From assembly GCA_963555755.3 (NCBI GenBank), contig OY820905.2:1184001-1248000 (forward strand): a stretch of 64,000 bases of DNA, given 5' to 3'. A model generated the notes under the pieces. It had not been told where the DNA came from. It was given only the letters and a program-made list of their open reading frames with translations, and ran no database searches. A program made the translations under genes and the position numbers. This document shows, piece after piece, positions 1 to 64,000 of the stretch. This stretch comes from Nitrospirales bacterium (lineage in GTDB: Bacteria; Nitrospirota; Nitrospiria; Nitrospirales; UBA8639). The stretch's first letter is position 1; every line of letters starts with the position of its first letter.

Positions 1-190
1 TGAGCAGGGGCACGTCTTCGTCTTTGAGTTTGAGCGCTCCCGTCCATTCATCGGTGCAGGCGGCACACGGACAATGGAGTCGTAGATACCGAACGGGATA
101 GACGCCTTTGTGGCCATCGCTCCATTCGATGCCAAAGATACCCTTTTCGATCCAGTTCATATCTGTGGGTTGGATAGTCTCAGTACTCAT
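1..190 (-). CDS. DUF971 / gamma-butyrobetaine hydroxylase-like N-terminal domain protein (3' truncated by window edge)
   Basis: Manual translation from ATG at 190: MSTETIQPTDMNWIEKGIFGIEWSDGHKGVYPVRYLRLHCPCAAC; the WSDGH...LR..CPCA.C motif is typical of DUF971. Confidence 0.8.
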   Translation of the reverse strand, partial: MSTETIQPTDMNWIEKGIFGIEWSDGHKGVYPVRYLRLHCPCAACTDEWTGALKLKDEDVPLL

Positions 191-236
191 TTATTACGAT
201 ACCTTTGCTTTCTGAGAAAAAATGCCACAGTGAAAT

Positions 237-406
237 CCCCTCACCCTGCCCTCTCCCCTCATGGGCGAGGGTTTAATTTATCATAAATGTCATCCCTCTC
301 TGTGGCAACGAGGGGTTGGGGGAGATTTTCTGTTTAGCTTTTCCCACCTATCGCAGACAATTTCCAAATGTTCTAAATCCCCCAAACCCCTTATGCGAAA
401 GGGGGA
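237..406. repeat. Cluster of CCCCTC(A)CCC..CTCTCCC / GGG.GAGGG REP-like hairpins
   Basis: 237-272 cccctcaccctgccctctcccctcatgggcgagggt, with related units at 294-329 and 376-406; similar units at 19873, 39707 and 46889. Confidence 0.6.
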
Positions 407-415
407 ACCATTTGG

Positions 416-1216
416 TCAGGCGTTTTCTACGACTGAATCTATACTTTTCATGCCATACACAGGTGAGGGTTCGGCTGCCAAGAAATCTATGGCAGGCAAA
501 GGCTTGTCTACGACGGCCCTCGCGTAGGTGTCAATAATTCCTTCCAATTCGCACCGCACTTGGCCTTCAGCTTTGAGGCGCATGGCTAAACCAAAACGCA
601 TACGTCGCGCTTGCTGCACAAACGCGACACTTCCCGGAGACATCGGCAAACAATAGTCCCAACTCGCTTGTTCACAAGCCTGACACAGGAGGCCGCCAGC
701 CGATGGTGAGAACTTTGTGATGCGCGAACCAACGTCCTTCCCGCAAGAGGCACAGTGATCAATCTGCGGACGAAACCCCGCATGGGTTAACACATGGATC
801 TGAAAAATAAGCGTGGTCAGAACATGATCTTCTGATTCAGGCAATGCATGCAAGCCTTCTAAAAGCAAACGAAACATTTCGTGGCTCGGATCTCGTTCAG
901 CGGTGATCCCTTCTACCAGAGACACCATTCTGGCTGCTGCAGACATTCGCTCCAGATCTTCGCGCAACGAGGCGAAGTGTTCCAGGATATCAACATGACT
1001 GATCGCGGCTAAGCTATCATTGCGCTTATCAAACAACGTAAGGTTCACACAGGTAAAGGGTTCGAGGGCTCCGCCAAAACGACTTTTTATTCGCCGGGCC
1101 CCGCGCGCAATCCCTCGCACTTTTCCGAGTTTGTAGGAAAAGAACGTGACGATGCGATCAGCCTCTCCCCATCGCATACTTTTGAGTGCTATCGCTTCTG
1201 TGGTGATGAGTGCCAT
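416..1216 (-). CDS. recO: DNA repair protein RecO
   Basis: MALITTEAIALKSMRWGEADRIV...GIARGAR..KSRFGGALEPF plus CxxC...CxxC zinc finger; start moved to ATG 1216 because the upstream ORF extension lies in a repeat. Confidence 0.95.
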   Translation of the reverse strand: MALITTEAIALKSMRWGEADRIVTFFSYKLGKVRGIARGARRIKSRFGGALEPFTCVNLTLFDKRNDSLAAISHVDILEHFASLREDLERMSAAARMVSLVEGITAERDPSHEMFRLLLEGLHALPESEDHVLTTLIFQIHVLTHAGFRPQIDHCASCGKDVGSRITKFSPSAGGLLCQACEQASWDYCLPMSPGSVAFVQQARRMRFGLAMRLKAEGQVRCELEGIIDTYARAVVDKPLPAIDFLAAEPSPVYGMKSIDSVVENA

Positions 1217-1227
1217 AAAATTTCTAG

Positions 1228-1347
1228 CAGGATGTTGGAAACGTCTGTCCAGCAAGGCCGCAGGCACTTTGGCACGCGGAGCGTACGAGAGTACGTGAGC
1301 ATGACAAAGTGCCGAGAACGCCGCTGGCAGGCGTTTCCAACATCCTG
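1228..1347 (+). mobile_element. Palindromic element family E, copy 1
   Basis: caggatgttggaaacg...cgtttccaacatcctg arms; core AGCAAGG...GGAGCGTAC-gaga-GTACGTGAG...ACGCCGCT shared with copies at 34733 and 45717. Confidence 0.85.
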
Positions 1348-1349
1348 TG

Positions 1350-2786
1350 CTATCGGAAATGTTCCAGCATCATCGTTGCAAGCCCAAGATAAATCGTCAC
1401 GCCGATGATGTCCATGGCCGTGGTTATAAACGGACCCGCGGCCACCGCAGGATCGACCTTAAACTTTTTCAACAATAGCGGTGTCACCGATGCCATACTC
1501 GCGGAAATGAGAAACGTCATGAGTAGAGCCCCACCAACGACGACTCCGAAAATTCCACTGCCTTGCCAGACCCATCCTACTATCAACAACAACATTCCAC
1601 AGATAAGCCCCAACACCAATCCAATGCGCAATTCGCGAAACACGACTTTCCAAATATCACTCAAATCCACCCGTCCGGTGGCCAGCCCGCGAATGATGAG
1701 CGTGGATGATTGCAGGCCAAGGTTTCCACTCATGGCAGCGATGACGGGAATAAACGTCACAATGATGACGACTTCCTGAATCGTAAACCGAAACCACCAC
1801 AGGATGAATCCTGACACGAGGCTCCCGACCAAATTCGTAAACAGCCATGGCAGTCGAAGCCCAACCGCTTGAAGGCTGGACCTGTGCATCTCTGCATCCT
1901 CCTCAGCAGCGCCTGCCATCTTGAGCATATCTTTCGTGTCTTCTTCTCGGATCACGTCCACCACATCGTCCACGGTAATAATACCAACCAAACGTCCATC
2001 ATCCCCCACCACAGGGATGGCCAAGAGATTATAGGTGGCCACTTGTCGGGCGACTTCTTCCTGATCCGTATCAACCGTGACGCTCAGCACTTCTCGCGTG
2101 AGCATGTTTTTCAACGGGGTCGTAGGGGCAACCACGAGAAGTTCTCGTAAGGACACCACGCCCGTTAACTTTTCATTTGGATCGGTTACATAGATATAAA
2201 ATACAGTTTCGGCTTTAGTGGCTTGTTGCAGACGTTGGATAGATTCCTGCGCGGTAGTGCCTTCGGGAAGTGCCAAAAACTCCGTCGTCATGATGCTCCC
2301 GGCCGTGCCTTTAGGATAGGCCATCAAGTTCACGACTTCTTGAGATTCTTCTACCTTCATCAACGGCAAAATTTCTTGTGCGCGTTCATCCGGCAACACG
2401 CCTAGGATATACGCGACATCATCCGCCGGCACAAAACGGAGCATCCAGGTAATTTCGGCTGCATTGCGATCTTCTAAGACCTGCGGAATCATTTCCTCAC
2501 TCAACTCACTGACGACCTGCCCTTGTTCAGGAATGCCCTTCACCAACTCAAAAATTGTTTGGCGCTCCTGGGGCGAATCAAGATGCATAATGACCCGTGC
2601 GATGTCAGCAGGATGTAACCGGTTAATCAAATTAGTAAGATTTGCAATCGCACCTCGTTTGAGCAGCCGACGCACGGAGAGCAACACCACATCAAATTTA
2701 CTTTGATGGCTATTCTCCATGAGGAGAGCCTCAGACTGAGTTTCTTCCCCAACGGTGGGATCTGTGATTTTGACTGGATCGATCAT
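1350..2786 (-). CDS. mgtE: Magnesium transporter MgtE
   Basis: N-terminal LHPADIA, CBS pair (TAGSIMT, GIITVDD), 5 TM segments with GNLGLQSS and DPAVAAGPFITT. Confidence 0.95.
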   Translation of the reverse strand: MIDPVKITDPTVGEETQSEALLMENSHQSKFDVVLLSVRRLLKRGAIANLTNLINRLHPADIARVIMHLDSPQERQTIFELVKGIPEQGQVVSELSEEMIPQVLEDRNAAEITWMLRFVPADDVAYILGVLPDERAQEILPLMKVEESQEVVNLMAYPKGTAGSIMTTEFLALPEGTTAQESIQRLQQATKAETVFYIYVTDPNEKLTGVVSLRELLVVAPTTPLKNMLTREVLSVTVDTDQEEVARQVATYNLLAIPVVGDDGRLVGIITVDDVVDVIREEDTKDMLKMAGAAEEDAEMHRSSLQAVGLRLPWLFTNLVGSLVSGFILWWFRFTIQEVVIIVTFIPVIAAMSGNLGLQSSTLIIRGLATGRVDLSDIWKVVFRELRIGLVLGLICGMLLLIVGWVWQGSGIFGVVVGGALLMTFLISASMASVTPLLLKKFKVDPAVAAGPFITTAMDIIGVTIYLGLATMMLEHFR

Positions 2787-2796
2787 ATCGTTCTTA

Positions 2797-2954
2797 GGGT
2801 TCGCGCAAAAATACCTTTGCCTTTTTGGGTGCCGAGACGCCTGTCTGGCAAGGCGCGAGGACTGCGCATACTCCTCGGTATGTAAAGGACGAGCAACGCC
2901 GCCAGACGGGGTGGATCGACGCCAAAAAATGTGAAGGCATTTTTGCGCACACCC
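2797..2954 (+). mobile_element. Palindromic element family A, copy 1 (TTA direct repeats; right TTA is the era stop)
   Basis: gggttcgcgcaaaaata...atttttgcgcacaccc flanked by TTA at 2794-2796 and 2955-2957. Confidence 0.9.
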
Positions 2955-3842
2955 TTAATATCCCAACTCGACGAGCAAGCGCTCATTGTCCCGCCAGGCA
3001 TCTTTGACCTTCACATGCAGATCGAGAAATACTTTCACATCCATTTCACGTTCAAGGTCAAGACGTGCCGCCGTCCCAATTTCCTTCAGTCTCGCTCCGC
3101 CCTTTCCAATGACAATGGCCTTTTGTCCTGGTTTTTCTACCATAATTGAGGCTGCAATCGAACACAGCCGGCCCTGTTCCAGAAATTCATCAATATGAAC
3201 TGCCACGGCATAGGGCAATTCCGCCCTCGTTTGTTCAAGAACTTTTTCGCGAACAAGTTCTGCAGCTAATTGCCGCATGGACTGATCCGTCACAAAACCA
3301 TCATCGTACGCGCCCTCTTGTTCCGGGAATCGGGCAAAGGCCAAATCCCGTAATCGATCAACATTTAACCCCGTCATCGCGGACAATGGGATGATTTCCG
3401 ACCACTCACCCAGGGACTGGTAGGCTTCGATCACCGGGAGCACTTTCGGCTTTCGGATGAGATCGATTTTATTGACCAGCAAAAATACGGGGAGACTTTC
3501 GGACCGATCAGGTAAGGAAAACACTTGTTTGATGACCGCTCGATCCCCTGCACCAGGCATCTTCCGTCCATCCACCATCACCGCAAGCAGATCCGCATCG
3601 TACACCGTATCTAACGCTGCCCGCACCATACGCTTATTGAGCCGATGCCACGGCCGATGCAAACCCGGCGTATCCAGCAGAGCAAGTTGTCCTTCTGGAA
3701 AATGTGCAACGCCAAGAATGCGCGACCGCGTGGTCTGGGGCTTATCAGACACGATCGCAATCTTTTGTTTGACAAGCGTGTTCACGAGCGTAGACTTTCC
3801 AACATTCGGGCAGCCCAATATGGCTATGGTTCCAAATTTCAT
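2955..3842 (-). CDS. era: GTPase Era
   Basis: GxPNVGKSTL, PQTTR, DTPG, NKID motifs; KH domain IVIGKGG. Confidence 0.97.
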   Translation of the reverse strand: MKFGTIAILGCPNVGKSTLVNTLVKQKIAIVSDKPQTTRSRILGVAHFPEGQLALLDTPGLHRPWHRLNKRMVRAALDTVYDADLLAVMVDGRKMPGAGDRAVIKQVFSLPDRSESLPVFLLVNKIDLIRKPKVLPVIEAYQSLGEWSEIIPLSAMTGLNVDRLRDLAFARFPEQEGAYDDGFVTDQSMRQLAAELVREKVLEQTRAELPYAVAVHIDEFLEQGRLCSIAASIMVEKPGQKAIVIGKGGARLKEIGTAARLDLEREMDVKVFLDLHVKVKDAWRDNERLLVELGY

Positions 3843-3909
3843 AAACAGTTCCTCATGGCCTTGTGGCCCACTTATGTGTGATGAAAAGGTGAGAGTCAGT
3901 CAGGATGAA

Positions 3910-4066
3910 GAGTTCGCGCAAGAATAACTTCCCCTGTTTGGGCGCTGAGACACCTGTCTGGCAAGGCACGAGGACTGCGCAGACTCCTCGTATGGAAAGA
4001 ACGAGCAACGCCGCCAGACGGGATGGATCGACGCCCAAACATGGGAAGTTATTCTTGCGCGAGCCC
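3910..4066 (+). mobile_element. Family A element, copy 2
   Basis: gagttcgcgcaagaataacttccc...gggaagttattcttgcgcgagccc followed by TTA. Confidence 0.9.
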
Positions 4067-4208
4067 TTACTATTTCCAAAGCAGGTTAAAAAAGATTTAC
4101 GCGTGGAAGGGACAAACACGGGAAAGGCATGGGCACTTCAATGGCTCATCATCAATATTCCCTCCCGTTTTAGCTTGGTCTCTCCACAAAAATCAGGGAC
4201 ACGTGTAT

Positions 4209-5872
<1,664 letters not shown>

Positions 5873-5940
5873 TCACGTTCGTGAGCACCAGTTTCTGTGC
5901 CCATCATACTAATTTTCTCACTTTTGACAAGCTCAAATGA

Positions 5941-6265
5941 ACCTAGAAACGGTAGTTGGGCGCAAAAAAGACGTGTAAGATATTGGGGTGCATGGTGAAA
6001 TACAAAAAGTCGTGGTCACCTTAGGGTTCGCGCAAGAATACCTTCCCCTGTTTGGGCGTCGATCTATCCTGTCTGGCGGCGTTGCTCGTCCTTTCCATAC
6101 GAGGAGTATGCGCAGTCCTCGCGCCTTGCCAGACAGGTGGCTCAGCACCCAAACAGGGGAAGGTATTCTTGCGCGAACCCTCTGTGGTGATGAGACATTT
6201 TTGTATTTTATCAGGTGCGCCAAGAGCTTGCGCGGACTTTTGTGATCCAACTGCGGTTTCTAGGT
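5941..6265 (+). mobile_element. Family B host element (about 165 bp when empty) with nested family A copy; TGA direct repeats
   Basis: acctagaaac...gtttctaggt flanked by TGA at 5938-5940 and 6266-6268; both halves match the element at 61844-62676. Confidence 0.85.
6024..6180 (-). mobile_element. Family A element, copy 3 (nested in B)
   Basis: Perfect 33-nt arms gggttcgcgcaagaataccttcccctgtttggg / cccaaacaggggaaggtattcttgcgcgaaccc. Confidence 0.9.
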
Positions 6266-6295
6266 TGAACAGGGAAAATCGCAGAGAGAGTGAAC

Positions 6296-7726
6296 TTATG
6301 AAGACAGGGCGCGTTTGAGGAGTTCGTTGACTTTTTTCGGGTTGGCCTTTCCACTCGAAGATTTCATGACTTGGCCAACAAAAAACCCGAGCACGGTTTC
6401 CTTCCCACCACGGAATTGCTCAACCTGCCCCGGATTCTTTTCCAGTACTTCTTGAACCAGTTTTTCCAATGCGCCTTCATCAGAGACTTGTTGCAGACCT
6501 TTTTCCTCGACTAATTGCACGGCTGATTTCTCTCCAGCATACAGCTCCGGGAAAATGTCTTTCGCCGCCTTCAAGCTAATGGTGCCGTCGTGAACCAATT
6601 GCAACAATTCCACCAAACGATCCGGCGAAACAGGTGAGGATTCCACAACCGTCCCGGCTTGGTTGAGCTCTCGCAACAGTTCGCCCATGATAAAATTACT
6701 GATAATTTTTGGTTCAGCAAAAAGCTGAACGCATGATTCAAAATAGTCAGCCAACTCCCGAGATTTGGTTAGCACCCCGGCATCATACTCCGGCAGACTA
6801 TATTCAGTGAGAAACCGTTGTTGGCGGACTTGGGGCAACTCCTGCAGGGTGCCTCGAAGTTCATCGATCCATTCATCAGAGATCGACAGCGGCAAGAGAT
6901 CGGGGTCGGGAAAATAGCGATAGTCATGCGCTTCTTCCTTGCTTCGCATGACGACGGTTTGCCCGAGGTTGATATTCCACAGCCGCGTTTCCTGGCAAAC
7001 CTTCCCTCCATCGGTCAACACCTTCGTCTGCCGTTTGATCTCGTATTCAGTCGCGTCTTTGACGAACTTAAACGAATTAATATTTTTCAGTTCGACTTTG
7101 GTGCCGAGCGTATCCGACCCTGTGGGCCGAAGCGAAATATTGGGTTCGCACCGAAAACTCCCCTGCTCCATCTCGCCATCGCACACGTCGAGATAGACCA
7201 ACACATCGCGAAGGGATTTCAAATAGGCGACCACTTCGTCAGCCGAATGCATATCCGGTTCGGTCACAATTTCTAATAATGGCGTTCCGGCCCGATTCAA
7301 GTCCACGTAACTATGGCTGTCTTCACCTGCATGAATATTTTTCCCCGCATCTTCTTCTAGATGGGCGCGCCGAATCCGCACGCGTTTCGAAGACCCGTTG
7401 ACGTTCAGATCGATCCACCCCCATTCGCAAATGGGCTCTTCGTATTGGGAAATCTGATACCCTTTGGGCAGGTCAGGATAGAAATAGTGTTTCCGCGCAA
7501 AAATATTCGTGGAACGAATCGAACAGTTCAAGGCGAGTCCTGTTCGAATCGCCATTTCTACGGCGCGTTTATTGATGACTGGAAGCGAGCCTGGCAATCC
7601 CAGGCAGACTGGGCAGGTTTGGGTGTTGGGCGGATGCCCAAATTCCGTCCTACACCCACAAAATATTTTGGTGTTCGTTCGAAGTTGGGCATGGACTTCG
7701 AGACCAATGACCGTTTCGAACGTCAC
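6296..7726 (-). CDS. gatB: Asp/Glu-tRNA amidotransferase subunit B
   Basis: [41 protein letters not shown]. Confidence 0.98.
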
Positions 7727-8052
7727 AGTTTCGACGTCGGTTCGTCACGAGATGAATCACGAACAGGCCGCATCGCCTCTCGACCGGCATCCACGGCATC
7801 CTTCACCACCGAACTGGCTTCGGATATAAATTCGCGGCTTTTATCGACGACATCATCCCATGTATCGGTGGCACGATCCGATACATCCTTAAAGTCGTCT
7901 CCCGCGCGTCGAGCCGCTCGCAACAGCCCATCTCGCGACTCCTGTCCAGTTTGTGGAGCTAACAAAAATGCAGTGGCCGCCCCTAACAAAATGCCGCTTA
8001 AAAAGGCCAGCGCCACGCTTCCAGCGGATGCCCCAGAATTATTTTCTCCCAT
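7723..8052 (-). CDS. YtxH-domain protein
   Basis: [24 protein letters not shown]txH signature. Confidence 0.85.
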
Positions 8053-8443
8053 TGTCCTGCCCTCCTTCTTTATGAACCCGATCTTTAATTGTCGTCGCCG
8101 CCGCCTTCATCCCTGAAAAGACTCGCGCAAGACTGACGATGACTGCACTACTCTTGCCCCTCACGACCTCATGCACTTGATTGACCGTTTGCCCGACCTC
8201 ACCAATAGCATTCATTAGCACAGACGCCCGATCGACGCCTTCCTTAGCTTGCGTGGTCATGGCATGGACATTCTCGCTGGTGCCTTTCAACTCTTTGAGC
8301 AATCCCGGCAAATCACTATTCACTTGAGCCAAAAGCCGCTCGGACTGAGCCACCGTCCGCCGCAACTGAATCACGGTCGGCACGAGATAGCCCACCAACA
8401 CTAAAAAGGCTACGGCAATCACCACTGCGGAAAAGTCAACCAT
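8039..8443 (-). CDS. DUF948-family membrane-anchored protein
   Basis: N-terminal TM AVVIAVAFLVLVGYLV followed by coiled coil; typical partner of YtxH. Confidence 0.75.
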   Translation of the reverse strand: MVDFSAVVIAVAFLVLVGYLVPTVIQLRRTVAQSERLLAQVNSDLPGLLKELKGTSENVHAMTTQAKEGVDRASVLMNAIGEVGQTVNQVHEVVRGKSSAVIVSLARVFSGMKAAATTIKDRVHKEGGQDNGRK

Positions 8444-8457
8444 GCATTACCCTTTCG

Positions 8458-9927
8458 TTACCGGATTGTGGGCCGTTTCTTTCGCCAATTGGTCACCAGT
8501 TCATACGCACGCGCGACGCGCAAAACGGTTTCCTCTTCAAAGGGACGGCCCATAATTTGCAATCCTATAGGAAGCCCATGCTGGCTGAAGCCACATGGGA
8601 TAGATATCGCCGGGATCCCGGCCAAACTTGCTGAGATAGTATACAGGTCTGACAAGTACATTTGTAAAGGATCTTCGATTTTCTCCCCCAATTGAAAGGC
8701 TGGGGTTGGCATGACCGGCGTCACCAGTACATCAACTTCTTCAAAGGCCTGATCAAAGTCCTGCTTGATGAGCGTTCGTACAGCTTGGGCCTTAGAATAA
8801 TAGGCATCATAGTACCCGCTGCTCAACGCGTAGGTGCCGAGCATAATCCGGCGTTTGACTTCTGGACCAAACCCCTCTTGACGCGTGGTTCGATACATGT
8901 CTAACAAATCCTGACATTCTTTGGAACGCAGGCCAAATTTCACACCGTCATAGCGAGCCAAGTTCGAACTGGCCTCGGCAGTCGCCACAATGTAATACGT
9001 GGCCACGGCCACACCGGTGTTGGGAAGAGACACGTCCTTGAGTTCCCCGCCCAACGCATTGAATACCTCAATGGCTTCCCGTACGGCCTCTTCAACTTCA
9101 GGGTCAAGGCCCTCAGCAAAAAATTCGCTTGGAACCCCGAGCTTGAGTTTTTTGACATCTTTCTTTTTAAACGCGCGGGTGAAATCCGGGACATCTACAT
9201 CGGCAGACGTGGAATCCATCGGATCCTGGCCCGCCAAGACATTCAGCATCAGCCCCGCATCATACACATCCTTCGTGATCGGCCCAATTTGATCGAGCGA
9301 CGAGGCAAAGGCAATCAGTCCATAACGGGACACACGACCGTAGGTGGGTTTTAACCCGACCACACCGCAGCAGGCAGCAGGCTGCCTGATCGATCCTCCG
9401 GTATCCGTACCGATAGCAGCCACACATTCATCCGCAGCCACGGCTGCAGCGGACCCGCCACTTGACCCACCAGGCACATGACTGAGCTTCCAGGGATTTC
9501 GGCTAGGGCCAAATGCCGAGTATTCCGTAGACGATCCCATGCCGAACTCGTCCAAATTCGTTTTACCAATTGGGAAAAATCGCTGCTCACGAAACTTGCC
9601 GACAACGGACGCATCATACGGAGGTTGGAACTGGCCAAGGATTCGTGAGCCGCACGTCGTGGGCAAATCCGAGGTACAAATATTGTCTTTGATCGCGATA
9701 GGCATGGCCATGAGTGGTAAGGTTTTCCGCCACGATTTCAACTCTTCGTCGATAGCTTTGGCTTGGGTAAAAATGGTTTCCTTGTCATTCACCGTCACAT
9801 AGGCTTTGACTTTGGATTCCACCACGCTCAACCGCAAGTAAAACGCTCGCGCAATCTCATACGCACTCGCGTCCCCGCAGGTGAAGGCATCTTGTAATTC
9901 TTTCAGGGTTAATTTGAAGAGTGACAT
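8458..9927 (-). CDS. gatA: Asp/Glu-tRNA amidotransferase subunit A
   Basis: Amidase signature [34 protein letters not shown]. Confidence 0.98.
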
Positions 9928-10001
9928 GACAGGGAAAACAACAACTTACAAATATCAAATCCACCAAGCAAACATGCGTACCGGGGCTCACAGAAAAACG
10001 A

Positions 10002-10358
10002 CTAGGGGGTGTTAACTATTCGATTATGCTCATCGACTTGAATAATCTTGGGACGATGATGTTTCGCTTCCTCATCATTATAATATTCATAACAAAAAAT
10101 GATGACATGGTCCCCCGTCACCCCTTTTCGAGCCGTGGGACCGTTTAAGACCACCTCTCCAGATCCGCGTTTTCCATTGATGGCGTAAGTGGTAAAACGC
10201 TCGCCATTATTTAAATTTGAGACCATCACCAATTCATACGGCAAGATTCCTGCGGCATCTAACAAGTCCTCATCGACTGTCAAACTACCCTCATAATCCA
10301 AGCAGGCATCGGTCACGACTGCGCGGTGAATTTTGGCTCGCAACATTTGACGTAACAT
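10002..10358 (-). CDS. panD: Aspartate 1-decarboxylase
   Basis: KIHRA, YEGSLT cleavage site, GERFTTY, LNGPTAR. Confidence 0.95.
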   Translation of the reverse strand: MLRQMLRAKIHRAVVTDACLDYEGSLTVDEDLLDAAGILPYELVMVSNLNNGERFTTYAINGKRGSGEVVLNGPTARKGVTGDHVIIFCYEYYNDEEAKHHRPKIIQVDEHNRIVNTP

Positions 10359-10374
10359 GAGTATATTCCTTCCA

Positions 10375-10536
10375 AGAGGCTGTCCAAGTTTAGACCGATC
10401 TACTGCGAGTGCCCTGGATTTGGCCAGATGTTTCGATCCTCTGCGTTAAATAGCCCAACTATTCGCCTCAAACGACCGAAACAGCTGCCTCAAACATGGA
10501 CACCCTCGCGACGATCGCTAATCTCGGACAGGCTCC
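10375..10536. mobile_element. Palindromic element family H, copy 1
   Basis: 162 bp, colinear with 23480-23641; ends agaggctgtcc...ggacaggctcc. Confidence 0.85.
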
Positions 10537-10537
10537 T

Positions 10538-10831
10538 TCACCGATCACTAATAATTTTAGGCACCTGAAATAAGCCATCTTTCGCTGCCGGAGCATTTCC
10601 CACGGCCTTCTCCTGAGGCACTGATTCACGAACCTCATCCTCCCGCAATACATTGGCCTGCCTCACAACGGAAGCCATAGGCCTCACGCCCTCGGTATCC
10701 ACCTGATTGAGCTCTTCCATATAAGTCAAAATGCTGCTGAGATGATGGCTTAGCTGCTCTTTCTCGCTCTCGCTCACTTGCAGCCTGGCTAAATCAGCGA
10801 CATGTTCTACTTCTTGCTGGCTTAGTTTCAC
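10538..10831 (-). CDS. gatC: Asp/Glu-tRNA amidotransferase subunit C
   Basis: VEHVADLARL...LREDEV...NAP...FQVPKII. Confidence 0.95.
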   Translation of the reverse strand: MKLSQQEVEHVADLARLQVSESEKEQLSHHLSSILTYMEELNQVDTEGVRPMASVVRQANVLREDEVRESVPQEKAVGNAPAAKDGLFQVPKIISDR

Positions 10832-11106
10832 AGTTAAAGGATTCCCATCTTCTAACCTTCAAGGCCGTCAGCCCCAATCCCGCCCTTGACTCTCCCTCTT
10901 CGGTCCCTATTTGACCATGAATTCATAGGACAGGGCAACGATTTGTGGAGCGGTATTTGTAGCATGAAGCCCTAGACAAAATCTACTGACCGTTCACTTC
11001 CTCACAAGGCACCCCAACACCCACAATTGGCCCAACAGGACCGAATTATCCTGTACAAGGACAAGATTCTGATGCTATGATGGTTTAGTGTTTTGGTGAT
11101 TACTGA

Positions 11107-11148
11107 ACCTAGAAGCGACAGTTGGATGCATAACGGTCGTTTCTAAGT
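11107..11148. repeat. Internally deleted mini family-B element
   Basis: TGA-acctagaagcgacagttgg...gtttctaagt-TAA; both ends resemble B termini. Confidence 0.55.
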
Positions 11149-11169
11149 TAAAAAAATTGGAGATGTGGG

Positions 11170-11409
11170 ATGGCACGCTTAACAATAAGCCTTTCAGACG
11201 AAAGGCATGTGGCGCTCAAGGAAGCCGCGGCCCGTCGAGGCAAAACAATTGGGGAGCTAATCGAAGAGAGTCTGGAATCATACGGGATCAAAACCAGACA
11301 GGAAGCATCGGCTTTGGTGGCCAAAGCTCGAGCCCGATCTCACCTGAGCCCCAACGCGGCAATGGAGATCGCCGTATCAGAAACACGGGCACAGCGGCGG
11401 CGAAAATAA
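11170..11409 (+). CDS. CopG/RHH-like antitoxin
   Basis: MARLTISLSDERHVALKEAAARRGKTIGELIEE ribbon-helix-helix pattern directly upstream of a PIN gene. Confidence 0.8.
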   Translation: MARLTISLSDERHVALKEAAARRGKTIGELIEESLESYGIKTRQEASALVAKARARSHLSPNAAMEIAVSETRAQRRRK

Positions 11410-11410
11410 C

Positions 11411-11839
11411 ATGCCGCATCATTTCACTATCATCGACACCAATATCCTCGTCAGCGCACTTATCACGAATCAAAACGGGAGCCCCACTTGTCAAATTGTC
11501 GATGGCATGCTTCGGGGAGGATTTCCCTTCCTATTGTCTATTGATCTTTTAGCTGAATATCGAACAGTCTTATTGCGTCAAAAAATCAAAAAGCTACATG
11601 GGCTGACAGAGGAAGAAATTGACATAATTGCCACGGAGATCACGGCGACTGGAATGGTCAGAGATCCGCCCACTGTTCGAATCAAAGGCCTTGATCCCGG
11701 CGACCAACACGTATGGGACTTAGTCAATTTCCACCCAAATACCACACTCGTCACCGATGACCATGCTCTACGAAAAATAGCTCTCAAACATTTTTCCGTG
11801 CTCACTCCCCAAGAGTTTGTTGGGTTGGCCCTGAAATAA
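11411..11839 (+). CDS. PIN-domain toxin (VapC-like)
   Basis: IIDTNILVSALI, LAEY, DPGDQHV, LVTDD acidic PIN motifs. Confidence 0.88.
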   Translation: MPHHFTIIDTNILVSALITNQNGSPTCQIVDGMLRGGFPFLLSIDLLAEYRTVLLRQKIKKLHGLTEEEIDIIATEITATGMVRDPPTVRIKGLDPGDQHVWDLVNFHPNTTLVTDDHALRKIALKHFSVLTPQEFVGLALK

Positions 11840-11901
11840 GTTGTTTCACTCAACATAGAAACGGCAATTGAATGTAAGCCCAGTCATGTACCCGACCATA
11901 A

Positions 11902-12042
11902 GGGCACCTCTACAAACCAGGCATTTTTTGTGAGGGCAAGGAAGCCGCGCGCGGAAAACCGGAGTGTATGGGCGAATACATGAGGATGTGAGCACGTGGC
12001 TGACGCCGCCATCACGAAAAAGGACGGTTTTTAGAGGTGCCC
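11902..12042 (+). mobile_element. Palindromic element family F, copy 1
   Basis: gggcacctcta...tagaggtgccc, 141 bp, flanks TAA/TTA; near-identical to copies at 55174 and 56854. Confidence 0.9.
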
Positions 12043-12170
12043 TTAATTTTGTTAGGACAGAAAAGGAACTACCTCCTTGACCGGAGGCTTATAATGGGTG
12101 ACCGCAATCTTAAATTCTGTGGAAAAGCAGGTCCGGACGATCCTTGTGAATAAGTCAATACTCATGCCTG

Positions 12171-12204
12171 ACCCCAAACAGAGGAAGTTATTTTTGCGCG
12201 AGCC
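12171..12204. repeat. Solo family-A terminus
   Basis: accccaaacagaggaagttatttttgcgcgagcc matches an A arm. Confidence 0.7.
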
Positions 12205-12241
12205 TAGGAACTGCGACCTCGATCCCATGATTCACGGCCGA

Positions 12242-12487
12242 TCAACCAGAATACCCACATTCCCTCATCATCTCGCTCACCTTTTGGTTTTCACCGGCTC
12301 GCCTGACAAGATCCTCGCCGATTGCATTCATGTCCCAATCCATGACAGGGATGTTCCACGATAACTTTTCCCCATCCCATTTAAAGCACACATTTCCAAG
12401 CTGAACCGACCCAGGTTTCTCATCAAAAATTGGCAAAATCATGTCTTCAATGCTCACTCCAATGTCATCATCTTCCACTTCTTCCAT
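12242..12487 (-). CDS. Small acidic hypothetical protein
   Basis: 81-aa ORF preceded by strong RBS AAGGAGGG. Confidence 0.6.
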   Translation of the reverse strand: MEEVEDDDIGVSIEDMILPIFDEKPGSVQLGNVCFKWDGEKLSWNIPVMDWDMNAIGEDLVRRAGENQKVSEMMRECGYSG

Positions 12488-12544
12488 GATTCACCCTCCT
12501 TGGTCAGGGTTTACTGAAGTGCCTTTCCCCCATCAATCAAAAAC

Positions 12545-12582
12545 AAAAGCCCCTGAGTGGTGTCACACCCGAGGGGCTCTTT
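12545..12582. terminator. Possible intrinsic terminator downstream of the S8 peptidase
   Basis: aaaagcccct...aggggctcttt GC stem with flanking A/T runs. Confidence 0.45.
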
Positions 12583-12748
12583 GGCTTGCCACAATAAATT
12601 GAGAAACGAAAGAGACAACTACCCCATGACTATCTCCTTAACAAAACAAGGTATGGCAAAATTTTTTTGATGTACTGACGGTATCATACGCTTCCAGGGA
12701 AAGGGTGCAAGTAAAAAATGAAAAGGAAACAAGAATACGATTGAGCCG

Positions 12749-14158
12749 CTACCCCACATCGATACTGCCGCGGGCTTCTTTCGTGTGGTTGTCATCTTTC
12801 ACAATGACGCGAACGGTCCATTTTCCAATATCAGTAAACTCCGAGACGGGAAATTTTCCCACGACTCCATTGATAACGGCATCGTCCTCAGCATACACGG
12901 TCTTCCAATCGGCAGGATTTTCTCCTTGACCTAATTGAATTTCAATTTCTTCTAAGTCACTACCCGCCGCGGTTCCAATGACATGAATAAACAATTCGCC
13001 ATCATCTTCAACCGCTATCACTTCATCCACCCGTGCGGTCAAAAAGTAATCGGGATCGGCTTTCAACGCCTTAAAAGCATTCAACCGTCCGGCTCCAAAG
13101 TAATGATCCCAACCAGGCAGCCCAATATCATCAGCAGACTCCAAGAGCATGCGTTCGACTTGCTCATTCGTTAGGTCAGGATTTTTGGCCCACAGGAGAG
13201 AAGCCACGGCTGACACCATTGGCGCAGAGAATGAAGTCCCCGACGCTCGCATGAATTGAGATTCAGGCCCGACGAAGGCTTCCCCAGCTTTATAGGCCTT
13301 AGCTCCGGACAACAGCATGAAATCGGTACGCCGCGCACGAAGCGAGAGAATATCTACGCCTGGCGCCACAAGTTTAATGTGTCGCCCCCAATTGGAAAAC
13401 GCCACCCGTTCATCATGAAGATCAATGGCACCTACAGCCAACACATGATCCATGCTTACCGGAGCTTTATCCGTGGTATCACTTCCAGCATTACCCGCCG
13501 CCACAACGACCAACGCTCCGTTGGCATAGGCATAATCCACCGCATGTTGTGCCGCCTGGGTTAACTCCTCCGCTTCCATGCTGAGATTAATGACACGCGC
13601 CCCATGATTCACGGCATACACAATGGCGCGAGCCGCATTAAACACTCGTCCACGTCCAAAGACAGTCATAATTTTGAGGGGCATGATCTTTACCCCCCAA
13701 TTGATCCCTGCCATGCCGTGGCTGTTATTCGTGTTGGCCGCAATGAGCCCGGCCACAAAGGTACCGTGGCCATCATCGTCCCACGGGTTATTCGTGTTCT
13801 CAACGAAGTTCCAGCCAATGAGGTCATTCACCACCCCATTCGGATCTTCCTTCGGTTTGAACGGTTTGGGGTTTTGCCACACAGAACTTTTCTTGAGATC
13901 CGGATGAAAATAATCCAACCCACTATCCAGCACCGCGACGATCACTGATTGACTTTCCCCGGTTTCTAGATCCCATGCTGAATTCCCAGATCCCTTTGGA
14001 GAAAACCCAATCTTGCTGAGTGCCCATTGATCCATATGGTTTTGATCCCACGCACCCGATGACGAATAATAGGGATCGTTTTGGGCAAAACCCTGCACAG
14101 GGATCAAACAACCCAGGGGCATCCACACGACGGCCAGGATGATGTGAAGCCACCTCAT
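12749..14158 (-). CDS. Secreted subtilase (S8 serine peptidase) with C-terminal beta-rich domain
   Basis: Signal peptide; catalytic triad VAVLDSG, HGTFVAG, GTSFSAP; oxyanion AAGN. Confidence 0.93.
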   Translation of the reverse strand: MRWLHIILAVVWMPLGCLIPVQGFAQNDPYYSSSGAWDQNHMDQWALSKIGFSPKGSGNSAWDLETGESQSVIVAVLDSGLDYFHPDLKKSSVWQNPKPFKPKEDPNGVVNDLIGWNFVENTNNPWDDDGHGTFVAGLIAANTNNSHGMAGINWGVKIMPLKIMTVFGRGRVFNAARAIVYAVNHGARVINLSMEAEELTQAAQHAVDYAYANGALVVVAAGNAGSDTTDKAPVSMDHVLAVGAIDLHDERVAFSNWGRHIKLVAPGVDILSLRARRTDFMLLSGAKAYKAGEAFVGPESQFMRASGTSFSAPMVSAVASLLWAKNPDLTNEQVERMLLESADDIGLPGWDHYFGAGRLNAFKALKADPDYFLTARVDEVIAVEDDGELFIHVIGTAAGSDLEEIEIQLGQGENPADWKTVYAEDDAVINGVVGKFPVSEFTDIGKWTVRVIVKDDNHTKEARGSIDVG

Positions 14159-15675
14159 CGTCCCACCTCAATCTTCAATGACGGAATAGCCTCGCCTCTG
14201 GCTTGAGGCCACTCCTTCGGATCCAACCCAGGAGCCGGCGCGATATTTATCCCGGCATTAGGCCCAATCCCACTAATTTTGCCGGGATCGAACCGCAGCA
14301 AATCCGTTCGAATTTTGGGAGCTACTTGAAGGTCACCTTGCACGTGGCTCCCATAGTTTAGAGTGTTCCAATTCACCATAATTCCTGATTCTTCGGTAAA
14401 TCGTTCCCCATAGAGCCAGGTATTGGCATTGGAATTGAAATACACAATTTTACTTTCATTATTATTGATCACGGGATTCACAGTCACTTCCTGCCTGCCA
14501 ATAAAGGAGATCCATGGAATGTCCACAATGGTCGAATCAAATCTCCCGCCAACCGCAAACTTGTACTTCCATCGACTCAGATAATCTTCGATGTACGCGT
14601 TATCCACATCCTCAATATTACCCTGCCCTCTCATCGCCCAATCATAGGTTAAGCCGATGGAAAACTGTTTATCGAGCGCATATCGAGCGCCAATTTCAAA
14701 TTTGATGGTGTTGTCTCGAACAGGGGCCATGGGTTGAGGCATCATATCGTTGCCACTGAACGGAACCAGGCCATCGAAACCCAAGAAAAACTCTGGAGTT
14801 TCATATGGAGCCAACGTGACTCCAGAAACAAAAGAAAACGAAGAATCATTGGCAGAGAATTTTTGATCGGACGCATATCGAATGTCACCCTGGATAGAAT
14901 AATTTGATCCCATCCCAACCTTTTGCCCACTTTGCTGGTTTTGAGTATTTTCAGGAGTTGTTGTGGTGCTGCCTTGTTGTGATGATGAACCACTACCTGG
15001 TCCCTGCTGATTTTTCCTTAATTCCTCTATCAACGCGGCCTTAAATTGCTCCATCCACTCCTCGGATAATCGCAAATATCCACGCTCTTCATCTGTCGTC
15101 TTCGTCTCTTGAAGCAATGTCGCAATTGATTGGTTAAAAGCCGTCACCCAGTTCTGATACCGATCCAGCGTATCCGGAGGATGTCGCCGGGCCTGATCCG
15201 TAGCATGAAGCAACTCATGCACCAATATGTCCCACATGGATTGAGTCACACCCAAGAAGGTGAAGTTGGTGTACCATCGGCCGGTTCTCAGTCGATCACA
15301 ATCAATGACGATATACGTCGTGCCACCGCGTGTAGGAGTTCCATCGGCATTAAACGCACCCACTGTTTCACCCCATACTGGAATAAATGACATCTCCGGT
15401 TTTTCAATCTTTAACTCTTTGGCTTTGTCCGAACCGTAACAAATAATCTTAATCGTCTGACCGCTATTGTAGAGCGCGAGCGCCGCAGGATTGGTTCGGC
15501 CCATATTGCTTAACCCTTCATTCACCATGCGCGCTATTTCATCCTCACCAGTCGGCGCACCAAGCGCGAGTGAGACATCGACAGAAAATTCGACGGTGAC
15601 TTCAGCCAACACAGGATTTGGGAGAAAACAAAAAAAGGAAAGAACAACGAGAAGACCGAAGAGTTGCCTCATCAT
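14155..15675 (-). CDS. Secreted hypothetical protein with HExxH motif and beta-strand-rich C-terminal half
   Basis: Signal peptide (..VLA-E), LVHELLHA, S/Q/T linker, amphipathic strands FEIGARYAL..FSIGLTYDW; ATGA overlap with the S8 gene. Confidence 0.7.
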   Translation of the reverse strand: MMRQLFGLLVVLSFFCFLPNPVLAEVTVEFSVDVSLALGAPTGEDEIARMVNEGLSNMGRTNPAALALYNSGQTIKIICYGSDKAKELKIEKPEMSFIPVWGETVGAFNADGTPTRGGTTYIVIDCDRLRTGRWYTNFTFLGVTQSMWDILVHELLHATDQARRHPPDTLDRYQNWVTAFNQSIATLLQETKTTDEERGYLRLSEEWMEQFKAALIEELRKNQQGPGSGSSSQQGSTTTTPENTQNQQSGQKVGMGSNYSIQGDIRYASDQKFSANDSSFSFVSGVTLAPYETPEFFLGFDGLVPFSGNDMMPQPMAPVRDNTIKFEIGARYALDKQFSIGLTYDWAMRGQGNIEDVDNAYIEDYLSRWKYKFAVGGRFDSTIVDIPWISFIGRQEVTVNPVINNNESKIVYFNSNANTWLYGERFTEESGIMVNWNTLNYGSHVQGDLQVAPKIRTDLLRFDPGKISGIGPNAGINIAPAPGLDPKEWPQARGEAIPSLKIEVGR

Positions 15676-15761
15676 GCGACGCTCTCTTGGAATAAGAGTG
15701 AGATTGTATCACCTTACGCAGAAAGGAGGAAATTTAAAATTCTCTAGGATAGAACTAAGAA

Positions 15762-15932
15762 CTATGGAAGAGGAATGGCCGAGGAGGTGGCCACAGAAAC
15801 AAGCGGCCCCGGATAAATACCGAGGAACACGACTCCAGCCACCGCGCAGGCAAGTACGACAGTGGCGGTTGGGGAAAGCGCGAGGCGGGTTTCCAGTTCT
15901 TGGTCAGAGGAAGGCTCACGCATATACATAAC
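15762..15932 (-). pseudogene. Duplicated 3' end of nuoN (56 codons plus stop)
   Basis: Aligns ungapped to 16796-16966; identical peptide VMYMREPSSD...SSAIPLP*, 20 third-position differences. Confidence 0.93.
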
Positions 15933-15976
15933 ATCCCAGGAATTTTCATGGATACATTTTAAAAGTCCGCTCTTCC

Positions 15977-16327
15977 TTATCGAGTATTTTCGGATTCTAG
16001 GATTTTCAATAACTGCTCAATCAAAGGTGGAAGATCATCTGTCAACGTATCCCAAACACGGTCCAAATCAATATCGAAATAGGCGTGAATGAGGCGGTGC
16101 CGCATGGTGATGATTTCTCCCCACGGAATTGCTGGATATTGATCACAAGTCACACTCGTCACTTTGGTTGCGGCTTCTCCCACAATTTCTATGCACTTGA
16201 CCAAGGACAAGGTCAATTTCCTATCGTTTTCTAGGTCAGAGCGGGTTTTATCATTGGCAAAGGAAATTGCTTCCTTTGCTGCATCAAGCATGTGACGCAA
16301 CCGAATGTCATCTTCCTTCTTGGACAT
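15977..16327 (-). CDS. HepT-like HEPN ribonuclease toxin (DUF86)
   Basis: IEIVGEAA...IPW..I..MRHRLIHAYF (Rx4H HEPN motif). Confidence 0.92.
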   Translation of the reverse strand: MSKKEDDIRLRHMLDAAKEAISFANDKTRSDLENDRKLTLSLVKCIEIVGEAATKVTSVTCDQYPAIPWGEIITMRHRLIHAYFDIDLDRVWDTLTDDLPPLIEQLLKILESENTR

Positions 16328-16619
16328 ATTCCACCTTGGCAGTCCGCAAGACATCATCACGAAAATACCGACTTAATTCAGCAGGCGTTCTCAGATCAAC
16401 TTTTCTCCCGATTAAAGCTGACAATTCTTGTTCCATCCCAGCCAGACGGATAAATCCCACACGAGTACCAGGAACAAACTCAACTAAGATATCCACATCA
16501 CTGTCCGGGCCAAAATCGTCTCTCAACACAGAACCAAAAAATGATAGTTTCTGGATGCTGTGTTTTTTGCAAAAATCTTTGATCTGATCCGATGCAACAT
16601 GTATGTGACATTGAGCCAT
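16308..16619 (-). CDS. Minimal nucleotidyltransferase (MNT) antitoxin
   Basis: FFGSVLRDDFGPDSDVDILV (GSx10DxD), GRKVDL; overlaps the HepT start. Confidence 0.92.
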   Translation of the reverse strand: MAQCHIHVASDQIKDFCKKHSIQKLSFFGSVLRDDFGPDSDVDILVEFVPGTRVGFIRLAGMEQELSALIGRKVDLRTPAELSRYFRDDVLRTAKVEYVQEGR

Positions 16620-16795
16620 ACAACACCTCAAAGGGCAGGGACATTACCAAACGCGAACACTCCATGTTCGCGTCTAGGAAAATTCAAATCACCGAGCAGT
16701 ATACCTAACATTGACAAGCCAGTTTAACAGAAATTCCCAGAAGGTGTTCGGAATTACAAAATGGACAAGCTTTTCAGATAAATTTTTGCTTGGGA

Positions 16796-18277
16796 CTATG
16801 GAAGAGGAATAGCCGAGGACGTGGCCACAGAAACAAGGGGGCCCGGGTAGATACCAAGAAACACGACTCCAGCGACGGCGCAAGCGAGGACGACCGTGGC
16901 GGTTGGAGAAAGCGCGAGGCGGGTTTCGAGTTCTTGGTCAGAGGAGGGCTCGCGCATGTACATGACCATGACGACGCGAAGATAGTAAAACGCGGAGACC
17001 GCGGCGAAGATCAAACCCAACACAGCCAGCCAGGTCAGGCCGGCATCTACTGCGGCCATTAAAAGATAAAATTTCCCAATGAATCCTGCCGTGGGTGGGA
17101 TGCCCGCGAGCGATATCATAAACAGCATCATGAGAAAGGCGGCCCCTTGGTGGCGTTTGGCCAAACCGGTGAAGTCATCTAACTCCTCACCTTCTAATCC
17201 ACCTCGACGTAAGATGGCGACAATGGTAAACGCACCCATGGTCATAAACGAATAAATCGCCAGGTACAGCATGAGGCTGGAAACTCCGCGAGAGGCGACG
17301 CCGGCTTCTGTGCCCATCCACCCAGTGACCACCACGCCAATCAAGGCATAGCCTGCATGGGCGATGCTCGAATATGCCAACATCCGTTTGATGTTGGTCT
17401 GCACAATCGCCACGAGATTCCCCAGGATAAGCGTCAGGACACACATGCCTAAAATGAGTCCACTCCAATTGGGTTTGACTCCACCAAAACCTTCGAGCAA
17501 CACACGAAGAAACGCAGCAAAGCTTGCGGCTTTTGACGCCACCGCCATAAACACAGTGACTGTGGTGGGGGCACCTTGATACACATCTGGCGTCCACATA
17601 TGGAACGGCACGGCTGCGACTTTAAATCCAAAACCGACGATCAAAAGCATCATCGAAATCATGACCAGGGGATCATTCAAGCCTCGGGCAGTCACCGCCG
17701 TGGAAATTTCGGCTAAATTGGTACTCCCGGCCACCCCGAAAAGCAACGAAATGCCGTACAACAAGATTCCTGACGAAAATGCCCCCAAGATAAAATACTT
17801 GGCCGATGCTTCAATGGATTTCGCCTCAAACCGTTTGAAGCCAGCCATGATATACAATGAAATCGACATCAGCTCGATTCCTAGATAGATGACCAACAGG
17901 TCAGTACCGGAGACCATGATCATCATGCCCGTGAGGGACAGCATGATAAATCCATAGAATTCTGCAAGCTCGATCTTCTCGTCTTTGAGGTACCCGATTG
18001 ACAGGAGAATGGTCAGCCCACTGACAAGGTACAACAGCAATTTCCAAAACGAAGCATAGGAATCCACCACGACCATATTGCCAAACGCAAACGTTTGCTG
18101 GCCCATTCCGGCAGCGGTCACAAAAAAGCACACCACTAGCGTACCAAAACACATCCAAGCCAGAAAATCTTTTTTGGAGGCAGGCGTAATTGGATCCAAA
18201 ACTAACAGGACGCAGGCTGTGAACACCACGAGCAACTCAGGCAGGATGGTAACAAGATCGGCTAAAGGAATACTCAT
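16796..18277 (-). CDS. nuoN: NADH-quinone oxidoreductase subunit N
   Basis: EASAKYFILGAFSS, FKVAAVPFHMWTPDVYQGAPT, KRMLAYSSIAH; start set at ATG 18277, overlapping the nuoM stop. Confidence 0.96.
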   Translation of the reverse strand: MSIPLADLVTILPELLVVFTACVLLVLDPITPASKKDFLAWMCFGTLVVCFFVTAAGMGQQTFAFGNMVVVDSYASFWKLLLYLVSGLTILLSIGYLKDEKIELAEFYGFIMLSLTGMMIMVSGTDLLVIYLGIELMSISLYIMAGFKRFEAKSIEASAKYFILGAFSSGILLYGISLLFGVAGSTNLAEISTAVTARGLNDPLVMISMMLLIVGFGFKVAAVPFHMWTPDVYQGAPTTVTVFMAVASKAASFAAFLRVLLEGFGGVKPNWSGLILGMCVLTLILGNLVAIVQTNIKRMLAYSSIAHAGYALIGVVVTGWMGTEAGVASRGVSSLMLYLAIYSFMTMGAFTIVAILRRGGLEGEELDDFTGLAKRHQGAAFLMMLFMISLAGIPPTAGFIGKFYLLMAAVDAGLTWLAVLGLIFAAVSAFYYLRVVMVMYMREPSSDQELETRLALSPTATVVLACAVAGVVFLGIYPGPLVSVATSSAIPLP

Positions 18278-19845
18278 CGAGCCAACGCCTCCCGACCTAA
18301 GGCGAAGGAGGAAGAATCCGTGAGCACATAACTTTCCAAGATGTTTTGTCCAGGATTTTCCACGGTCATCACTCGCACTTCTTGTTGGATCAGGTTTTCC
18401 ACGCTCGCATGCATCACATCTAACAGTGGCTTCGGATACAGCCCAATCCAAAATATAAACCCAACGAGCGGAAGCAACAGGCCTATTTCACGCGGATTCA
18501 TATCATAGAGTTTGGACAGCATGTGTTGAGCCGGGACACCATAGACTACGCGCTGAAGCATCCAAAGGATGTACGCCGCCGCCAGGATCACGCCAAGAGC
18601 GGCTAACGTGGCGGCAAGCTTACTCCACATAAACGTTCCAATCAGCACAAGAAATTCACCCACAAAACTGTTCATCCCTGGCAGACCAACCGACGAGAGC
18701 GCAAAGATCACTAAGAAGGTCGCGTAGCAGGGCATCGGCTTGGCAAGGCCGGAGTTATCGGAAATTTCCCGGCTATGTGTTCGTTCATAAATAATTCCCA
18801 CGCACAAAAACAGCCCGCCGGTGGTGATGCCGTGATTGACCATCTGCAAGATCGCGCCTTCAATCCCTTGCGCATTCAGCGCAAAAATCCCGAGCGTGAC
18901 AAACCCCATATGACTGACACTGGAATACGCAATGAGCTTCTTGAGGTCAGACTGCGCAAAAGCCATGTACGCGCCATAGATGATTGCGATAACAGACAAC
19001 GTCATAATGATTGGAGTGAAGGTGAGCGTGGCATCAGGTAGCATGGGCAAGGTAAACCGTAGAAATCCGTACGTTCCCATCTTGAGCAACACACTCGCGA
19101 GAATGACACTGCCAGCAGTCGGCGCTTCCACATGCGCATCAGGCAGCCATGTGTGAAATGGAAACATCGGAACCTTGACCGCAAACGCTACAAAAAATGC
19201 CCAAAACAACCACGCTTGGAGCGTAGGCGAATACGCCGCTTGGCTTAATGTGAGAATATCGAAAGTATCTTCACCTGAATTGAAGAAGATGACAATGATG
19301 GCTACTAGGAGCAACACGCTCCCCGCCAACGTATAGAGGAAAAACTTGATCGCCGCATAGACACGATTCTCCCCACCCCACACGCCAATGAGCAGATACA
19401 TGGGAATGAGCATGGTTTCCCAGAAGATGTAAAACAGCACAAAGTCAAGCGCCACAAACACTCCGAGGGTGGCGGTTTCCATCACCAGCAAACTAATCAT
19501 GAATTCGCGAATCCGCGTATTGATCGAAGTCCAGGACACGAGAACGCACAGTGGAGTCAAAAAGGTGGTGAGCAGAACAAGCGGCAAACTAATACCATCC
19601 ACCCCAACCGCATAGTTGATGGATGGAGAGGCAATCCAATGATGTTTCTCAACAAATTGCATGGCGGATGTTGCTTCATTAAACATGCCCCACAGGGGAA
19701 GGGACACGAGCAGGACCACTGACGAAGCGGCAAAGCCAATCCATTTGGCCATTTCTTCTTTGGCCAACAAAATAGCCACCACTCCCAAAATCGGGAGAAA
19801 GACGACTAAGGTGATCCAGGGAAATCCGCCGGAGGAAACAGTCAT
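18274..19845 (-). CDS. nuoM: NADH-quinone oxidoreductase subunit M
   Basis: GVDGISL, FWE..LIPMY, KVPMFPFHTWLPDAHVEAPT, LKMGTYG. Confidence 0.96.
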   Translation of the reverse strand: MTVSSGGFPWITLVVFLPILGVVAILLAKEEMAKWIGFAASSVVLLVSLPLWGMFNEATSAMQFVEKHHWIASPSINYAVGVDGISLPLVLLTTFLTPLCVLVSWTSINTRIREFMISLLVMETATLGVFVALDFVLFYIFWETMLIPMYLLIGVWGGENRVYAAIKFFLYTLAGSVLLLVAIIVIFFNSGEDTFDILTLSQAAYSPTLQAWLFWAFFVAFAVKVPMFPFHTWLPDAHVEAPTAGSVILASVLLKMGTYGFLRFTLPMLPDATLTFTPIIMTLSVIAIIYGAYMAFAQSDLKKLIAYSSVSHMGFVTLGIFALNAQGIEGAILQMVNHGITTGGLFLCVGIIYERTHSREISDNSGLAKPMPCYATFLVIFALSSVGLPGMNSFVGEFLVLIGTFMWSKLAATLAALGVILAAAYILWMLQRVVYGVPAQHMLSKLYDMNPREIGLLLPLVGFIFWIGLYPKPLLDVMHASVENLIQQEVRVMTVENPGQNILESYVLTDSSSFALGREALAR

Positions 19846-19872
19846 TTCAGTGATACAACTCCATAACAAAAA

Positions 19873-19908
19873 CCCCTCACCCTACCCTCTCCCCACAGGG
19901 GCGAGGGG
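19873..19908. repeat. CCCCTCACCC REP-like hairpin (nuoL-nuoM spacer)
   Basis: cccctcaccctaccctctccccacaggggcgagggg, same type as 237-272. Confidence 0.65.
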
Positions 19909-19927
19909 AAGACACAACCCTCAGTAC

Positions 19928-21823
19928 CTAAAACACGACATACGCTGTAAGAATAACCACCGCACCTACGGTCATGCTCAAGGCGTAATTTTGGGTTTCA
20001 CCAGTTTGGATGAACCGTGCCACCCATCCCCACCAGGCGAAACCACGGGCGACACCATTGACCGCATTATCAATAATGGCGATATCAAACTTCTTCCACA
20101 TGTAATCCGCCATTTTAAACGTCGGATTCACAATCGCCTTATCATACGCTTCGTCCACATACCACTTGTTAAGAGAAAGGTTGTACAGCATGCTCCATTG
20201 AGTCATCAGGCGATCAGGAATGTCAGGCGACTTCACGTAGAACAAATAGGCCACGCCAATACCAATTAATCCTGCCAGGGTCGCAACAATCATGATGCCC
20301 GTGGCGGCTGGGCCATGATGTCCTGCCCCTTCACTTCCAGGAAACGCATGTTGGAGAAACTCCGGGATCCCAATATACCCCGTGACGATACTCAACACGG
20401 CCAGCACCAACAGGGGGACCGTGACCACTTTTGCGGGTTCACGCACATCATCGGCATGATGCGGATCAACACGAGACTCGCCCCAAAACGTGACAAACAC
20501 CAAACGGAAGCTATAGAACGCCGTCATCCCCGCGGTCAGAACCCCTAACACGGTAAGCGTTTGGCCCAATGCGCCAGCGTTCCAGGCTGACAGGAGCAAT
20601 TCATCCTTACTGAAAAACCCGGCGGTCAGGGGAAACCCTGCTAAGGCCAACGAACCGATGATAAATGTCCAATAGGTGATCGGCAGTTTATCTTTGAGGC
20701 CACCCATGTGACGCATATCCTGTTCATGGTGCACAGCCAGAATCACCGAGCCACAGCCCAAGAACAGCAAGGCCTTAAACGCGCCGTGGGTGAGCAAATG
20801 ATAAATGCCAAAGACATATCCGCCTAACCCACAGGCCATCATCATGTACCCCAGCTGGCTCAATGTGGAATAGGCCACGATCCGCTTAATATCCGTTTGG
20901 GTTATGGCAATCGTCGCGCCGACAATCATGGTTAACCCGCCGACCACGGCCACAACATCCATGGCAACCGGAGACAAGTTGTACAGCGGCGCAAGCCTCG
21001 CCACCATAAATACACCAGCCGTCACCATGGTGGCCGCATGAATAAGCGCGGAAATCGGTGTCGGCCCTTCCATGGCATCCGGCAACCACACATGCAGCGG
21101 AACTTGGGCAGACTTCCCAACCGCGCCGACAAACAACAAGAGACAGATCAACGTCATCGCCGAGACTTCCCAGCCACCTCCCACTGCGCCCAACAAATCA
21201 ACTGTCTCCCCAACATGTGCAGCAGCGTCGGCAAACACTGGCTGGTATTGAAGGGTTCCAAAGGTCACAAACACCAACAAGACTCCGAGCAGGAATCCAA
21301 AGTCGCCAATACGGTTGACGAGGAAGGCCTTCGTGGCTGCCGCGCGTGCGGAGGGCCGCTCATACCAATGCCCAATGAGTAAATACGAGCACAGCCCCAC
21401 GGCTTCCCAAAACACAAACAGCTGGACGAAGTTATCGGACATCACGAGCATGAGCATCGAAAACGTGAAGAGCGCGATGTTCCCAAAAAACCTAGCGTAT
21501 CCTGGATCACCATGCATATAGCCGATCGTGTACACATGAACGAGTCCACTGACGATGGTCACCAGCAGTAACATCGCGGCCGTCAATTGATCCACATACA
21601 AGCCAAGGCGAATGGTCAGTTCACCCGACGTTGCCCACGTATAAAGGGGAATTTCCAAGACGTGGCCATCCACCACCTCTGAACATGCCATAACCGACAG
21701 CACAAAGGAGATCCCTACCGCCGGGACGGCAATAAGATGTGCGCGATCCTTGATGCGATGCCCCAATAGCCCGAGCACGATAAAGGCAAACAGTGGGAGA
21801 AGTGGAATCAGCGCGTAGAGCAT
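19928..21823 (-). CDS. nuoL: NADH-quinone oxidoreductase subunit L
   Basis: WEAVGLCSYLLIG, NRIGD, GKSAQVPLHVWLPDAMEGPTPISALIHAATMV. Confidence 0.97.
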   Translation of the reverse strand: MLYALIPLLPLFAFIVLGLLGHRIKDRAHLIAVPAVGISFVLSVMACSEVVDGHVLEIPLYTWATSGELTIRLGLYVDQLTAAMLLLVTIVSGLVHVYTIGYMHGDPGYARFFGNIALFTFSMLMLVMSDNFVQLFVFWEAVGLCSYLLIGHWYERPSARAAATKAFLVNRIGDFGFLLGVLLVFVTFGTLQYQPVFADAAAHVGETVDLLGAVGGGWEVSAMTLICLLLFVGAVGKSAQVPLHVWLPDAMEGPTPISALIHAATMVTAGVFMVARLAPLYNLSPVAMDVVAVVGGLTMIVGATIAITQTDIKRIVAYSTLSQLGYMMMACGLGGYVFGIYHLLTHGAFKALLFLGCGSVILAVHHEQDMRHMGGLKDKLPITYWTFIIGSLALAGFPLTAGFFSKDELLLSAWNAGALGQTLTVLGVLTAGMTAFYSFRLVFVTFWGESRVDPHHADDVREPAKVVTVPLLVLAVLSIVTGYIGIPEFLQHAFPGSEGAGHHGPAATGIMIVATLAGLIGIGVAYLFYVKSPDIPDRLMTQWSMLYNLSLNKWYVDEAYDKAIVNPTFKMADYMWKKFDIAIIDNAVNGVARGFAWWGWVARFIQTGETQNYALSMTVGAVVILTAYVVF

Positions 21824-21827
21824 CAAC

Positions 21828-22133
21828 CTACCATTTCAACAAGCTGAAATCATCGACATTGATACTCTCATGGTGTCGATACAACGCAATGATAATCGCT
21901 AATCCGACGGCCACTTCAGCGGCAGCCACCGTCAACGCGAAAAAGACAAACACCTGGCCAGCCAGATTGCCCAAATAGGCGGAGAAGGCCACGAAGTTGA
22001 TATTGGTGGCATTGAGCATGAGCTCAATCGACAAGAGGATGACGATGATATTTCGACGGACCAGAACTCCGACAAGGCCGATCAGAAACACCAGCCCGCT
22101 CAAAGCCAAGTAAAATTCAATAGGAACACTCAT
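21828..22133 (-). CDS. nuoK: NADH-quinone oxidoreductase subunit K
   Basis: RRN...SIELMLNA...[11 protein letters not shown]. Confidence 0.96.
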
Positions 22134-22654
22134 GATGATTTCGACTCAAAAATATCTTTTTTCGTCAAGATCACGGCGCCGACCATCGCCACCAACAAAA
22201 TCAGCGAGGCGATTTCAAAGGGAAAAAGATATGTGGAATACAAAATCTCACCAATGGACTCCGTATTTCCAACAGACGCCCCCGGCTCGCCTAAAGATGG
22301 TGAGCGTGGAGACGCCACGGTGATGCCCTGGCTGACTCCCAACACCACGGATTCCACCAACAGCACGCCCCCCAAACACAGCGCCACGAAGCTCTGCTTA
22401 TTATATTTTTCCTCACCTTTGATATTGAGCAGCATCACGACAAAGAGGTACAGCACCAAAATAGCGCCGGCATAGACAATGATTTGAATGGCTGCGAGAA
22501 ACTCGGCATGCAGCGTGACATACAAGCCCGCGACATGAAAAAACATGACGAGGAGGGACATTGCACTATAGATGGGATTTCGGAGCGCCACCACTAACGT
22601 CGCCGTCAGTACAATCACTCCGGCAAGGTAGAAAAAGATCAGGGTTCCTAACAA
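22130..22654 (-). CDS. nuoJ: NADH-quinone oxidoreductase subunit J
   Basis: [41 protein letters not shown]. Confidence 0.95.
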
Positions 22655-22675
22655 ATCGTCCTCTTACCCTACTTA

Positions 22676-22855
22676 GGACCTGAGAGAAAATAACTTGAAC
22701 AATTTCGCATCCAATCTTCGGGCCATCTTTGAACGGGCCTCAATCGAAAAACCCTCAACATAGCTGTGCTATGCCTCGGGTTTTTCTCAATCGTTCCGTC
22801 CAAATCTAACCCAAATCTTGGCGCGAAAGTGTTCAAGTTATTTTCTCTCAGGTCC
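22676..22855. mobile_element. Palindromic element family D, copy 1 (TTA direct repeats)
   Basis: ggacctgagagaaaataacttgaac...gttcaagttattttctctcaggtcc, 180 bp; inverse of 62452-62631. Confidence 0.9.
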
Positions 22856-22917
22856 TTACACATTCAATTCCACTCCAATGCCCGGCGCATTGGGAATGGA
22901 GACCATGAAGGTGTTAA

Positions 22918-23457
22918 TCAGAATTCTTTCTCGGGAATATCTTTGAATGACACGTTGAAATACGCAACGTTCGGATGTTGAAATTCCAAGCGCTTTTCTT
23001 TGACCGGGAAGGCACGTTCCCCAATAGCCAACAACTGCTCTTTATTTAACTCCAAATCGCGTTTGTTAGACACAGCCCATTCGAATTCCTGGGTCATGGC
23101 CAAGGCATCAACCGGGCAGGCTTGGACGCACATTCCGCAAAACAGACATCGCGTCATGTCCATGTAGTATTCTTTGGCATACCGCTTGGTGGGTTCACCC
23201 GGCACTTCGGCGCTCACGACTCGAATTACCCGCGACGGACAGGCTGCCTCACACAAATCACAACCCACACATTTTTCTGTGTCGTCATCGTACCGAAGAA
23301 GGGCCAACATCCCTCGATAATTACTCGGCAAGGACTTTTTGACATGCGGATATTCCAAGGTAATGGGGCGGTAATGCAGCAAGTGCTTCATCGTCTGCTT
23401 CATCCCTATCAGGATCTCGTAAAAAATCAGTGTTTTGAGCCACGCTTTGATTTTCAT
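22918..23457 (-). CDS. nuoI: NADH-quinone oxidoreductase subunit I
   Basis: Two CxxCxxCxxxCP ferredoxin motifs (CVGCDLCEAACP, CLFCGMCVQACP). Confidence 0.96.
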   Translation of the reverse strand: MKIKAWLKTLIFYEILIGMKQTMKHLLHYRPITLEYPHVKKSLPSNYRGMLALLRYDDDTEKCVGCDLCEAACPSRVIRVVSAEVPGEPTKRYAKEYYMDMTRCLFCGMCVQACPVDALAMTQEFEWAVSNKRDLELNKEQLLAIGERAFPVKEKRLEFQHPNVAYFNVSFKDIPEKEF

Positions 23458-23479
23458 GAAAATCTCAACTTCATCCTTA

Positions 23480-23641
23480 GGAGCCTGTCCCAGATTAGAC
23501 GGATCTACTCCGAATGCGCTGGATTTGGCCAGATGTTTCGATCCTTCTCGTTAAATAGTCCCACTATTCGCCTCAAACGATCGAACCATCTGACTCAAAC
23601 CAGCACATCCTCGTAACGATCGCTAATCTCGGACAGGCTCC
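23480..23641. mobile_element. Family H element, copy 2 (terminal C forms part of the nuoH TAG stop)
   Basis: ggagcctgtcc...ggacaggctcc flanked by TTA / TAA. Confidence 0.9.
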
Positions 23642-24696
23642 TAATGGAAAATATAGGCCAGGATGGACGTGATCACGACATTGCCCAAGGCAATCGGCAG
23701 AAGCACCTTCCATCCGAACCGCATGAGTTGGTCATACCGAAGCCGTGGAAGGGTGGCGCGAATCCAGAAAAATAAAAAGAGGAAGAACGCCACTTTTAGC
23801 GAAAACCACATGATCCCGGTCACCCAGGCCAAATCACCAGGGGCTTGAAGAATTGGCAACGGCGCGTCCCATCCACCAAAGAAGAGAACAGTTGCCACAC
23901 ACGACACCAGAATCATGTTGGCGTATTCGGCCAAAAAGAAAAACGCAAACCGCATCCCACTGTATTCGGTAAAGAACCCAGCCACCAGCTCACTTTCGGC
24001 TTCGGGAAGATCAAACGGCACCCGGTTGGTCTCAGCAATAGAAGCAATCAGAAACACAACAAACGCAATAAACTGAGGGGCTGGAAAAGCAAACGCATAC
24101 CAATTCCAAAAACCGCCAAGTTGGTTTTCCGTAATCGTGACTAAGCTCAGGCTCCCAGACAACAACAACACGCCAACAATAGCCAATCCCACGTTTAACT
24201 CATAACTGATTAACTGGGCTGCCGCCCGGAGTCCACCCAACAAGGAATATTTACTGTTTGATGCCCACCCACCCAAAATAATTCCATACGCGCCAATAGA
24301 GGCAAAGGCCAAGATGTATAACACGCCAATGTTAATATCACTGATGACAAAGGGTTTAAATTGAACACCGAACATCTCGACATCCCAGGAGGGCCCAAAG
24401 GGAATCACGGCGAACCCAATGAGGGCCGGAACCAACACTAAAATGGGAGCCATACTAAACATAATTTTGTTGGCCCCAGCAGGAATAATGTCTTCTTTAA
24501 AGAACAACTTTAATCCATCAGCAACGGGTTGGAGGATGCCATAGGGACCCACTTCCATTGGTCCCATCCGATCCTGCATCCAACTCAGCACCTTGCGCTC
24601 CATGAGTGTGAGCACGGCAACGGTGAGCAACACCACGCCCATGACCACAGTAATTTGCGACACCGTGAGCGCCAATCTCAGAACAACTTCATTCAC
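23641..24696 (-). CDS. nuoH: NADH-quinone oxidoreductase subunit H
   Basis: ERK...Q.R.GP, DGLKLFFKED, ETNRVPFDLPEAESELVAG, PRLRYDQLM. Confidence 0.97.
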   Translation of the reverse strand: MNEVVLRLALTVSQITVVMGVVLLTVAVLTLMERKVLSWMQDRMGPMEVGPYGILQPVADGLKLFFKEDIIPAGANKIMFSMAPILVLVPALIGFAVIPFGPSWDVEMFGVQFKPFVISDINIGVLYILAFASIGAYGIILGGWASNSKYSLLGGLRAAAQLISYELNVGLAIVGVLLLSGSLSLVTITENQLGGFWNWYAFAFPAPQFIAFVVFLIASIAETNRVPFDLPEAESELVAGFFTEYSGMRFAFFFLAEYANMILVSCVATVLFFGGWDAPLPILQAPGDLAWVTGIMWFSLKVAFFLFLFFWIRATLPRLRYDQLMRFGWKVLLPIALGNVVITSILAYIFH

Positions 24697-24783
24697 AGAT
24701 CATCTCCTTACAGTAGGCTGGTCATCAATTTAGGTATCAGCTACACCAACGAAAAAATCTGGTTCACGAATTGCGACGACTAA

Positions 24784-24940
24784 GGGTTCGCGCAAGAATA
24801 ACTTCCCATGTTTGGGTGCTGAGACGCCTGTCTGGCAAGGCGCGAGGACTGCGCATACTCCTCGTATGGAAAGGACGAGCAACGCCGCCAGACTGGATGG
24901 ATCGACGCCCAAACAGGGGAATTTATTTTTGCGCGAGCCC
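24784..24940 (+). mobile_element. Family A element, copy 4 (TAA direct repeats; terminal C in the nuoG TAG stop)
   Basis: TAA at 24781-24783 and 24941-24943. Confidence 0.92.
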
Positions 24941-27615
24941 TAAGCAACCCGATCAACACGAACCTGTGTGGTTTTCCAACACGGCACATGATTGCGTTCA
25001 TCAACTGTCACACGAAAGAGTAGACGAAGTTCGTGATCAAAATGTTCCGGGAACCATGCCACGCCAGGGGGTATCCGATCAACCAGTTTTACTGGAACGG
25101 TTACATCTCCATTCCCATTCGACAGACGCACGCTGGCTCCATCGTCCACACCAATCCGAGTCGCATTCTCAGGATTCAAACTGAGCACCCCACTGTCTTG
25201 AATCTGTGTCAGTCCTTTGGATCGCGTACTAAATTTTCCGGAATGATACATCGATTGTCCCAGGACCAGGGTCAACGCCCCGTCACGTGCTAAGATCTTT
25301 TTTGTCAACGCATATCGAACATGCACATCTTCCTTGAACCCTTCACGAAGGTACTGTTCCACCACATCAGCTTTGGCCACATAGGGTATCGACGTCGGTC
25401 CCAACAACCCATATTGGGGAATGAGGCCACGAATCTCTTTGAAGATTTCCTTGGCCTCTCCATATTCCATGGGTGAATCCATGAGCACAGACAAAGCGGA
25501 AAAGATTTCCCAATCCGGTTGGCTTTCTCCAACCGGCTCGATGGATTTGCGCACAGGTTGGACATGGCCTTCGGTATTCGTAAAGGTCCCATCTTTTTCG
25601 ACTGCCGAAGCAGCGGGCAGCACGACGTGCGCTTTCTTGGCCGTGTCCGTCATATAGAGCTCTTGACACACTATAAATTCCAGCGCATCAAGCGACTCAG
25701 ACACCTTGGCATCAGATGGCAAGGATTCAAGGGGATTTTCTCCAACAATAAACATCGCCTTAAGACTGCCCTGACGGGCTCGATCAAACATCTCCAACAT
25801 GGTGGCTCCGGGAGTCGTCGGGACACTCATGCCCCAGATTTTCGACAGTGTGGCTTGGGCCATGTCATTGTTGGCCTTCGAAGGCCCAGGAAGATACTCG
25901 GCCACAACGCCCATTTCGATGGCGCCCTGTTCATTGTTTTCTTCAGCCAAGACGCCTAAGCCGGAACCCTGGGCACCGTGGTGTCCAGAAAGAATCAACA
26001 GGTCAAGCAGATTGGTGACAATGCCTTCACCACCTATGTCTCGAAGCACTCCCTGTCCAGCAAGAACAACCAACCGTTGTGCCTGACTCAATGTTCGGGA
26101 AGCAGAATTAAACTGATCTGAAGACAATCCAACAGCTTGTTGAATCTCTTGCCATGAGATCTTTTCGACCTCGGCAATAATGGTACGCGCAAACTCAGTG
26201 GCCTTTCCTGAAGTTCGTTCATCGACCAAATTCTGCTCTACCAGTGCCTTCATCAATCCAAGCACGGCGACATCAAAGCACCCCGGGAGCACGGTCAAAT
26301 GATGAGTGGCTAAGGTCGTGATATTACTAACGGTTGAAAAAGCGGGGACCGCAGTTTCAAGCGTGATGAGCTTGGCCCCGCACTTTTTGACAGCTTGTTT
26401 GACTTTCAACCCGGTAATGGGATTCGCTTCGGTAATACTCGTACCAACTAGCAACACCACATCCGCTTCCACAATATCCTCAAACGAAACGGTCCACCGG
26501 TGAGTACCTTGCACACGTTGAAGGGCTTTAACACCATTAATATACCCATACCGCGCACTACTATCCACGTGAGGAGTTCCGACTACACCTCGCATAAATT
26601 TCTGAAATGCGTAGAGTTCCTCATTGGTGCAACGGGCCGTAATGAGCCCACCGATGGCATCAGCCCCATGAGCGGCCTTAATCTGAGAAAAATTTTCGGC
26701 GACCCGTTCCAGCGCGTCTTCCCACGTGACTTCGGCAAACGATCCATCAGCTTGTCGTATTAACGGATTCTGTAACCGATCAGGATGCACATTCGCGTGA
26801 TAGCCAAAATACCCTCGGGCACACAGATCGCCATCATTGCGACCTGCGCCCAACGTAGAATTGACTTCGATGAGATCTTCATCTTTTCGTTGCACAGTCA
26901 TCTGGCAACCATCACCGCAGAAATTACAAATGGTTTCCGACCGTTTCAGCATCCAAGGCCGGAAGTCATACATCGACAAACGGCTCGTGATCGCCCCAAC
27001 CGGGCAAATTTGAATACACCCGCCACAAAAATCACACTCGAGTTCGTTCCCGGCCCAATGAGATATTTGGGTCATGGTCCCACGACCCACTGGAGCTAAC
27101 GCCTTGGCATCCATCACTTCTTCGCAGTACCGCACACAACGCATGCATGACACGCACCGGTTCATCTGCGTTTCAATGAGTGGGCTGAGATATTCCTTGG
27201 GAAACACACGCTTGAGTTCCGTAAAACGACTTATCGTGGGCGTGTATTCGTGGGAGAAGTCCTGCAAATCGCACCGACCCCCTTGATCACAGACTGGACA
27301 ATCCAGCGGGTGATTGACTAGCAACAATTCCAGCATCGATTTCCGTGCTGACTCGACATGAGGGACGGACGAACGTACGACCATCCCGTCAGCCACTCGT
27401 GTACTACAGGAGGTCTGGAGTTTGGGAATTTTTTCGATCTCGACCAAGCACATCCGACAATTGGCATCGGGCTCAAGCTTGGGGTGATAACAGAAATGCG
27501 GAATCATCACCCCAATTTGCCGAGCGGCCTCGATGACCAGGGTGCCCTCGGGAACTTGATTGGAGATCCCGTCGATGGTGATCGCGACCATTTTTTTGGT
27601 TTCAGTCATTGCCAT
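24940..27615 (-). CDS. nuoG: NADH-quinone oxidoreductase subunit G (long form)
   Basis: PHFCYH..CRMC, HPLDCPVCDQGGRCDLQ, CVSCMRC, CxxCGDGC, molybdopterin-oxidoreductase-fold C-terminus. Confidence 0.95.
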   Translation of the reverse strand: MAMTETKKMVAITIDGISNQVPEGTLVIEAARQIGVMIPHFCYHPKLEPDANCRMCLVEIEKIPKLQTSCSTRVADGMVVRSSVPHVESARKSMLELLLVNHPLDCPVCDQGGRCDLQDFSHEYTPTISRFTELKRVFPKEYLSPLIETQMNRCVSCMRCVRYCEEVMDAKALAPVGRGTMTQISHWAGNELECDFCGGCIQICPVGAITSRLSMYDFRPWMLKRSETICNFCGDGCQMTVQRKDEDLIEVNSTLGAGRNDGDLCARGYFGYHANVHPDRLQNPLIRQADGSFAEVTWEDALERVAENFSQIKAAHGADAIGGLITARCTNEELYAFQKFMRGVVGTPHVDSSARYGYINGVKALQRVQGTHRWTVSFEDIVEADVVLLVGTSITEANPITGLKVKQAVKKCGAKLITLETAVPAFSTVSNITTLATHHLTVLPGCFDVAVLGLMKALVEQNLVDERTSGKATEFARTIIAEVEKISWQEIQQAVGLSSDQFNSASRTLSQAQRLVVLAGQGVLRDIGGEGIVTNLLDLLILSGHHGAQGSGLGVLAEENNEQGAIEMGVVAEYLPGPSKANNDMAQATLSKIWGMSVPTTPGATMLEMFDRARQGSLKAMFIVGENPLESLPSDAKVSESLDALEFIVCQELYMTDTAKKAHVVLPAASAVEKDGTFTNTEGHVQPVRKSIEPVGESQPDWEIFSALSVLMDSPMEYGEAKEIFKEIRGLIPQYGLLGPTSIPYVAKADVVEQYLREGFKEDVHVRYALTKKILARDGALTLVLGQSMYHSGKFSTRSKGLTQIQDSGVLSLNPENATRIGVDDGASVRLSNGNGDVTVPVKLVDRIPPGVAWFPEHFDHELRLLFRVTVDERNHVPCWKTTQVRVDRVA

Positions 27616-27625
27616 TTCATAACAC

Positions 27626-28939
27626 CTAAATACTCAAAACCGGAATTTCTTTTTCTTTTCTCGTCGCACGTACCGCTTCAGCTTCTTCAATCAACGCTTC
27701 ATACTCATGACGCCAGTATTGCAACGTACTTTGGACCGGCGCAATTTCTGCATCACCAAAGGCACATACTGTACGGCCACCGATGTTTTCACAGATTTCC
27801 GTGAGCGTATCGAGGTCTTCCGGCCGTCCTTGTGTATTCTGAATTCTCTGGAGAATTTGCACGATCCAAGAACTTCCTTCCCGACAGGGCGTACACTTGC
27901 CGCAGGACTCATGGTAGAAAAACTCCATCAGCCGAAGGGCTGCCCACACCATGCTCGTGCCTTCTTCCATGACCGTTATTCCACCGGAACCCGACATGGA
28001 TCCTGCCATGGTCACGGATTCAAAATCCATTTGCACATCGATGTGTTCCGGAGTCAGAAATGGCGCTGAGGCTCCTCCTGGAATAAATGCTTTCAGAGGC
28101 TTATCCGATCGCATCCCTCCACCTATGTCAAAAATTAAATCCCGGAAGGTGGCATTCATCGGCAATTCAAAATTTCCGGGATTCTTGACATGCCCGCTGA
28201 GACAAAAGACACGAGTCCCCGTGCTTTTGGGTGGCGCACCGATTGCCGCAAACCATTCAGGACCACGATTCACAATATGGGGGATATTCGCCAAGGTCTC
28301 TACATTATTCACCACTGTTGGTTTTTGGTAGAGACCATGCGTGGCAGGGAACGGCGGTTTAATTCGCGGTTTGCCCCGCTTGCCTTCCAACGATTCAAGC
28401 AACGCGGTTTCCTCCCCACAAATATACGCTCCGGCTCCGGCATGAACATACATATTAATGGTCACCCCACTCCCATGAATATTCGAACCCAAATGCCCGG
28501 CTTGCTTGGCCTCTTCGATGGCGCGTTCTAAGATTTGGGCGCCTACTCGGAATTCGCCTCGTATATAGATATAACTCGTTTCCGCTCCGATGGCGTAACA
28601 CGTAATCGCCATCCCTTCCAACATCTGATGAGGATCGCGTTCCATGAGCTGTCGATCTTTAAATGTCCCCGGCTCACTTTCGTCTGCGTTACAGCACAGG
28701 TACTTCGGCCCCTGGTAATCTTTTGGAAGGAAACTCCACTTCACGCCTGTAGGAAACCCCGCGCCTCCCCGACCACGAAGACCAGATTTTTTGACCATCT
28801 CGACGATGTCGTTCTGCGGAACCCCGGCTAACACCTTCCGAAGAGCCTGATACCCTCCAGTCGCTTCATAGTCTTGAAGCGAACCGGTATACGCGGGGTT
28901 ACTCATATTTTTTGTTAAGATTTTTTCAAACGGTTCCAT
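27626..28939 (-). CDS. nuoF: NADH-quinone oxidoreductase subunit F
   Basis: GLRGRGGAGFPTG, NADESEPGTFKDR, YICGEETAL, ESCGKCTPCREG. Confidence 0.98.
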   Translation of the reverse strand: MEPFEKILTKNMSNPAYTGSLQDYEATGGYQALRKVLAGVPQNDIVEMVKKSGLRGRGGAGFPTGVKWSFLPKDYQGPKYLCCNADESEPGTFKDRQLMERDPHQMLEGMAITCYAIGAETSYIYIRGEFRVGAQILERAIEEAKQAGHLGSNIHGSGVTINMYVHAGAGAYICGEETALLESLEGKRGKPRIKPPFPATHGLYQKPTVVNNVETLANIPHIVNRGPEWFAAIGAPPKSTGTRVFCLSGHVKNPGNFELPMNATFRDLIFDIGGGMRSDKPLKAFIPGGASAPFLTPEHIDVQMDFESVTMAGSMSGSGGITVMEEGTSMVWAALRLMEFFYHESCGKCTPCREGSSWIVQILQRIQNTQGRPEDLDTLTEICENIGGRTVCAFGDAEIAPVQSTLQYWRHEYEALIEEAEAVRATRKEKEIPVLSI

Positions 28940-28960
28940 AGCAAATGTCTCTCTTCAGCT

Positions 28961-29100
28961 GTAACTGCTCAGGTTGCCCCTATTTTGCCTCAGGACAAGG
29001 CGCGAGGAGCGGAAAACCGGAGCGTATATGAGATACGTGAGGATTTGAGCACCACAGCAACGCCGTCCTGGGGTAAAAGGGGGGTGACATGAGTAGTTAC
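28961..29100 (+). mobile_element. Palindromic element family G (core shared with F, different arms)
   Basis: gtaactgctca...tgagtagttac arms; core GACAAGG..GCGGAAAACCGGAGCGTAT..ATACGTGAGGATTTGAGCAC..ACGCCGTC. Confidence 0.8.
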
Positions 29101-29107
29101 CTTCAGA

Positions 29108-29626
29108 TTACCGTGGTTCGGGCACCATATACGGTCCGCTTTTCAACGCACAATCACCGGTTCGTTTTAAATCCTCTAAGATCTGGCCGACTGTTTCTTC
29201 CGTTAAGCGCTCGTAGTACTCATCGTTGATTTGCATCATAGGGCCTGTGCCACATGACCCCAGGCACTCAACAACACTGAGCGTGAAAAATTTATCCGAT
29301 GTTGTTTGGCCAACGGCAATGCCAAGGTGCTTTTGCAGCCACTCGATCAAATTATCCGCCCGAACCAATGCGCACATTAAAGACCGGCACACCTGGATGT
29401 GAAACTTTCCAATGGGCTTGAGACTCAACATCGTATAAAACGTCGCCGTCTCAAAAACCTGAGGAGGAGTCAGGTCTAAAATCCTAGCGATTTCTTTCAT
29501 CGCCGATTGACTCACGTACCCTTCTTCTTTTTGAGCCAAATTCAACAAAGGAAGCAATACCGACCGCTTAATTGGATATCGGCTTAGGAGATCATCAATG
29601 TGGTCTTTATATTTTTCTAACAGCAT
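29108..29626 (-). CDS. nuoE: NADH-quinone oxidoreductase subunit E
   Basis: ATFYTM, VCRSLMC, ECLGSCGTGP 2Fe-2S ligands. Confidence 0.95.
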   Translation of the reverse strand: MLLEKYKDHIDDLLSRYPIKRSVLLPLLNLAQKEEGYVSQSAMKEIARILDLTPPQVFETATFYTMLSLKPIGKFHIQVCRSLMCALVRADNLIEWLQKHLGIAVGQTTSDKFFTLSVVECLGSCGTGPMMQINDEYYERLTEETVGQILEDLKRTGDCALKSGPYMVPEPR

Positions 29627-29637
29627 GATGTCTTTTT

Positions 29638-29712
29638 CGTGATGCGTAATCCGTGATGCGTGATCCGTAGAGAATTTTTTTTCGCTTTACGCTTTACGCA
29701 TAACGCGTCACG
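29638..29712. repeat. Inverted heptamer tandem array (CGT(G/A)AT(G/C))n...(TTACGC/TCACG)n
   Basis: cgtgatgcgtaatccgtgatgcgtgatccgt ... ttacgctttacgcataacgcgtcacg. Confidence 0.8.
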
Positions 29713-29716
29713 TTCC

Positions 29717-31468
29717 TCACCGGTCACATTCACCCATGACAATATCGTACGTGCCAAAAATTGTAATAATATCCGAGATCAAATACCCGCGCGCCATAAA
29801 ATCAAACGCGCCCATATGCACAAAGGATGGTGAGCGAATTTTCAGTCGATAGGGTCTTGGTCCTCCATCGCTAATCAAGAAAAATCCCAATTCTCCTTTG
29901 GGCACCTCCGTCCCACAATAGGTCTCACCTTTAGGTGGCTTGAATCCTTGAGTGAAAATGATGAAATGATGGATCAAGCTTTCCATATCTTGCATGACTT
30001 TAGGCTTAGGGGGAGGAATCACTTGCGGGAGATCCGCTATAATCGGGCCCTCCGGCATTTGCTCCAGACATTGCTCAACAATCCGAGCACTTTGCCGCAT
30101 TTCTTCCACCCGAATCCAGTACCGATCGTAGGTGTCTCCATCCTTGCCAACCGGCACATCCCATTCAACTCGATCATACGCACCATAGGGCTCGAGTTTC
30201 CGTATATCGTACGCGACTCCTGATCCACGTAACGTAGGACCGGTCAGCCCAAAATTAATCGCGTCTTCGCCAGAAATCACCGCCACACCTTTTGTTCGAG
30301 ACAGCCAAATACGGTTTGTCTTAAGAAGAATATCGTATTCCTTCAGATGCTCGGGAAACGTTCGCAGAAATTCTTTGAGCGTGGCGATGAGTTCCGGGGT
30401 CAAATCGCTATCCACTCCGCCAATTCGATAATAATTCAACGTCAAACGTGCGCCACAAAGATTTTCAAAGAAATCCAACAACACTTCCCGTTCCCGAAAC
30501 GTCCAAAAAAACACGGTCATAGCGCCGATATCCAAGGACTGGGTGCCCAACCAAAACAAATGGCCGATAATGCGTTGGATTTCCGCAATAATCGTTCGCA
30601 CATATTCCGCTCGCTCGGGTATCGTCACACCAACCAGCTTCTCCACGGCACGCACGTACGCATAGTTATTGGTCATGGCACACGTATAGTCCAAACGATC
30701 GGTATGCGGAATCACCTGCATGTAGTGGAGGCCCTCACACAGCTTCTCGACACCACGGTGCAAATAACCCAAATCCGGAATGGCCTTGATCACCCGCTCG
30801 CCATCAAGTTCCAGCACAACCCGCAACACACCATGCGTGCTCGGATGTTGGGGGCCCATATTGAGCAGCATTTCTGTTTTACGTTTCCCACTTCCCGGTG
30901 TATCTCCGGCCATGAACACATGCCGCTGATCATCGGGGATGTCGTCTTCGGTCCAGACACTGACCGGTTCGTCCAAGCGAGGCAAAAAATCAAAACGGCT
31001 CCGCCAACCCTTACCCTCAGTCGGAAAATCTTTTCGTAGGGGATGACCTTCATCATAGTCCTCCGGCAGAAGGATTCGCCGAAGATCGGGATGCCCATCA
31101 AAACGAATGCCCATGAGATCGAACACTTCGCGTTCAAGAAAATTAGCCCCTTGCCAAATCGAGGTCACGGTACCAATCGTGGGGTCATCTTCAGTCACAC
31201 GCGCTTTCAGGCGGATGCGAGTACAATGTGGAAGCGACAGAAATTGGTAAATCACCTCGAAGCGATCGGAATCATCGGGGTAATCGACGGAACAGATATC
31301 CGTGATATGATCAAAAGCCATACCCGGATCATCATGCAGAAAACGCGCAACATCCACCAGATCCTTCGCGCGAATCTTGGCAGACAACTCCCCTCGATGT
31401 TCATCTTCGGTAACCGAGAGGACTGCTGAGGGAAACCGTTCTTGTAATGTTTCGAGTACGCGATGCAT
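29717..31468 (-). CDS. nuoCD: Fused NADH-quinone oxidoreductase subunit C/D
   Basis: [21 protein letters not shown] (C) fused to [33 protein letters not shown] (D). Confidence 0.97.
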
Positions 31469-31473
31469 AAAAT

Positions 31474-31560
31474 CGTGATCCGTAATGCGTAATGCGTGAA
31501 GCGTAAGATGATGACCCGTCTGTTTCTTTACGGATCACGCATCACGGTTCACGAATCACG
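31474..31560. repeat. Inverted heptamer tandem array
   Basis: cgtgatccgtaatgcgtaatgcgtgaagcgtaa ... ttacggatcacgcatcacggttcacgaatcacg. Confidence 0.8.
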
Positions 31561-31567
31561 TCTTCAT

Positions 31568-32047
31568 TTATTTCACGAAAACTTTTTCCTTTTGAATCTT
31601 CTCTTGCAGCTTGATCAGCCCATCTAGCAACGCTTCTGGCCGCGGAGGGCAACCCGCAATATAGATATCGACCGGAACAATCTGATCCACCCCCTGCACC
31701 ACACTATAACTATTGTAGTGATTCCCCGAGGTCGCACAGGACCCCATGGAAATGACATAGCGCGGTTCGGACATTTGATCATAAATACGACGAATGACGG
31801 GCGCCATTTTTCGACACACAGTCCCAGCGACAATCATGACATCTGATTGTCGCGGCGAAGCTCGAAACACGCCTGCCCCAAAACGGTCGATGTCATACCG
31901 AGAAGACGCCGTCGCGATCATTTCAATGGCACAACACGCTAATCCAAAGGTCATGGGCCACAAGGCCGACTTCCGACACCAACTCACCAGATAGTCAAGA
32001 TTGGTGGTTACGATATTGGGTTCAAACTGTCGTTCAAGAAGACCCAT
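31568..32047 (-). CDS. nuoB: NADH-quinone oxidoreductase subunit B
   Basis: [32 protein letters not shown]; start at ATG 32047 (upstream extension is heptamer repeat). Confidence 0.97.
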
Positions 32048-32061
32048 GAAGAAAATCCTTA

Positions 32062-32169
32062 CGTAATGCGTAATGCGTAATGCGTAATCCGTTATGCGTA
32101 AGGGGTGACACAAAAAGATGAAAAGGGAAATAGCTCTTTCACATTACGCATCACGCTTCACGCATCACG
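32062..32169. repeat. Inverted heptamer tandem array
   Basis: (cgtaatg)3 cgtaatc cgttatg ... ttacgcatcacgcttcacgcatcacg. Confidence 0.8.
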
Positions 32170-32172
32170 GTT

Positions 32173-32544
32173 TCAGTCCCATTCCAACGCACCTTTTTTC
32201 CAGACATACCAATAACCAACTACGAGGATAGCGATAAATAATCCCATTTCAATAAGTCCCAACAGGCCCAGTTTTTTAAAAGCCACGGCCCACGGGAACA
32301 TGAAGACGATTTCAATATCAAAAATCACGAATAGCATCGCGATGATGTAATACCGCATGGGAAATTGAATGCGCGCATCCGAAAACAACGGGCTGCCACT
32401 TTCGTAAGGAAGGAGTTTGGCTCGGTAGGGCCGACTCGGCCGCACGAACAATCCGATCACCAAGGAGACCACGCCAAAGGCAATCCCAATACCAATAAAG
32501 ATTGCGATGGGAATATAATTTAATGGAACGGCTTCACTACCCAT
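32173..32544 (-). CDS. nuoA: NADH-quinone oxidoreductase subunit A
   Basis: K..PYESG, YYIIAMLFVIFDIEIVF, WKKGALEWD. Confidence 0.96.
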   Translation of the reverse strand: MGSEAVPLNYIPIAIFIGIGIAFGVVSLVIGLFVRPSRPYRAKLLPYESGSPLFSDARIQFPMRYYIIAMLFVIFDIEIVFMFPWAVAFKKLGLLGLIEMGLFIAILVVGYWYVWKKGALEWD

Positions 32545-32589
32545 GTTCAATCAACCTTGGCAATGAATGTACGCGCGAACACAAAAATA

Positions 32590-33780
32590 TTAATTTGCGC
32601 GAGCCCTAAGCACATGTTCAAAAAACGGCCGATGCCGAAGAGCCTGCAGTGTGGGGACTTCCAACCCTTTGTGTTGGATCAACACCTTAAAGGTCGTGCC
32701 CATGCCCTGAGGCCGTAACAGTTGCACGACCGCCTGCACCTCTTTGGACTCTTGATCATATCCGGCGACCATTTCATCAATACCCAGGCTCATGAGAAAA
32801 TGCATCAGATTGGTAAACCCCGTGAGCGACAAACCGGCCTGCTCGCCAACCTGGGCCAAGCTGGAAAAATTCACATGCGCGGTCATGTCTTGATCACCAA
32901 TCCGTTCATAGGGGTTGGCCGCGACCGTATGACGGTAATAACAGAGCAGTGTCCCGTCTTTCCTCATGGGTGAAACATAATCCGAACTCGTATGTCCATA
33001 ATCGATGGTGACCCCCACCCCACGACGCAACACACGCGCCACCTGCTGCATCCAGTCCACCGCATTCAGATTGATTTCCGTGGTAAACCCAACAGGCAAA
33101 TCAACATCGAGAGCTTTGAGCGAATTCGACAACTCATCGGTTGAAGGGGCTTCAAGTTGCTCGACAAACTGGCCACCCACATGGTTGACATAGATTTCTT
33201 TCAATCCTTCACTGGTCATGCGAACTCGATTGACCGGGAACGCATCCACCAATTCATTCGACAACACCATGCCTACCAAAGAGTCGTCGTCCAACACTCC
33301 GAGATTTGATGCCCAAATAATCTTTGCCGTTTTGGAATTGGCCTCCAACATCCGCTCCTGAAGCCTTCGTAGATAGGGGCTACTCTCCACCAAGATGATG
33401 GAAAGCCTAGCACACAGTCCAGGATCGAGCCGCGTCACTTCATCTAACACATCCTTAATACATCGGCCTTCTCCCGGTCCCATCTCAAGAAGCGTGAATT
33501 CCGTAGGCTGCTCTAACAATTCATCAATCTCTTGCAACTGACGAGCAAGACACTTGGCGAGGAAAGGAGACAGACACGGAGCAGTGTAATAATCTCCCCC
33601 ATCCATCCCTATTGGTGAATCGGAATTTTCTCCGCTACAACGATCGCCCCCTGTCATGTAATACCCATGGTCTGGATCATACAGAGCCATCTCCATAAAC
33701 TGGGCAAAGGTAAGCGGATGACCCGCTTCACGGATACGAGAAGAAATTTTTTGTGATAATGGAGTCACAATAATTCCCAA
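32590..33780 (-). CDS. MidA/NDUFAF7-family SAM-dependent methyltransferase
   Basis: FAQFMEMALY.P..GYY, DYYTAP, EMGPGEG, SNELVDAFP, IDYG, QDMTAHVNF, GMGTTFKVL. Confidence 0.88.
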   Translation of the reverse strand: MGIIVTPLSQKISSRIREAGHPLTFAQFMEMALYDPDHGYYMTGGDRCSGENSDSPIGMDGGDYYTAPCLSPFLAKCLARQLQEIDELLEQPTEFTLLEMGPGEGRCIKDVLDEVTRLDPGLCARLSIILVESSPYLRRLQERMLEANSKTAKIIWASNLGVLDDDSLVGMVLSNELVDAFPVNRVRMTSEGLKEIYVNHVGGQFVEQLEAPSTDELSNSLKALDVDLPVGFTTEINLNAVDWMQQVARVLRRGVGVTIDYGHTSSDYVSPMRKDGTLLCYYRHTVAANPYERIGDQDMTAHVNFSSLAQVGEQAGLSLTGFTNLMHFLMSLGIDEMVAGYDQESKEVQAVVQLLRPQGMGTTFKVLIQHKGLEVPTLQALRHRPFFEHVLRARAN

Positions 33781-34138
33781 AAAATCCAGGGCTTAAGACA
33801 CAAACCATCCTCGGACCCATAAGCCTAGGCCCATAGGGGTAAGGAGGAATACCTTAGCTTCCAATCCAGGGAATAGTCAAGAGAAGAGACCATTCGCAGC
33901 AATACGGGAAAGTGAGAAAAATCAATACTTTGGGTCGCATGAAAACTCCGCAACACGTTCACGGGATATCAAAAAATTGAAGAATGGGATTTGAAGAATT
34001 GGGTCAGAAAAAATTTCTTGAAATACGTTTTTTGCAGGTGTGGTCTGGGAATGACAGTACCACAGGGGGAGCCTTCACAAAGGGGGCGAGCCCTCCCTCT
34101 AAGATTAGGGAGGTTTGAACTCTTACCTGTGGTGTGGA

Positions 34139-34501
34139 TTACTTCACTTGCTTCAAATGCACGATAGCCTCTTCCACAGCCTTCGTTCCACCACCAACGA
34201 GCCCCATTTCTCCATAGCTCACGGCACTATCGAGTTTTTCAATAGCCACCTTGAGGTGAGGATTGGGGGATTCCTGTTGTGCCATTTTTGCATGCTCTAA
34301 CGCCACTCCGGCATGTTTCGCCACTTCCTTGCCATGTCCCATGTTTCCATGTTCAACCGCTTCCATCGCATGCAAAATGGCTTCCTGAACATGGCTCCCA
34401 CCGCCGCCAGCTCCATAGTGCTCACAGGAAACCATAAGACTCAAAAGTCCGACCATAGCACCCATTATGAAAACTGATCTCAACACATGGGAAAGACTCA
34501 T
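34139..34501 (-). CDS. Small metal-binding protein (SmbP-like), possible lipoprotein
   Basis: His-periodic helices HVQEAILHAMEAVEHG..GH...HA..ALEHAK...EAIVHL after a signal peptide ending LMVSC. Confidence 0.75.
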   Translation of the reverse strand: MSLSHVLRSVFIMGAMVGLLSLMVSCEHYGAGGGGSHVQEAILHAMEAVEHGNMGHGKEVAKHAGVALEHAKMAQQESPNPHLKVAIEKLDSAVSYGEMGLVGGGTKAVEEAIVHLKQVK

Positions 34502-34732
34502 AAGGAACTCCCTGGTACCATGAATGAAGTACATGAATTATGCTCCTGGTTATGATGCAAAATATTCGGGCATTTTAAACTTTACCAATCCGTTTATCCA
34601 CTATTTCCTTACGCTCTACTTCCACCGTCATGAGCACGCTCCCCTGCCCTGACTCGTGCCTCTGAGATTCTCCAGGTGGGCTCGATCCGAGACTTTGCTA
34701 CTGCGGACTGAAAGGAGATCACGTTCCTGTAT

Positions 34733-34854
34733 GGGAATGTTGAAAAAAGCCGCCAGCGGCGTTCTCGCCCTTTTGCCGTGCTCACGTACTGAGAGTACGC
34801 TCCGCGCGTCAAAAGGGCTGCGGCCTTGCTGGACGGACTTTTTTGAACATTCCC
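34733..34854 (-). mobile_element. Family E element, copy 2 (possibly extending to 34923)
   Basis: gggaatgttgaaaaa...tttttgaacattccc; a second end-like ttcaacagacccc at 34911-34923 with GTAT on both outer flanks. Confidence 0.8.
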
Positions 34855-35208
34855 TCTCACTGATGTTGGTCGTCTGTCCTGGCGCATTTGTGGGCTTTTG
34901 GCACGAAATATTCAACAGACCCCGTATCGCACACTGTACAACCTGTAATCCTCGCCCATCATTCCTCGCAATGGGGCAGTTGCATTCTATGTATTCCCAA
35001 GAGGCTGGCGCTGCTTTCATACCAACAGGAGATGAGACAGTGAGATGGAACGTACCGTGAGGAACCCATAGGGTCAGACAAGATTTATTGAAAAACTATG
35101 GACTCTTTCACCAAAATTCCATATTAATTCGAGTCTGACCCCATTTTTAAGTCTTACAAAGGAGGGGGCTGTTCTTCCACACCATGGGACTGACTTGTTT
35201 CGCTTGGA

Positions 35209-36192
35209 TCAACTGAGAATCAGGTATATTAAGGTAGCTAAGAGACCTGCTCCTGGGAGGGTACACAGCCAGGCGTACATAATCCGCTTGGTTACGCCCC
35301 ATTTAACCGCGGACAGGCCCCTCACGGCTCCAACCCCCATAATGGATGACGTAATCGTGTGCGTCGTACTCACAGGCAGGCCGATATGCGCGGCGGCCAT
35401 GAGTACCACGCCGGCTCCGGTTTCCGCCACAAACCCGTGGACGGGTTCGAGTTTGACGATGTTCATCCCCAAGGTCTTGATGATCTTCCATCCTCCCATC
35501 ATGGTTCCCAGACCCATTGCCAACGCACAGGAGACGATCACCCATGTGGGAACCTCAGCCGTAGGAATCTGACCCGACGACAGAAGGGCCAGCGTAATGA
35601 TGCCCATGGCCTTTTGCGCATCATTGGCTCCATGACTCAAGGCCATAAAGCCCGCTGAGGCTATCTGCAGTTTACGAAACAACCACACCCCGAAACCTCG
35701 CTGGGTTCGATAAAATACCCAACTGATTATCACCATCAGTAAAAACGCCATGATGAACCCAAACAGCGGAGAAAAAATCAGCGCCTGCAGAACTTTGAAG
35801 AGTCCTGAGATCTTCACGACACTCACACCGCCATGGATGAGCCCCGCTCCTACCAATCCTCCGATTAACGCGTGAGAGGAGCTCGAGGGCAATCCCATTT
35901 GCAAGGTCAGAAAATTCCAAATGATGGCTCCTCCTAAGGCGGCGATAACCACCACCTCCGTCACTGAGCTCGGGTCAACGATGCCCTTTCCAATGGTTAT
36001 GGCCACAGCAGTGGACAGAAAGGCGCCGGCCACATTTAAGACACCTGCCATGAGCACGGCCGTTAACGGGCTCAAGACCCGAGTCGAGACGACCGTGGCA
36101 ATCGCATTGGCACTGTCATGCCACCCATTAGAAAAATCAAACACCAGGGCCAGGATGACTACCAGGATGAGCATGGTGCTAAAGTCAAACAT
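35209..36192 (-). CDS. pit: Inorganic phosphate transporter (PiT family)
   Basis: NGWHDSANAIAT, PSSSSHALIG, HGANDAQK, PVSTTH. Confidence 0.95.
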   Translation of the reverse strand: MFDFSTMLILVVILALVFDFSNGWHDSANAIATVVSTRVLSPLTAVLMAGVLNVAGAFLSTAVAITIGKGIVDPSSVTEVVVIAALGGAIIWNFLTLQMGLPSSSSHALIGGLVGAGLIHGGVSVVKISGLFKVLQALIFSPLFGFIMAFLLMVIISWVFYRTQRGFGVWLFRKLQIASAGFMALSHGANDAQKAMGIITLALLSSGQIPTAEVPTWVIVSCALAMGLGTMMGGWKIIKTLGMNIVKLEPVHGFVAETGAGVVLMAAAHIGLPVSTTHTITSSIMGVGAVRGLSAVKWGVTKRIMYAWLCTLPGAGLLATLIYLILS

Positions 36193-36299
36193 CAGCCTGT
36201 ACCTGATAAAATTGGTTGAAGAACAAGAACGTAGACTGAGCCATAGTTTTCTGATGACATCCTTTCACTGAATGAATAGGTTGAACAGGTAGGTTATTA

Positions 36300-36456
36300 G
36301 GGTTCGCACAAGATTAATTTCCCCTGTTTGGGCGTTGATCCATCCGGTCTGGCGGCGTTGCTCGTCCTTTCCATACGAGGAGTATGCGCAGTCCTCACGC
36401 CTTGCCAGACAGGCGTCTCAGCACCCAAACAGGGGAAATTAATCTTTCACGAACCC
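36300..36456 (-). mobile_element. Family A element, copy 5 (TTA direct repeats)
   Basis: TTA at 36297-36299 and 36457-36459; arms agattaatttcccc / ggggaaattaatct. Confidence 0.92.
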
Positions 36457-36462
36457 TTACCG

Positions 36463-37080
36463 TCACGTGGCTTTGAGGGAAATGCGTTCCAAGACATTCG
36501 ACACATCCTCGCAACAATCGGTGCCGATCTCGAAACTCTCGTAAATTTCCTTCCATTTCATGACCATAATCGGATCCTTTTCCTCCTCGAACAACCTCGA
36601 GATGGCGTTCCGACTCACCCGGTCTGCTTCATTTTCCAAACTATTCACCTGGATATTGAATTGAGACGCATCAAGGTTCCCCTGTGCGAGATTTTCGACC
36701 CCTACCCCCACTGCCTTAGAAGCCTTGTACAAAATGTCTGCCAACTGTACGGCCGTGTCAGTAGGCTTGCTGATTTTATAGATCAGAAACAGATCAGCCA
36801 CCGCATCGATTTCATCTAAGACATCATCCAACGCACTGGTTAAATCGTGAATATCCTCACGATCGAGAGGCGTGATAAAGGTCTGATTGAGTCTTCGGAC
36901 AATGTCGTGGGTGATATCGTCCCCTTGATGCTCAACGTCTTTAATCCGACCAACTTTCTCTTGGACATCCTGATAATCATCCATCAATTCCTTGAGCAGC
37001 CGCCCCCCTTCAATCACATTTTTGGAAGACTGTTGAAATAGGCTGAAAAAATCTTCTTCTCGCGGCATGAAATTAAACAT
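36463..37080 (-). CDS. DUF47 / PhoU-like phosphate transport regulator
   Basis: EHQGDDITH, TFITPLDREDI, ENEAD, KWKEIY; upstream of pit. Confidence 0.92.
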   Translation of the reverse strand: MFNFMPREEDFFSLFQQSSKNVIEGGRLLKELMDDYQDVQEKVGRIKDVEHQGDDITHDIVRRLNQTFITPLDREDIHDLTSALDDVLDEIDAVADLFLIYKISKPTDTAVQLADILYKASKAVGVGVENLAQGNLDASQFNIQVNSLENEADRVSRNAISRLFEEEKDPIMVMKWKEIYESFEIGTDCCEDVSNVLERISLKAT

Positions 37081-37466
37081 GTCCCTGGATTCTCCTTTTA
37101 CTCACGGCTTAGAAGAAAATACCGTCCTGACAGATGACGCATCTCCCTATTTTCAAGAATGAAGCTGCACTTTTTACCACATTTTTTTCGAATAAATCCA
37201 ATCGGGCCGAGGCAGGAAACCTTTTCAGGCGGGATTCATCGACCCAATCGTGTATCAGAAGACAATTCGATCCCGTCTACGGCACAGGGTTGTAGCATAT
37301 TTTGCTCTGGCTGTCTTTAAATTGAAGGCAAATTTGTGGTGAGGGATTGTCATACATGAAAACGGCAAATTTACCCAACCCTACCGTGCCATACCCTTTG
37401 CCCTTGCAATACTCCCAACCTTCCTGCTGGCCGCTTGACTGTACTTTCATCAGGACCAAAGCTGGC

Positions 37467-37516
37467 TTCAACCTCGAAACGGCAGTTTGGCGCCAAACTA
37501 CCGTTTCGAGGTTGAA
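37467..37516. repeat. Near-perfect 50-bp palindrome (collapsed B-like element)
   Basis: ttcaacctcgaaacggcagtttggcgccaaactaccgtttcgaggttgaa; arm resembles B end acctagaaacggtagttgggcgc. Confidence 0.75.
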
Positions 37517-37629
37517 TATTTCGCACCTGACTGGCACTCTTGCCAGTCAAGACCGAAACAAACTATTTACACTCCCATTGCTCATCCCTTTCATCAAAGG
37601 GAAAAAGCTATTGAGAAGGAAAAATTTTT

Positions 37630-37959
37630 ATGGAGATTGACCCATCCAGCTTAGATCGCATTGTAGCCTTTGCAGAATTTCTTCAACGCGCGAAGGAAGC
37701 CGGCGCCAAGCTCTCGTTTGTCAGTACACCCACCGAACACGGCGATAATATTACGGCCACCGCCACCATCAATGACGAACGAACAAACATCGGCCTTCTG
37801 TTTTGGGATGTCAGCCTGCTTCAAGAACGTGGGCTGGTTGATACACTGGAAGAAGACGACCTTGCCCTAGGCATGACCATCACCGATGGGATGGTCGAGG
37901 ATGCGGAAAAAATTCTCTCCTTTGCTAAAACCGAGTCCGCAAAAATTGGGAATCCATGA
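37630..37959 (+). CDS. Hypothetical protein
   Basis: 109-aa acidic ORF with upstream GAAGGA. Confidence 0.65.
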   Translation: MEIDPSSLDRIVAFAEFLQRAKEAGAKLSFVSTPTEHGDNITATATINDERTNIGLLFWDVSLLQERGLVDTLEEDDLALGMTITDGMVEDAEKILSFAKTESAKIGNP

Positions 37960-38062
37960 AAAGCCCAACGGTGGTGTCCCAGGACTCTACCTCCCCTTCC
38001 ACATTCTAATAAAGGAGGAAATTTGCACCTCTATCGTAATAATAATGAGGAAGGATACGTGC

Positions 38063-38428
38063 ATGCCACAACTCATTGAACAGCCTAGCGTCATCCCTCC
38101 CCCCGGCAACAACCCCAAACTCATTGAAGAGTATTCAGGACGAGTCACGACCAAGACGGACGACGTAAGCATTGCAAGGATTGTGTGTCCACCTGGATGG
38201 ACAGAGGTGGGACAGTGCCCTGAGTTTACCGAGACCAAGGTCATCCTCAAGGGCATGCTGCAAGTCGAACACAAGGATGGGGTTATGTTAGTCCGTGTCG
38301 GCCAAGCCGTGATTTGTCACCCGACTGAATGGGTGCGATACAGTGCGTGTCCCACAGAGGGCGCAGAATATGTCGCGGTATGCGTCCCGGCCTTTTCACC
38401 TTCGACCGTCCACCGTGATCCAGAATAA
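38063..38428 (+). CDS. Cupin-domain protein
   Basis: PKLIEEY.GRV, GWTEVGQCPEFTE, EWVRYS, YVAVCVPAFSP. Confidence 0.85.
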   Translation: MPQLIEQPSVIPPPGNNPKLIEEYSGRVTTKTDDVSIARIVCPPGWTEVGQCPEFTETKVILKGMLQVEHKDGVMLVRVGQAVICHPTEWVRYSACPTEGAEYVAVCVPAFSPSTVHRDPE

Positions 38429-38817
38429 GACCGAAGATGGAGCCCGGTCTAGGCAAAACATATCATTACTCCCTTTGCCTAACCCATTTGCCCTGAGCAT
38501 ATCGAAGGGTAAGGGGGGCAGGACATAGGGTAAAGTAGAGCACTGGTGCTCTACTCTACCAAAATTCTGACCCCACATTTGCTTCGCAGCTTTTGGCCGG
38601 GATTCCGGTTCAGTTTCGGAGCCGACACTTCCCCTTTGCCCAGTTCCCCCACTCACACACCGTAATGGAGCGACATGCTGGCCCGATCCTGGGAAAATGG
38701 GCCGGTCAGACCCTCCTCACAGGATGCACCCCCGCATTTCAGACGGCGGAGTCTGCGGATTGCCCCTTCACCGCGTCCTTTGGAACTTTGCTGTTCGGTC
38801 ACACAGGCCTTTCTATT

Positions 38818-38941
38818 CCCGAACCCCGGAGAATGGCAAGTGACGGTCGAAACCGAAGACGAACGGATTATCGGAAAGACGACATTTTTAGTCGAACCAG
38901 ATGACAGAGTATTTCGACGAGTAGAGACATTGGTATATTAG
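38818..38941 (+). pseudogene. Orphan 3' fragment resembling a DUF2914 C-terminus
   Basis: PGEWQVTVETEDERIIGKTTFLV motif with no matching N-terminal part; stop TAG overlaps the first base of an A element. Confidence 0.5.
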
Positions 38942-39097
38942 GGCTCGCGCACAAATAGCTTCCCCTGTTTGGGCGCCGATCCATCCTGTCTGGCGGCGTT
39001 GCTCGTCCTTTCCATACGAGGAGTATGCGCAATCCTCGCGCCTTGCCAACCAGGCGTTTCAGCACCCAAACAGGGAAAGATATTTTTGCGCGAGCCC
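38941..39097 (-). mobile_element. Family A element, copy 6 (tandem)
   Basis: TTA-A-TTA-A-TTA arrangement. Confidence 0.92.
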
Positions 39098-39100
39098 TTA

Positions 39101-39257
39101 GGGTTCGCGCAAGAATAACTCCCCATGTTTGGGCGTCGATCCATCCCGTCTGGCGGCGTTGCTCGTCCTTTCCATGCGAGGAGGATGCGCAGTCCTCGCG
39201 CCTCGCCAGACAAGCGTCTCAGCACCCAAACATGGGGAGTTATTCTTGCGCGAACCC
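39101..39257 (-). mobile_element. Family A element, copy 7 (tandem)
   Basis: Perfect arms gggttcgcgcaagaataactccccatgtttggg / cccaaacatggggagttattcttgcgcgaaccc. Confidence 0.92.
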
Positions 39258-39264
39258 TTAGCGG

Positions 39265-39672
39265 TCATTCATATCGATACCCGCCGCTGATGTGCCGTTC
39301 GAATGTTGAGGATAAACCACGGTGATCTCGGTAAATTGACGACTCTACGATATCCTTATTTTTAGGCGCGATCTCCCCTGCCATAGTAAAATGTTTCTTG
39401 GCTTGCTCATGCAGTCCAAGCTTATGTTCCGTGAGGGCGAGATTAAAGAACGCTTCCGGCAATGTTGAATCGGCTCGCGTCGCTGCTTCGAAACGGCTTT
39501 TCGCTTCTTGCCACTTCCCATCATTGTATAATTGTATTCCTTCAAGATTGTGCTGAGCAGCCGTCGGGCTCGATATGGGCAGGACCGCTAAAGGACCAGA
39601 CTTTGTCGCACATCCTGCGAGCATGGCGAGGAATACAAAGACCATGAGGCCTTGAATCATTCTGTATGGCAT
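39265..39672 (-). CDS. TPR-repeat lipoprotein
   Basis: Lipobox LAGC; TPR helices HNLEGIQLY...EAFFNLAL. Confidence 0.8.
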   Translation of the reverse strand: MPYRMIQGLMVFVFLAMLAGCATKSGPLAVLPISSPTAAQHNLEGIQLYNDGKWQEAKSRFEAATRADSTLPEAFFNLALTEHKLGLHEQAKKHFTMAGEIAPKNKDIVESSIYRDHRGLSSTFERHISGGYRYE

Positions 39673-39857
39673 ACCCTACCCTCCAATAGTTTTCCGTTTA
39701 CGCGCGCCCCTCACCTCAGTCCTCTCCCCCCAAAAGGGGGCGAGGAGGTATGGGGAAGCCTTCATATCACATGAGCACGTTCTCGATTTTTTTTCAAACC
39801 CACTACTCAGGTGCCTGCCATTGTAGATAGAACGGCATTACGATACCATGCCGCATC

Positions 39858-41252
39858 ATGACTTATGATGTGTTAATTGTTGGTGGAGGGTCTGCAGGCT
39901 ATGCAGCGGCGCGAACGGCTCGCGACGAAGGGGCGAACGTTGGCATTATCGACCAGGGACCTCTGGGAGGTTTGTGTATTTTACGCGGATGCATGCCCAC
40001 CAAGACGATCTTGCGCTCCTCTGACATCATGTCGCTTATGAAGCGTGCTGAAGAATTCGGCTTACATCCAGTTTCGGCGAAAGCCAATCTCTCGGCGATT
40101 ATTGATCGCAAGGCTCGACTCATTGGTGAGTTTGCCGATGACCGAATTCAGGCGTTGAAAGATTCGCGTTTCACCTTGTACGAAGATCGAGCAAGGTTTC
40201 TTTCACCACAGGAAGTTCAAGTTGGGCCTCGAACACTCAAGGCCAACACCATAATCCTTGCTACCGGCTCGGTGGTGTCGCGTATCCCAATCCCCGGCCT
40301 TGAAGAAGTCGGGTATATCACGAGTGATGAGGCCTTGGAGTTACGTGACTTGCCTCAGTCCATGATCGTGTTGGGTGGCGGACCTGTCGCCATCGAACTC
40401 GCCCAATTTTACTCCCGCATTGGGACCAAGGTCACTCTCCTCCAACGAAGCGCCCATATTATGTCCAGCGGAGACGAAGACGTGGCGATTCCGGTCGAAA
40501 CTCGATTCCGGGAAGAAGGCATGACCGTGTTCACCAACACTCAACTTCATCGGGTTACAAAAAATGGCACACAGAAGGTCGCGCACTTCTCACACGAGGG
40601 GCAAGAAAAAACCATCGCCGCGGATGTCGTGCTCCAAGCTCTTGGCCGACAACCGAATATCGACAGTCTAAACCTTGAAGCGGCAGGGATTGAAACACAG
40701 AACGGCAAATTCGCGGTAGATGATGCGATGCGCACCAATCAACCGCATATCTTTGCCGTGGGTGACGTGAACGGCATGCATGAGATTGTGCACATTGCGA
40801 TTGAACAGGGAGAAATCGCCGGCTGGAATGCCGTGCACCCGAACGACTCATCACGAAAGTATGACGATAGACTGAAAACGCAAGTCGTCTTTACCGACCC
40901 CCAAGTCGCCAGCGTGGGTTTGAGCGAAAAAGAATGCCGGAGAGAGAACATGGCTTACATGACCGCATCGTATCCGTTTAACGACCATGGAAAATCCATG
41001 ACGCTTGGTGAAACCCATGGTCATGTCAAACTCCTAGCCGATCCTCTCACCGGGACAATCCTTGGCGCTCATATCGTCGGCCCCGAAGCCGCCGAACTCA
41101 TTCATGAACTCATCGCCGTAATGTATTTCCATGGCACAGTTTATGACCTGATGCGCATGCCTCACTATCATCCCACCCTATCCGAAATCATCACCTATCC
41201 AGCCGAAGAATTGCTAGCACGCATACCAAAGCCTGCAAATCGCCTTTCATGA
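39858..41252 (+). CDS. Pyridine nucleotide-disulfide oxidoreductase (dihydrolipoamide dehydrogenase-like)
   Basis: GGGSAG, GGLCILRGCMPTK redox disulfide, GGGPVAIE, AVGD, HPTLSE. Confidence 0.9.
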   Translation: MTYDVLIVGGGSAGYAAARTARDEGANVGIIDQGPLGGLCILRGCMPTKTILRSSDIMSLMKRAEEFGLHPVSAKANLSAIIDRKARLIGEFADDRIQALKDSRFTLYEDRARFLSPQEVQVGPRTLKANTIILATGSVVSRIPIPGLEEVGYITSDEALELRDLPQSMIVLGGGPVAIELAQFYSRIGTKVTLLQRSAHIMSSGDEDVAIPVETRFREEGMTVFTNTQLHRVTKNGTQKVAHFSHEGQEKTIAADVVLQALGRQPNIDSLNLEAAGIETQNGKFAVDDAMRTNQPHIFAVGDVNGMHEIVHIAIEQGEIAGWNAVHPNDSSRKYDDRLKTQVVFTDPQVASVGLSEKECRRENMAYMTASYPFNDHGKSMTLGETHGHVKLLADPLTGTILGAHIVGPEAAELIHELIAVMYFHGTVYDLMRMPHYHPTLSEIITYPAEELLARIPKPANRLS

Positions 41253-41295
41253 AGCCAGCCCGCAAATAGGTTTCGTCCATGTAACCTAGAAACCG

Positions 41296-42216
41296 CTAAT
41301 AATTTTTTAGGAGCATATCATCAGAGATTTTTTTTCCTGGCAAGTCATTCACTCTACGTTCCTCAATACTTCTAGCGATTTTTTGTATGGGTTTTACTAG
41401 CCCCTTGCCAGCGAACACATATTCGATCCATCCTTTTTCTTTTATCCTTTTCCTTAACGCATCCACAGATAACCGATTGGGAAGTCTCAATGCTGTTGGA
41501 CTTTTCTTTGCTTTGAATAACAATTTGAGATTTGAGGTTGTGTCTATCGTGAGCACATCAAAATAACAACTGGCACATGACACCAAGGTGTCGATACTAA
41601 AATATACAATATGCGCCTTGAAATAGGTGTTGTGCGGGGAGGCATCGTTTGTTTCAATCCAGGGAACCTCAACAAACAGAACCCCGTGTTCATTCAACGA
41701 ATGATACAGTTTTTCCATTGCAACGAGTGGAGAGGCCAAATGCTCAAGAACATGAAACATTGTTATGACATCAGACTGTCCCCGCAAGCTTTCGATTCCA
41801 CCGGTTTCAATTGTGCAACCATATTCGTTCTTGGCATATTCAGAATAGCCAATGTTTGGTTCGAGTCCTTTTGAATCAAACCCCATTTTGCCTGACAAAT
41901 AGACAAACTCTCCCCCCCCGGCTCCAACATCAATTAACGTTCCTGCTGTCACGGAATGTTTGTGAAGAAAGTTGATTCGGTGTATGGCTGTCTTTGCTGC
42001 ACGATATACATGTTTTGGCTTTGGAGAATATGTTTTTTTATAATCCGCGCGATAGTTGTGGGAGTAATATATTTTGAGCTCATCCGTAGGTGGAATTGGA
42101 GTTTGTTGGACCAGACCACAATGTGTACATATTGACACCACCAATCTTTCAGAAGATTTAGCATCGACTTCCGAAACCGTCTCGAACGAGACTTTCTTGC
42201 ACAACACACAACTCAT
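41296..42216 (-). CDS. Class I SAM-dependent methyltransferase with N-terminal Cys motifs
   Basis: CVLC...CTHCGL, LIDVGAGGG, ITMFHVLEHL, FVEVP; visibly AT-rich. Confidence 0.85.
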   Translation of the reverse strand: MSCVLCKKVSFETVSEVDAKSSERLVVSICTHCGLVQQTPIPPTDELKIYYSHNYRADYKKTYSPKPKHVYRAAKTAIHRINFLHKHSVTAGTLIDVGAGGGEFVYLSGKMGFDSKGLEPNIGYSEYAKNEYGCTIETGGIESLRGQSDVITMFHVLEHLASPLVAMEKLYHSLNEHGVLFVEVPWIETNDASPHNTYFKAHIVYFSIDTLVSCASCYFDVLTIDTTSNLKLLFKAKKSPTALRLPNRLSVDALRKRIKEKGWIEYVFAGKGLVKPIQKIARSIEERRVNDLPGKKISDDMLLKNY

Positions 42217-42246
42217 CAGGACTCCACAGTCTTTTTTCTATGGCGC

Positions 42247-42273
42247 ACATGGAAAGTTATTTTTGCGCGAGCC
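42247..42273. repeat. Solo family-A terminus
   Basis: acatggaaagttatttttgcgcgagcc followed by TTA. Confidence 0.65.
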
Positions 42274-42293
42274 TTAAGATACTTGAGCGGTTT

Positions 42294-43745
42294 TCATTCC
42301 ATTCCCAAGGCTTCCCGGAGAGCTTGTACATCCGGGGCGAACTGCCCGAGTTCTTCAGTTTGCGACTCCCACTGCCATAACAGCGCTTCAAGCCGTTCCT
42401 TGCCAGATGCGGTCTTTGCTGCCTCGCGCGGGGTCTGGTCTTTTAGGGCTGGAAGTGAGGTACCGAGCCACGCCTTCCAATGTTGCTCTGACATCTCTTT
42501 CAATTGTGCCTGAATTTCCGGCGTCTCCTGAAGTTCCTTGCTTGGCGACTGACTCACACTGGTCTCCGGCGACCGGTTGGCGATGTCTTCAAGCATCTTT
42601 TTCGGTGACTCTATCACTGCGTTACGGAACATGGCCTGATTACCTAGCCGGACTTCAATTTCGCCTTTGATGACATCAGCCCGTTCCTGGGAATTGACAT
42701 TAATGGTGAGCTGATCGTGGTTAATAACAATATGGCCCATGACGGTATTATCCCAACTTGCATGTTGCGGGTTCCCTTTTTTCAACCACGGAAACTCAAT
42801 GGACACCAACTCTCCACGCTCGTCCTGTTTCCCATCTTGGATTAATTCATCGGCGTCCACTGTTAAGGCGAGTGTGGCGAGGGCATCCAGAGTTTGGCGG
42901 GGCGTGCATGTTAGCGTGTAGTACAGCTTGGTGGACTGAAATTCATCCCCATCAGTGTTGCGGAGTTCTGGTAAGCCAGGGTTAGAGAGTTCCTCCCGAA
43001 TCTCGTAGTAGATAGCGCGCAGTTCGAGATCATATAACAACAAGAAGTCCTGGTCATAATCGGAATGTTGATTCGCCATGTTCTCGCGGAAATCTATGAA
43101 ATAATTGTGATAGGAAGGTGGGATCACCGTGGGAGCACAGCCCACCATAATGGAGGCCCCATCCATATTAATGATTCGTGTAAGTATGATCGAGGCTTTG
43201 CGCAACATAGACGAGCCTTGACGTTCGTGAACCGTCACCTCCCGTCCCAGGATGAGATCACGGAGCGTGAGAGACTCGCCTGGTTCAACATCTGTCACCA
43301 TAAAAAAACTGTAGGGCTGCGAACAGATCTCCTCGATGAAACGATGTTGAAATACATCCAATCGCGAACCCTTTACCTTGAGATAATGCATGGCCACCGG
43401 CATTGCAGGCAGGTGTGCGGCGTCCTCTACCTCAGTATTGTCCGGTATCCAGTTGAACACGAACCAGGGAAGAAACACCGTGTCCAATTCAGGTTGAGCA
43501 CTCGAATCCATGGGCACGTCGTTCCACAGCGAAAACTCATCCCATGCCTCAGCCACGACTTCCGGACCGTAGTATTTGACGGCATGCTTGAGCAGAATAG
43601 GGATAAGCTCCCCTTCCGTCCTGCGCATGTTCAACCAGGTTAAACTGGCAATTGGCGTGACCTCCTTTGGAAGGCAACATTTCTTGTATTTTCTCCCGCT
43701 GCCACAGAGGCAGGGATCATTACGACCCAAGTTCGCCATATCCAT
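42294..43745 (-). CDS. SEC-C motif protein with C-terminal MbcA/ParS/Xre-like (DUF2384) motif
   Basis: GRNDPCLCGSGRKYKKCC; WLGTSLPALKDQTPREAA. Confidence 0.8.
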   Translation of the reverse strand: MDMANLGRNDPCLCGSGRKYKKCCLPKEVTPIASLTWLNMRRTEGELIPILLKHAVKYYGPEVVAEAWDEFSLWNDVPMDSSAQPELDTVFLPWFVFNWIPDNTEVEDAAHLPAMPVAMHYLKVKGSRLDVFQHRFIEEICSQPYSFFMVTDVEPGESLTLRDLILGREVTVHERQGSSMLRKASIILTRIINMDGASIMVGCAPTVIPPSYHNYFIDFRENMANQHSDYDQDFLLLYDLELRAIYYEIREELSNPGLPELRNTDGDEFQSTKLYYTLTCTPRQTLDALATLALTVDADELIQDGKQDERGELVSIEFPWLKKGNPQHASWDNTVMGHIVINHDQLTINVNSQERADVIKGEIEVRLGNQAMFRNAVIESPKKMLEDIANRSPETSVSQSPSKELQETPEIQAQLKEMSEQHWKAWLGTSLPALKDQTPREAAKTASGKERLEALLWQWESQTEELGQFAPDVQALREALGME

Positions 43746-43873
43746 CCTTTACCATAAAATCCGTTGGCTTCCTCGTGAGGAGCAAGACTCGCTCATCGAA
43801 AGCCCAACATTGCGATGATGATGTGTTGCCATTTTCCCTATTATGTTACCTGTTCCGCAACCGCCATCTTCCC

Positions 43874-45463
43874 CCCAAAATCCGCGATGGATTTTGTCAA
43901 CAGGACTCCTTTGGCGAAAACCACCTGTTTCATCCACGAGAGAAGTCGCATGGTCAATGTTCTTGCTGGATCCGAGGCCGCCTCCAAGGGATTCCTTGCC
44001 GCACTGGGTGTAACCTGCTCCTTCTGGGCAACCTGCTCCTTTCATGCTTCCTCTCGCGTCTGATTCCTGCCCTGGCTTATGCCTGGGCAGCTTCCGCACA
44101 GCGCGTCCGAATCTCCGCACACATGCCCCACAACCAGTGCTGCACTTTGAGGATCACCGCGCCGGCATGCCGGACCACGTTGCCCGCCCTCTGATACAGC
44201 CGCCAACGCACCGTGCGCCCTTGGCATCGGCTCCAGGCACGGGGGAAAGCCAACAACTTGAACAACACAAAGAGGTTGTAGGCCAACACGCTCATGCGAA
44301 AGAAGACGGCATTGGCCGCGAAGGTCCCACACGGAAGCCGTTCCAGGCCAAAGCCAAGCTTCAGTTCTTTGATGCGATTCTCGCTGGTCTCCCCGCGCTG
44401 GTTATCCCACCGCACCATCTCCTCGGGGGGTCCGTCTCGGTTCGTCGCAAGCAGCGTGTAGCGCTGGCGGGGGGCCTCGGGGGCAAACAAATCCTGTGGC
44501 ACGGGCCGTCGCAACACGATGAGACGAAAGGCGTGCGGGGTCTTCGCCATACAATGCACTGTGTCCGCAAGGTGTCCATCTCGGTAGGGTTGCCACTGGC
44601 ATTCCGGGATAGCTGCAATGGCGGCCTGCACGGCCGCATCCTGCACGCCCCCAATGGCAACCGTCACCTTCTGCTCCGCACACCAGTTGAACCGCTCCAC
44701 TTGGTACGCCGCACTATCTGCCCGCACAGGAGCCATCCGTTTCCCGTTGGGCATCTGGGCCGCACAGGCCTGAGTAAATTCTAGATGGCGGGACGCCGGG
44801 GCCTCATGGCCTTCGCGAAACTCCTCCCCAATCACCAGCCCATTTTCTGCCAGATGTCCCAGCAGCGGCATAGAGCCTCGCTCCCCCTTGTCCGTCCATT
44901 TGGCTGCCTGCTTCTCCGCGACAATCTGCGTGGCATCACGGTCGAGGGTATAGTCCGTAAGCGGCTCCCGCTTCCACGCCCGCCGGATCTGCTGCTGCTT
45001 GACGACGGCTAAGCCTGCCAACCCCTCCTTCTCTCCCATGCGCCGCAGCCACTCTCCCGTCGCATCTGCACTGGGGAGCACGGAGACTCGCAGCACCGCT
45101 CGCAACCCGGCGTCCTCGCGAATCTGCCGCAGGTCCTCCAGCGTCCGGCCCCCGCCATGCAACAGCAACAGTAGGGGCTCGACAAATTGGGCAGGGTGGT
45201 AGCCGCTGCGGCTCCCGGGCGCGGGCAAGGCCGCATCGAGTTGCCCGGGCACATTCATCGCTTGGAGAAACTCCCCGACCAGCGCCAGCCCGCCATGGGC
45301 GGTGAGCTGCTCGTCGGTGGGCTCGAGCTTGAACGGAAGAACGGTTTGTGGCCTCATTCGTTTCACCTCGTTGGTGAGGAGTGGCTAAGTGGATGGGCAC
45401 CCGTATCTTAGTAAATCAACGAGGTTTTTTTATGCCCGAAATAAATCCATCGCGGATCTTGGG
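43874..45463 (-). mobile_element. IS1380-family insertion sequence
   Basis: 21-bp terminal IRs cccaaaatccgcgatggattt (43874) / aaatccatcgcggatcttggg (45443-45463), 1 mismatch; GC-rich. Confidence 0.85.
44077..45366 (-). CDS. IS1380-family DDE transposase (probably degenerate)
   Basis: LTAHGGL, TLDxDAT, VRADSA, NQRGETSENRIKELK, ANAVFF..AYNL. Confidence 0.88.
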   Translation of the reverse strand: MKRMRPQTVLPFKLEPTDEQLTAHGGLALVGEFLQAMNVPGQLDAALPAPGSRSGYHPAQFVEPLLLLLHGGGRTLEDLRQIREDAGLRAVLRVSVLPSADATGEWLRRMGEKEGLAGLAVVKQQQIRRAWKREPLTDYTLDRDATQIVAEKQAAKWTDKGERGSMPLLGHLAENGLVIGEEFREGHEAPASRHLEFTQACAAQMPNGKRMAPVRADSAAYQVERFNWCAEQKVTVAIGGVQDAAVQAAIAAIPECQWQPYRDGHLADTVHCMAKTPHAFRLIVLRRPVPQDLFAPEAPRQRYTLLATNRDGPPEEMVRWDNQRGETSENRIKELKLGFGLERLPCGTFAANAVFFRMSVLAYNLFVLFKLLAFPRAWSRCQGRTVRWRLYQRAGNVVRHAGAVILKVQHWLWGMCAEIRTRCAEAAQA

Positions 45464-45716
45464 TTACACTTCCTCCACCCTCTCCCTTGCCATGACTGTC
45501 GGAAAAGTCTCGTCCCGAGAACAGCCTGACTTTTCGGTTAATACAGGCGGTTTTGTCAAAAAATAGTGCTTTCCTTTGGATCTACGAAAAATTTTCCCGG
45601 AATTGGGGTTAGCCATGAGAGTGTTTTGTATCATACAGGGTGCCGTCACCAAACGACGAGTCCCTTTTGTTTCGGAAAAAGGAACCAAAACCATTTCCGC
45701 CTAGGCGCGGCCCTAT

Positions 45717-45839
45717 AGAGAATGATCAAAACGTCCGTCAGCAAGGCCGCAGGCGCTTTGGCGCGCGCAGCGTACAAGTTAGTACGTGAGCACGGCAAAG
45801 GGCCGAGAACGCCGCTGACGAACGTTTTGATCATTCTCT
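45717..45839 (+). mobile_element. Family E element, copy 3
   Basis: agagaatgatcaaaacgt...acgttttgatcattctct with the E core. Confidence 0.85.
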
Positions 45840-45920
45840 TCCGGGTGCCTCCGCCGCGCCCAACGCGAAGACCCACGATCGAGACAGAAAATGAAGGAGC
45901 AACCTTACATAACAATTGAT

Positions 45921-46078
45921 TGTCATTTCGAGCGGAGCGAGAAATTTCCCCTCATTGCCGAACGAGAGATTTCTCCCAAGGGTCGAAATGACAAAGAAGG
46001 GGTGGAAGTGCCAAGCAGTTTGCGAAATGACAGGAGGGAAAGCCTGAATTCCCGATTAAGGATGTCTGGAATGACGGT
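45921..46078. repeat. GTCATTTCGA...TCGAAATGAC REP-like inverted repeat plus two related half-sites
   Basis: tgtcatttcgagcggagcgagaaat...atttctcccaagggtcgaaatgaca (45921-45993); cgaaatgaca at 46023 and ggaatgac at 46068. Confidence 0.6.
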
Positions 46079-46092
46079 AAGGAAAATTGCTA

Positions 46093-46109
46093 GGAGCCTG
46101 TCCGAGATT
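46093..46109. repeat. Solo family-H terminus
   Basis: ggagcctgtccgagatt is the reverse complement of the H right end. Confidence 0.6.
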
Positions 46110-46127
46110 GAAACGCAAGGATCACGT

Positions 46128-46847
46128 TTAGCGCTTGCTCCCCTGTTTACCTTCTCCCATCCACCCCTCATCCGCAAAAGAAACAAATCGGGCATCACCG
46201 ATGATGACGTGGTCGAGTACTTGGATCCCAAGGATATTGCCGGCTTCTTGTAATCGCGCGGTGAGCGTTCGATCTTCGACACTGGGCTTCGGATCGCCAC
46301 TAGGATGATTGTGGAGAAAGATGACGGCAGCGGCAGACTCCCGCACCGCTTCGTTAAAGACTTCGCGTGGATGAACTACACTGGTCGTGAGGCTCCCTTC
46401 GGACACGGTGATGTCTCGAATCACGGCATGCTTGGCATCCAATAAAATGACTTTAAAGACTTCATGCCGAAGATCGCGAAGCAACGGATAATAGTGCTGG
46501 AACACCGATTGACTGTTGGAAATCTTCATGCCTGTGGTGAGCGGTGTGGAAAGCACGCGCTTTCCTAATTCAATCGCGGCCTTGACTTGCGCAGCCTTGG
46601 CCGGCCCAATCCCAGGCACCGCGCAGAGTTCTTCAAGAGAGCGGTTTGCTAATCCCTGTAGCCCTTCAAGATGATGAAGCAGATCGATCGCGACCTGAAC
46701 CGCGGAGGAGTCCTGCCGTCCGACGCGAAGAAGAATCGCGAGTAGTTGTGCATCGGATAAACTTTCTGGACCTTCTTGCAATAAGCGTTCGCGCGGCCGT
46801 TCGGATTTCGGCCAGTTGACGATTCCTTTCCGACTCTGGTTTTTCAC
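46128..46847 (-). CDS. radC: RadC/JAB-domain protein
   Basis: ERPRERLL, GIGPAKA, VHPREVF, HNHPSGDPKPS.ED, LDHVIIG; start set at GTG 46847. Confidence 0.95.
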   Translation of the reverse strand: MKNQSRKGIVNWPKSERPRERLLQEGPESLSDAQLLAILLRVGRQDSSAVQVAIDLLHHLEGLQGLANRSLEELCAVPGIGPAKAAQVKAAIELGKRVLSTPLTTGMKISNSQSVFQHYYPLLRDLRHEVFKVILLDAKHAVIRDITVSEGSLTTSVVHPREVFNEAVRESAAAVIFLHNHPSGDPKPSVEDRTLTARLQEAGNILGIQVLDHVIIGDARFVSFADEGWMGEGKQGSKR

Positions 46848-47144
46848 GTGGTGCCTCGTATGCTCGGTTTGGGGAATTCGAAATAAAAAATCCCCCTCAC
46901 TCCCTTTTCCAAAGGGGGACAAGGTCATAGGATTTTGGAAAATAACTAGGTTGAAACTAGCTTCACAATCTTCCAAAAAATACCAGAGACGAAAGTCCAT
47001 GTACAAATAGGCTTCAAATAAATTATACTTAAATTATAAACTCGAGCTATTAATACCATTAAACGCACGCGACAGTGCATGCTAATTCTCTTGCTGGTCT
47101 TCGAAATGGTGTGCTAAGGTTTTTTCCCTTGTGGGAATACCTTC

Positions 47145-47735
47145 ATGACGATGCGCGTAGTGGCGGGAACGCAAAAAGGTCGACGCCTCAAGGAACCGAC
47201 GAGTCCTGGACTCCGGCCTACATCGGGACGGGTCAAAGAGGCGCTCTTTTCAATGATCGCAGAACGCCTTCCCAACGCCACCGTGCTAGATCTGTATGCG
47301 GGGACGGGAGCCCTAGGCCTTGAAGCCATAAGTCGAGGAGCGCGGAAAGTGGTCTTTGTGGAAAACCAGCCAGCCTCGATCCAGGTGCTGCGTGAAAATA
47401 TTACTCGCTGTCAATTCACTGCTTGTAGTAGCATTAATCCCCAAGACGTCCAGGTCTATTTGAACACCCACTCTCTACGACAGAATGCAAGCCCGTTCGA
47501 TCTGGTGTTCGCCGATCCACCCTATGAAGTTTCTGATTTGGAACCGCTCCTCAACCAGCTCGATTCCAGTGAAAAAGTGGCGACCAACGGGTTGGTGGTG
47601 ATTGAACATTTTAAAAAAGCCTCACTTCCTTTGAAAGCGGGGCAACTCCGGCAAACTCGGCAATCTCGTTATGGCGATACCATCTTGACCTTTTATCACA
47701 TGGTGCCAACCACGAAAGAAGACACATGCGCATAG
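47145..47735 (+). CDS. rsmD: 16S rRNA (G966) methyltransferase
   Basis: MRVVAG..KGRRL, RPTSGRVKEALF, LDLYAGTGALGLEA.SRGA, DPPY. Confidence 0.93.
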   Translation: MTMRVVAGTQKGRRLKEPTSPGLRPTSGRVKEALFSMIAERLPNATVLDLYAGTGALGLEAISRGARKVVFVENQPASIQVLRENITRCQFTACSSINPQDVQVYLNTHSLRQNASPFDLVFADPPYEVSDLEPLLNQLDSSEKVATNGLVVIEHFKKASLPLKAGQLRQTRQSRYGDTILTFYHMVPTTKEDTCA

Positions 47736-48205
47736 GCGTCTACCCCGGCACCTTTGACCCCATCACGCGCGGCCACACCGATATCGTGGCACGCAGCCTG
47801 CACTTGTTCGATCGCCTGATTGTGGCCGTGGCGCCCAACCCTCGGAAAGAACCGTTGCTGTCCATTGCCGATCGAGTGGAGCTCGCGAAAATTGTCACGA
47901 AAGATTTTCCAAATGTGGAAGTGGAATCCTTCAATGGACTCTTGGTGGAGTATGTGCGGAAACGTGGAGCGCATGCGCTTATTCGCGGGTTGCGTGCGCT
48001 GTCGGATTTTGAACATGAATTCCAGATGGCGTTGCTCAACCGAAAGATTGACGAGCAATTGGAAACCGTATTTTTCATGCCAAGCGAAGAGTACTCGTAT
48101 CTGACCTCTAGCATTGTTAAAGAACTGGCGATGTTTGGAGGACCCTTGGAAGATTTTGTTCACCCTGAAGTCGCCGAAAAACTTCGGCAGTGCTATCGCC
48201 AATAG
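47726..48205 (+). CDS. coaD: Pantetheine-phosphate adenylyltransferase
   Basis: YPGTFDPITRGH, RGLRALSDFEHE, SSIVKE. Confidence 0.97.
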   Translation: MRIGVYPGTFDPITRGHTDIVARSLHLFDRLIVAVAPNPRKEPLLSIADRVELAKIVTKDFPNVEVESFNGLLVEYVRKRGAHALIRGLRALSDFEHEFQMALLNRKIDEQLETVFFMPSEEYSYLTSSIVKELAMFGGPLEDFVHPEVAEKLRQCYRQ

Positions 48206-48210
48206 ACATC

Positions 48211-49404
48211 ATGAACCTGTCTATTCGTTCCACTCGCATTGTCCCATCGCCTACACTCAGCATTACCGCCAAAGCCAAATCCATGGCTGCGGAAGGCATC
48301 GATGTCATCGATTTTTCAGCCGGCGAGCCCGCACAAGACACCCCAGAGTTTGTCAGGGAAGCCGGGCAAGCCGCTATTCAATCCGGGTTTACCAGGTACA
48401 CCCCGGTCTCAGGAACGGATGAGCTGAGACAAGCCATCATCGACAAGTTCCAGCGGGATCAAGGGGTGAGGTATGAAAAATCGCAGATTCTTGTGTCATG
48501 CGGGGCCAAGCATTCGTTGTACAATATATTTCAGGCGTTGTTGGATCCTGGGGATGAAGTGATCATTCCGGCCCCTTATTGGGTGTCATATCCCGATCAA
48601 GTTCGATTAGCCGATGGCACTCCGGTTATCCTGGAGACTCGGGAATCCGACAACTTCGCCATCGACGCAATCGCGCTTGAAGCCTGCATCACAGCACGGA
48701 CCAAAGCCCTGGTCTTGAACAGCCCGAGCAATCCAACCGGCGCCATCTATTCTCAAGACACTCTTGCCCGCATCGCCACCATTGCCAAAAAGCACAAGGT
48801 GCTGGTGATCTCGGATGAAATTTACGAGAAGCTGGTCTTCGGCGATCCCCCATTTTTCAGCATCGTGTCCGTGGATCCCGAGGTCGTTCATCAAACCGTG
48901 GTGGTAAACGGCATGTCCAAAGCGTTTGCCATGACCGGATGGCGCATTGGATATGCCGCAGGCCCAAAGGACTTGATTGCGGCGATGTCCAACATTCAAG
49001 GGCAAAGCACCTCGAACCCTACGTCAATTTCACAAAAAGCTGCTGTAGCGGGATTGCAGGGCGGATCAAGTTTTTTTGAGGAAATGGTCAAGGACCTTCG
49101 ACCCAAACGAGACCTAGTGGTCGAACAACTCAATTCGATTCCTGGCGTAACCTGCCCAACACCCTCCGGCGCCTTTTATGCCTACCCTAACGTGTCGGGG
49201 CTTCTCGGACGTCGTCATTCCAAGGGAACCATTGCTACTCCCTCGGACTTGGCGACCTATTTGTTACAGGGAGCGCATCTGGCTTGTGTTCCCGGTGAAC
49301 CCTTCGGCAGTCCGTCACATCTTCGGTTATCGTACACACCAACCATGGAAGCCGTTCAAAAAGGAATGGAACGTTTTCGATCGGCCGTTCAAGCGCTTTC
49401 TTAA
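48211..49404 (+). CDS. PLP-dependent aminotransferase class I (aspartate aminotransferase-like)
   Basis: GAKHSL, PYWVSY, NSPSNPTG, SDEIY, SKAFAMTGWRIGY. Confidence 0.93.
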   Translation: MNLSIRSTRIVPSPTLSITAKAKSMAAEGIDVIDFSAGEPAQDTPEFVREAGQAAIQSGFTRYTPVSGTDELRQAIIDKFQRDQGVRYEKSQILVSCGAKHSLYNIFQALLDPGDEVIIPAPYWVSYPDQVRLADGTPVILETRESDNFAIDAIALEACITARTKALVLNSPSNPTGAIYSQDTLARIATIAKKHKVLVISDEIYEKLVFGDPPFFSIVSVDPEVVHQTVVVNGMSKAFAMTGWRIGYAAGPKDLIAAMSNIQGQSTSNPTSISQKAAVAGLQGGSSFFEEMVKDLRPKRDLVVEQLNSIPGVTCPTPSGAFYAYPNVSGLLGRRHSKGTIATPSDLATYLLQGAHLACVPGEPFGSPSHLRLSYTPTMEAVQKGMERFRSAVQALS

Positions 49405-49417
49405 ACCTAGACTTGCC

Positions 49418-49445
49418 TTGACTAACCAAATTTTGGTGTTATAGA
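49418..49445 (+). promoter_or_regulatory. Putative sigma70 promoter of the FmdB-family gene
   Basis: TTGACT-16 nt-TATAGA with TG extended -10; AGGAGG RBS downstream. Confidence 0.4.
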
Positions 49446-49485
49446 AACATGTAGTAGTGGTAATATTGCAAGGAGGAGAATGACC

Positions 49486-49899
49486 GTGCCTATTTATGAA
49501 TACCAGTGCGAAACATGTGAACATAAATTTGAAGTGCAGCAAAAATTTTCAGACCCACTCGTCGATGCATGCACAAAATGCGGAAAAAGTGTCCGCAAAC
49601 TCATTTCCGCACCTGGCATTGTGTTTAAAGGAACGGGATGGTACGTGACCGACTACTCGAATAAATTGAAGGACCCGAATGCATCGAAACCCAGCGACTC
49701 ACCCGACGGGAAAAAAGACGGGGGAGGTTCAGCGTCAAAGAGTGATGGGAAAAGTGGCGATTCGAGTTCCTCAACCGCAAAAAGTGAATCGAGCACCCCT
49801 TCGTCGTCATCTTCGGATTCATCATCATCTTCAAGCGCATCAACTTCGACATCAACCTCAACTTCTTCGCCTTCTTCTTCGTCTTCGCCAGGCTCATAA
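49486..49899 (+). CDS. FmdB-family zinc-ribbon protein with Ser-rich tail
   Basis: PIYEYQCETC...CTKCG...FKGTGWYVTDY. Confidence 0.9.
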   Translation: MPIYEYQCETCEHKFEVQQKFSDPLVDACTKCGKSVRKLISAPGIVFKGTGWYVTDYSNKLKDPNASKPSDSPDGKKDGGGSASKSDGKSGDSSSSTAKSESSTPSSSSSDSSSSSSASTSTSTSTSSPSSSSSPGS

Positions 49900-49911
49900 C
49901 GAACACCAACC

Positions 49912-50580
49912 TTACGGCGGACAGTCCCCGAAGGACTCAGCCAGTAGGTGACGCCAAACCAGTCGAGCAAACACTTCATAGCCGGCCGCATTGAAGTGCA
50001 GCCCATCACTGGCAAACTGAGAAGCTAATAGTTGGGTGGGTCCTTCTAGGGTTTCAGCGAATAAATCCAGGCACGGTATATTGAATGTCCGACATACCTC
50101 AGAAATCTGCTGGTTCAGGACGAGTCGTTGATCGATGTGGGTTTGCAACCAAGGCGGAATCCGCCTTTCTGAATCTTTTTGCCAGATGCCGGGCTCACCG
50201 CCATCTACACAGATCGACGGCACCGTCACCCCCACCGGTTCAATGCCTGCATCAAGGGCTGAACGGTACATCAGTTTAAGATTTTCAAAAATGTGCATAG
50301 GAGCCACGCCCGAACCCAAATCATTGGTTCCGCCTAAAATCACCGTGACTTTTGGCTGAGCTGCCACGACATCTCGGTGAAAACGCTTAACCATCTCACT
50401 GGTGAGTTCTCCGCAAATTCCCGTAACCACGATCTTTGCACCAGCCCCCACCCATTGCTGAATAAATCCGCCATAAGGAGTATCAGCATTCAGGCCAAAA
50501 CCTCCCACCCCAGTTTGATACCCTGCGGTCAGGCTATCACCAAAACACACCAAAAATGGAGCCGTTGCTTTCATTCCCAT
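49912..50580 (-). CDS. SGNH/GDSL hydrolase
   Basis: FGDSLTAG, GICGE, GGTND, DGLH blocks. Confidence 0.9.
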   Translation of the reverse strand: MGMKATAPFLVCFGDSLTAGYQTGVGGFGLNADTPYGGFIQQWVGAGAKIVVTGICGELTSEMVKRFHRDVVAAQPKVTVILGGTNDLGSGVAPMHIFENLKLMYRSALDAGIEPVGVTVPSICVDGGEPGIWQKDSERRIPPWLQTHIDQRLVLNQQISEVCRTFNIPCLDLFAETLEGPTQLLASQFASDGLHFNAAGYEVFARLVWRHLLAESFGDCPP

Positions 50581-50842
50581 TCCATTCCTCTCGCTCGATC
50601 CACGGTGGAAAAATAGCATGATCACGAAGCCTCACCTCGACTTCCCTGATCCTGTATAATAGGACATGGTCCAGCGTCAATGAAAATTTTTGAGACAACC
50701 TTGACAGCACCACATTCTAGTGAATACCTTCGGGGGTCAATACGGTTCTCTGCTAGATGCACCATGCCTCAGGTGTGAGACCAACCCTACCAATTGGGAT
50801 ACCCAACGTTAATTAATCAGATTGAAGAAGGAGGCCTTTGCC

Positions 50843-51418
50843 ATGCAAGGAGTAAGTGATGTGATTGCCACCAAAACGAGCACCCGGACAGGCGCGCTAT
50901 GCCTGACCTTGTTATTGATCAGCCTATGGTGTGGCCTCCCACAGGCGGTTGCCGCGAAAGACTTTAGGGTTGGGGTTGTGGACTCGCAAGCCGTGATGGA
51001 AAAGTCCAAAGCCGGAAAACGCTCCTTTGCGACCCTGCAAGAACATATGGCCATTCGACAAAAACTAATAGCGTCAGATGAGGAAGAGATCAGAATCCTT
51101 CAGGGGGAATTCCAGAATGCGAAGGGGCTCAGTGAAAAAGATATGCAGGCCAAGCAAGGTCTCTTTCAACGAAAGGTGCAGGAATTCCAAAGGCGTACCC
51201 AGGAGTTTACACAAGAACTTGCACAAAAAGAGCAGGCCATGTTCATAGAGTATATGGGCAAGATTGCAAAAGCGGCCCAGGCCGTTGCCGATCGCCATGG
51301 GTTCACTCTTGTGATCGAGAAAGGCCGGAAAGACAGATTACCGATCGTGCTCTATAGTCGAAAGGGACTCGATATCACGAACGAAGTCATCAAAGAATTT
51401 AACAAGAAATTTCCGTAG
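50843..51418 (+). CDS. OmpH/Skp-family periplasmic chaperone
   Basis: Signal peptide, RVGVVD, long coiled coil, DITNEVIKEFN. Confidence 0.88.
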   Translation: MQGVSDVIATKTSTRTGALCLTLLLISLWCGLPQAVAAKDFRVGVVDSQAVMEKSKAGKRSFATLQEHMAIRQKLIASDEEEIRILQGEFQNAKGLSEKDMQAKQGLFQRKVQEFQRRTQEFTQELAQKEQAMFIEYMGKIAKAAQAVADRHGFTLVIEKGRKDRLPIVLYSRKGLDITNEVIKEFNKKFP

Positions 51419-51485
51419 GGACCAGGTTCCATTGTTTTCATATAGAATTTGGACAATCTGAACGGACATCCCCTCACGCATTCAA

Positions 51486-51869
51486 CTATTGAGAATCAGG
51501 GCCTGGGTCAATTGGCAATCCCGCCTGACGCCAGGCCTTGATTCCACCTGCCATTGAAGCCACTCGTGTGTACCCCATCTCCATAAGGCTTACAGCAGCC
51601 AGCACGGACCGATACCCTCCGCCGCAATACAACACAATCTCGGCATCTGTATCAGGAATCAGTTTTTCGATATCGCGTTCCAGAATTCCACGCCCAACAT
51701 GCACCGCCCCTTGGGCATACCCGGTGGCATATTCATGGTCTTCACGCACATCAAGAAGATGAAATGGCTCGGCACGCTCGAACCGAGCGTGTACCTCCTG
51801 CACACTGCATTCACGAACCCGCGCACGAACGTGTTCAACTAATTGCTCAAATCCTGAATGATGGACCAT
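51486..51869 (-). CDS. Rhodanese-like sulfurtransferase
   Basis: LLDVRED.E, LYCGGGYRS, MAGGIKAW. Confidence 0.92.
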   Translation of the reverse strand: MVHHSGFEQLVEHVRARVRECSVQEVHARFERAEPFHLLDVREDHEYATGYAQGAVHVGRGILERDIEKLIPDTDAEIVLYCGGGYRSVLAAVSLMEMGYTRVASMAGGIKAWRQAGLPIDPGPDSQ

Positions 51870-52427
51870 GGCTTAGTCTCCTAGAATCCCCTCATGACTC
51901 TTCACGCCTCCTCCAACTCCGAATCATCGAAACAAGACACATGACCCCAAGGATGGCTAAACCCAACATCGATGCCGCATCACGGAACCACGACGAATGA
52001 ATATGGAGGTCTTCAACTTCAAGCGAATCGGAAGTGGTGAATCGTCCTTTCATTGACACTAGCGCGGCGTGAGGCAACGGATTGGCACCCAACTTGAGGT
52101 ATTCATTCGACACCGTTCTAATAACATCCCCCGAGTCCCTCTTGATATACGAAACCCGATCGAACTCGACCACTCGCCCCACGCGTGCCTCAGTTTCACG
52201 TAAGGTCTTCATAAAATGATTATCCGCTTGCTCGGCTCCACTCATGACTGCCACCGGAAACACAAAATACCCGGCCAGGACTAGAACGGACAGTACACTG
52301 TTTCTCGCGGAAAACCCAATTGGAATGAGAGGCTGTTCAACAGCCGATCGCCACGCAATCACCACGTAGACTAAACCAAGTGCCGAAAGTCCATACGTCA
52401 CAATGCTTTCCGGCCAATACCACCCTA

Positions 52428-53619
52428 GTGTAGTGTCCTAATTTGATTGTATATTATCAAGAGTTGAGCGCGCACGATTCACTTTTTTTAAAATTTCTTC
52501 CGCGGACTTTGTCCACACAAATGGTTTCGGTTTTATATTCTGTTTCTCAATAGACTCAACAATCTTTTGCTCCAGCTCAGCGACCGAAGTACACACCCCT
52601 CGTTTCAGTTGCTTCTCTGTGAGTACACCAAAAAATCGCTCCACCAGATTCAGCCATGAGGAACTGGTTGGGGTGAAATGGAGAAAGACCCGTGGATTCC
52701 GTTTTAACCAGTTCCGGACTTTTTCGTGCTTATGTGTGGAATAATTATCAACGATAATATGCAGGTCTTTCTCCTTGTCTGTTTGACCTTCAACCGTCTT
52801 GATGAATTTGAGAAACTCTTTATGGGTATGCTTCTGGTAACATTCACCGGTTACCCTGCCGGTGGCAACTTCGAGTGCGGCAAACAGGGTACTGGTCCCG
52901 TTTCGTTTATAATCATGCGTGACGGTTCCACAGCGGCCTTTCTTGAATGGCAGCCCAGGTTGAGTACGATCTAAGGCCTGGATGGAGGTCTTTTCATCAA
53001 TGCAAAGGACTATCGCATTGTCTGGGGGGTTCAAATATAATCCCACGACGTCACACAACTTCTCTTCAAACTGTGGATCATTGCTGACCGTAAAGGTCTT
53101 CACTCAATGAGGTTTTAAGCCAACCGACTGCCACACACGATGCACAAAGCTGTGCGTCGTATTCAGTGCGTCCGCCAGTGTCCGGGTGGACCAATGCGTC
53201 GCGTTGGCTGGTTTCGCCTGCGTCGTGGTGGCAATAATCTTTTTCCGAAGTCTGGCCTGCTTTCGGGTGTCTTGCCCTCCATGATTGGCCCCTCTGGGTT
53301 TATCTTTACTGATTGCGATCAGGCCACCCTCGACAAATCGGTTTCTCCACTTGCCGACTTTGTTAGGTGGGATCTTGAGCCTTTGGGCGATCACTTTGTT
53401 CTCCAGGCCTGCGGCCGACAACAGGACGATGTGGGAGCGTTCGGCCAAGCGGACGGAGACGGATCGGCTTCGGGTGTTTTTCGTCAATGTCTTCTTGTCG
53501 AAAGCGGATAATGTAATTGTTGTTGCTACTCTCATAACGGCAGACTCCTCCTGTTCAAGGACAGCTGCAGTATAACAAGAATACAACATATAATATACAG
53601 TTTATTTAGGACACTACAC
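52428..53619 (-). mobile_element. IS630-family insertion sequence with TA duplication
   Basis: IRs gtgtagtgtcctaa / ttaggacactacac, inserted at CTAG with TA at 52426-52427 and 53620-53621. Confidence 0.93.
52438..53535 (-). pseudogene. IS630 transposase with in-frame nonsense codon
   Basis: HTH part (THWSTR..LKPH) and DDE part ([27 protein letters not shown]) in the same frame, separated by a single TGA at 53104-53106. Confidence 0.88.
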
Positions 53620-54223
53620 TAGGTTCCACAATTCCCAAGAAAACGGGGCAAACAGATGAACGCCGTTGGCCCATCTCAGCTGTGAGGAATCCAAGAGAAG
53701 ATGCGCGAAGGCATTGATCGCCAGCACACCAAACACTTTTTTCGGGTGCGCGGAAAGACAAGCCATGGCCCCAGCCAACATCACACATCCAAACAACGAA
53801 GCCTGACACATGGCATAGAGACGGAGATCGTACAGATCAATTGGAATGGCGAGGGATCGCACCACACGTTGGAGAATCCACGGCACATCGGGTATGACAC
53901 ATCCGACGAGTACCCATTTGGGATCACACCACGGGAAGAACCGATGGCCCAAAAACCCTTGCACGCCAAAGTGTGCTACCGTATTTGGCATTGTGAAATC
54001 CGATGGGAATGGTGTCTAACCACAAAACATGCTGGCGACAAGAACCAGAGGCTCTGAAAATATTCACCCTCCCTGGATTCATAGAATAACTGATGGGTTT
54101 TTTTCGTCAACCCTGGAAGGAAAAAAGAAGAGATGTGTTTCCCCGACATGCAAACCTGCCCAAGCACCTGTATGACCTGAACCGAGTGCTTGGGCTTTCT
54201 TCTAAACAAGGTCGAAATTTGGC

Positions 54224-54650
54224 TTATTGTCCACTCGCCCCGGCATCGAAGTTTTGTTGAATCTCTGCCTGAGTCAACGCTCGATCATACATCGCCATCA
54301 ACCGCATCGTCCCTGCCCACGGCCGATCCCCGCTGCCTTCATTCCCTAACGTCAACGGATCCGATGCATCCCAATTGCTCAACACGCCACTGATGGCCAC
54401 CGTCGTGGGATTCTCCACCCCATTCACATACACACGCTCCGTCGTCCCATCATAGGTGTGCACGATGTGTAGCAGCCCCGTCGTCACCACAGTATCATTC
54501 GTTTCGAGGCGAGGCTTGGCTTTATTGTCCTTGCCCGTATGGAGCAACCGCACTTGCACATCATTACCCTGCTGTCCTAACACATAATTCTGAAAATCCC
54601 CACGGATGTCGGCATCCCGCGTGCCAACATGACCCGTGACACCATCCTGA
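54224..54650 (-). pseudogene. C-terminal LamG/ConA-like domain fragment
   Basis: HIVHTYDGT..VYVNG...LTLGNE...W.G....AMYDRALTQAEIQQNF; no signal peptide or N-terminal part, abuts AT-rich DNA. Confidence 0.7.
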
Positions 54651-55173
54651 AGCACGTTGTAAAAGGGAGTCACATTAATTGACCAAATTTTCGATTCTGT
54701 AAAAAATGGTCATTAAGCAAACTTCTCAGGCAAAGATTAAAAATAACCTTTCACAATCTAAGGCAAAGAAAATTCCAGATGTAAGTTGTTAATAACTAAG
54801 GGATTTTTTAAAAGTTCCTTGAAAAAGTGTAAAATTCTACGACACTAAAATTCTTCACTATCAATAAAACGGTAGTAAATGGCATAAAAAACAACGACTT
54901 GAATAAAAAATTCGCTATTGTAAAAAAATTTACACATACCGAAGGAGAAAGGTGGGAATAGCATGAAATAGCCCAAAAACATTGGGAATTGAGGCATTGA
55001 ACAAGACTGTAAAAAATCCAAACAGTCCTGGTTACATTGATACGGCAGAGCTGTAATGGCACGAAAGATATCGCCGAATTCATTAAATTGACAAAAGATC
55101 TTTTTTAGACAAAAAACAGACTTCAACTTTTCCGAGAAAATAAAAAACTTGTGGAATGACGAGTAAGAATAAA

Positions 55174-55314
55174 GGGCACCTCTAAAAACCAGGCATTTTT
55201 TGTGAGGGCAAGGAAGCCGCGCGCGGAAAACCGGAGTGTATGGGCGAATACATGAGGATTTGAGCACGCGGCTGACGCCGCCATCACGGAAAAGGACGGT
55301 TTTTAGAGGTGCCC
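55174..55314 (+). mobile_element. Family F element, copy 2
   Basis: gggcacctctaaaaacc...ggtttttagaggtgccc followed by TAA. Confidence 0.9.
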
Positions 55315-56318
55315 TAAAGAATTGAACCAGAGAAGGGGTGATTTCAGGAGAGATTGCTGTGCCAACGCGCAATACCCTGCATGGTACGATCTTGGCGTAG
55401 CCCCACTGGATTGGCAATAATGCGGGGAAATGTCAGATACTCACATACGATTGGAATACTTTGAATCCAACGGACCACCCACCCCTAGTACTGAAAAGGG
55501 AGAGGGTCACGGGTTGAGAGGGTCACGGACTGGAAATCCTCCATCTGGAGCGCGTTGAAATCCATGATGGCATTCAGCCTCCAATCAAGAACGAAACCTC
55601 GCTTGGTTGCAGAGTCATTTCATTTTGGAAGAGACGCTAACTTTCCTTTTTTTGGTCTCTTATGTTATTCTTATGTTATTCTTTTGTTACTCGCCATTTT
55701 GAGTGCTCAATTTTGGTTCATTCAACTCGCAAAAAGCTGTCCGGGAAAAATGACTCACATTTTTAGACAACCTCTTCATTGTTGCCACGTGTAAATTCCG
55801 CCATCCTTGTGGTATCTGGCAGTCGTCCCCTACTCACGACATTGCCCCGGAAACCCGCTGACTGTATTTGAATTTCGATATGACAAGAAGAGGTAAATGC
55901 CAGACTTAGCCTACAGGGATTGCCTGAATGACGTATAGACAATACCCACCAAATTTTGAGAAATGGTTGTATACCCATAATGGGGTACTTACCCCAAACT
56001 TAATGTATTTTTTCAAAATAAAGTTTCTGTGGAATGGCTTTTGATAAAAAAAGGATTTTGTTCAATTAACAGTGCCCTCTACAGTAAAAAATTAATTAAA
56101 AAGAGACGGATTGTAAAATATACCTACACAAGAGGTACAATAGGAAATGAATGAAGGAATACTCCCCCAGGATAAGGAGGAAGACACCACTACGAATGCA
56201 AGGATAGCTACCCAGTGAGGGATGAATTGTGATATAAAGACATTTTTGGGTTGGCTAGAGAAATGGAAGAAACTGTTAATTTCAATAACCATGGAACTTT
56301 TTCAAAGAGGTTTTAGAC

Positions 56319-56822
56319 ATGCCAAAAGGTAAAAATTCTATAAATATCAGAGGAACATTGGAGCCCTTAAGTGCCTGGAAACGGCATAAGGCGTTGCAAG
56401 AGCTGGCTCGATTTATGGGTCAGGAAGGGCGAGATCATCTCACCCAGTTGGAATATGATCTGGCCGAAGACAAAACCTATTCGGTGCAATTTTTTGTCAG
56501 GCACTGGGGATCGTGGACTCGAGCAGTCCAAAAAGCCCGAGAGCTGATTGATCAGAATGATAAGCCGGAACCCGAGACTTCCCCCTTTGCTGGTTGGGTT
56601 GCATGTCTCTGCGGAAAAGCCTGTCATTGCGAAAAACGGTTCTGGAGTCCAGACCGTCGGCGAATTCGCATGTGTGATGCGTGTCGATCCTGGTCAGATA
56701 AACTATCCGTGGATGACCAATTCTTCTATCTGACTGATGATACGGTCCTCAATACCGGAGCCCGGGGCACGGCAAAACAAGGGCGCCCCCGAAAGAACGA
56801 AGTCGAAGTCAGTGCCAAATAA
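56319..56822 (+). CDS. Hypothetical protein with homing-endonuclease-associated repeat-like motif and Cys cluster
   Basis: YSVQFFVRHWGSWTRAVQKA resembles the FGSW..AL..A repeat; CLCGKACHC...CDAC; GAGG RBS. Confidence 0.6.
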   Translation: MPKGKNSINIRGTLEPLSAWKRHKALQELARFMGQEGRDHLTQLEYDLAEDKTYSVQFFVRHWGSWTRAVQKARELIDQNDKPEPETSPFAGWVACLCGKACHCEKRFWSPDRRRIRMCDACRSWSDKLSVDDQFFYLTDDTVLNTGARGTAKQGRPRKNEVEVSAK

Positions 56823-56853
56823 AAACACCCGAAATAGCTTGCTGCAGTATTAA

Positions 56854-56994
56854 GGGCACCTCTACAAACCAGGCATTTTTTGTGAGGGCAAGGAAGCCGC
56901 GCGCGGAAAACCGGAGTGTAGGGGCGAATACATGAGGATTTGAGCACGCGGCTGACGCCGCCATCACGGAAAAGGACGGTTTTTAGAGGTGCCC
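56854..56994 (+). mobile_element. Family F element, copy 3
   Basis: Flanks TAA / TTA; near-identical to the copy at 55174. Confidence 0.9.
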
Positions 56995-57328
56995 TTAAGG
57001 GAACTTAAGGGAATATGGACGTCTAATTTCTGTGGTGGCCGCCACCTTAGTGGATACGCGAACACCCCCTTTTCTTTTCAGGTATTTTCCCACCGGGTAC
57101 AAGCCAGGTTAAAGATTGTGACAGCACCCCTATGGGTGATTCATTATCTAGGAATCAGCTTTTCTAAAACACTATGAACCCGCCCGTTGGCACGCCATCT
57201 GGGTAGCAAAACAACGAACTCGATCACCGACTGAGTGAGCACCCAAAATTCCCAAGAGGCCATTTCATGGTCCAAAGCGGCATGGAACCTTAGTCGTGTG
57301 GTATCCTGGGATGGGCGGCCTGTTGGAC

Positions 57329-57517
57329 ATGAAAGCCGTCGTTCTTTCCAATGATACCCTCAAAGTTCAGTTTGATTTCGACCACCCGAAAGATTGCCGA
57401 ATGGCCTATGCGACGTTGGTTGAAAAACCTCAATTTGTGATCGGGACACTAGACGCCTTTGGAGAACGGACATTTTTCTACCTACCTCACAATAAAAAGC
57501 ACCCTAACCCTCGTTAG
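57329..57517 (+). CDS. Small hypothetical protein
   Basis: MKAVVLSNDTLKVQFDFDHP...; protein-like composition only. Confidence 0.35.
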   Translation: MKAVVLSNDTLKVQFDFDHPKDCRMAYATLVEKPQFVIGTLDAFGERTFFYLPHNKKHPNPR

Positions 57518-58056
57518 ATCGCCACTGACGAAAGGAAGGCCCACACGGACCATTTCTTTTCATGCAATCCCAATTTTCTCGGATTGTTGGCCAGACTTTC
57601 CTCCCTCCAAGAGATTTATTTTCCTTCTGAGTTTTTCAGGACACTTCCAATAGAATTGAGACTCCGCTATGGGCTGGTGACACCCTGTACACAATATTAT
57701 ATTTTCTGGAACTCATTCTGGTGGTTTTTCAAAATTTTCCTCAATAGAGATAATTGGCCCTATAAATAAGTATAAAGTACATCTAGAAGATACGCGTTAA
57801 AGGCAGTAGGCTTGAGAGAATCATCACCTTGAATTTTTCAAGGAGGCTTAGCATCTTGTAAATTTTTATTTTGTAACGTGGCAAACCTCTTTATTCATAG
57901 ATAGGGTCAATGGTGCAATAGGTATTACGCCCTTATTCGACCATTTCATAAGGTGCATCATTTCGCCATGTTTTTTGAAATAGGGCCAAATAAATAAACC
58001 TAGCTTCATCAACATCTGTACTAAGAAATTTATTCTTTCAATTGGAATGAGTTAGG

Positions 58057-60942
58057 ATGAATGCATTGAGCTTTGATACAACTTCCCAAGTGAACCGAGA
58101 GGATTCTAACGACGGGCTTGGTATGCTTCTCATAGACCCTAACTCGGAACAGGCGCTACACCTTTTACAGACCCAGAAATCGATACTGGAAAACATCGTT
58201 CAAGGTCACGATCTGACCACAATTCTCAATACGCTCTGCATTGAAATGGAAAGGGTCCTCTTCCCCTCCCTCTGCTCCATCATGCTCCTCGATGAACCCA
58301 CCGGCCGGTTGCATGTGAGAGCCGCTCCTAATATGCCCAACAGCCTCTATGTCGATCTTGATAAGTCGGGTCTCGAGAATCCAACAGGTTCATGTGGTAT
58401 CGCGATTCAGACAGGAACGGTAGCTGTCATTGTGAACACCGAAACTGATCCCCATCGGGACAAGATCCGTGAACGAGCCGACAGGCATGGGATTCAAGCC
58501 TGTTGGTCAATTCCGATCGTGTCGAAGAAGAACACCCCCGTCGGGACCGTTGCCCTTTCATACCGGCAACTCCGGCGGCCCACGGCATTCGATCTTCATG
58601 CCCTTGAAACCGCAGCGACTCTCGCTGGCTACGCCATCCAACGTCGCAAAGAAGAGCACGAACTCCAGACCAGTCACGAACGACTTCAAAGCCTGTTTGA
58701 CTCAGCCCCCGTTGCGTACTTCACCAGCACCATGGACGGAATAATCTTGAGCGCCAATTCCTACACCGCAGCCTTATCAGGCATCCCGCAAGATGAATTA
58801 CCTGGCCGACCGATGCTCAATCTCTACGCACCAACCCTCCGTGGGAGAAAAAAAGCGGAACGAATCCACAAATGGATCAACCACGGGCTCGAAGTCGAGG
58901 GAGAAGAAATAGAACTGGAACGACCTGATGGCACCCGTCGCTGGATCAGCCTCACTGTACGTCTTATTCGAGACTCCATGGGAAACCCCATTGAGCGGCG
59001 GGGCATTCTTGAAGATATTTCCAACCGAAAACAAGCCGAACATTTATTGGACCAACAGAAATCTATTTTAGAGATGATTGCCAGGGGACAACCCCTCCAC
59101 CAGACCCTGTCCCGCCTATGTGAGGGAATCGAAACGCTCTCTCCAGACATGAAATGCTCTATTCACCAATTGGAAGGATCCACGCTCACTCTTCTGGCCG
59201 CCCCATCCTTCCCTGAAAGTTATACGAGTACAATCGCCACCCTTAAAATTGGACCGGATGTCGAATCGTGTGGAACCGCCGCCTATCGCCGAGAAGTCGT
59301 TGTCGTCTCGGATATTGCCACAGATCCGTTATGGAATAAGGGACGAACTTTAGCCCTGACACATGGGCTTCAAGCCTGTTGGGCCCACCCTATTTTCTCG
59401 TCCAACCATGAAGTGTTAGGAACGATGGCGATGTACTATCCCCAACCACGCACCCCCAGTAATGATGATTGGCAGATAATCGAATCGTCCACAAAGTTAG
59501 CCGGGATCGCGTTGGAACAGGAACGGGATCGCGCGGCCCTCACACAGAGCGAAACCCGGTATCGGATTCTCTACGAAGATAATCCTTCGATGTACTTTAC
59601 CGTGGCTCTGGATGGAACGGTGCGATCGGTGAATCAATTTGGCGCATCCCAACTCGGATTTACTCCAAGCGAACTCCTAGGAACATCGGTGTTTTCCCTG
59701 TGTCACAAGAACGATCAAGCAACGGTTCGACACCACTTCGAATCGTATCTCCAAGCTCCTTCCAACCTCGAATATTTTGAATGTCGAAAAGTCCGAAAAG
59801 ATGGAACCGTCATTTGGGCCCGGGAAACGATTCGATTGCTCCAAAGCAAAGAACAGGAATCCGTCCTTCTCCTCGTCTGTGAAGATATTACCAAGCAAAA
59901 ACGTGGCGAAGAAACGGTCGAACTGACCCAACATGTCTTTGATATCTTGCCAGACCATGTATCGATCGTCGGGTCGGATTACCGTTATCGTCGGGTCAAT
60001 AGTGTCTATGAACAGGTTCATGGTCTCCCCGCACAGGAGTTCATTGGCAAACAGATCTCCGACCTGCTTGGGAAACAGACGTTCCGGCAAGATATCAAAC
60101 CACACTTCGACCGTTGCCTTGCCGGAGAACGCGTGTCATATGAACAATGGTTCCAATTTCCCAATGGTCAGACACGATTCATGGCCGTCACCTACTCCCC
60201 ACTGCGGTCCCCGGATTCGCCTCATGGAGTTGAGGCGGTGGTCGTAAATTCACGTGACTTGACCCTGCGAAAACAGGTGGAAGAGGCTCTGAAAGACAGC
60301 GAAGGGCACCTCCGCATTCTCTTAGACGAACGCACCAGGATTAGCCAGGATCTTCATGATCACGTGCTCCAATCCGTGTACGCCTTGGGACTGATTATTG
60401 CCGCCATCCGGAAACCACTGAAAACCAAAAATTTTTCGGAAGTGTATGAATTCCTCGATCAAGCCGTCTCACAAGTGAATCATGCCATTGCCGACATTCG
60501 CAGATTTATCGAAGGGCTACCCCAAGATGGAGGGGAAATCGGAGACTTCACGACTGAGCTGAAAAATCTGATCCAGTCCATGTCCCTCCCGAATGGACCG
60601 ACATTCCAATTACGCATCGATCCAGAAGCCGCAGCCCTCCTTCCCAAAAACGACAGCCTGCATCTTCTCAGCATTGCTCGAGAATCCATGAGTAATTGCC
60701 TGCGTCACGCCCAAGCCTCCAAGGGCTCCATTAGCCTGACCCGAAGGCACGGAAAGCTGCGATTCGAGGTCCGTGATAATGGCATCGGATTCAACTACCA
60801 AGAAAGATTCCACTCAGGACACGGACTGCTCAATATGAAATCCCGCTCTGAATATGTACACGGCACAATCGTCATCCGCTCAGCTCCTCAGAAAGGAACC
60901 AGAGTGATTATTGACATGCCAAACAACCCACAAGGAAAGTAG
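58057..60942 (+). CDS. Cytoplasmic sensor histidine kinase GAF-PAS-GAF-PAS-PAS-HisKA_3-HATPase
   Basis: Two similar GAFs (GSCGIA / ESCGTAA, ACWSIPI / ACWAHPI), PAS-PAC ends (EDIS, EDIT, RDLT), ERTRISQDLHD, DNGIGF, GHGLLNM. Confidence 0.93.
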   Translation: MNALSFDTTSQVNREDSNDGLGMLLIDPNSEQALHLLQTQKSILENIVQGHDLTTILNTLCIEMERVLFPSLCSIMLLDEPTGRLHVRAAPNMPNSLYVDLDKSGLENPTGSCGIAIQTGTVAVIVNTETDPHRDKIRERADRHGIQACWSIPIVSKKNTPVGTVALSYRQLRRPTAFDLHALETAATLAGYAIQRRKEEHELQTSHERLQSLFDSAPVAYFTSTMDGIILSANSYTAALSGIPQDELPGRPMLNLYAPTLRGRKKAERIHKWINHGLEVEGEEIELERPDGTRRWISLTVRLIRDSMGNPIERRGILEDISNRKQAEHLLDQQKSILEMIARGQPLHQTLSRLCEGIETLSPDMKCSIHQLEGSTLTLLAAPSFPESYTSTIATLKIGPDVESCGTAAYRREVVVVSDIATDPLWNKGRTLALTHGLQACWAHPIFSSNHEVLGTMAMYYPQPRTPSNDDWQIIESSTKLAGIALEQERDRAALTQSETRYRILYEDNPSMYFTVALDGTVRSVNQFGASQLGFTPSELLGTSVFSLCHKNDQATVRHHFESYLQAPSNLEYFECRKVRKDGTVIWARETIRLLQSKEQESVLLLVCEDITKQKRGEETVELTQHVFDILPDHVSIVGSDYRYRRVNSVYEQVHGLPAQEFIGKQISDLLGKQTFRQDIKPHFDRCLAGERVSYEQWFQFPNGQTRFMAVTYSPLRSPDSPHGVEAVVVNSRDLTLRKQVEEALKDSEGHLRILLDERTRISQDLHDHVLQSVYALGLIIAAIRKPLKTKNFSEVYEFLDQAVSQVNHAIADIRRFIEGLPQDGGEIGDFTTELKNLIQSMSLPNGPTFQLRIDPEAAALLPKNDSLHLLSIARESMSNCLRHAQASKGSISLTRRHGKLRFEVRDNGIGFNYQERFHSGHGLLNMKSRSEYVHGTIVIRSAPQKGTRVIIDMPNNPQGK

Positions 60943-60949
60943 GCAAACC

Positions 60950-61609
60950 ATGATTGAAATTCTGTTAGTAGAAGACCATGAAGTCGTCCGCATCGGCCTG
61001 CGTACCGTTCTGGCCCAGCACCCAGACTTCACCATCGTCGCAGAAGTCGGAACCGTTGAGGGCGCGACGCAGGAAGGCATCAAACTTCAGCCACATATCG
61101 TGCTCATGGATCTCCGGCTCCCGGACGGAAGCGGCGCGGATGCCTGTCGTGCTATTCTAGAGGCCTGTCCCAACACCCGTATCCTGTTTCTGACCTCCTA
61201 CCGAGACGAGGATTCCATGTTAGCCGCCATCTTAGCCGGAGCCTCGGGCTATCTTCTCAAGGAAGTCAGTCCCGATCGATTGATACAAGCCATAGAATTA
61301 GTCGCGGACGGACATTCCATTCTTGATCACGAGGTTATTAAAAAAGTCAAATCCTGGGTCCAAAAAAAGTCGCAACCATCAAACCCGGCCAAAAAATGGA
61401 ATTTGTCCCCCCAACAATTTCGTGTATTGGAACAAGTGGCCGAAGGCAAAACCAACAAAGAAATCGGGCGCGTCTTAGGGCTGAGTGATAAAACCGTCAG
61501 AAACTATCTGGCGACCATTTTTGAAAAACTCCAGATCACTCGACGCAGCCAGGCTGCAGCCATGTTCATACGGCAACACCTCAAAGACACTGCCACCGTG
61601 GAGGTGTAG
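60950..61609 (+). CDS. NarL/LuxR-family response regulator
   Basis: LVEDHEVVR, MDLRLPD, GYLLK; HTH GKTNKEIG..LGLSDKTVRNY. Confidence 0.95.
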   Translation: MIEILLVEDHEVVRIGLRTVLAQHPDFTIVAEVGTVEGATQEGIKLQPHIVLMDLRLPDGSGADACRAILEACPNTRILFLTSYRDEDSMLAAILAGASGYLLKEVSPDRLIQAIELVADGHSILDHEVIKKVKSWVQKKSQPSNPAKKWNLSPQQFRVLEQVAEGKTNKEIGRVLGLSDKTVRNYLATIFEKLQITRRSQAAAMFIRQHLKDTATVEV

Positions 61610-61687
61610 GACTCGTCGCTGGTTGCTGGTTGCTAGTCGCTCGGGAAAAAAGTTTAAGATTCCAGATACCAGCGACCAGCCTGCTCA

Positions 61688-61751
61688 AGCCCTACTTCAC
61701 CAAAAAACGGCAGTTGGGGGCCCAACTGCCGTTTTTTGGTGAAGTAGGGCT
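61688..61751. repeat. Perfect palindrome with 31-bp arms
   Basis: agccctacttcaccaaaaaacggcagttggg-gg-cccaactgccgttttttggtgaagtagggct. Confidence 0.85.
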
Positions 61752-61926
61752 CACACCTCATGTTGTCTCCCTCCAAAACCGAAAATCTTCATACAGGCAA
61801 CCTCCTAGGCTGATTTAGTTCAGGCACACTGTGATGTCCATCATCCTAGAAACAGCAGTTGGGCGCAAAAAAGCCGTGCAAGACATTGGTGTGCATGGTG
61901 AAATACAAAAAGTCGTGGTCACCTTA

Positions 61927-62083
61927 GGGCTCGCGCAACAATAACTTTCCCTGTTTGGGCGTCGATCCATCCCGTCTGGCGGCGTTGCTCGTCCTTTCCA
62001 TACGAGGAGTATGCGCAGTCCTCGCGCCTTGCCAGACAGGTGTCTCAGCACCCAAACAGGGAAAGTTATTGTTGCACGAACCC
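61927..62083 (-). mobile_element. Family A element, copy 8 (nested in B, TTA direct repeats)
   Basis: Same site and orientation within B as the copy at 6024. Confidence 0.92.
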
Positions 62084-62126
62084 TTAGTGGTGATGAGATA
62101 ATTTTTTATTTTGCCAGGTGTGCTCA

Positions 62127-62288
62127 GGGTCCGTCACGAAATAACCGGGACAATTGGGAGGGCCGGACGCTTTTGGGCTCCGCCGGCGTCGCTCATCACT
62201 TCCATACTCCCGGTATGCGCGCTCTTCGCTCCTTGGCTCGCTCCAAAATCGTCTCGGCCAATTGTCCCGGTTATTTCGTGACGGACCC
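62127..62288 (-). mobile_element. Palindromic element family C
   Basis: Perfect 31-nt arms gggtccgtcacgaaataaccgggacaattgg / ccaattgtcccggttatttcgtgacggaccc; A-like core. Confidence 0.88.
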
Positions 62289-62291
62289 TAA

Positions 62292-62448
62292 GGGCTCGCG
62301 CAAGAATAACTTCCCATCTTTGAGCGTCGATCCATCCTGTCTGGCGGCGTTGCTCGTCCCTTACATACCAAGAGTATGCGCAGTCCTCGCGCCTTGCCAG
62401 ACAGGTGTCTCGTCACCCCAAAATGGGAAGTTATTCTTGCGCGAGCCC
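62292..62448 (-). mobile_element. Family A element, copy 9
   Basis: Between TAA at 62289-62291 and TCA at 62449-62451. Confidence 0.92.
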
Positions 62449-62451
62449 TCA

Positions 62452-62631
62452 GGACCTGCGAGAAAATAACTTGATCAATATCGGGCCAAGATTTGGGTCG
62501 GATTTGGACGGAACGATTGAGAAACACTCGAGGCATAGCACAGCTATGGTGAGGGTTTTTCGATTGAGGCCCGTTCAAAGATGGCCCGAAAATTGGATGC
62601 GAGATTGATCAAGTTATTTTCTCGCAGGTCC
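62452..62631. mobile_element. Family D element, copy 2
   Basis: ggacctgcgagaaaataacttgatc...gatcaagttattttctcgcaggtcc followed by TAA. Confidence 0.9.
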
Positions 62632-62757
62632 TAAGAGCTTGCGCGGACTTTTGTGATCCAACTGCTGTTTCTAGGATCACGCCTGACGAAACATCACCAT
62701 CCGGGATGTGGTCTTCAACCCACGCCAAAGAGACACCAGCGAATTGAGAGTGAGGAT

Positions 62758-64000
62758 ATGGGGCTTTCGATTGACAAGGAAGAATTTGAGGAACAGGATT
62801 TCGTAGACTTCGCGGATCGCCTGCAACAAAGCCTTACCATTTTGCGCGAACTACTCAGCCGTCCTGGATTTGGAGAGGGGCCCCTCACACTCGGCGCAGA
62901 GCTCGAACTTTCCATCATCGATAAAGCGGGCCTGGCATTTCCGATCAACCGATCCCTTCTCGCCCAGAGCGCGGACTCGTCACTCCAACTCGAACTCAAT
63001 CGCTTCAATATCGAATATAATGCCACTCCCGTTCCCTTAATTGGATCACCGTTTACCGCACTGCACACCCAACTCACGGGTGCCTTACAACACATCAATG
63101 GTCTGGCCGCGGCTCAAGGCGGACGTGTCGTACCCATCGGCATTCTTCCCACGCTCAGCGAAGCCGATCTCCAATCCCAAGCCTTAACCGATCTCCCGCG
63201 CTATCGCGCCCTCTCATGGGCTCTTCGCCATCAACGACATACCCCATTTCGGGTATGTATTGACGGCAAGGAACCGCTCACCATGACCTGTAACGATGTG
63301 ACGATGGAAGGAGCCAACACGTCGTTTCAATTACATCTTCGCGTGCCGCCTCATGAGTTTGCCCATCTGTACAATATGGCTCAATTGGTCACCCCCATTG
63401 CCGTTGCAGTCTCCGCCAATTCGCCAATCTTTGTTGGCCATCAATTATGGGATGAAACCCGCATTGCCTTATTTAAACAAGCCATTGATGATCGACCTCC
63501 TCACGAAAAGAACTGGAATCAGCCGGCTCGTGTGTCATATGGGAATGGATGGGTCCGCGAAGGGGCATATGAATTATTCGCAGAAGCCGTCGGCCTCTTC
63601 CCTCCTCTGATGCCTCTGAGCAGCGACCGGCCACCCATGGAATGCCATCGACGTGGCGAACTTCCTCCATTGGAAGAACTCCGCCTCCACCAAAGCACGG
63701 TGTGGCGATGGAACCGCGCCATCTATGATCCGGCCATGGGGGGACACCTTCGTATTGAGCTTCGGGCATTGCCATCAGGCCCTACCTCTATTGATATGGT
63801 TGCCAACGCCGCGTTTTTGATTGGCATGACCTTAGGGCTTCGCGCACAGGCGCAACACCTGCTTCCGATTTTTCCCTTTGATTATACGCATCGAAATTTT
63901 TATCGAGCGGCACAGGCGGGGATGGACGCCCAGCTCCTCTGGCCCTCTGACACCCCACCCTCTCCCCGCGAAATGCCCTTGCGTGATCTTGCCAGGACCA
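62758..64000 (+). CDS. Glutamate--cysteine ligase family (GCS2-like) protein, truncated by window edge
   Basis: Manual translation MGLSIDKEEF...GAELELSII...ELNRFNIEYN...EGANTSFQLHL...WDETRIALF...WRWNRAIY..HLRIELRALPSGPT. Confidence 0.85.
   Translation, partial: MGLSIDKEEFEEQDFVDFADRLQQSLTILRELLSRPGFGEGPLTLGAELELSIIDKAGLAFPINRSLLAQSADSSLQLELNRFNIEYNATPVPLIGSPFTALHTQLTGALQHINGLAAAQGGRVVPIGILPTLSEADLQSQALTDLPRYRALSWALRHQRHTPFRVCIDGKEPLTMTCNDVTMEGANTSFQLHLRVPPHEFAHLYNMAQLVTPIAVAVSANSPIFVGHQLWDETRIALFKQAIDDRPPHEKNWNQPARVSYGNGWVREGAYELFAEAVGLFPPLMPLSSDRPPMECHRRGELPPLEELRLHQSTVWRWNRAIYDPAMGGHLRIELRALPSGPTSIDMVANAAFLIGMTLGLRAQAQHLLPIFPFDYTHRNFYRAAQAGMDAQLLWPSDTPPSPREMPLRDLART

Follow-up and report, generated by a model that had tools for sequence, protein, structure and literature searches.

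A hairpin core resembling the centre of ERIC and RPE1 repeats on MITEs with differing DDE insertion-sequence ends in a Nitrospirales genome

The 64-kb stretch of a Nitrospirales genome analysed here (the window) carries families of mobile elements with different ends and a structured core. The elements are MITEs; they contain no genes and number in the hundreds per genome. Sequence comparison indicates that their shared centre is the core of the ERIC and RPE1 repeats, placed on MITEs with the ends of differing DDE insertion sequences (IS). We give an even chance to the reading that the core forms a hairpin of single-stranded DNA, which a conserved host factor recognises while the element undergoes DDE-driven copying.

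An earlier note on the window had named 17 copies in families A, C, E, F and G, and all are present (Table 1). A scan for CAAGG..ACGCCG gave 17 matches in the window, comprising 16 element cores (8 A, 1 C, 3 E, 3 F and 1 G) and a chance match at position 53553. The ninth A copy (39101-39257) was recovered by other searches. The strands and the sense or antisense placements in that note were confirmed, as was the complementarity of the closing triplets, which holds in 481 of 812 matches genome-wide (among them GGC/GCC 257, AGC/GCT 169, GCC/GGC 33 and GAC/GTC 6). Two Markov controls gave 11 and 7 such matches per 1.5 Mb.

Table 1. Elements in the window. Positions are those of the window.
Feature	Position	Strand	Remarks
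Family A MITE, short core	2797..2954	+	duplicated TTA is the era stop codon; relative G002 has an empty site
Family A MITE	3910..4066	+	
Family A MITE	6024..6180	-	inside the apical hairpin of an H element
Family A MITE	24784..24940	+	TAA duplicated
Family A MITE	36300..36456	-	TAA duplicated
Family A MITE	38941..39097	-	tandem with 39101..39257
Family A MITE	39101..39257	-	outer motif mutated (CAAGG changed)
Family A MITE	61927..62083	-	inside an H element
Family A MITE	62292..62448	-	stack, flanked by C and D
Family C MITE, 162-nt form, short core	62127..62288	-	no match to covariance model R1
Family E MITE, long core	1228..1347	+	G002 and G003 have decayed remnants at this site
Family E MITE, long core	34734..34853	-	
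Family E MITE, long core	45718..45838	+	
Family F MITE, IS5-type ends	11902..12042	+	
Family F MITE, IS5-type ends	55174..55314	+	TAAA duplicated; one frame matches the RPE1 model below cut-off
Family F MITE	56854..56994	+	TTAA duplicated
Family G MITE, IS66 ends	28961..29100	+	8-bp duplication; G002 has an empty site, G005 and G006 a filled one
Long core within G	28996..29067	+	outer motif C-AA-GGCG / CAA-CGCC-G
Long core within G, inward of outer motif			free middle helix, inner GGA/GA loop, 6-bp stem, free loop
Family B MITE, IS1182 end	10376..10535	-	centre very short and divergent; not in the earlier list
Family B MITE	23481..23640	-	
Family D MITE, A-like ends	22676..22855	-	inner motif variant, no canonical outer motif; not in the earlier list
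Family D MITE	62452..62631	+	
Family H MITE hosting one A copy	5938..6266	.	no outer motif; one-strand fold and inner loop shape kept
Family H MITE hosting A, C, A and D	61841..62677	.	

The genome-wide catalogue holds 746 cores (A 122, C 43, E 253, F 123, G 8, D 104, B 93), where D and B are additional families with divergent centres. A covariance model, R1, was built from 39 loci, all of other genomes. In the window its E-values were 1e-10 to 2e-4 for G, E and F and 0.006 to 0.39 for the nine A copies, all of which it matched; the C, D and B centres were not matched in this search. Resemblance by eye suggests that these three centres share ancestry with the other cores. Family H keeps the one-strand fold and the inner loop shape. 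It is no clean negative control.

The MITE character is evident from a length of 119-181 nt, 8-253 copies per family and terminal inverted repeats. Our own gene caller places 6 of the 746 cores inside called genes. Target duplications differ between families. They measure 3 bp in A (45 of 65 copies) and D (28 of 43), and 4 bp in F (76 of 94 copies with unique flanks). In G, four of eight copies show an exact 8-bp duplication and two more are one base off. Duplications were found in 5 of 18 B copies and 0 of 108 E copies with unique flanks. The sites of A at 2797 and G at 28961 are empty in G002 and hold a single target copy. The comparison of filled and empty orthologous sites and the duplications together support the non-autonomous mobility proposed earlier.

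The ends of G are those of a resident IS66, which itself has an exact 8-bp duplication in seven of the eight copies having both ends intact. F shares its ends with IS5 elements (NF033581) from metagenomes; no F-type IS5 above cut-off was found in this genome. One B end agrees with a resident IS1182 end in 21 of 22 bases. The duplication length matches as well for IS66 and IS5. Judged by sequence, the ends are not passive, and each assignable type belongs to a DDE IS family. The earlier expectation that the drivers are encoded outside the window is supported. No autonomous IS with A, C, D or E ends was found in this genome, in viral loci or in the other genomes searched.

The core is found in none of five resident IS copies (IS66, IS1182, IS5), so simple internal deletion of these does not account for the MITEs. 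Among short F-ended elements, 37 of 52 were not flagged for the core by a detection rule that missed some variants, and IS66-ended elements without the core are present in this genome. The core is therefore not needed for mobility.

Several candidate drivers were rejected. For the A, C and D ends, a candidate IS at C1:497251 proved to be an IS91/ISCR-type gene adjoining a D-like end, and two viral matches and 30 loci (401 genomes of another phylum) yielded only MITEs or host genes. For E, a resident IS5 (NF033578) has merely loosely similar ends, and long stretches bounded by E ends are IS110 insertions within E. No E-ended transposase was found among the 9 of 19 candidate ORFs scanned in 65 viral loci. 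Plasmid searches returned one A-ended element (Desulfosarcina) and short matches. An apparent one-sided duplication in A, considered as a sign of a donor overhang, was mostly gone after nested copies were removed.

ERIC (IRU, RU-1; 127 bp) has the outer motif, spacing, inner loop and stem in common with the core described here. Alignment and the model place the ERIC outer motif, spacing and inner stem in E, F and G, and weakly in A. At an E. coli locus the core pattern match contains the exact ERIC-2 primer site, and the ERIC arm of about 25-27 nt is like that of family E. The ends, middle helix and length differ: in place of 127 bp and TA-flanked ERIC ends, the elements here have other ends, lengths and duplications. 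ERIC ends are TA (PMC2229807, Table 1), and apart from the terminal repeats no DNA motif was found in ERIC (PMC2229807). A portion of PMC10969869 describes ERIC solely for Enterobacteriaceae and Vibrionaceae.

Among 18950 models, RPE1 (the Rickettsia palindromic element, NCBIfam TIGR01045) was the sole match of the F translation (E 0.012, positions 17-37). The scores, 15.5 in the window and 21.2 for the best of 115 genome matches, lie below the cut-off of 30 bits. Two RPE1 members above the cut-off, L334 and L340 of an alphaproteobacterial genome, contain the same DNA core, and R1 matches them at E-values of 2e-7 to 7e-5. Their ends differ from those of F. RPE1 is known for in-frame insertion within genes, whereas none of the 123 F cores lies in a gene called by our own caller.

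A third repeat, Correia (NEMIS) of Neisseria, has a 107-bp form, 20 nt shorter than ERIC. By eye, this form contains GACAAGGCG after a 27-nt arm on one strand and CAACGC at the mirror place, with short spacing as in A (PMC2229807, supplement). Its inner motif differs from that of the core, its ends are TA, and the long Correia form has an IHF site.

No Rfam family reached its gathering score: the window gave 0 matches, and 12 loci gave only sub-threshold matches, on ERIC loci (V_AS5, 35 of 96 bits). In the sections seen, reviews list ERIC, RPE and Correia as separate genus-level families, and Geobacter papers describe multicopy palindromes with no link to such a core. The literature covered, which lay outside the primary ERIC and RPE papers, held no account unifying these repeats as one structure on unrelated IS ends. 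The system had been put forward as a candidate undescribed one; this does not hold for the core sequence, which is the centre of ERIC and RPE1, and may hold for the unification.

The core recurs in about 12 bacterial phyla with fixed spacing, and an estimated 12000 or so stored stretches carry it. The spacer measures 18-20 nt in 101 of 122 matches. AACGC, which is outside the search pattern, occurs at 18-22 nt in 66 of 122, compared with 0.9% at random, and the inner stem is complementary in 116 of 122. Five of the 122 matches fall in a three-turn spacer class (29-32 nt); this class had no clear AACGC and is not claimed.

Non-Watson-Crick pairs are biased to one strand, with purine-purine to pyrimidine-pyrimidine ratios of 124:16 and 122:26. 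With the fixed spacing, this bias supports the conserved one-strand fold and fixed geometry proposed in the earlier note. G and F show a clear strand preference; the one E copy folded as DNA shows none (-38.4 vs -38.3 kcal/mol). Lone G.A pairs are enriched (30 vs 2 C.T). They gain stability under DNA parameters only.

The distance from end to core is 25 in E, 35 in F and G, and 52 in A. In metagenomic F-ended elements with the core it is 34-36 in 14 of 15 and 54 in the single short-core case. Arm lengths fall mostly at 24-29 (16 of 28 arms) and 33-39 (10 of 28). Outside the core, purine-purine pairs are found at 3-5 and 14-19 bp and T.G pairs at 7-10 and 19 bp (27 arms). Non-Watson-Crick pairs thus recur each 11-12 bp, a period that rests on two peaks only and suits A-form RNA equally or better than B-DNA.

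Resident copies show no strand bias in their rare changes (103:98). Variants shared within families stand at 42:28, which is not significant (p=0.12; Fisher p=0.21 against rare variants). The outer motif of residents decays at the arm rate. The inner motif changes at about half that rate (13 rare changes at 32 sites, compared with 83 at 106 in the arms), and so does the free loop. The leading strand holds 359 of the 746 cores, showing no replication bias, and orientation to transcription is 241:250. Core copy number among relatives ranges from 0 to more than 100. Residents being unbiased and decaying roughly evenly, selection likely acts when copies multiply.

In the favoured reading of a hairpin read during copying, one DNA strand of the entire element likely folds up as a long hairpin; DNA rather than RNA would be the folded form. 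A transposase matching the ends would cut and paste it. A conserved host protein likely reads the two non-Watson-Crick motifs when the element is copied. Once bound, it would keep a fixed helical distance between the core and the paired ends, raising the copying rate whichever transposase acts. Selection would fall on multiplying lineages and not on resting copies. Several results weigh against this reading. Neither a protein that binds the core nor an intermediate was found, and no gene family recurred among neighbours of the core in viral contigs. On the same side stand the dispensability of the core for mobility, the even folding of one E copy, the scarcity of duplications in E and B, the A, C, D and E ends that lack a matching IS, the fit of the 11-12 bp period to RNA, the non-significant bias of shared variants and the slower change of the inner motif.

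The means by which ERIC, RPE and Correia repeats multiply have been in question for decades. If one structure rides IS66, IS5, IS1182 and other ends across about 12 phyla, a common cis signal exists and probably a common host partner. G and B share a chromosome with matching transposases (IS66, IS1182), which makes the question testable in this genome. The geometry predicts that changes of 10 bp per arm, in either direction, are tolerated and those of 5 bp are not, and that changing G.A to C.T is harmful.

A wider reading is offered tentatively, and we think it rather unlikely as a whole. ERIC, RPE1, Correia and many unnamed repeats would belong to a single pan-bacterial superfamily, spreading as folded single strands and pasted by any end-matched DDE transposase. 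At the base of the hairpin the left and right ends would pair to make up one transposon end, and a conserved host protein would grip the helically phased core. With two hairpins in each transpososome, the duplication would be normal, the orientation random and the number of copies would rise overall, the last because the donor keeps its other strand. If true, DDE transposition would have a route not described before, and the multiplication of ERIC would have an explanation.

An alternative, which we consider unlikely, is that the fold acts as RNA during spread. Read-through transcripts would fold, a double-strand RNA protein such as RNase III would trim or protect them, and they would be copied back to DNA or otherwise aid insertion by the matching transposase. 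The one-strand bias and the 11-12 bp period agree with this, as does the excess of G.T over A.C in the arms (64:21), and new insertions would be expected to show no orientation bias. According to parts of PMC10969869 and PMC2649163, Correia RNA is a target of RNase III, and ERIC RNA a target of RNase E. However, RNA parameters give lone G.A pairs no added stability, the middle helix shows no preference for G.T over A.C (17:31), and two-arm changes in single copies point to DNA hairpins. Neither a reverse transcriptase nor any other recurring gene family was found beside the core among 72 neighbours in viral contigs, where many matches are due to chance.

The pairing data bear on a second alternative, in which one old MITE lineage had its ends swapped repeatedly by recombination, arms were corrected on each other as templates, and the core is a functionless passenger. 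The middle helix is 32% identical between 41 lineages, and its own partner is the best partner in 28 of them. Two-sided changes number 105, compared with 40 in shuffles; templated arm correction alone can yield such Watson-Crick covariation. Complementary changes on both arms of single copies make up 30 of 41 doubles, with about 4.5 doubles expected. This frequency fits the passenger account, as do the movement of same-ended MITEs without the core and the even decay of residents. Templated correction should, however, erase mismatches, yet two non-paired motifs persist beside the variable helix. The quantised spacing and end distance and the preference of mismatches for one strand (about 8:1 and 5:1) also weigh against this account, and we judge it improbable.

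A further reading, taken up from the earlier note, is that an HUH/Y1 transposase or integron-type integrase recognises the core and moves elements with interchangeable ends. REP/REPIN elements with RAYT, IS200/IS605 ends and integron attC sites likewise have a one-strand hairpin with conserved unpaired bases. The bulged hairpin, the absence of duplications in E and a RAYT-like gene in this genome, below cut-off, are in line with such an enzyme. HUH transposases are known to leave no target duplication, and REP/REPIN and IS200/IS605-type elements are known for a bias to the lagging-strand template. The elements here are far longer, have DDE ends and are dispersed in both orientations, unlike attC cassette arrays of one orientation, with no leading or lagging bias. 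Their duplication length (3, 4 or 8 bp) follows the end type, which argues against an HUH or attC-type enzyme. We therefore regard this proposal as very unlikely, although a single-strand enzyme may have had a role in first moving the core between ends.

Least probable is that the host keeps the core because resident copies affect the stability or processing of mRNA, a role proposed for Yersinia ERICs, where the effect on upstream mRNA depends on orientation (PMC2229807): E copies near stop codons do favour one orientation (92:28), but this excess is located 26-31 nt away from the core, at a TGA that one E end brings with it, and the unbiased overall orientation, the decay of residents and the variable copy number among relatives speak against it.

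MITEs of unrelated insertion sequence (IS) families share one structured core, a real and well-supported result. The core comprises an outer motif of the CAAGG..ACGCCG type, a middle helix, an inner loop, an inner stem and a free loop, and is long in families E, F and G and short in A and C. The earlier note had described such a scaffold with co-varying closing triplets, and this held up. A repeat motif scan gave 17 matches in the window, 16 element cores and one chance match; the motif is altered in the ninth family A copy. Genome-wide, closing triplets are complementary in 481 of 812 motif matches, versus 11 and 7 per 1.5 Mb in two Markov controls. Family-specific seeds recovered 746 cores in the genome (A 122, C 43, E 253, F 123, G 8, D 104, B 93). 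Families B and D, omitted from the earlier note, have divergent centres. Family A is present in 3 of 30 relatives and the long-core pattern in 14 of 30, with 1 to 141 matches each and 0 in a reversed control. E-like elements are present in records titled Nitrospira or Nitrospirales.

A search pattern was composed of the left outer motif and the inner stem, with a spacer of 6-36 nt permitted and the stem halves free to disagree. It matches an estimated 12000 stored stretches, and 117 loci were taken from 1 of 64 parts. Canonical matches span 12 phyla, assigned from record titles (Pseudomonadota, Nitrospirota, Desulfobacterota, Bacillota, Bacteroidota, Actinomycetota, Planctomycetota, Campylobacterota, Myxococcota, Acidobacteriota, Verrucomicrobiota and Bdellovibrionota). 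No archaeon appears in any of the 117 titles. Three distant genomes contain 55, 74 and 58 matches, and the control 0. The spacer measures 18-20 nt in 101 of 122 matches and 6-10 nt in 11, and the two halves of the 5-bp inner stem complement each other in 116. AACGC, which lies outside the pattern, is found 18-22 nt downstream in 66 of the 122 (random, 0.9%). The left strand of the middle helix is 32% identical across 41 dereplicated lineages, yet its own partner is the best pairing in 28 of them. In a 39-row alignment, 85.6% of cells are paired and two-sided change is seen in 105, versus 40 in shuffles; these rows were selected by motif and kinship inflates the counts.

The families contain the same core as the known bacterial repeats ERIC and RPE1, yet do not qualify as members of either. 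An E. coli locus contains the exact ERIC-2 primer site, and 19 of the 117 loci are within three bases of it. The translation of F matches RPE1 alone among 18950 models, below cut-off, and RPE1 members above cut-off, from 1 of 401 alphaproteobacterial genomes, share this DNA core in alignment. A covariance model built from 39 loci lacking Nitrospira-type titles detects the window's G, E and F copies and, weakly, its A copies, as well as RPE1 loci; it gave no match to C, D or B there. In the sequence given in the PMC2229807 supplement, the 107-bp form of the Correia repeat can be seen by eye to combine the outer motif with short spacing and a 27-nt arm. We found no paper in the open library searched that unites ERIC, RPE and Correia by a common core or links such a core to several IS families; the primary ERIC and RPE papers, ISfinder and the MITE-census and Geobacter supplements could contain part of this.

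The G termini resemble those of a 2411-bp element that encodes an IS66 transposase and has 12 end pairs in the genome. An exact 8-bp duplication flanks seven of the eight resident IS66 copies having both ends intact. Among eight G copies the duplication is exact in four, one base off in two, two bases off in one and absent in one. The G site of the window is empty in one relative (G002), and two others (G005 and G006) carry the insertion flanked by a perfect duplication. Of 94 F copies with unique flanks, 76 show a 4-bp duplication. A metagenome scan with its 15-base end gave 122 loci, and F-type ends bound elements of 1230-1330 bp with ORFs assigned by score to IS5 family NF033581 (4 complete elements; 17 ORFs scanned); no such gene scored above cut-off in this genome. 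One end of B is identical to a resident IS1182 end at 21 of 22 bases, and an exact CTAG duplication flanks just 5 of 18 B copies. TAA or TTA is duplicated in 45 of 65 A and 28 of 43 D copies, and G002 has no insertion at the A site at 2797. No target duplication was found among 108 unique-flank E copies, no IS with A, C, D or E ends was found, and the core is absent from the five resident IS copies checked. Since the ends that could be assigned match DDE insertion sequences, and given these duplications, we infer that the end type decides which enzyme pastes the element. The single-strand HUH or attC-type driver raised in the earlier note is therefore unlikely.

Element end and outer motif are 25 nt apart in E, 35 in F and G and 52 in A. 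The outer motif was flagged in 15 of 52 short F-ended metagenome elements; 14 have it at 34-36 nt though their arms are unrelated, and the single short-core case at 54. Of 28 dereplicated arms taken from the pattern-search loci, 16 fall at 24-29 and 10 at 33-39; this comparison is made noisier by duplications and uses a crude uniform null. Family lengths rise by about 20 nt (120, 141, 157-162 and 180), one helical turn per arm. The AAGGC strand is the better-folding strand in 78 of 83 cores, and its mismatches are purine-rich (124:16 in the middle helix, 122:26 in the arms). G.T to A.C counts are 64:21 in the arms and 17:31 in the middle helix. In 27 arms, purine-purine pairs peak 3-5 and 14-19 bp from the core and T.G at 7-10 and 19 bp; the mismatch period of 11-12 comes from two peaks only. 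One-strand folding may extend beyond this core, because H, a 167-nt MITE family without the outer motif, likewise has one strand that folds far better than the other (-102.9 vs -67.7 kcal/mol, as RNA; 10 G.T, 1 A.C). H keeps the inner loop shape, a 3x2 loop above a G.T-closed 6-bp stem.

Lone G.A pairs number 30 and lone C.T pairs 2. A lone G.A is stabilising under DNA parameters (-9.5 vs -8.2), not under RNA parameters (-11.7 both), and the fixed positions of these pairs could mean recognition in DNA or RNA alike. Single copies contain complementary changes on both arms (30 of 41 doubles, with about 4.5 doubles expected). As this is far above chance, it suggests that the hairpins form in the DNA, and it makes covariation weaker as proof of selection; rare sub-lineages could also yield two-arm changes. 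The 11-12 period leans towards RNA. We consider the chances of a DNA fold evenly balanced, and spread mediated by RNA improbable.

The cores have no replication bias (359 of 746 leading, with origin and terminus placed by GC skew) and no transcription bias between co-directional genes (241 sense vs 250 antisense, by our own gene calls). Slight departures are seen in individual families (C 30 of 43, D 40 of 104). An excess of E near stop codons was rejected as a signal, being traced to a TGA within one E end. Rare changes in resident copies are alike on both strands, 103 to G.T and 98 to A.C. In A and F copies selected by ends alone, the per-site change rate is 1.9% and 0.6% in the outer motif and 1.4% and 0.8% in the arms. 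It is lower in the inner motif (0.8% and 0.5%) and likewise in the free loop. In relatives, the cores of orthologous copies are damaged. Bias is strong when lineages are compared but absent among changes in resident copies, and this points to selection acting on those copies that multiply; a direct within-family contrast (42:28) is not significant.

The IS-matched ends, duplications, empty sites, core, geometry and even decay are the observed basis of a mechanism that, as a whole, we judge might equally be right or wrong. A single DNA strand of the element would fold so that its two ends pair at the foot. A putative conserved bacterial protein would grip the two motifs, held in helical phase with the ends, and raise copying, and a transposase matching the ends would paste the element. 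In the boldest and less probable form, any DDE enzyme would paste folded single strands. No partner protein for the core was identified, and no gene family recurs among its 72 neighbours in viral contigs, many of which were chance matches.

Family C has a 265-nt form, and 38 of 43 C cores in this genome are without a near right end. The right arm of most C copies contains a further short-core element, inverted, whose arms are about 26 nt long and whose geometry is like that of the 107-bp Correia form.

Locations of family H and of further elements and repeats (G000, this genome; G006, a relative; L, retrieved loci)
Feature	Location	Remarks
Family H	window 5938-6266, 61841-62677	~150 left ends genome-wide; frequent host for A, B, C, D
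Second IS66-ended MITE family	G000:C1:29425, 725964, 3241712, 3993313 and others	126-134 nt; TGAAGGC-type repeats; 8-bp duplications; without core
A copy	G000:C1:3918550-3918710	matching two-arm changes imitating IS66 end; example of arm-to-arm correction
Short F(IS5)-ended elements	L142-L263	cluster at 110, 120, 130, 141, 151, 161 nt (10-bp steps); many unrelated interiors, REP-like ones included
IS110-family element	G000:C1:1893134-1894491 (L137) and about ten other places	at one fixed site within a small hairpin module in the arm of E elements
IS630 element	G000:C1:2332330-2333549 (L138)	between two facing left-type A arms
Different E-ended element	L378 (G006)	branched, larger-centred; adjoins era stop-codon site, which holds A in G000
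Viral-contig elements	L412, L418, L422	145 nt; E-like ends; unrelated interiors
7-nt tandem repeats	window 29638-29671, 31474-31507, 32055-32116	CGTAATG type; short; between genes of one operon
REP-like hairpins of another kind	window 209-271, 19845-19907	C-rich/G-rich
172-nt repeat	window 15761-15932, 16795-16966	88% identity; at ends of neighbouring genes
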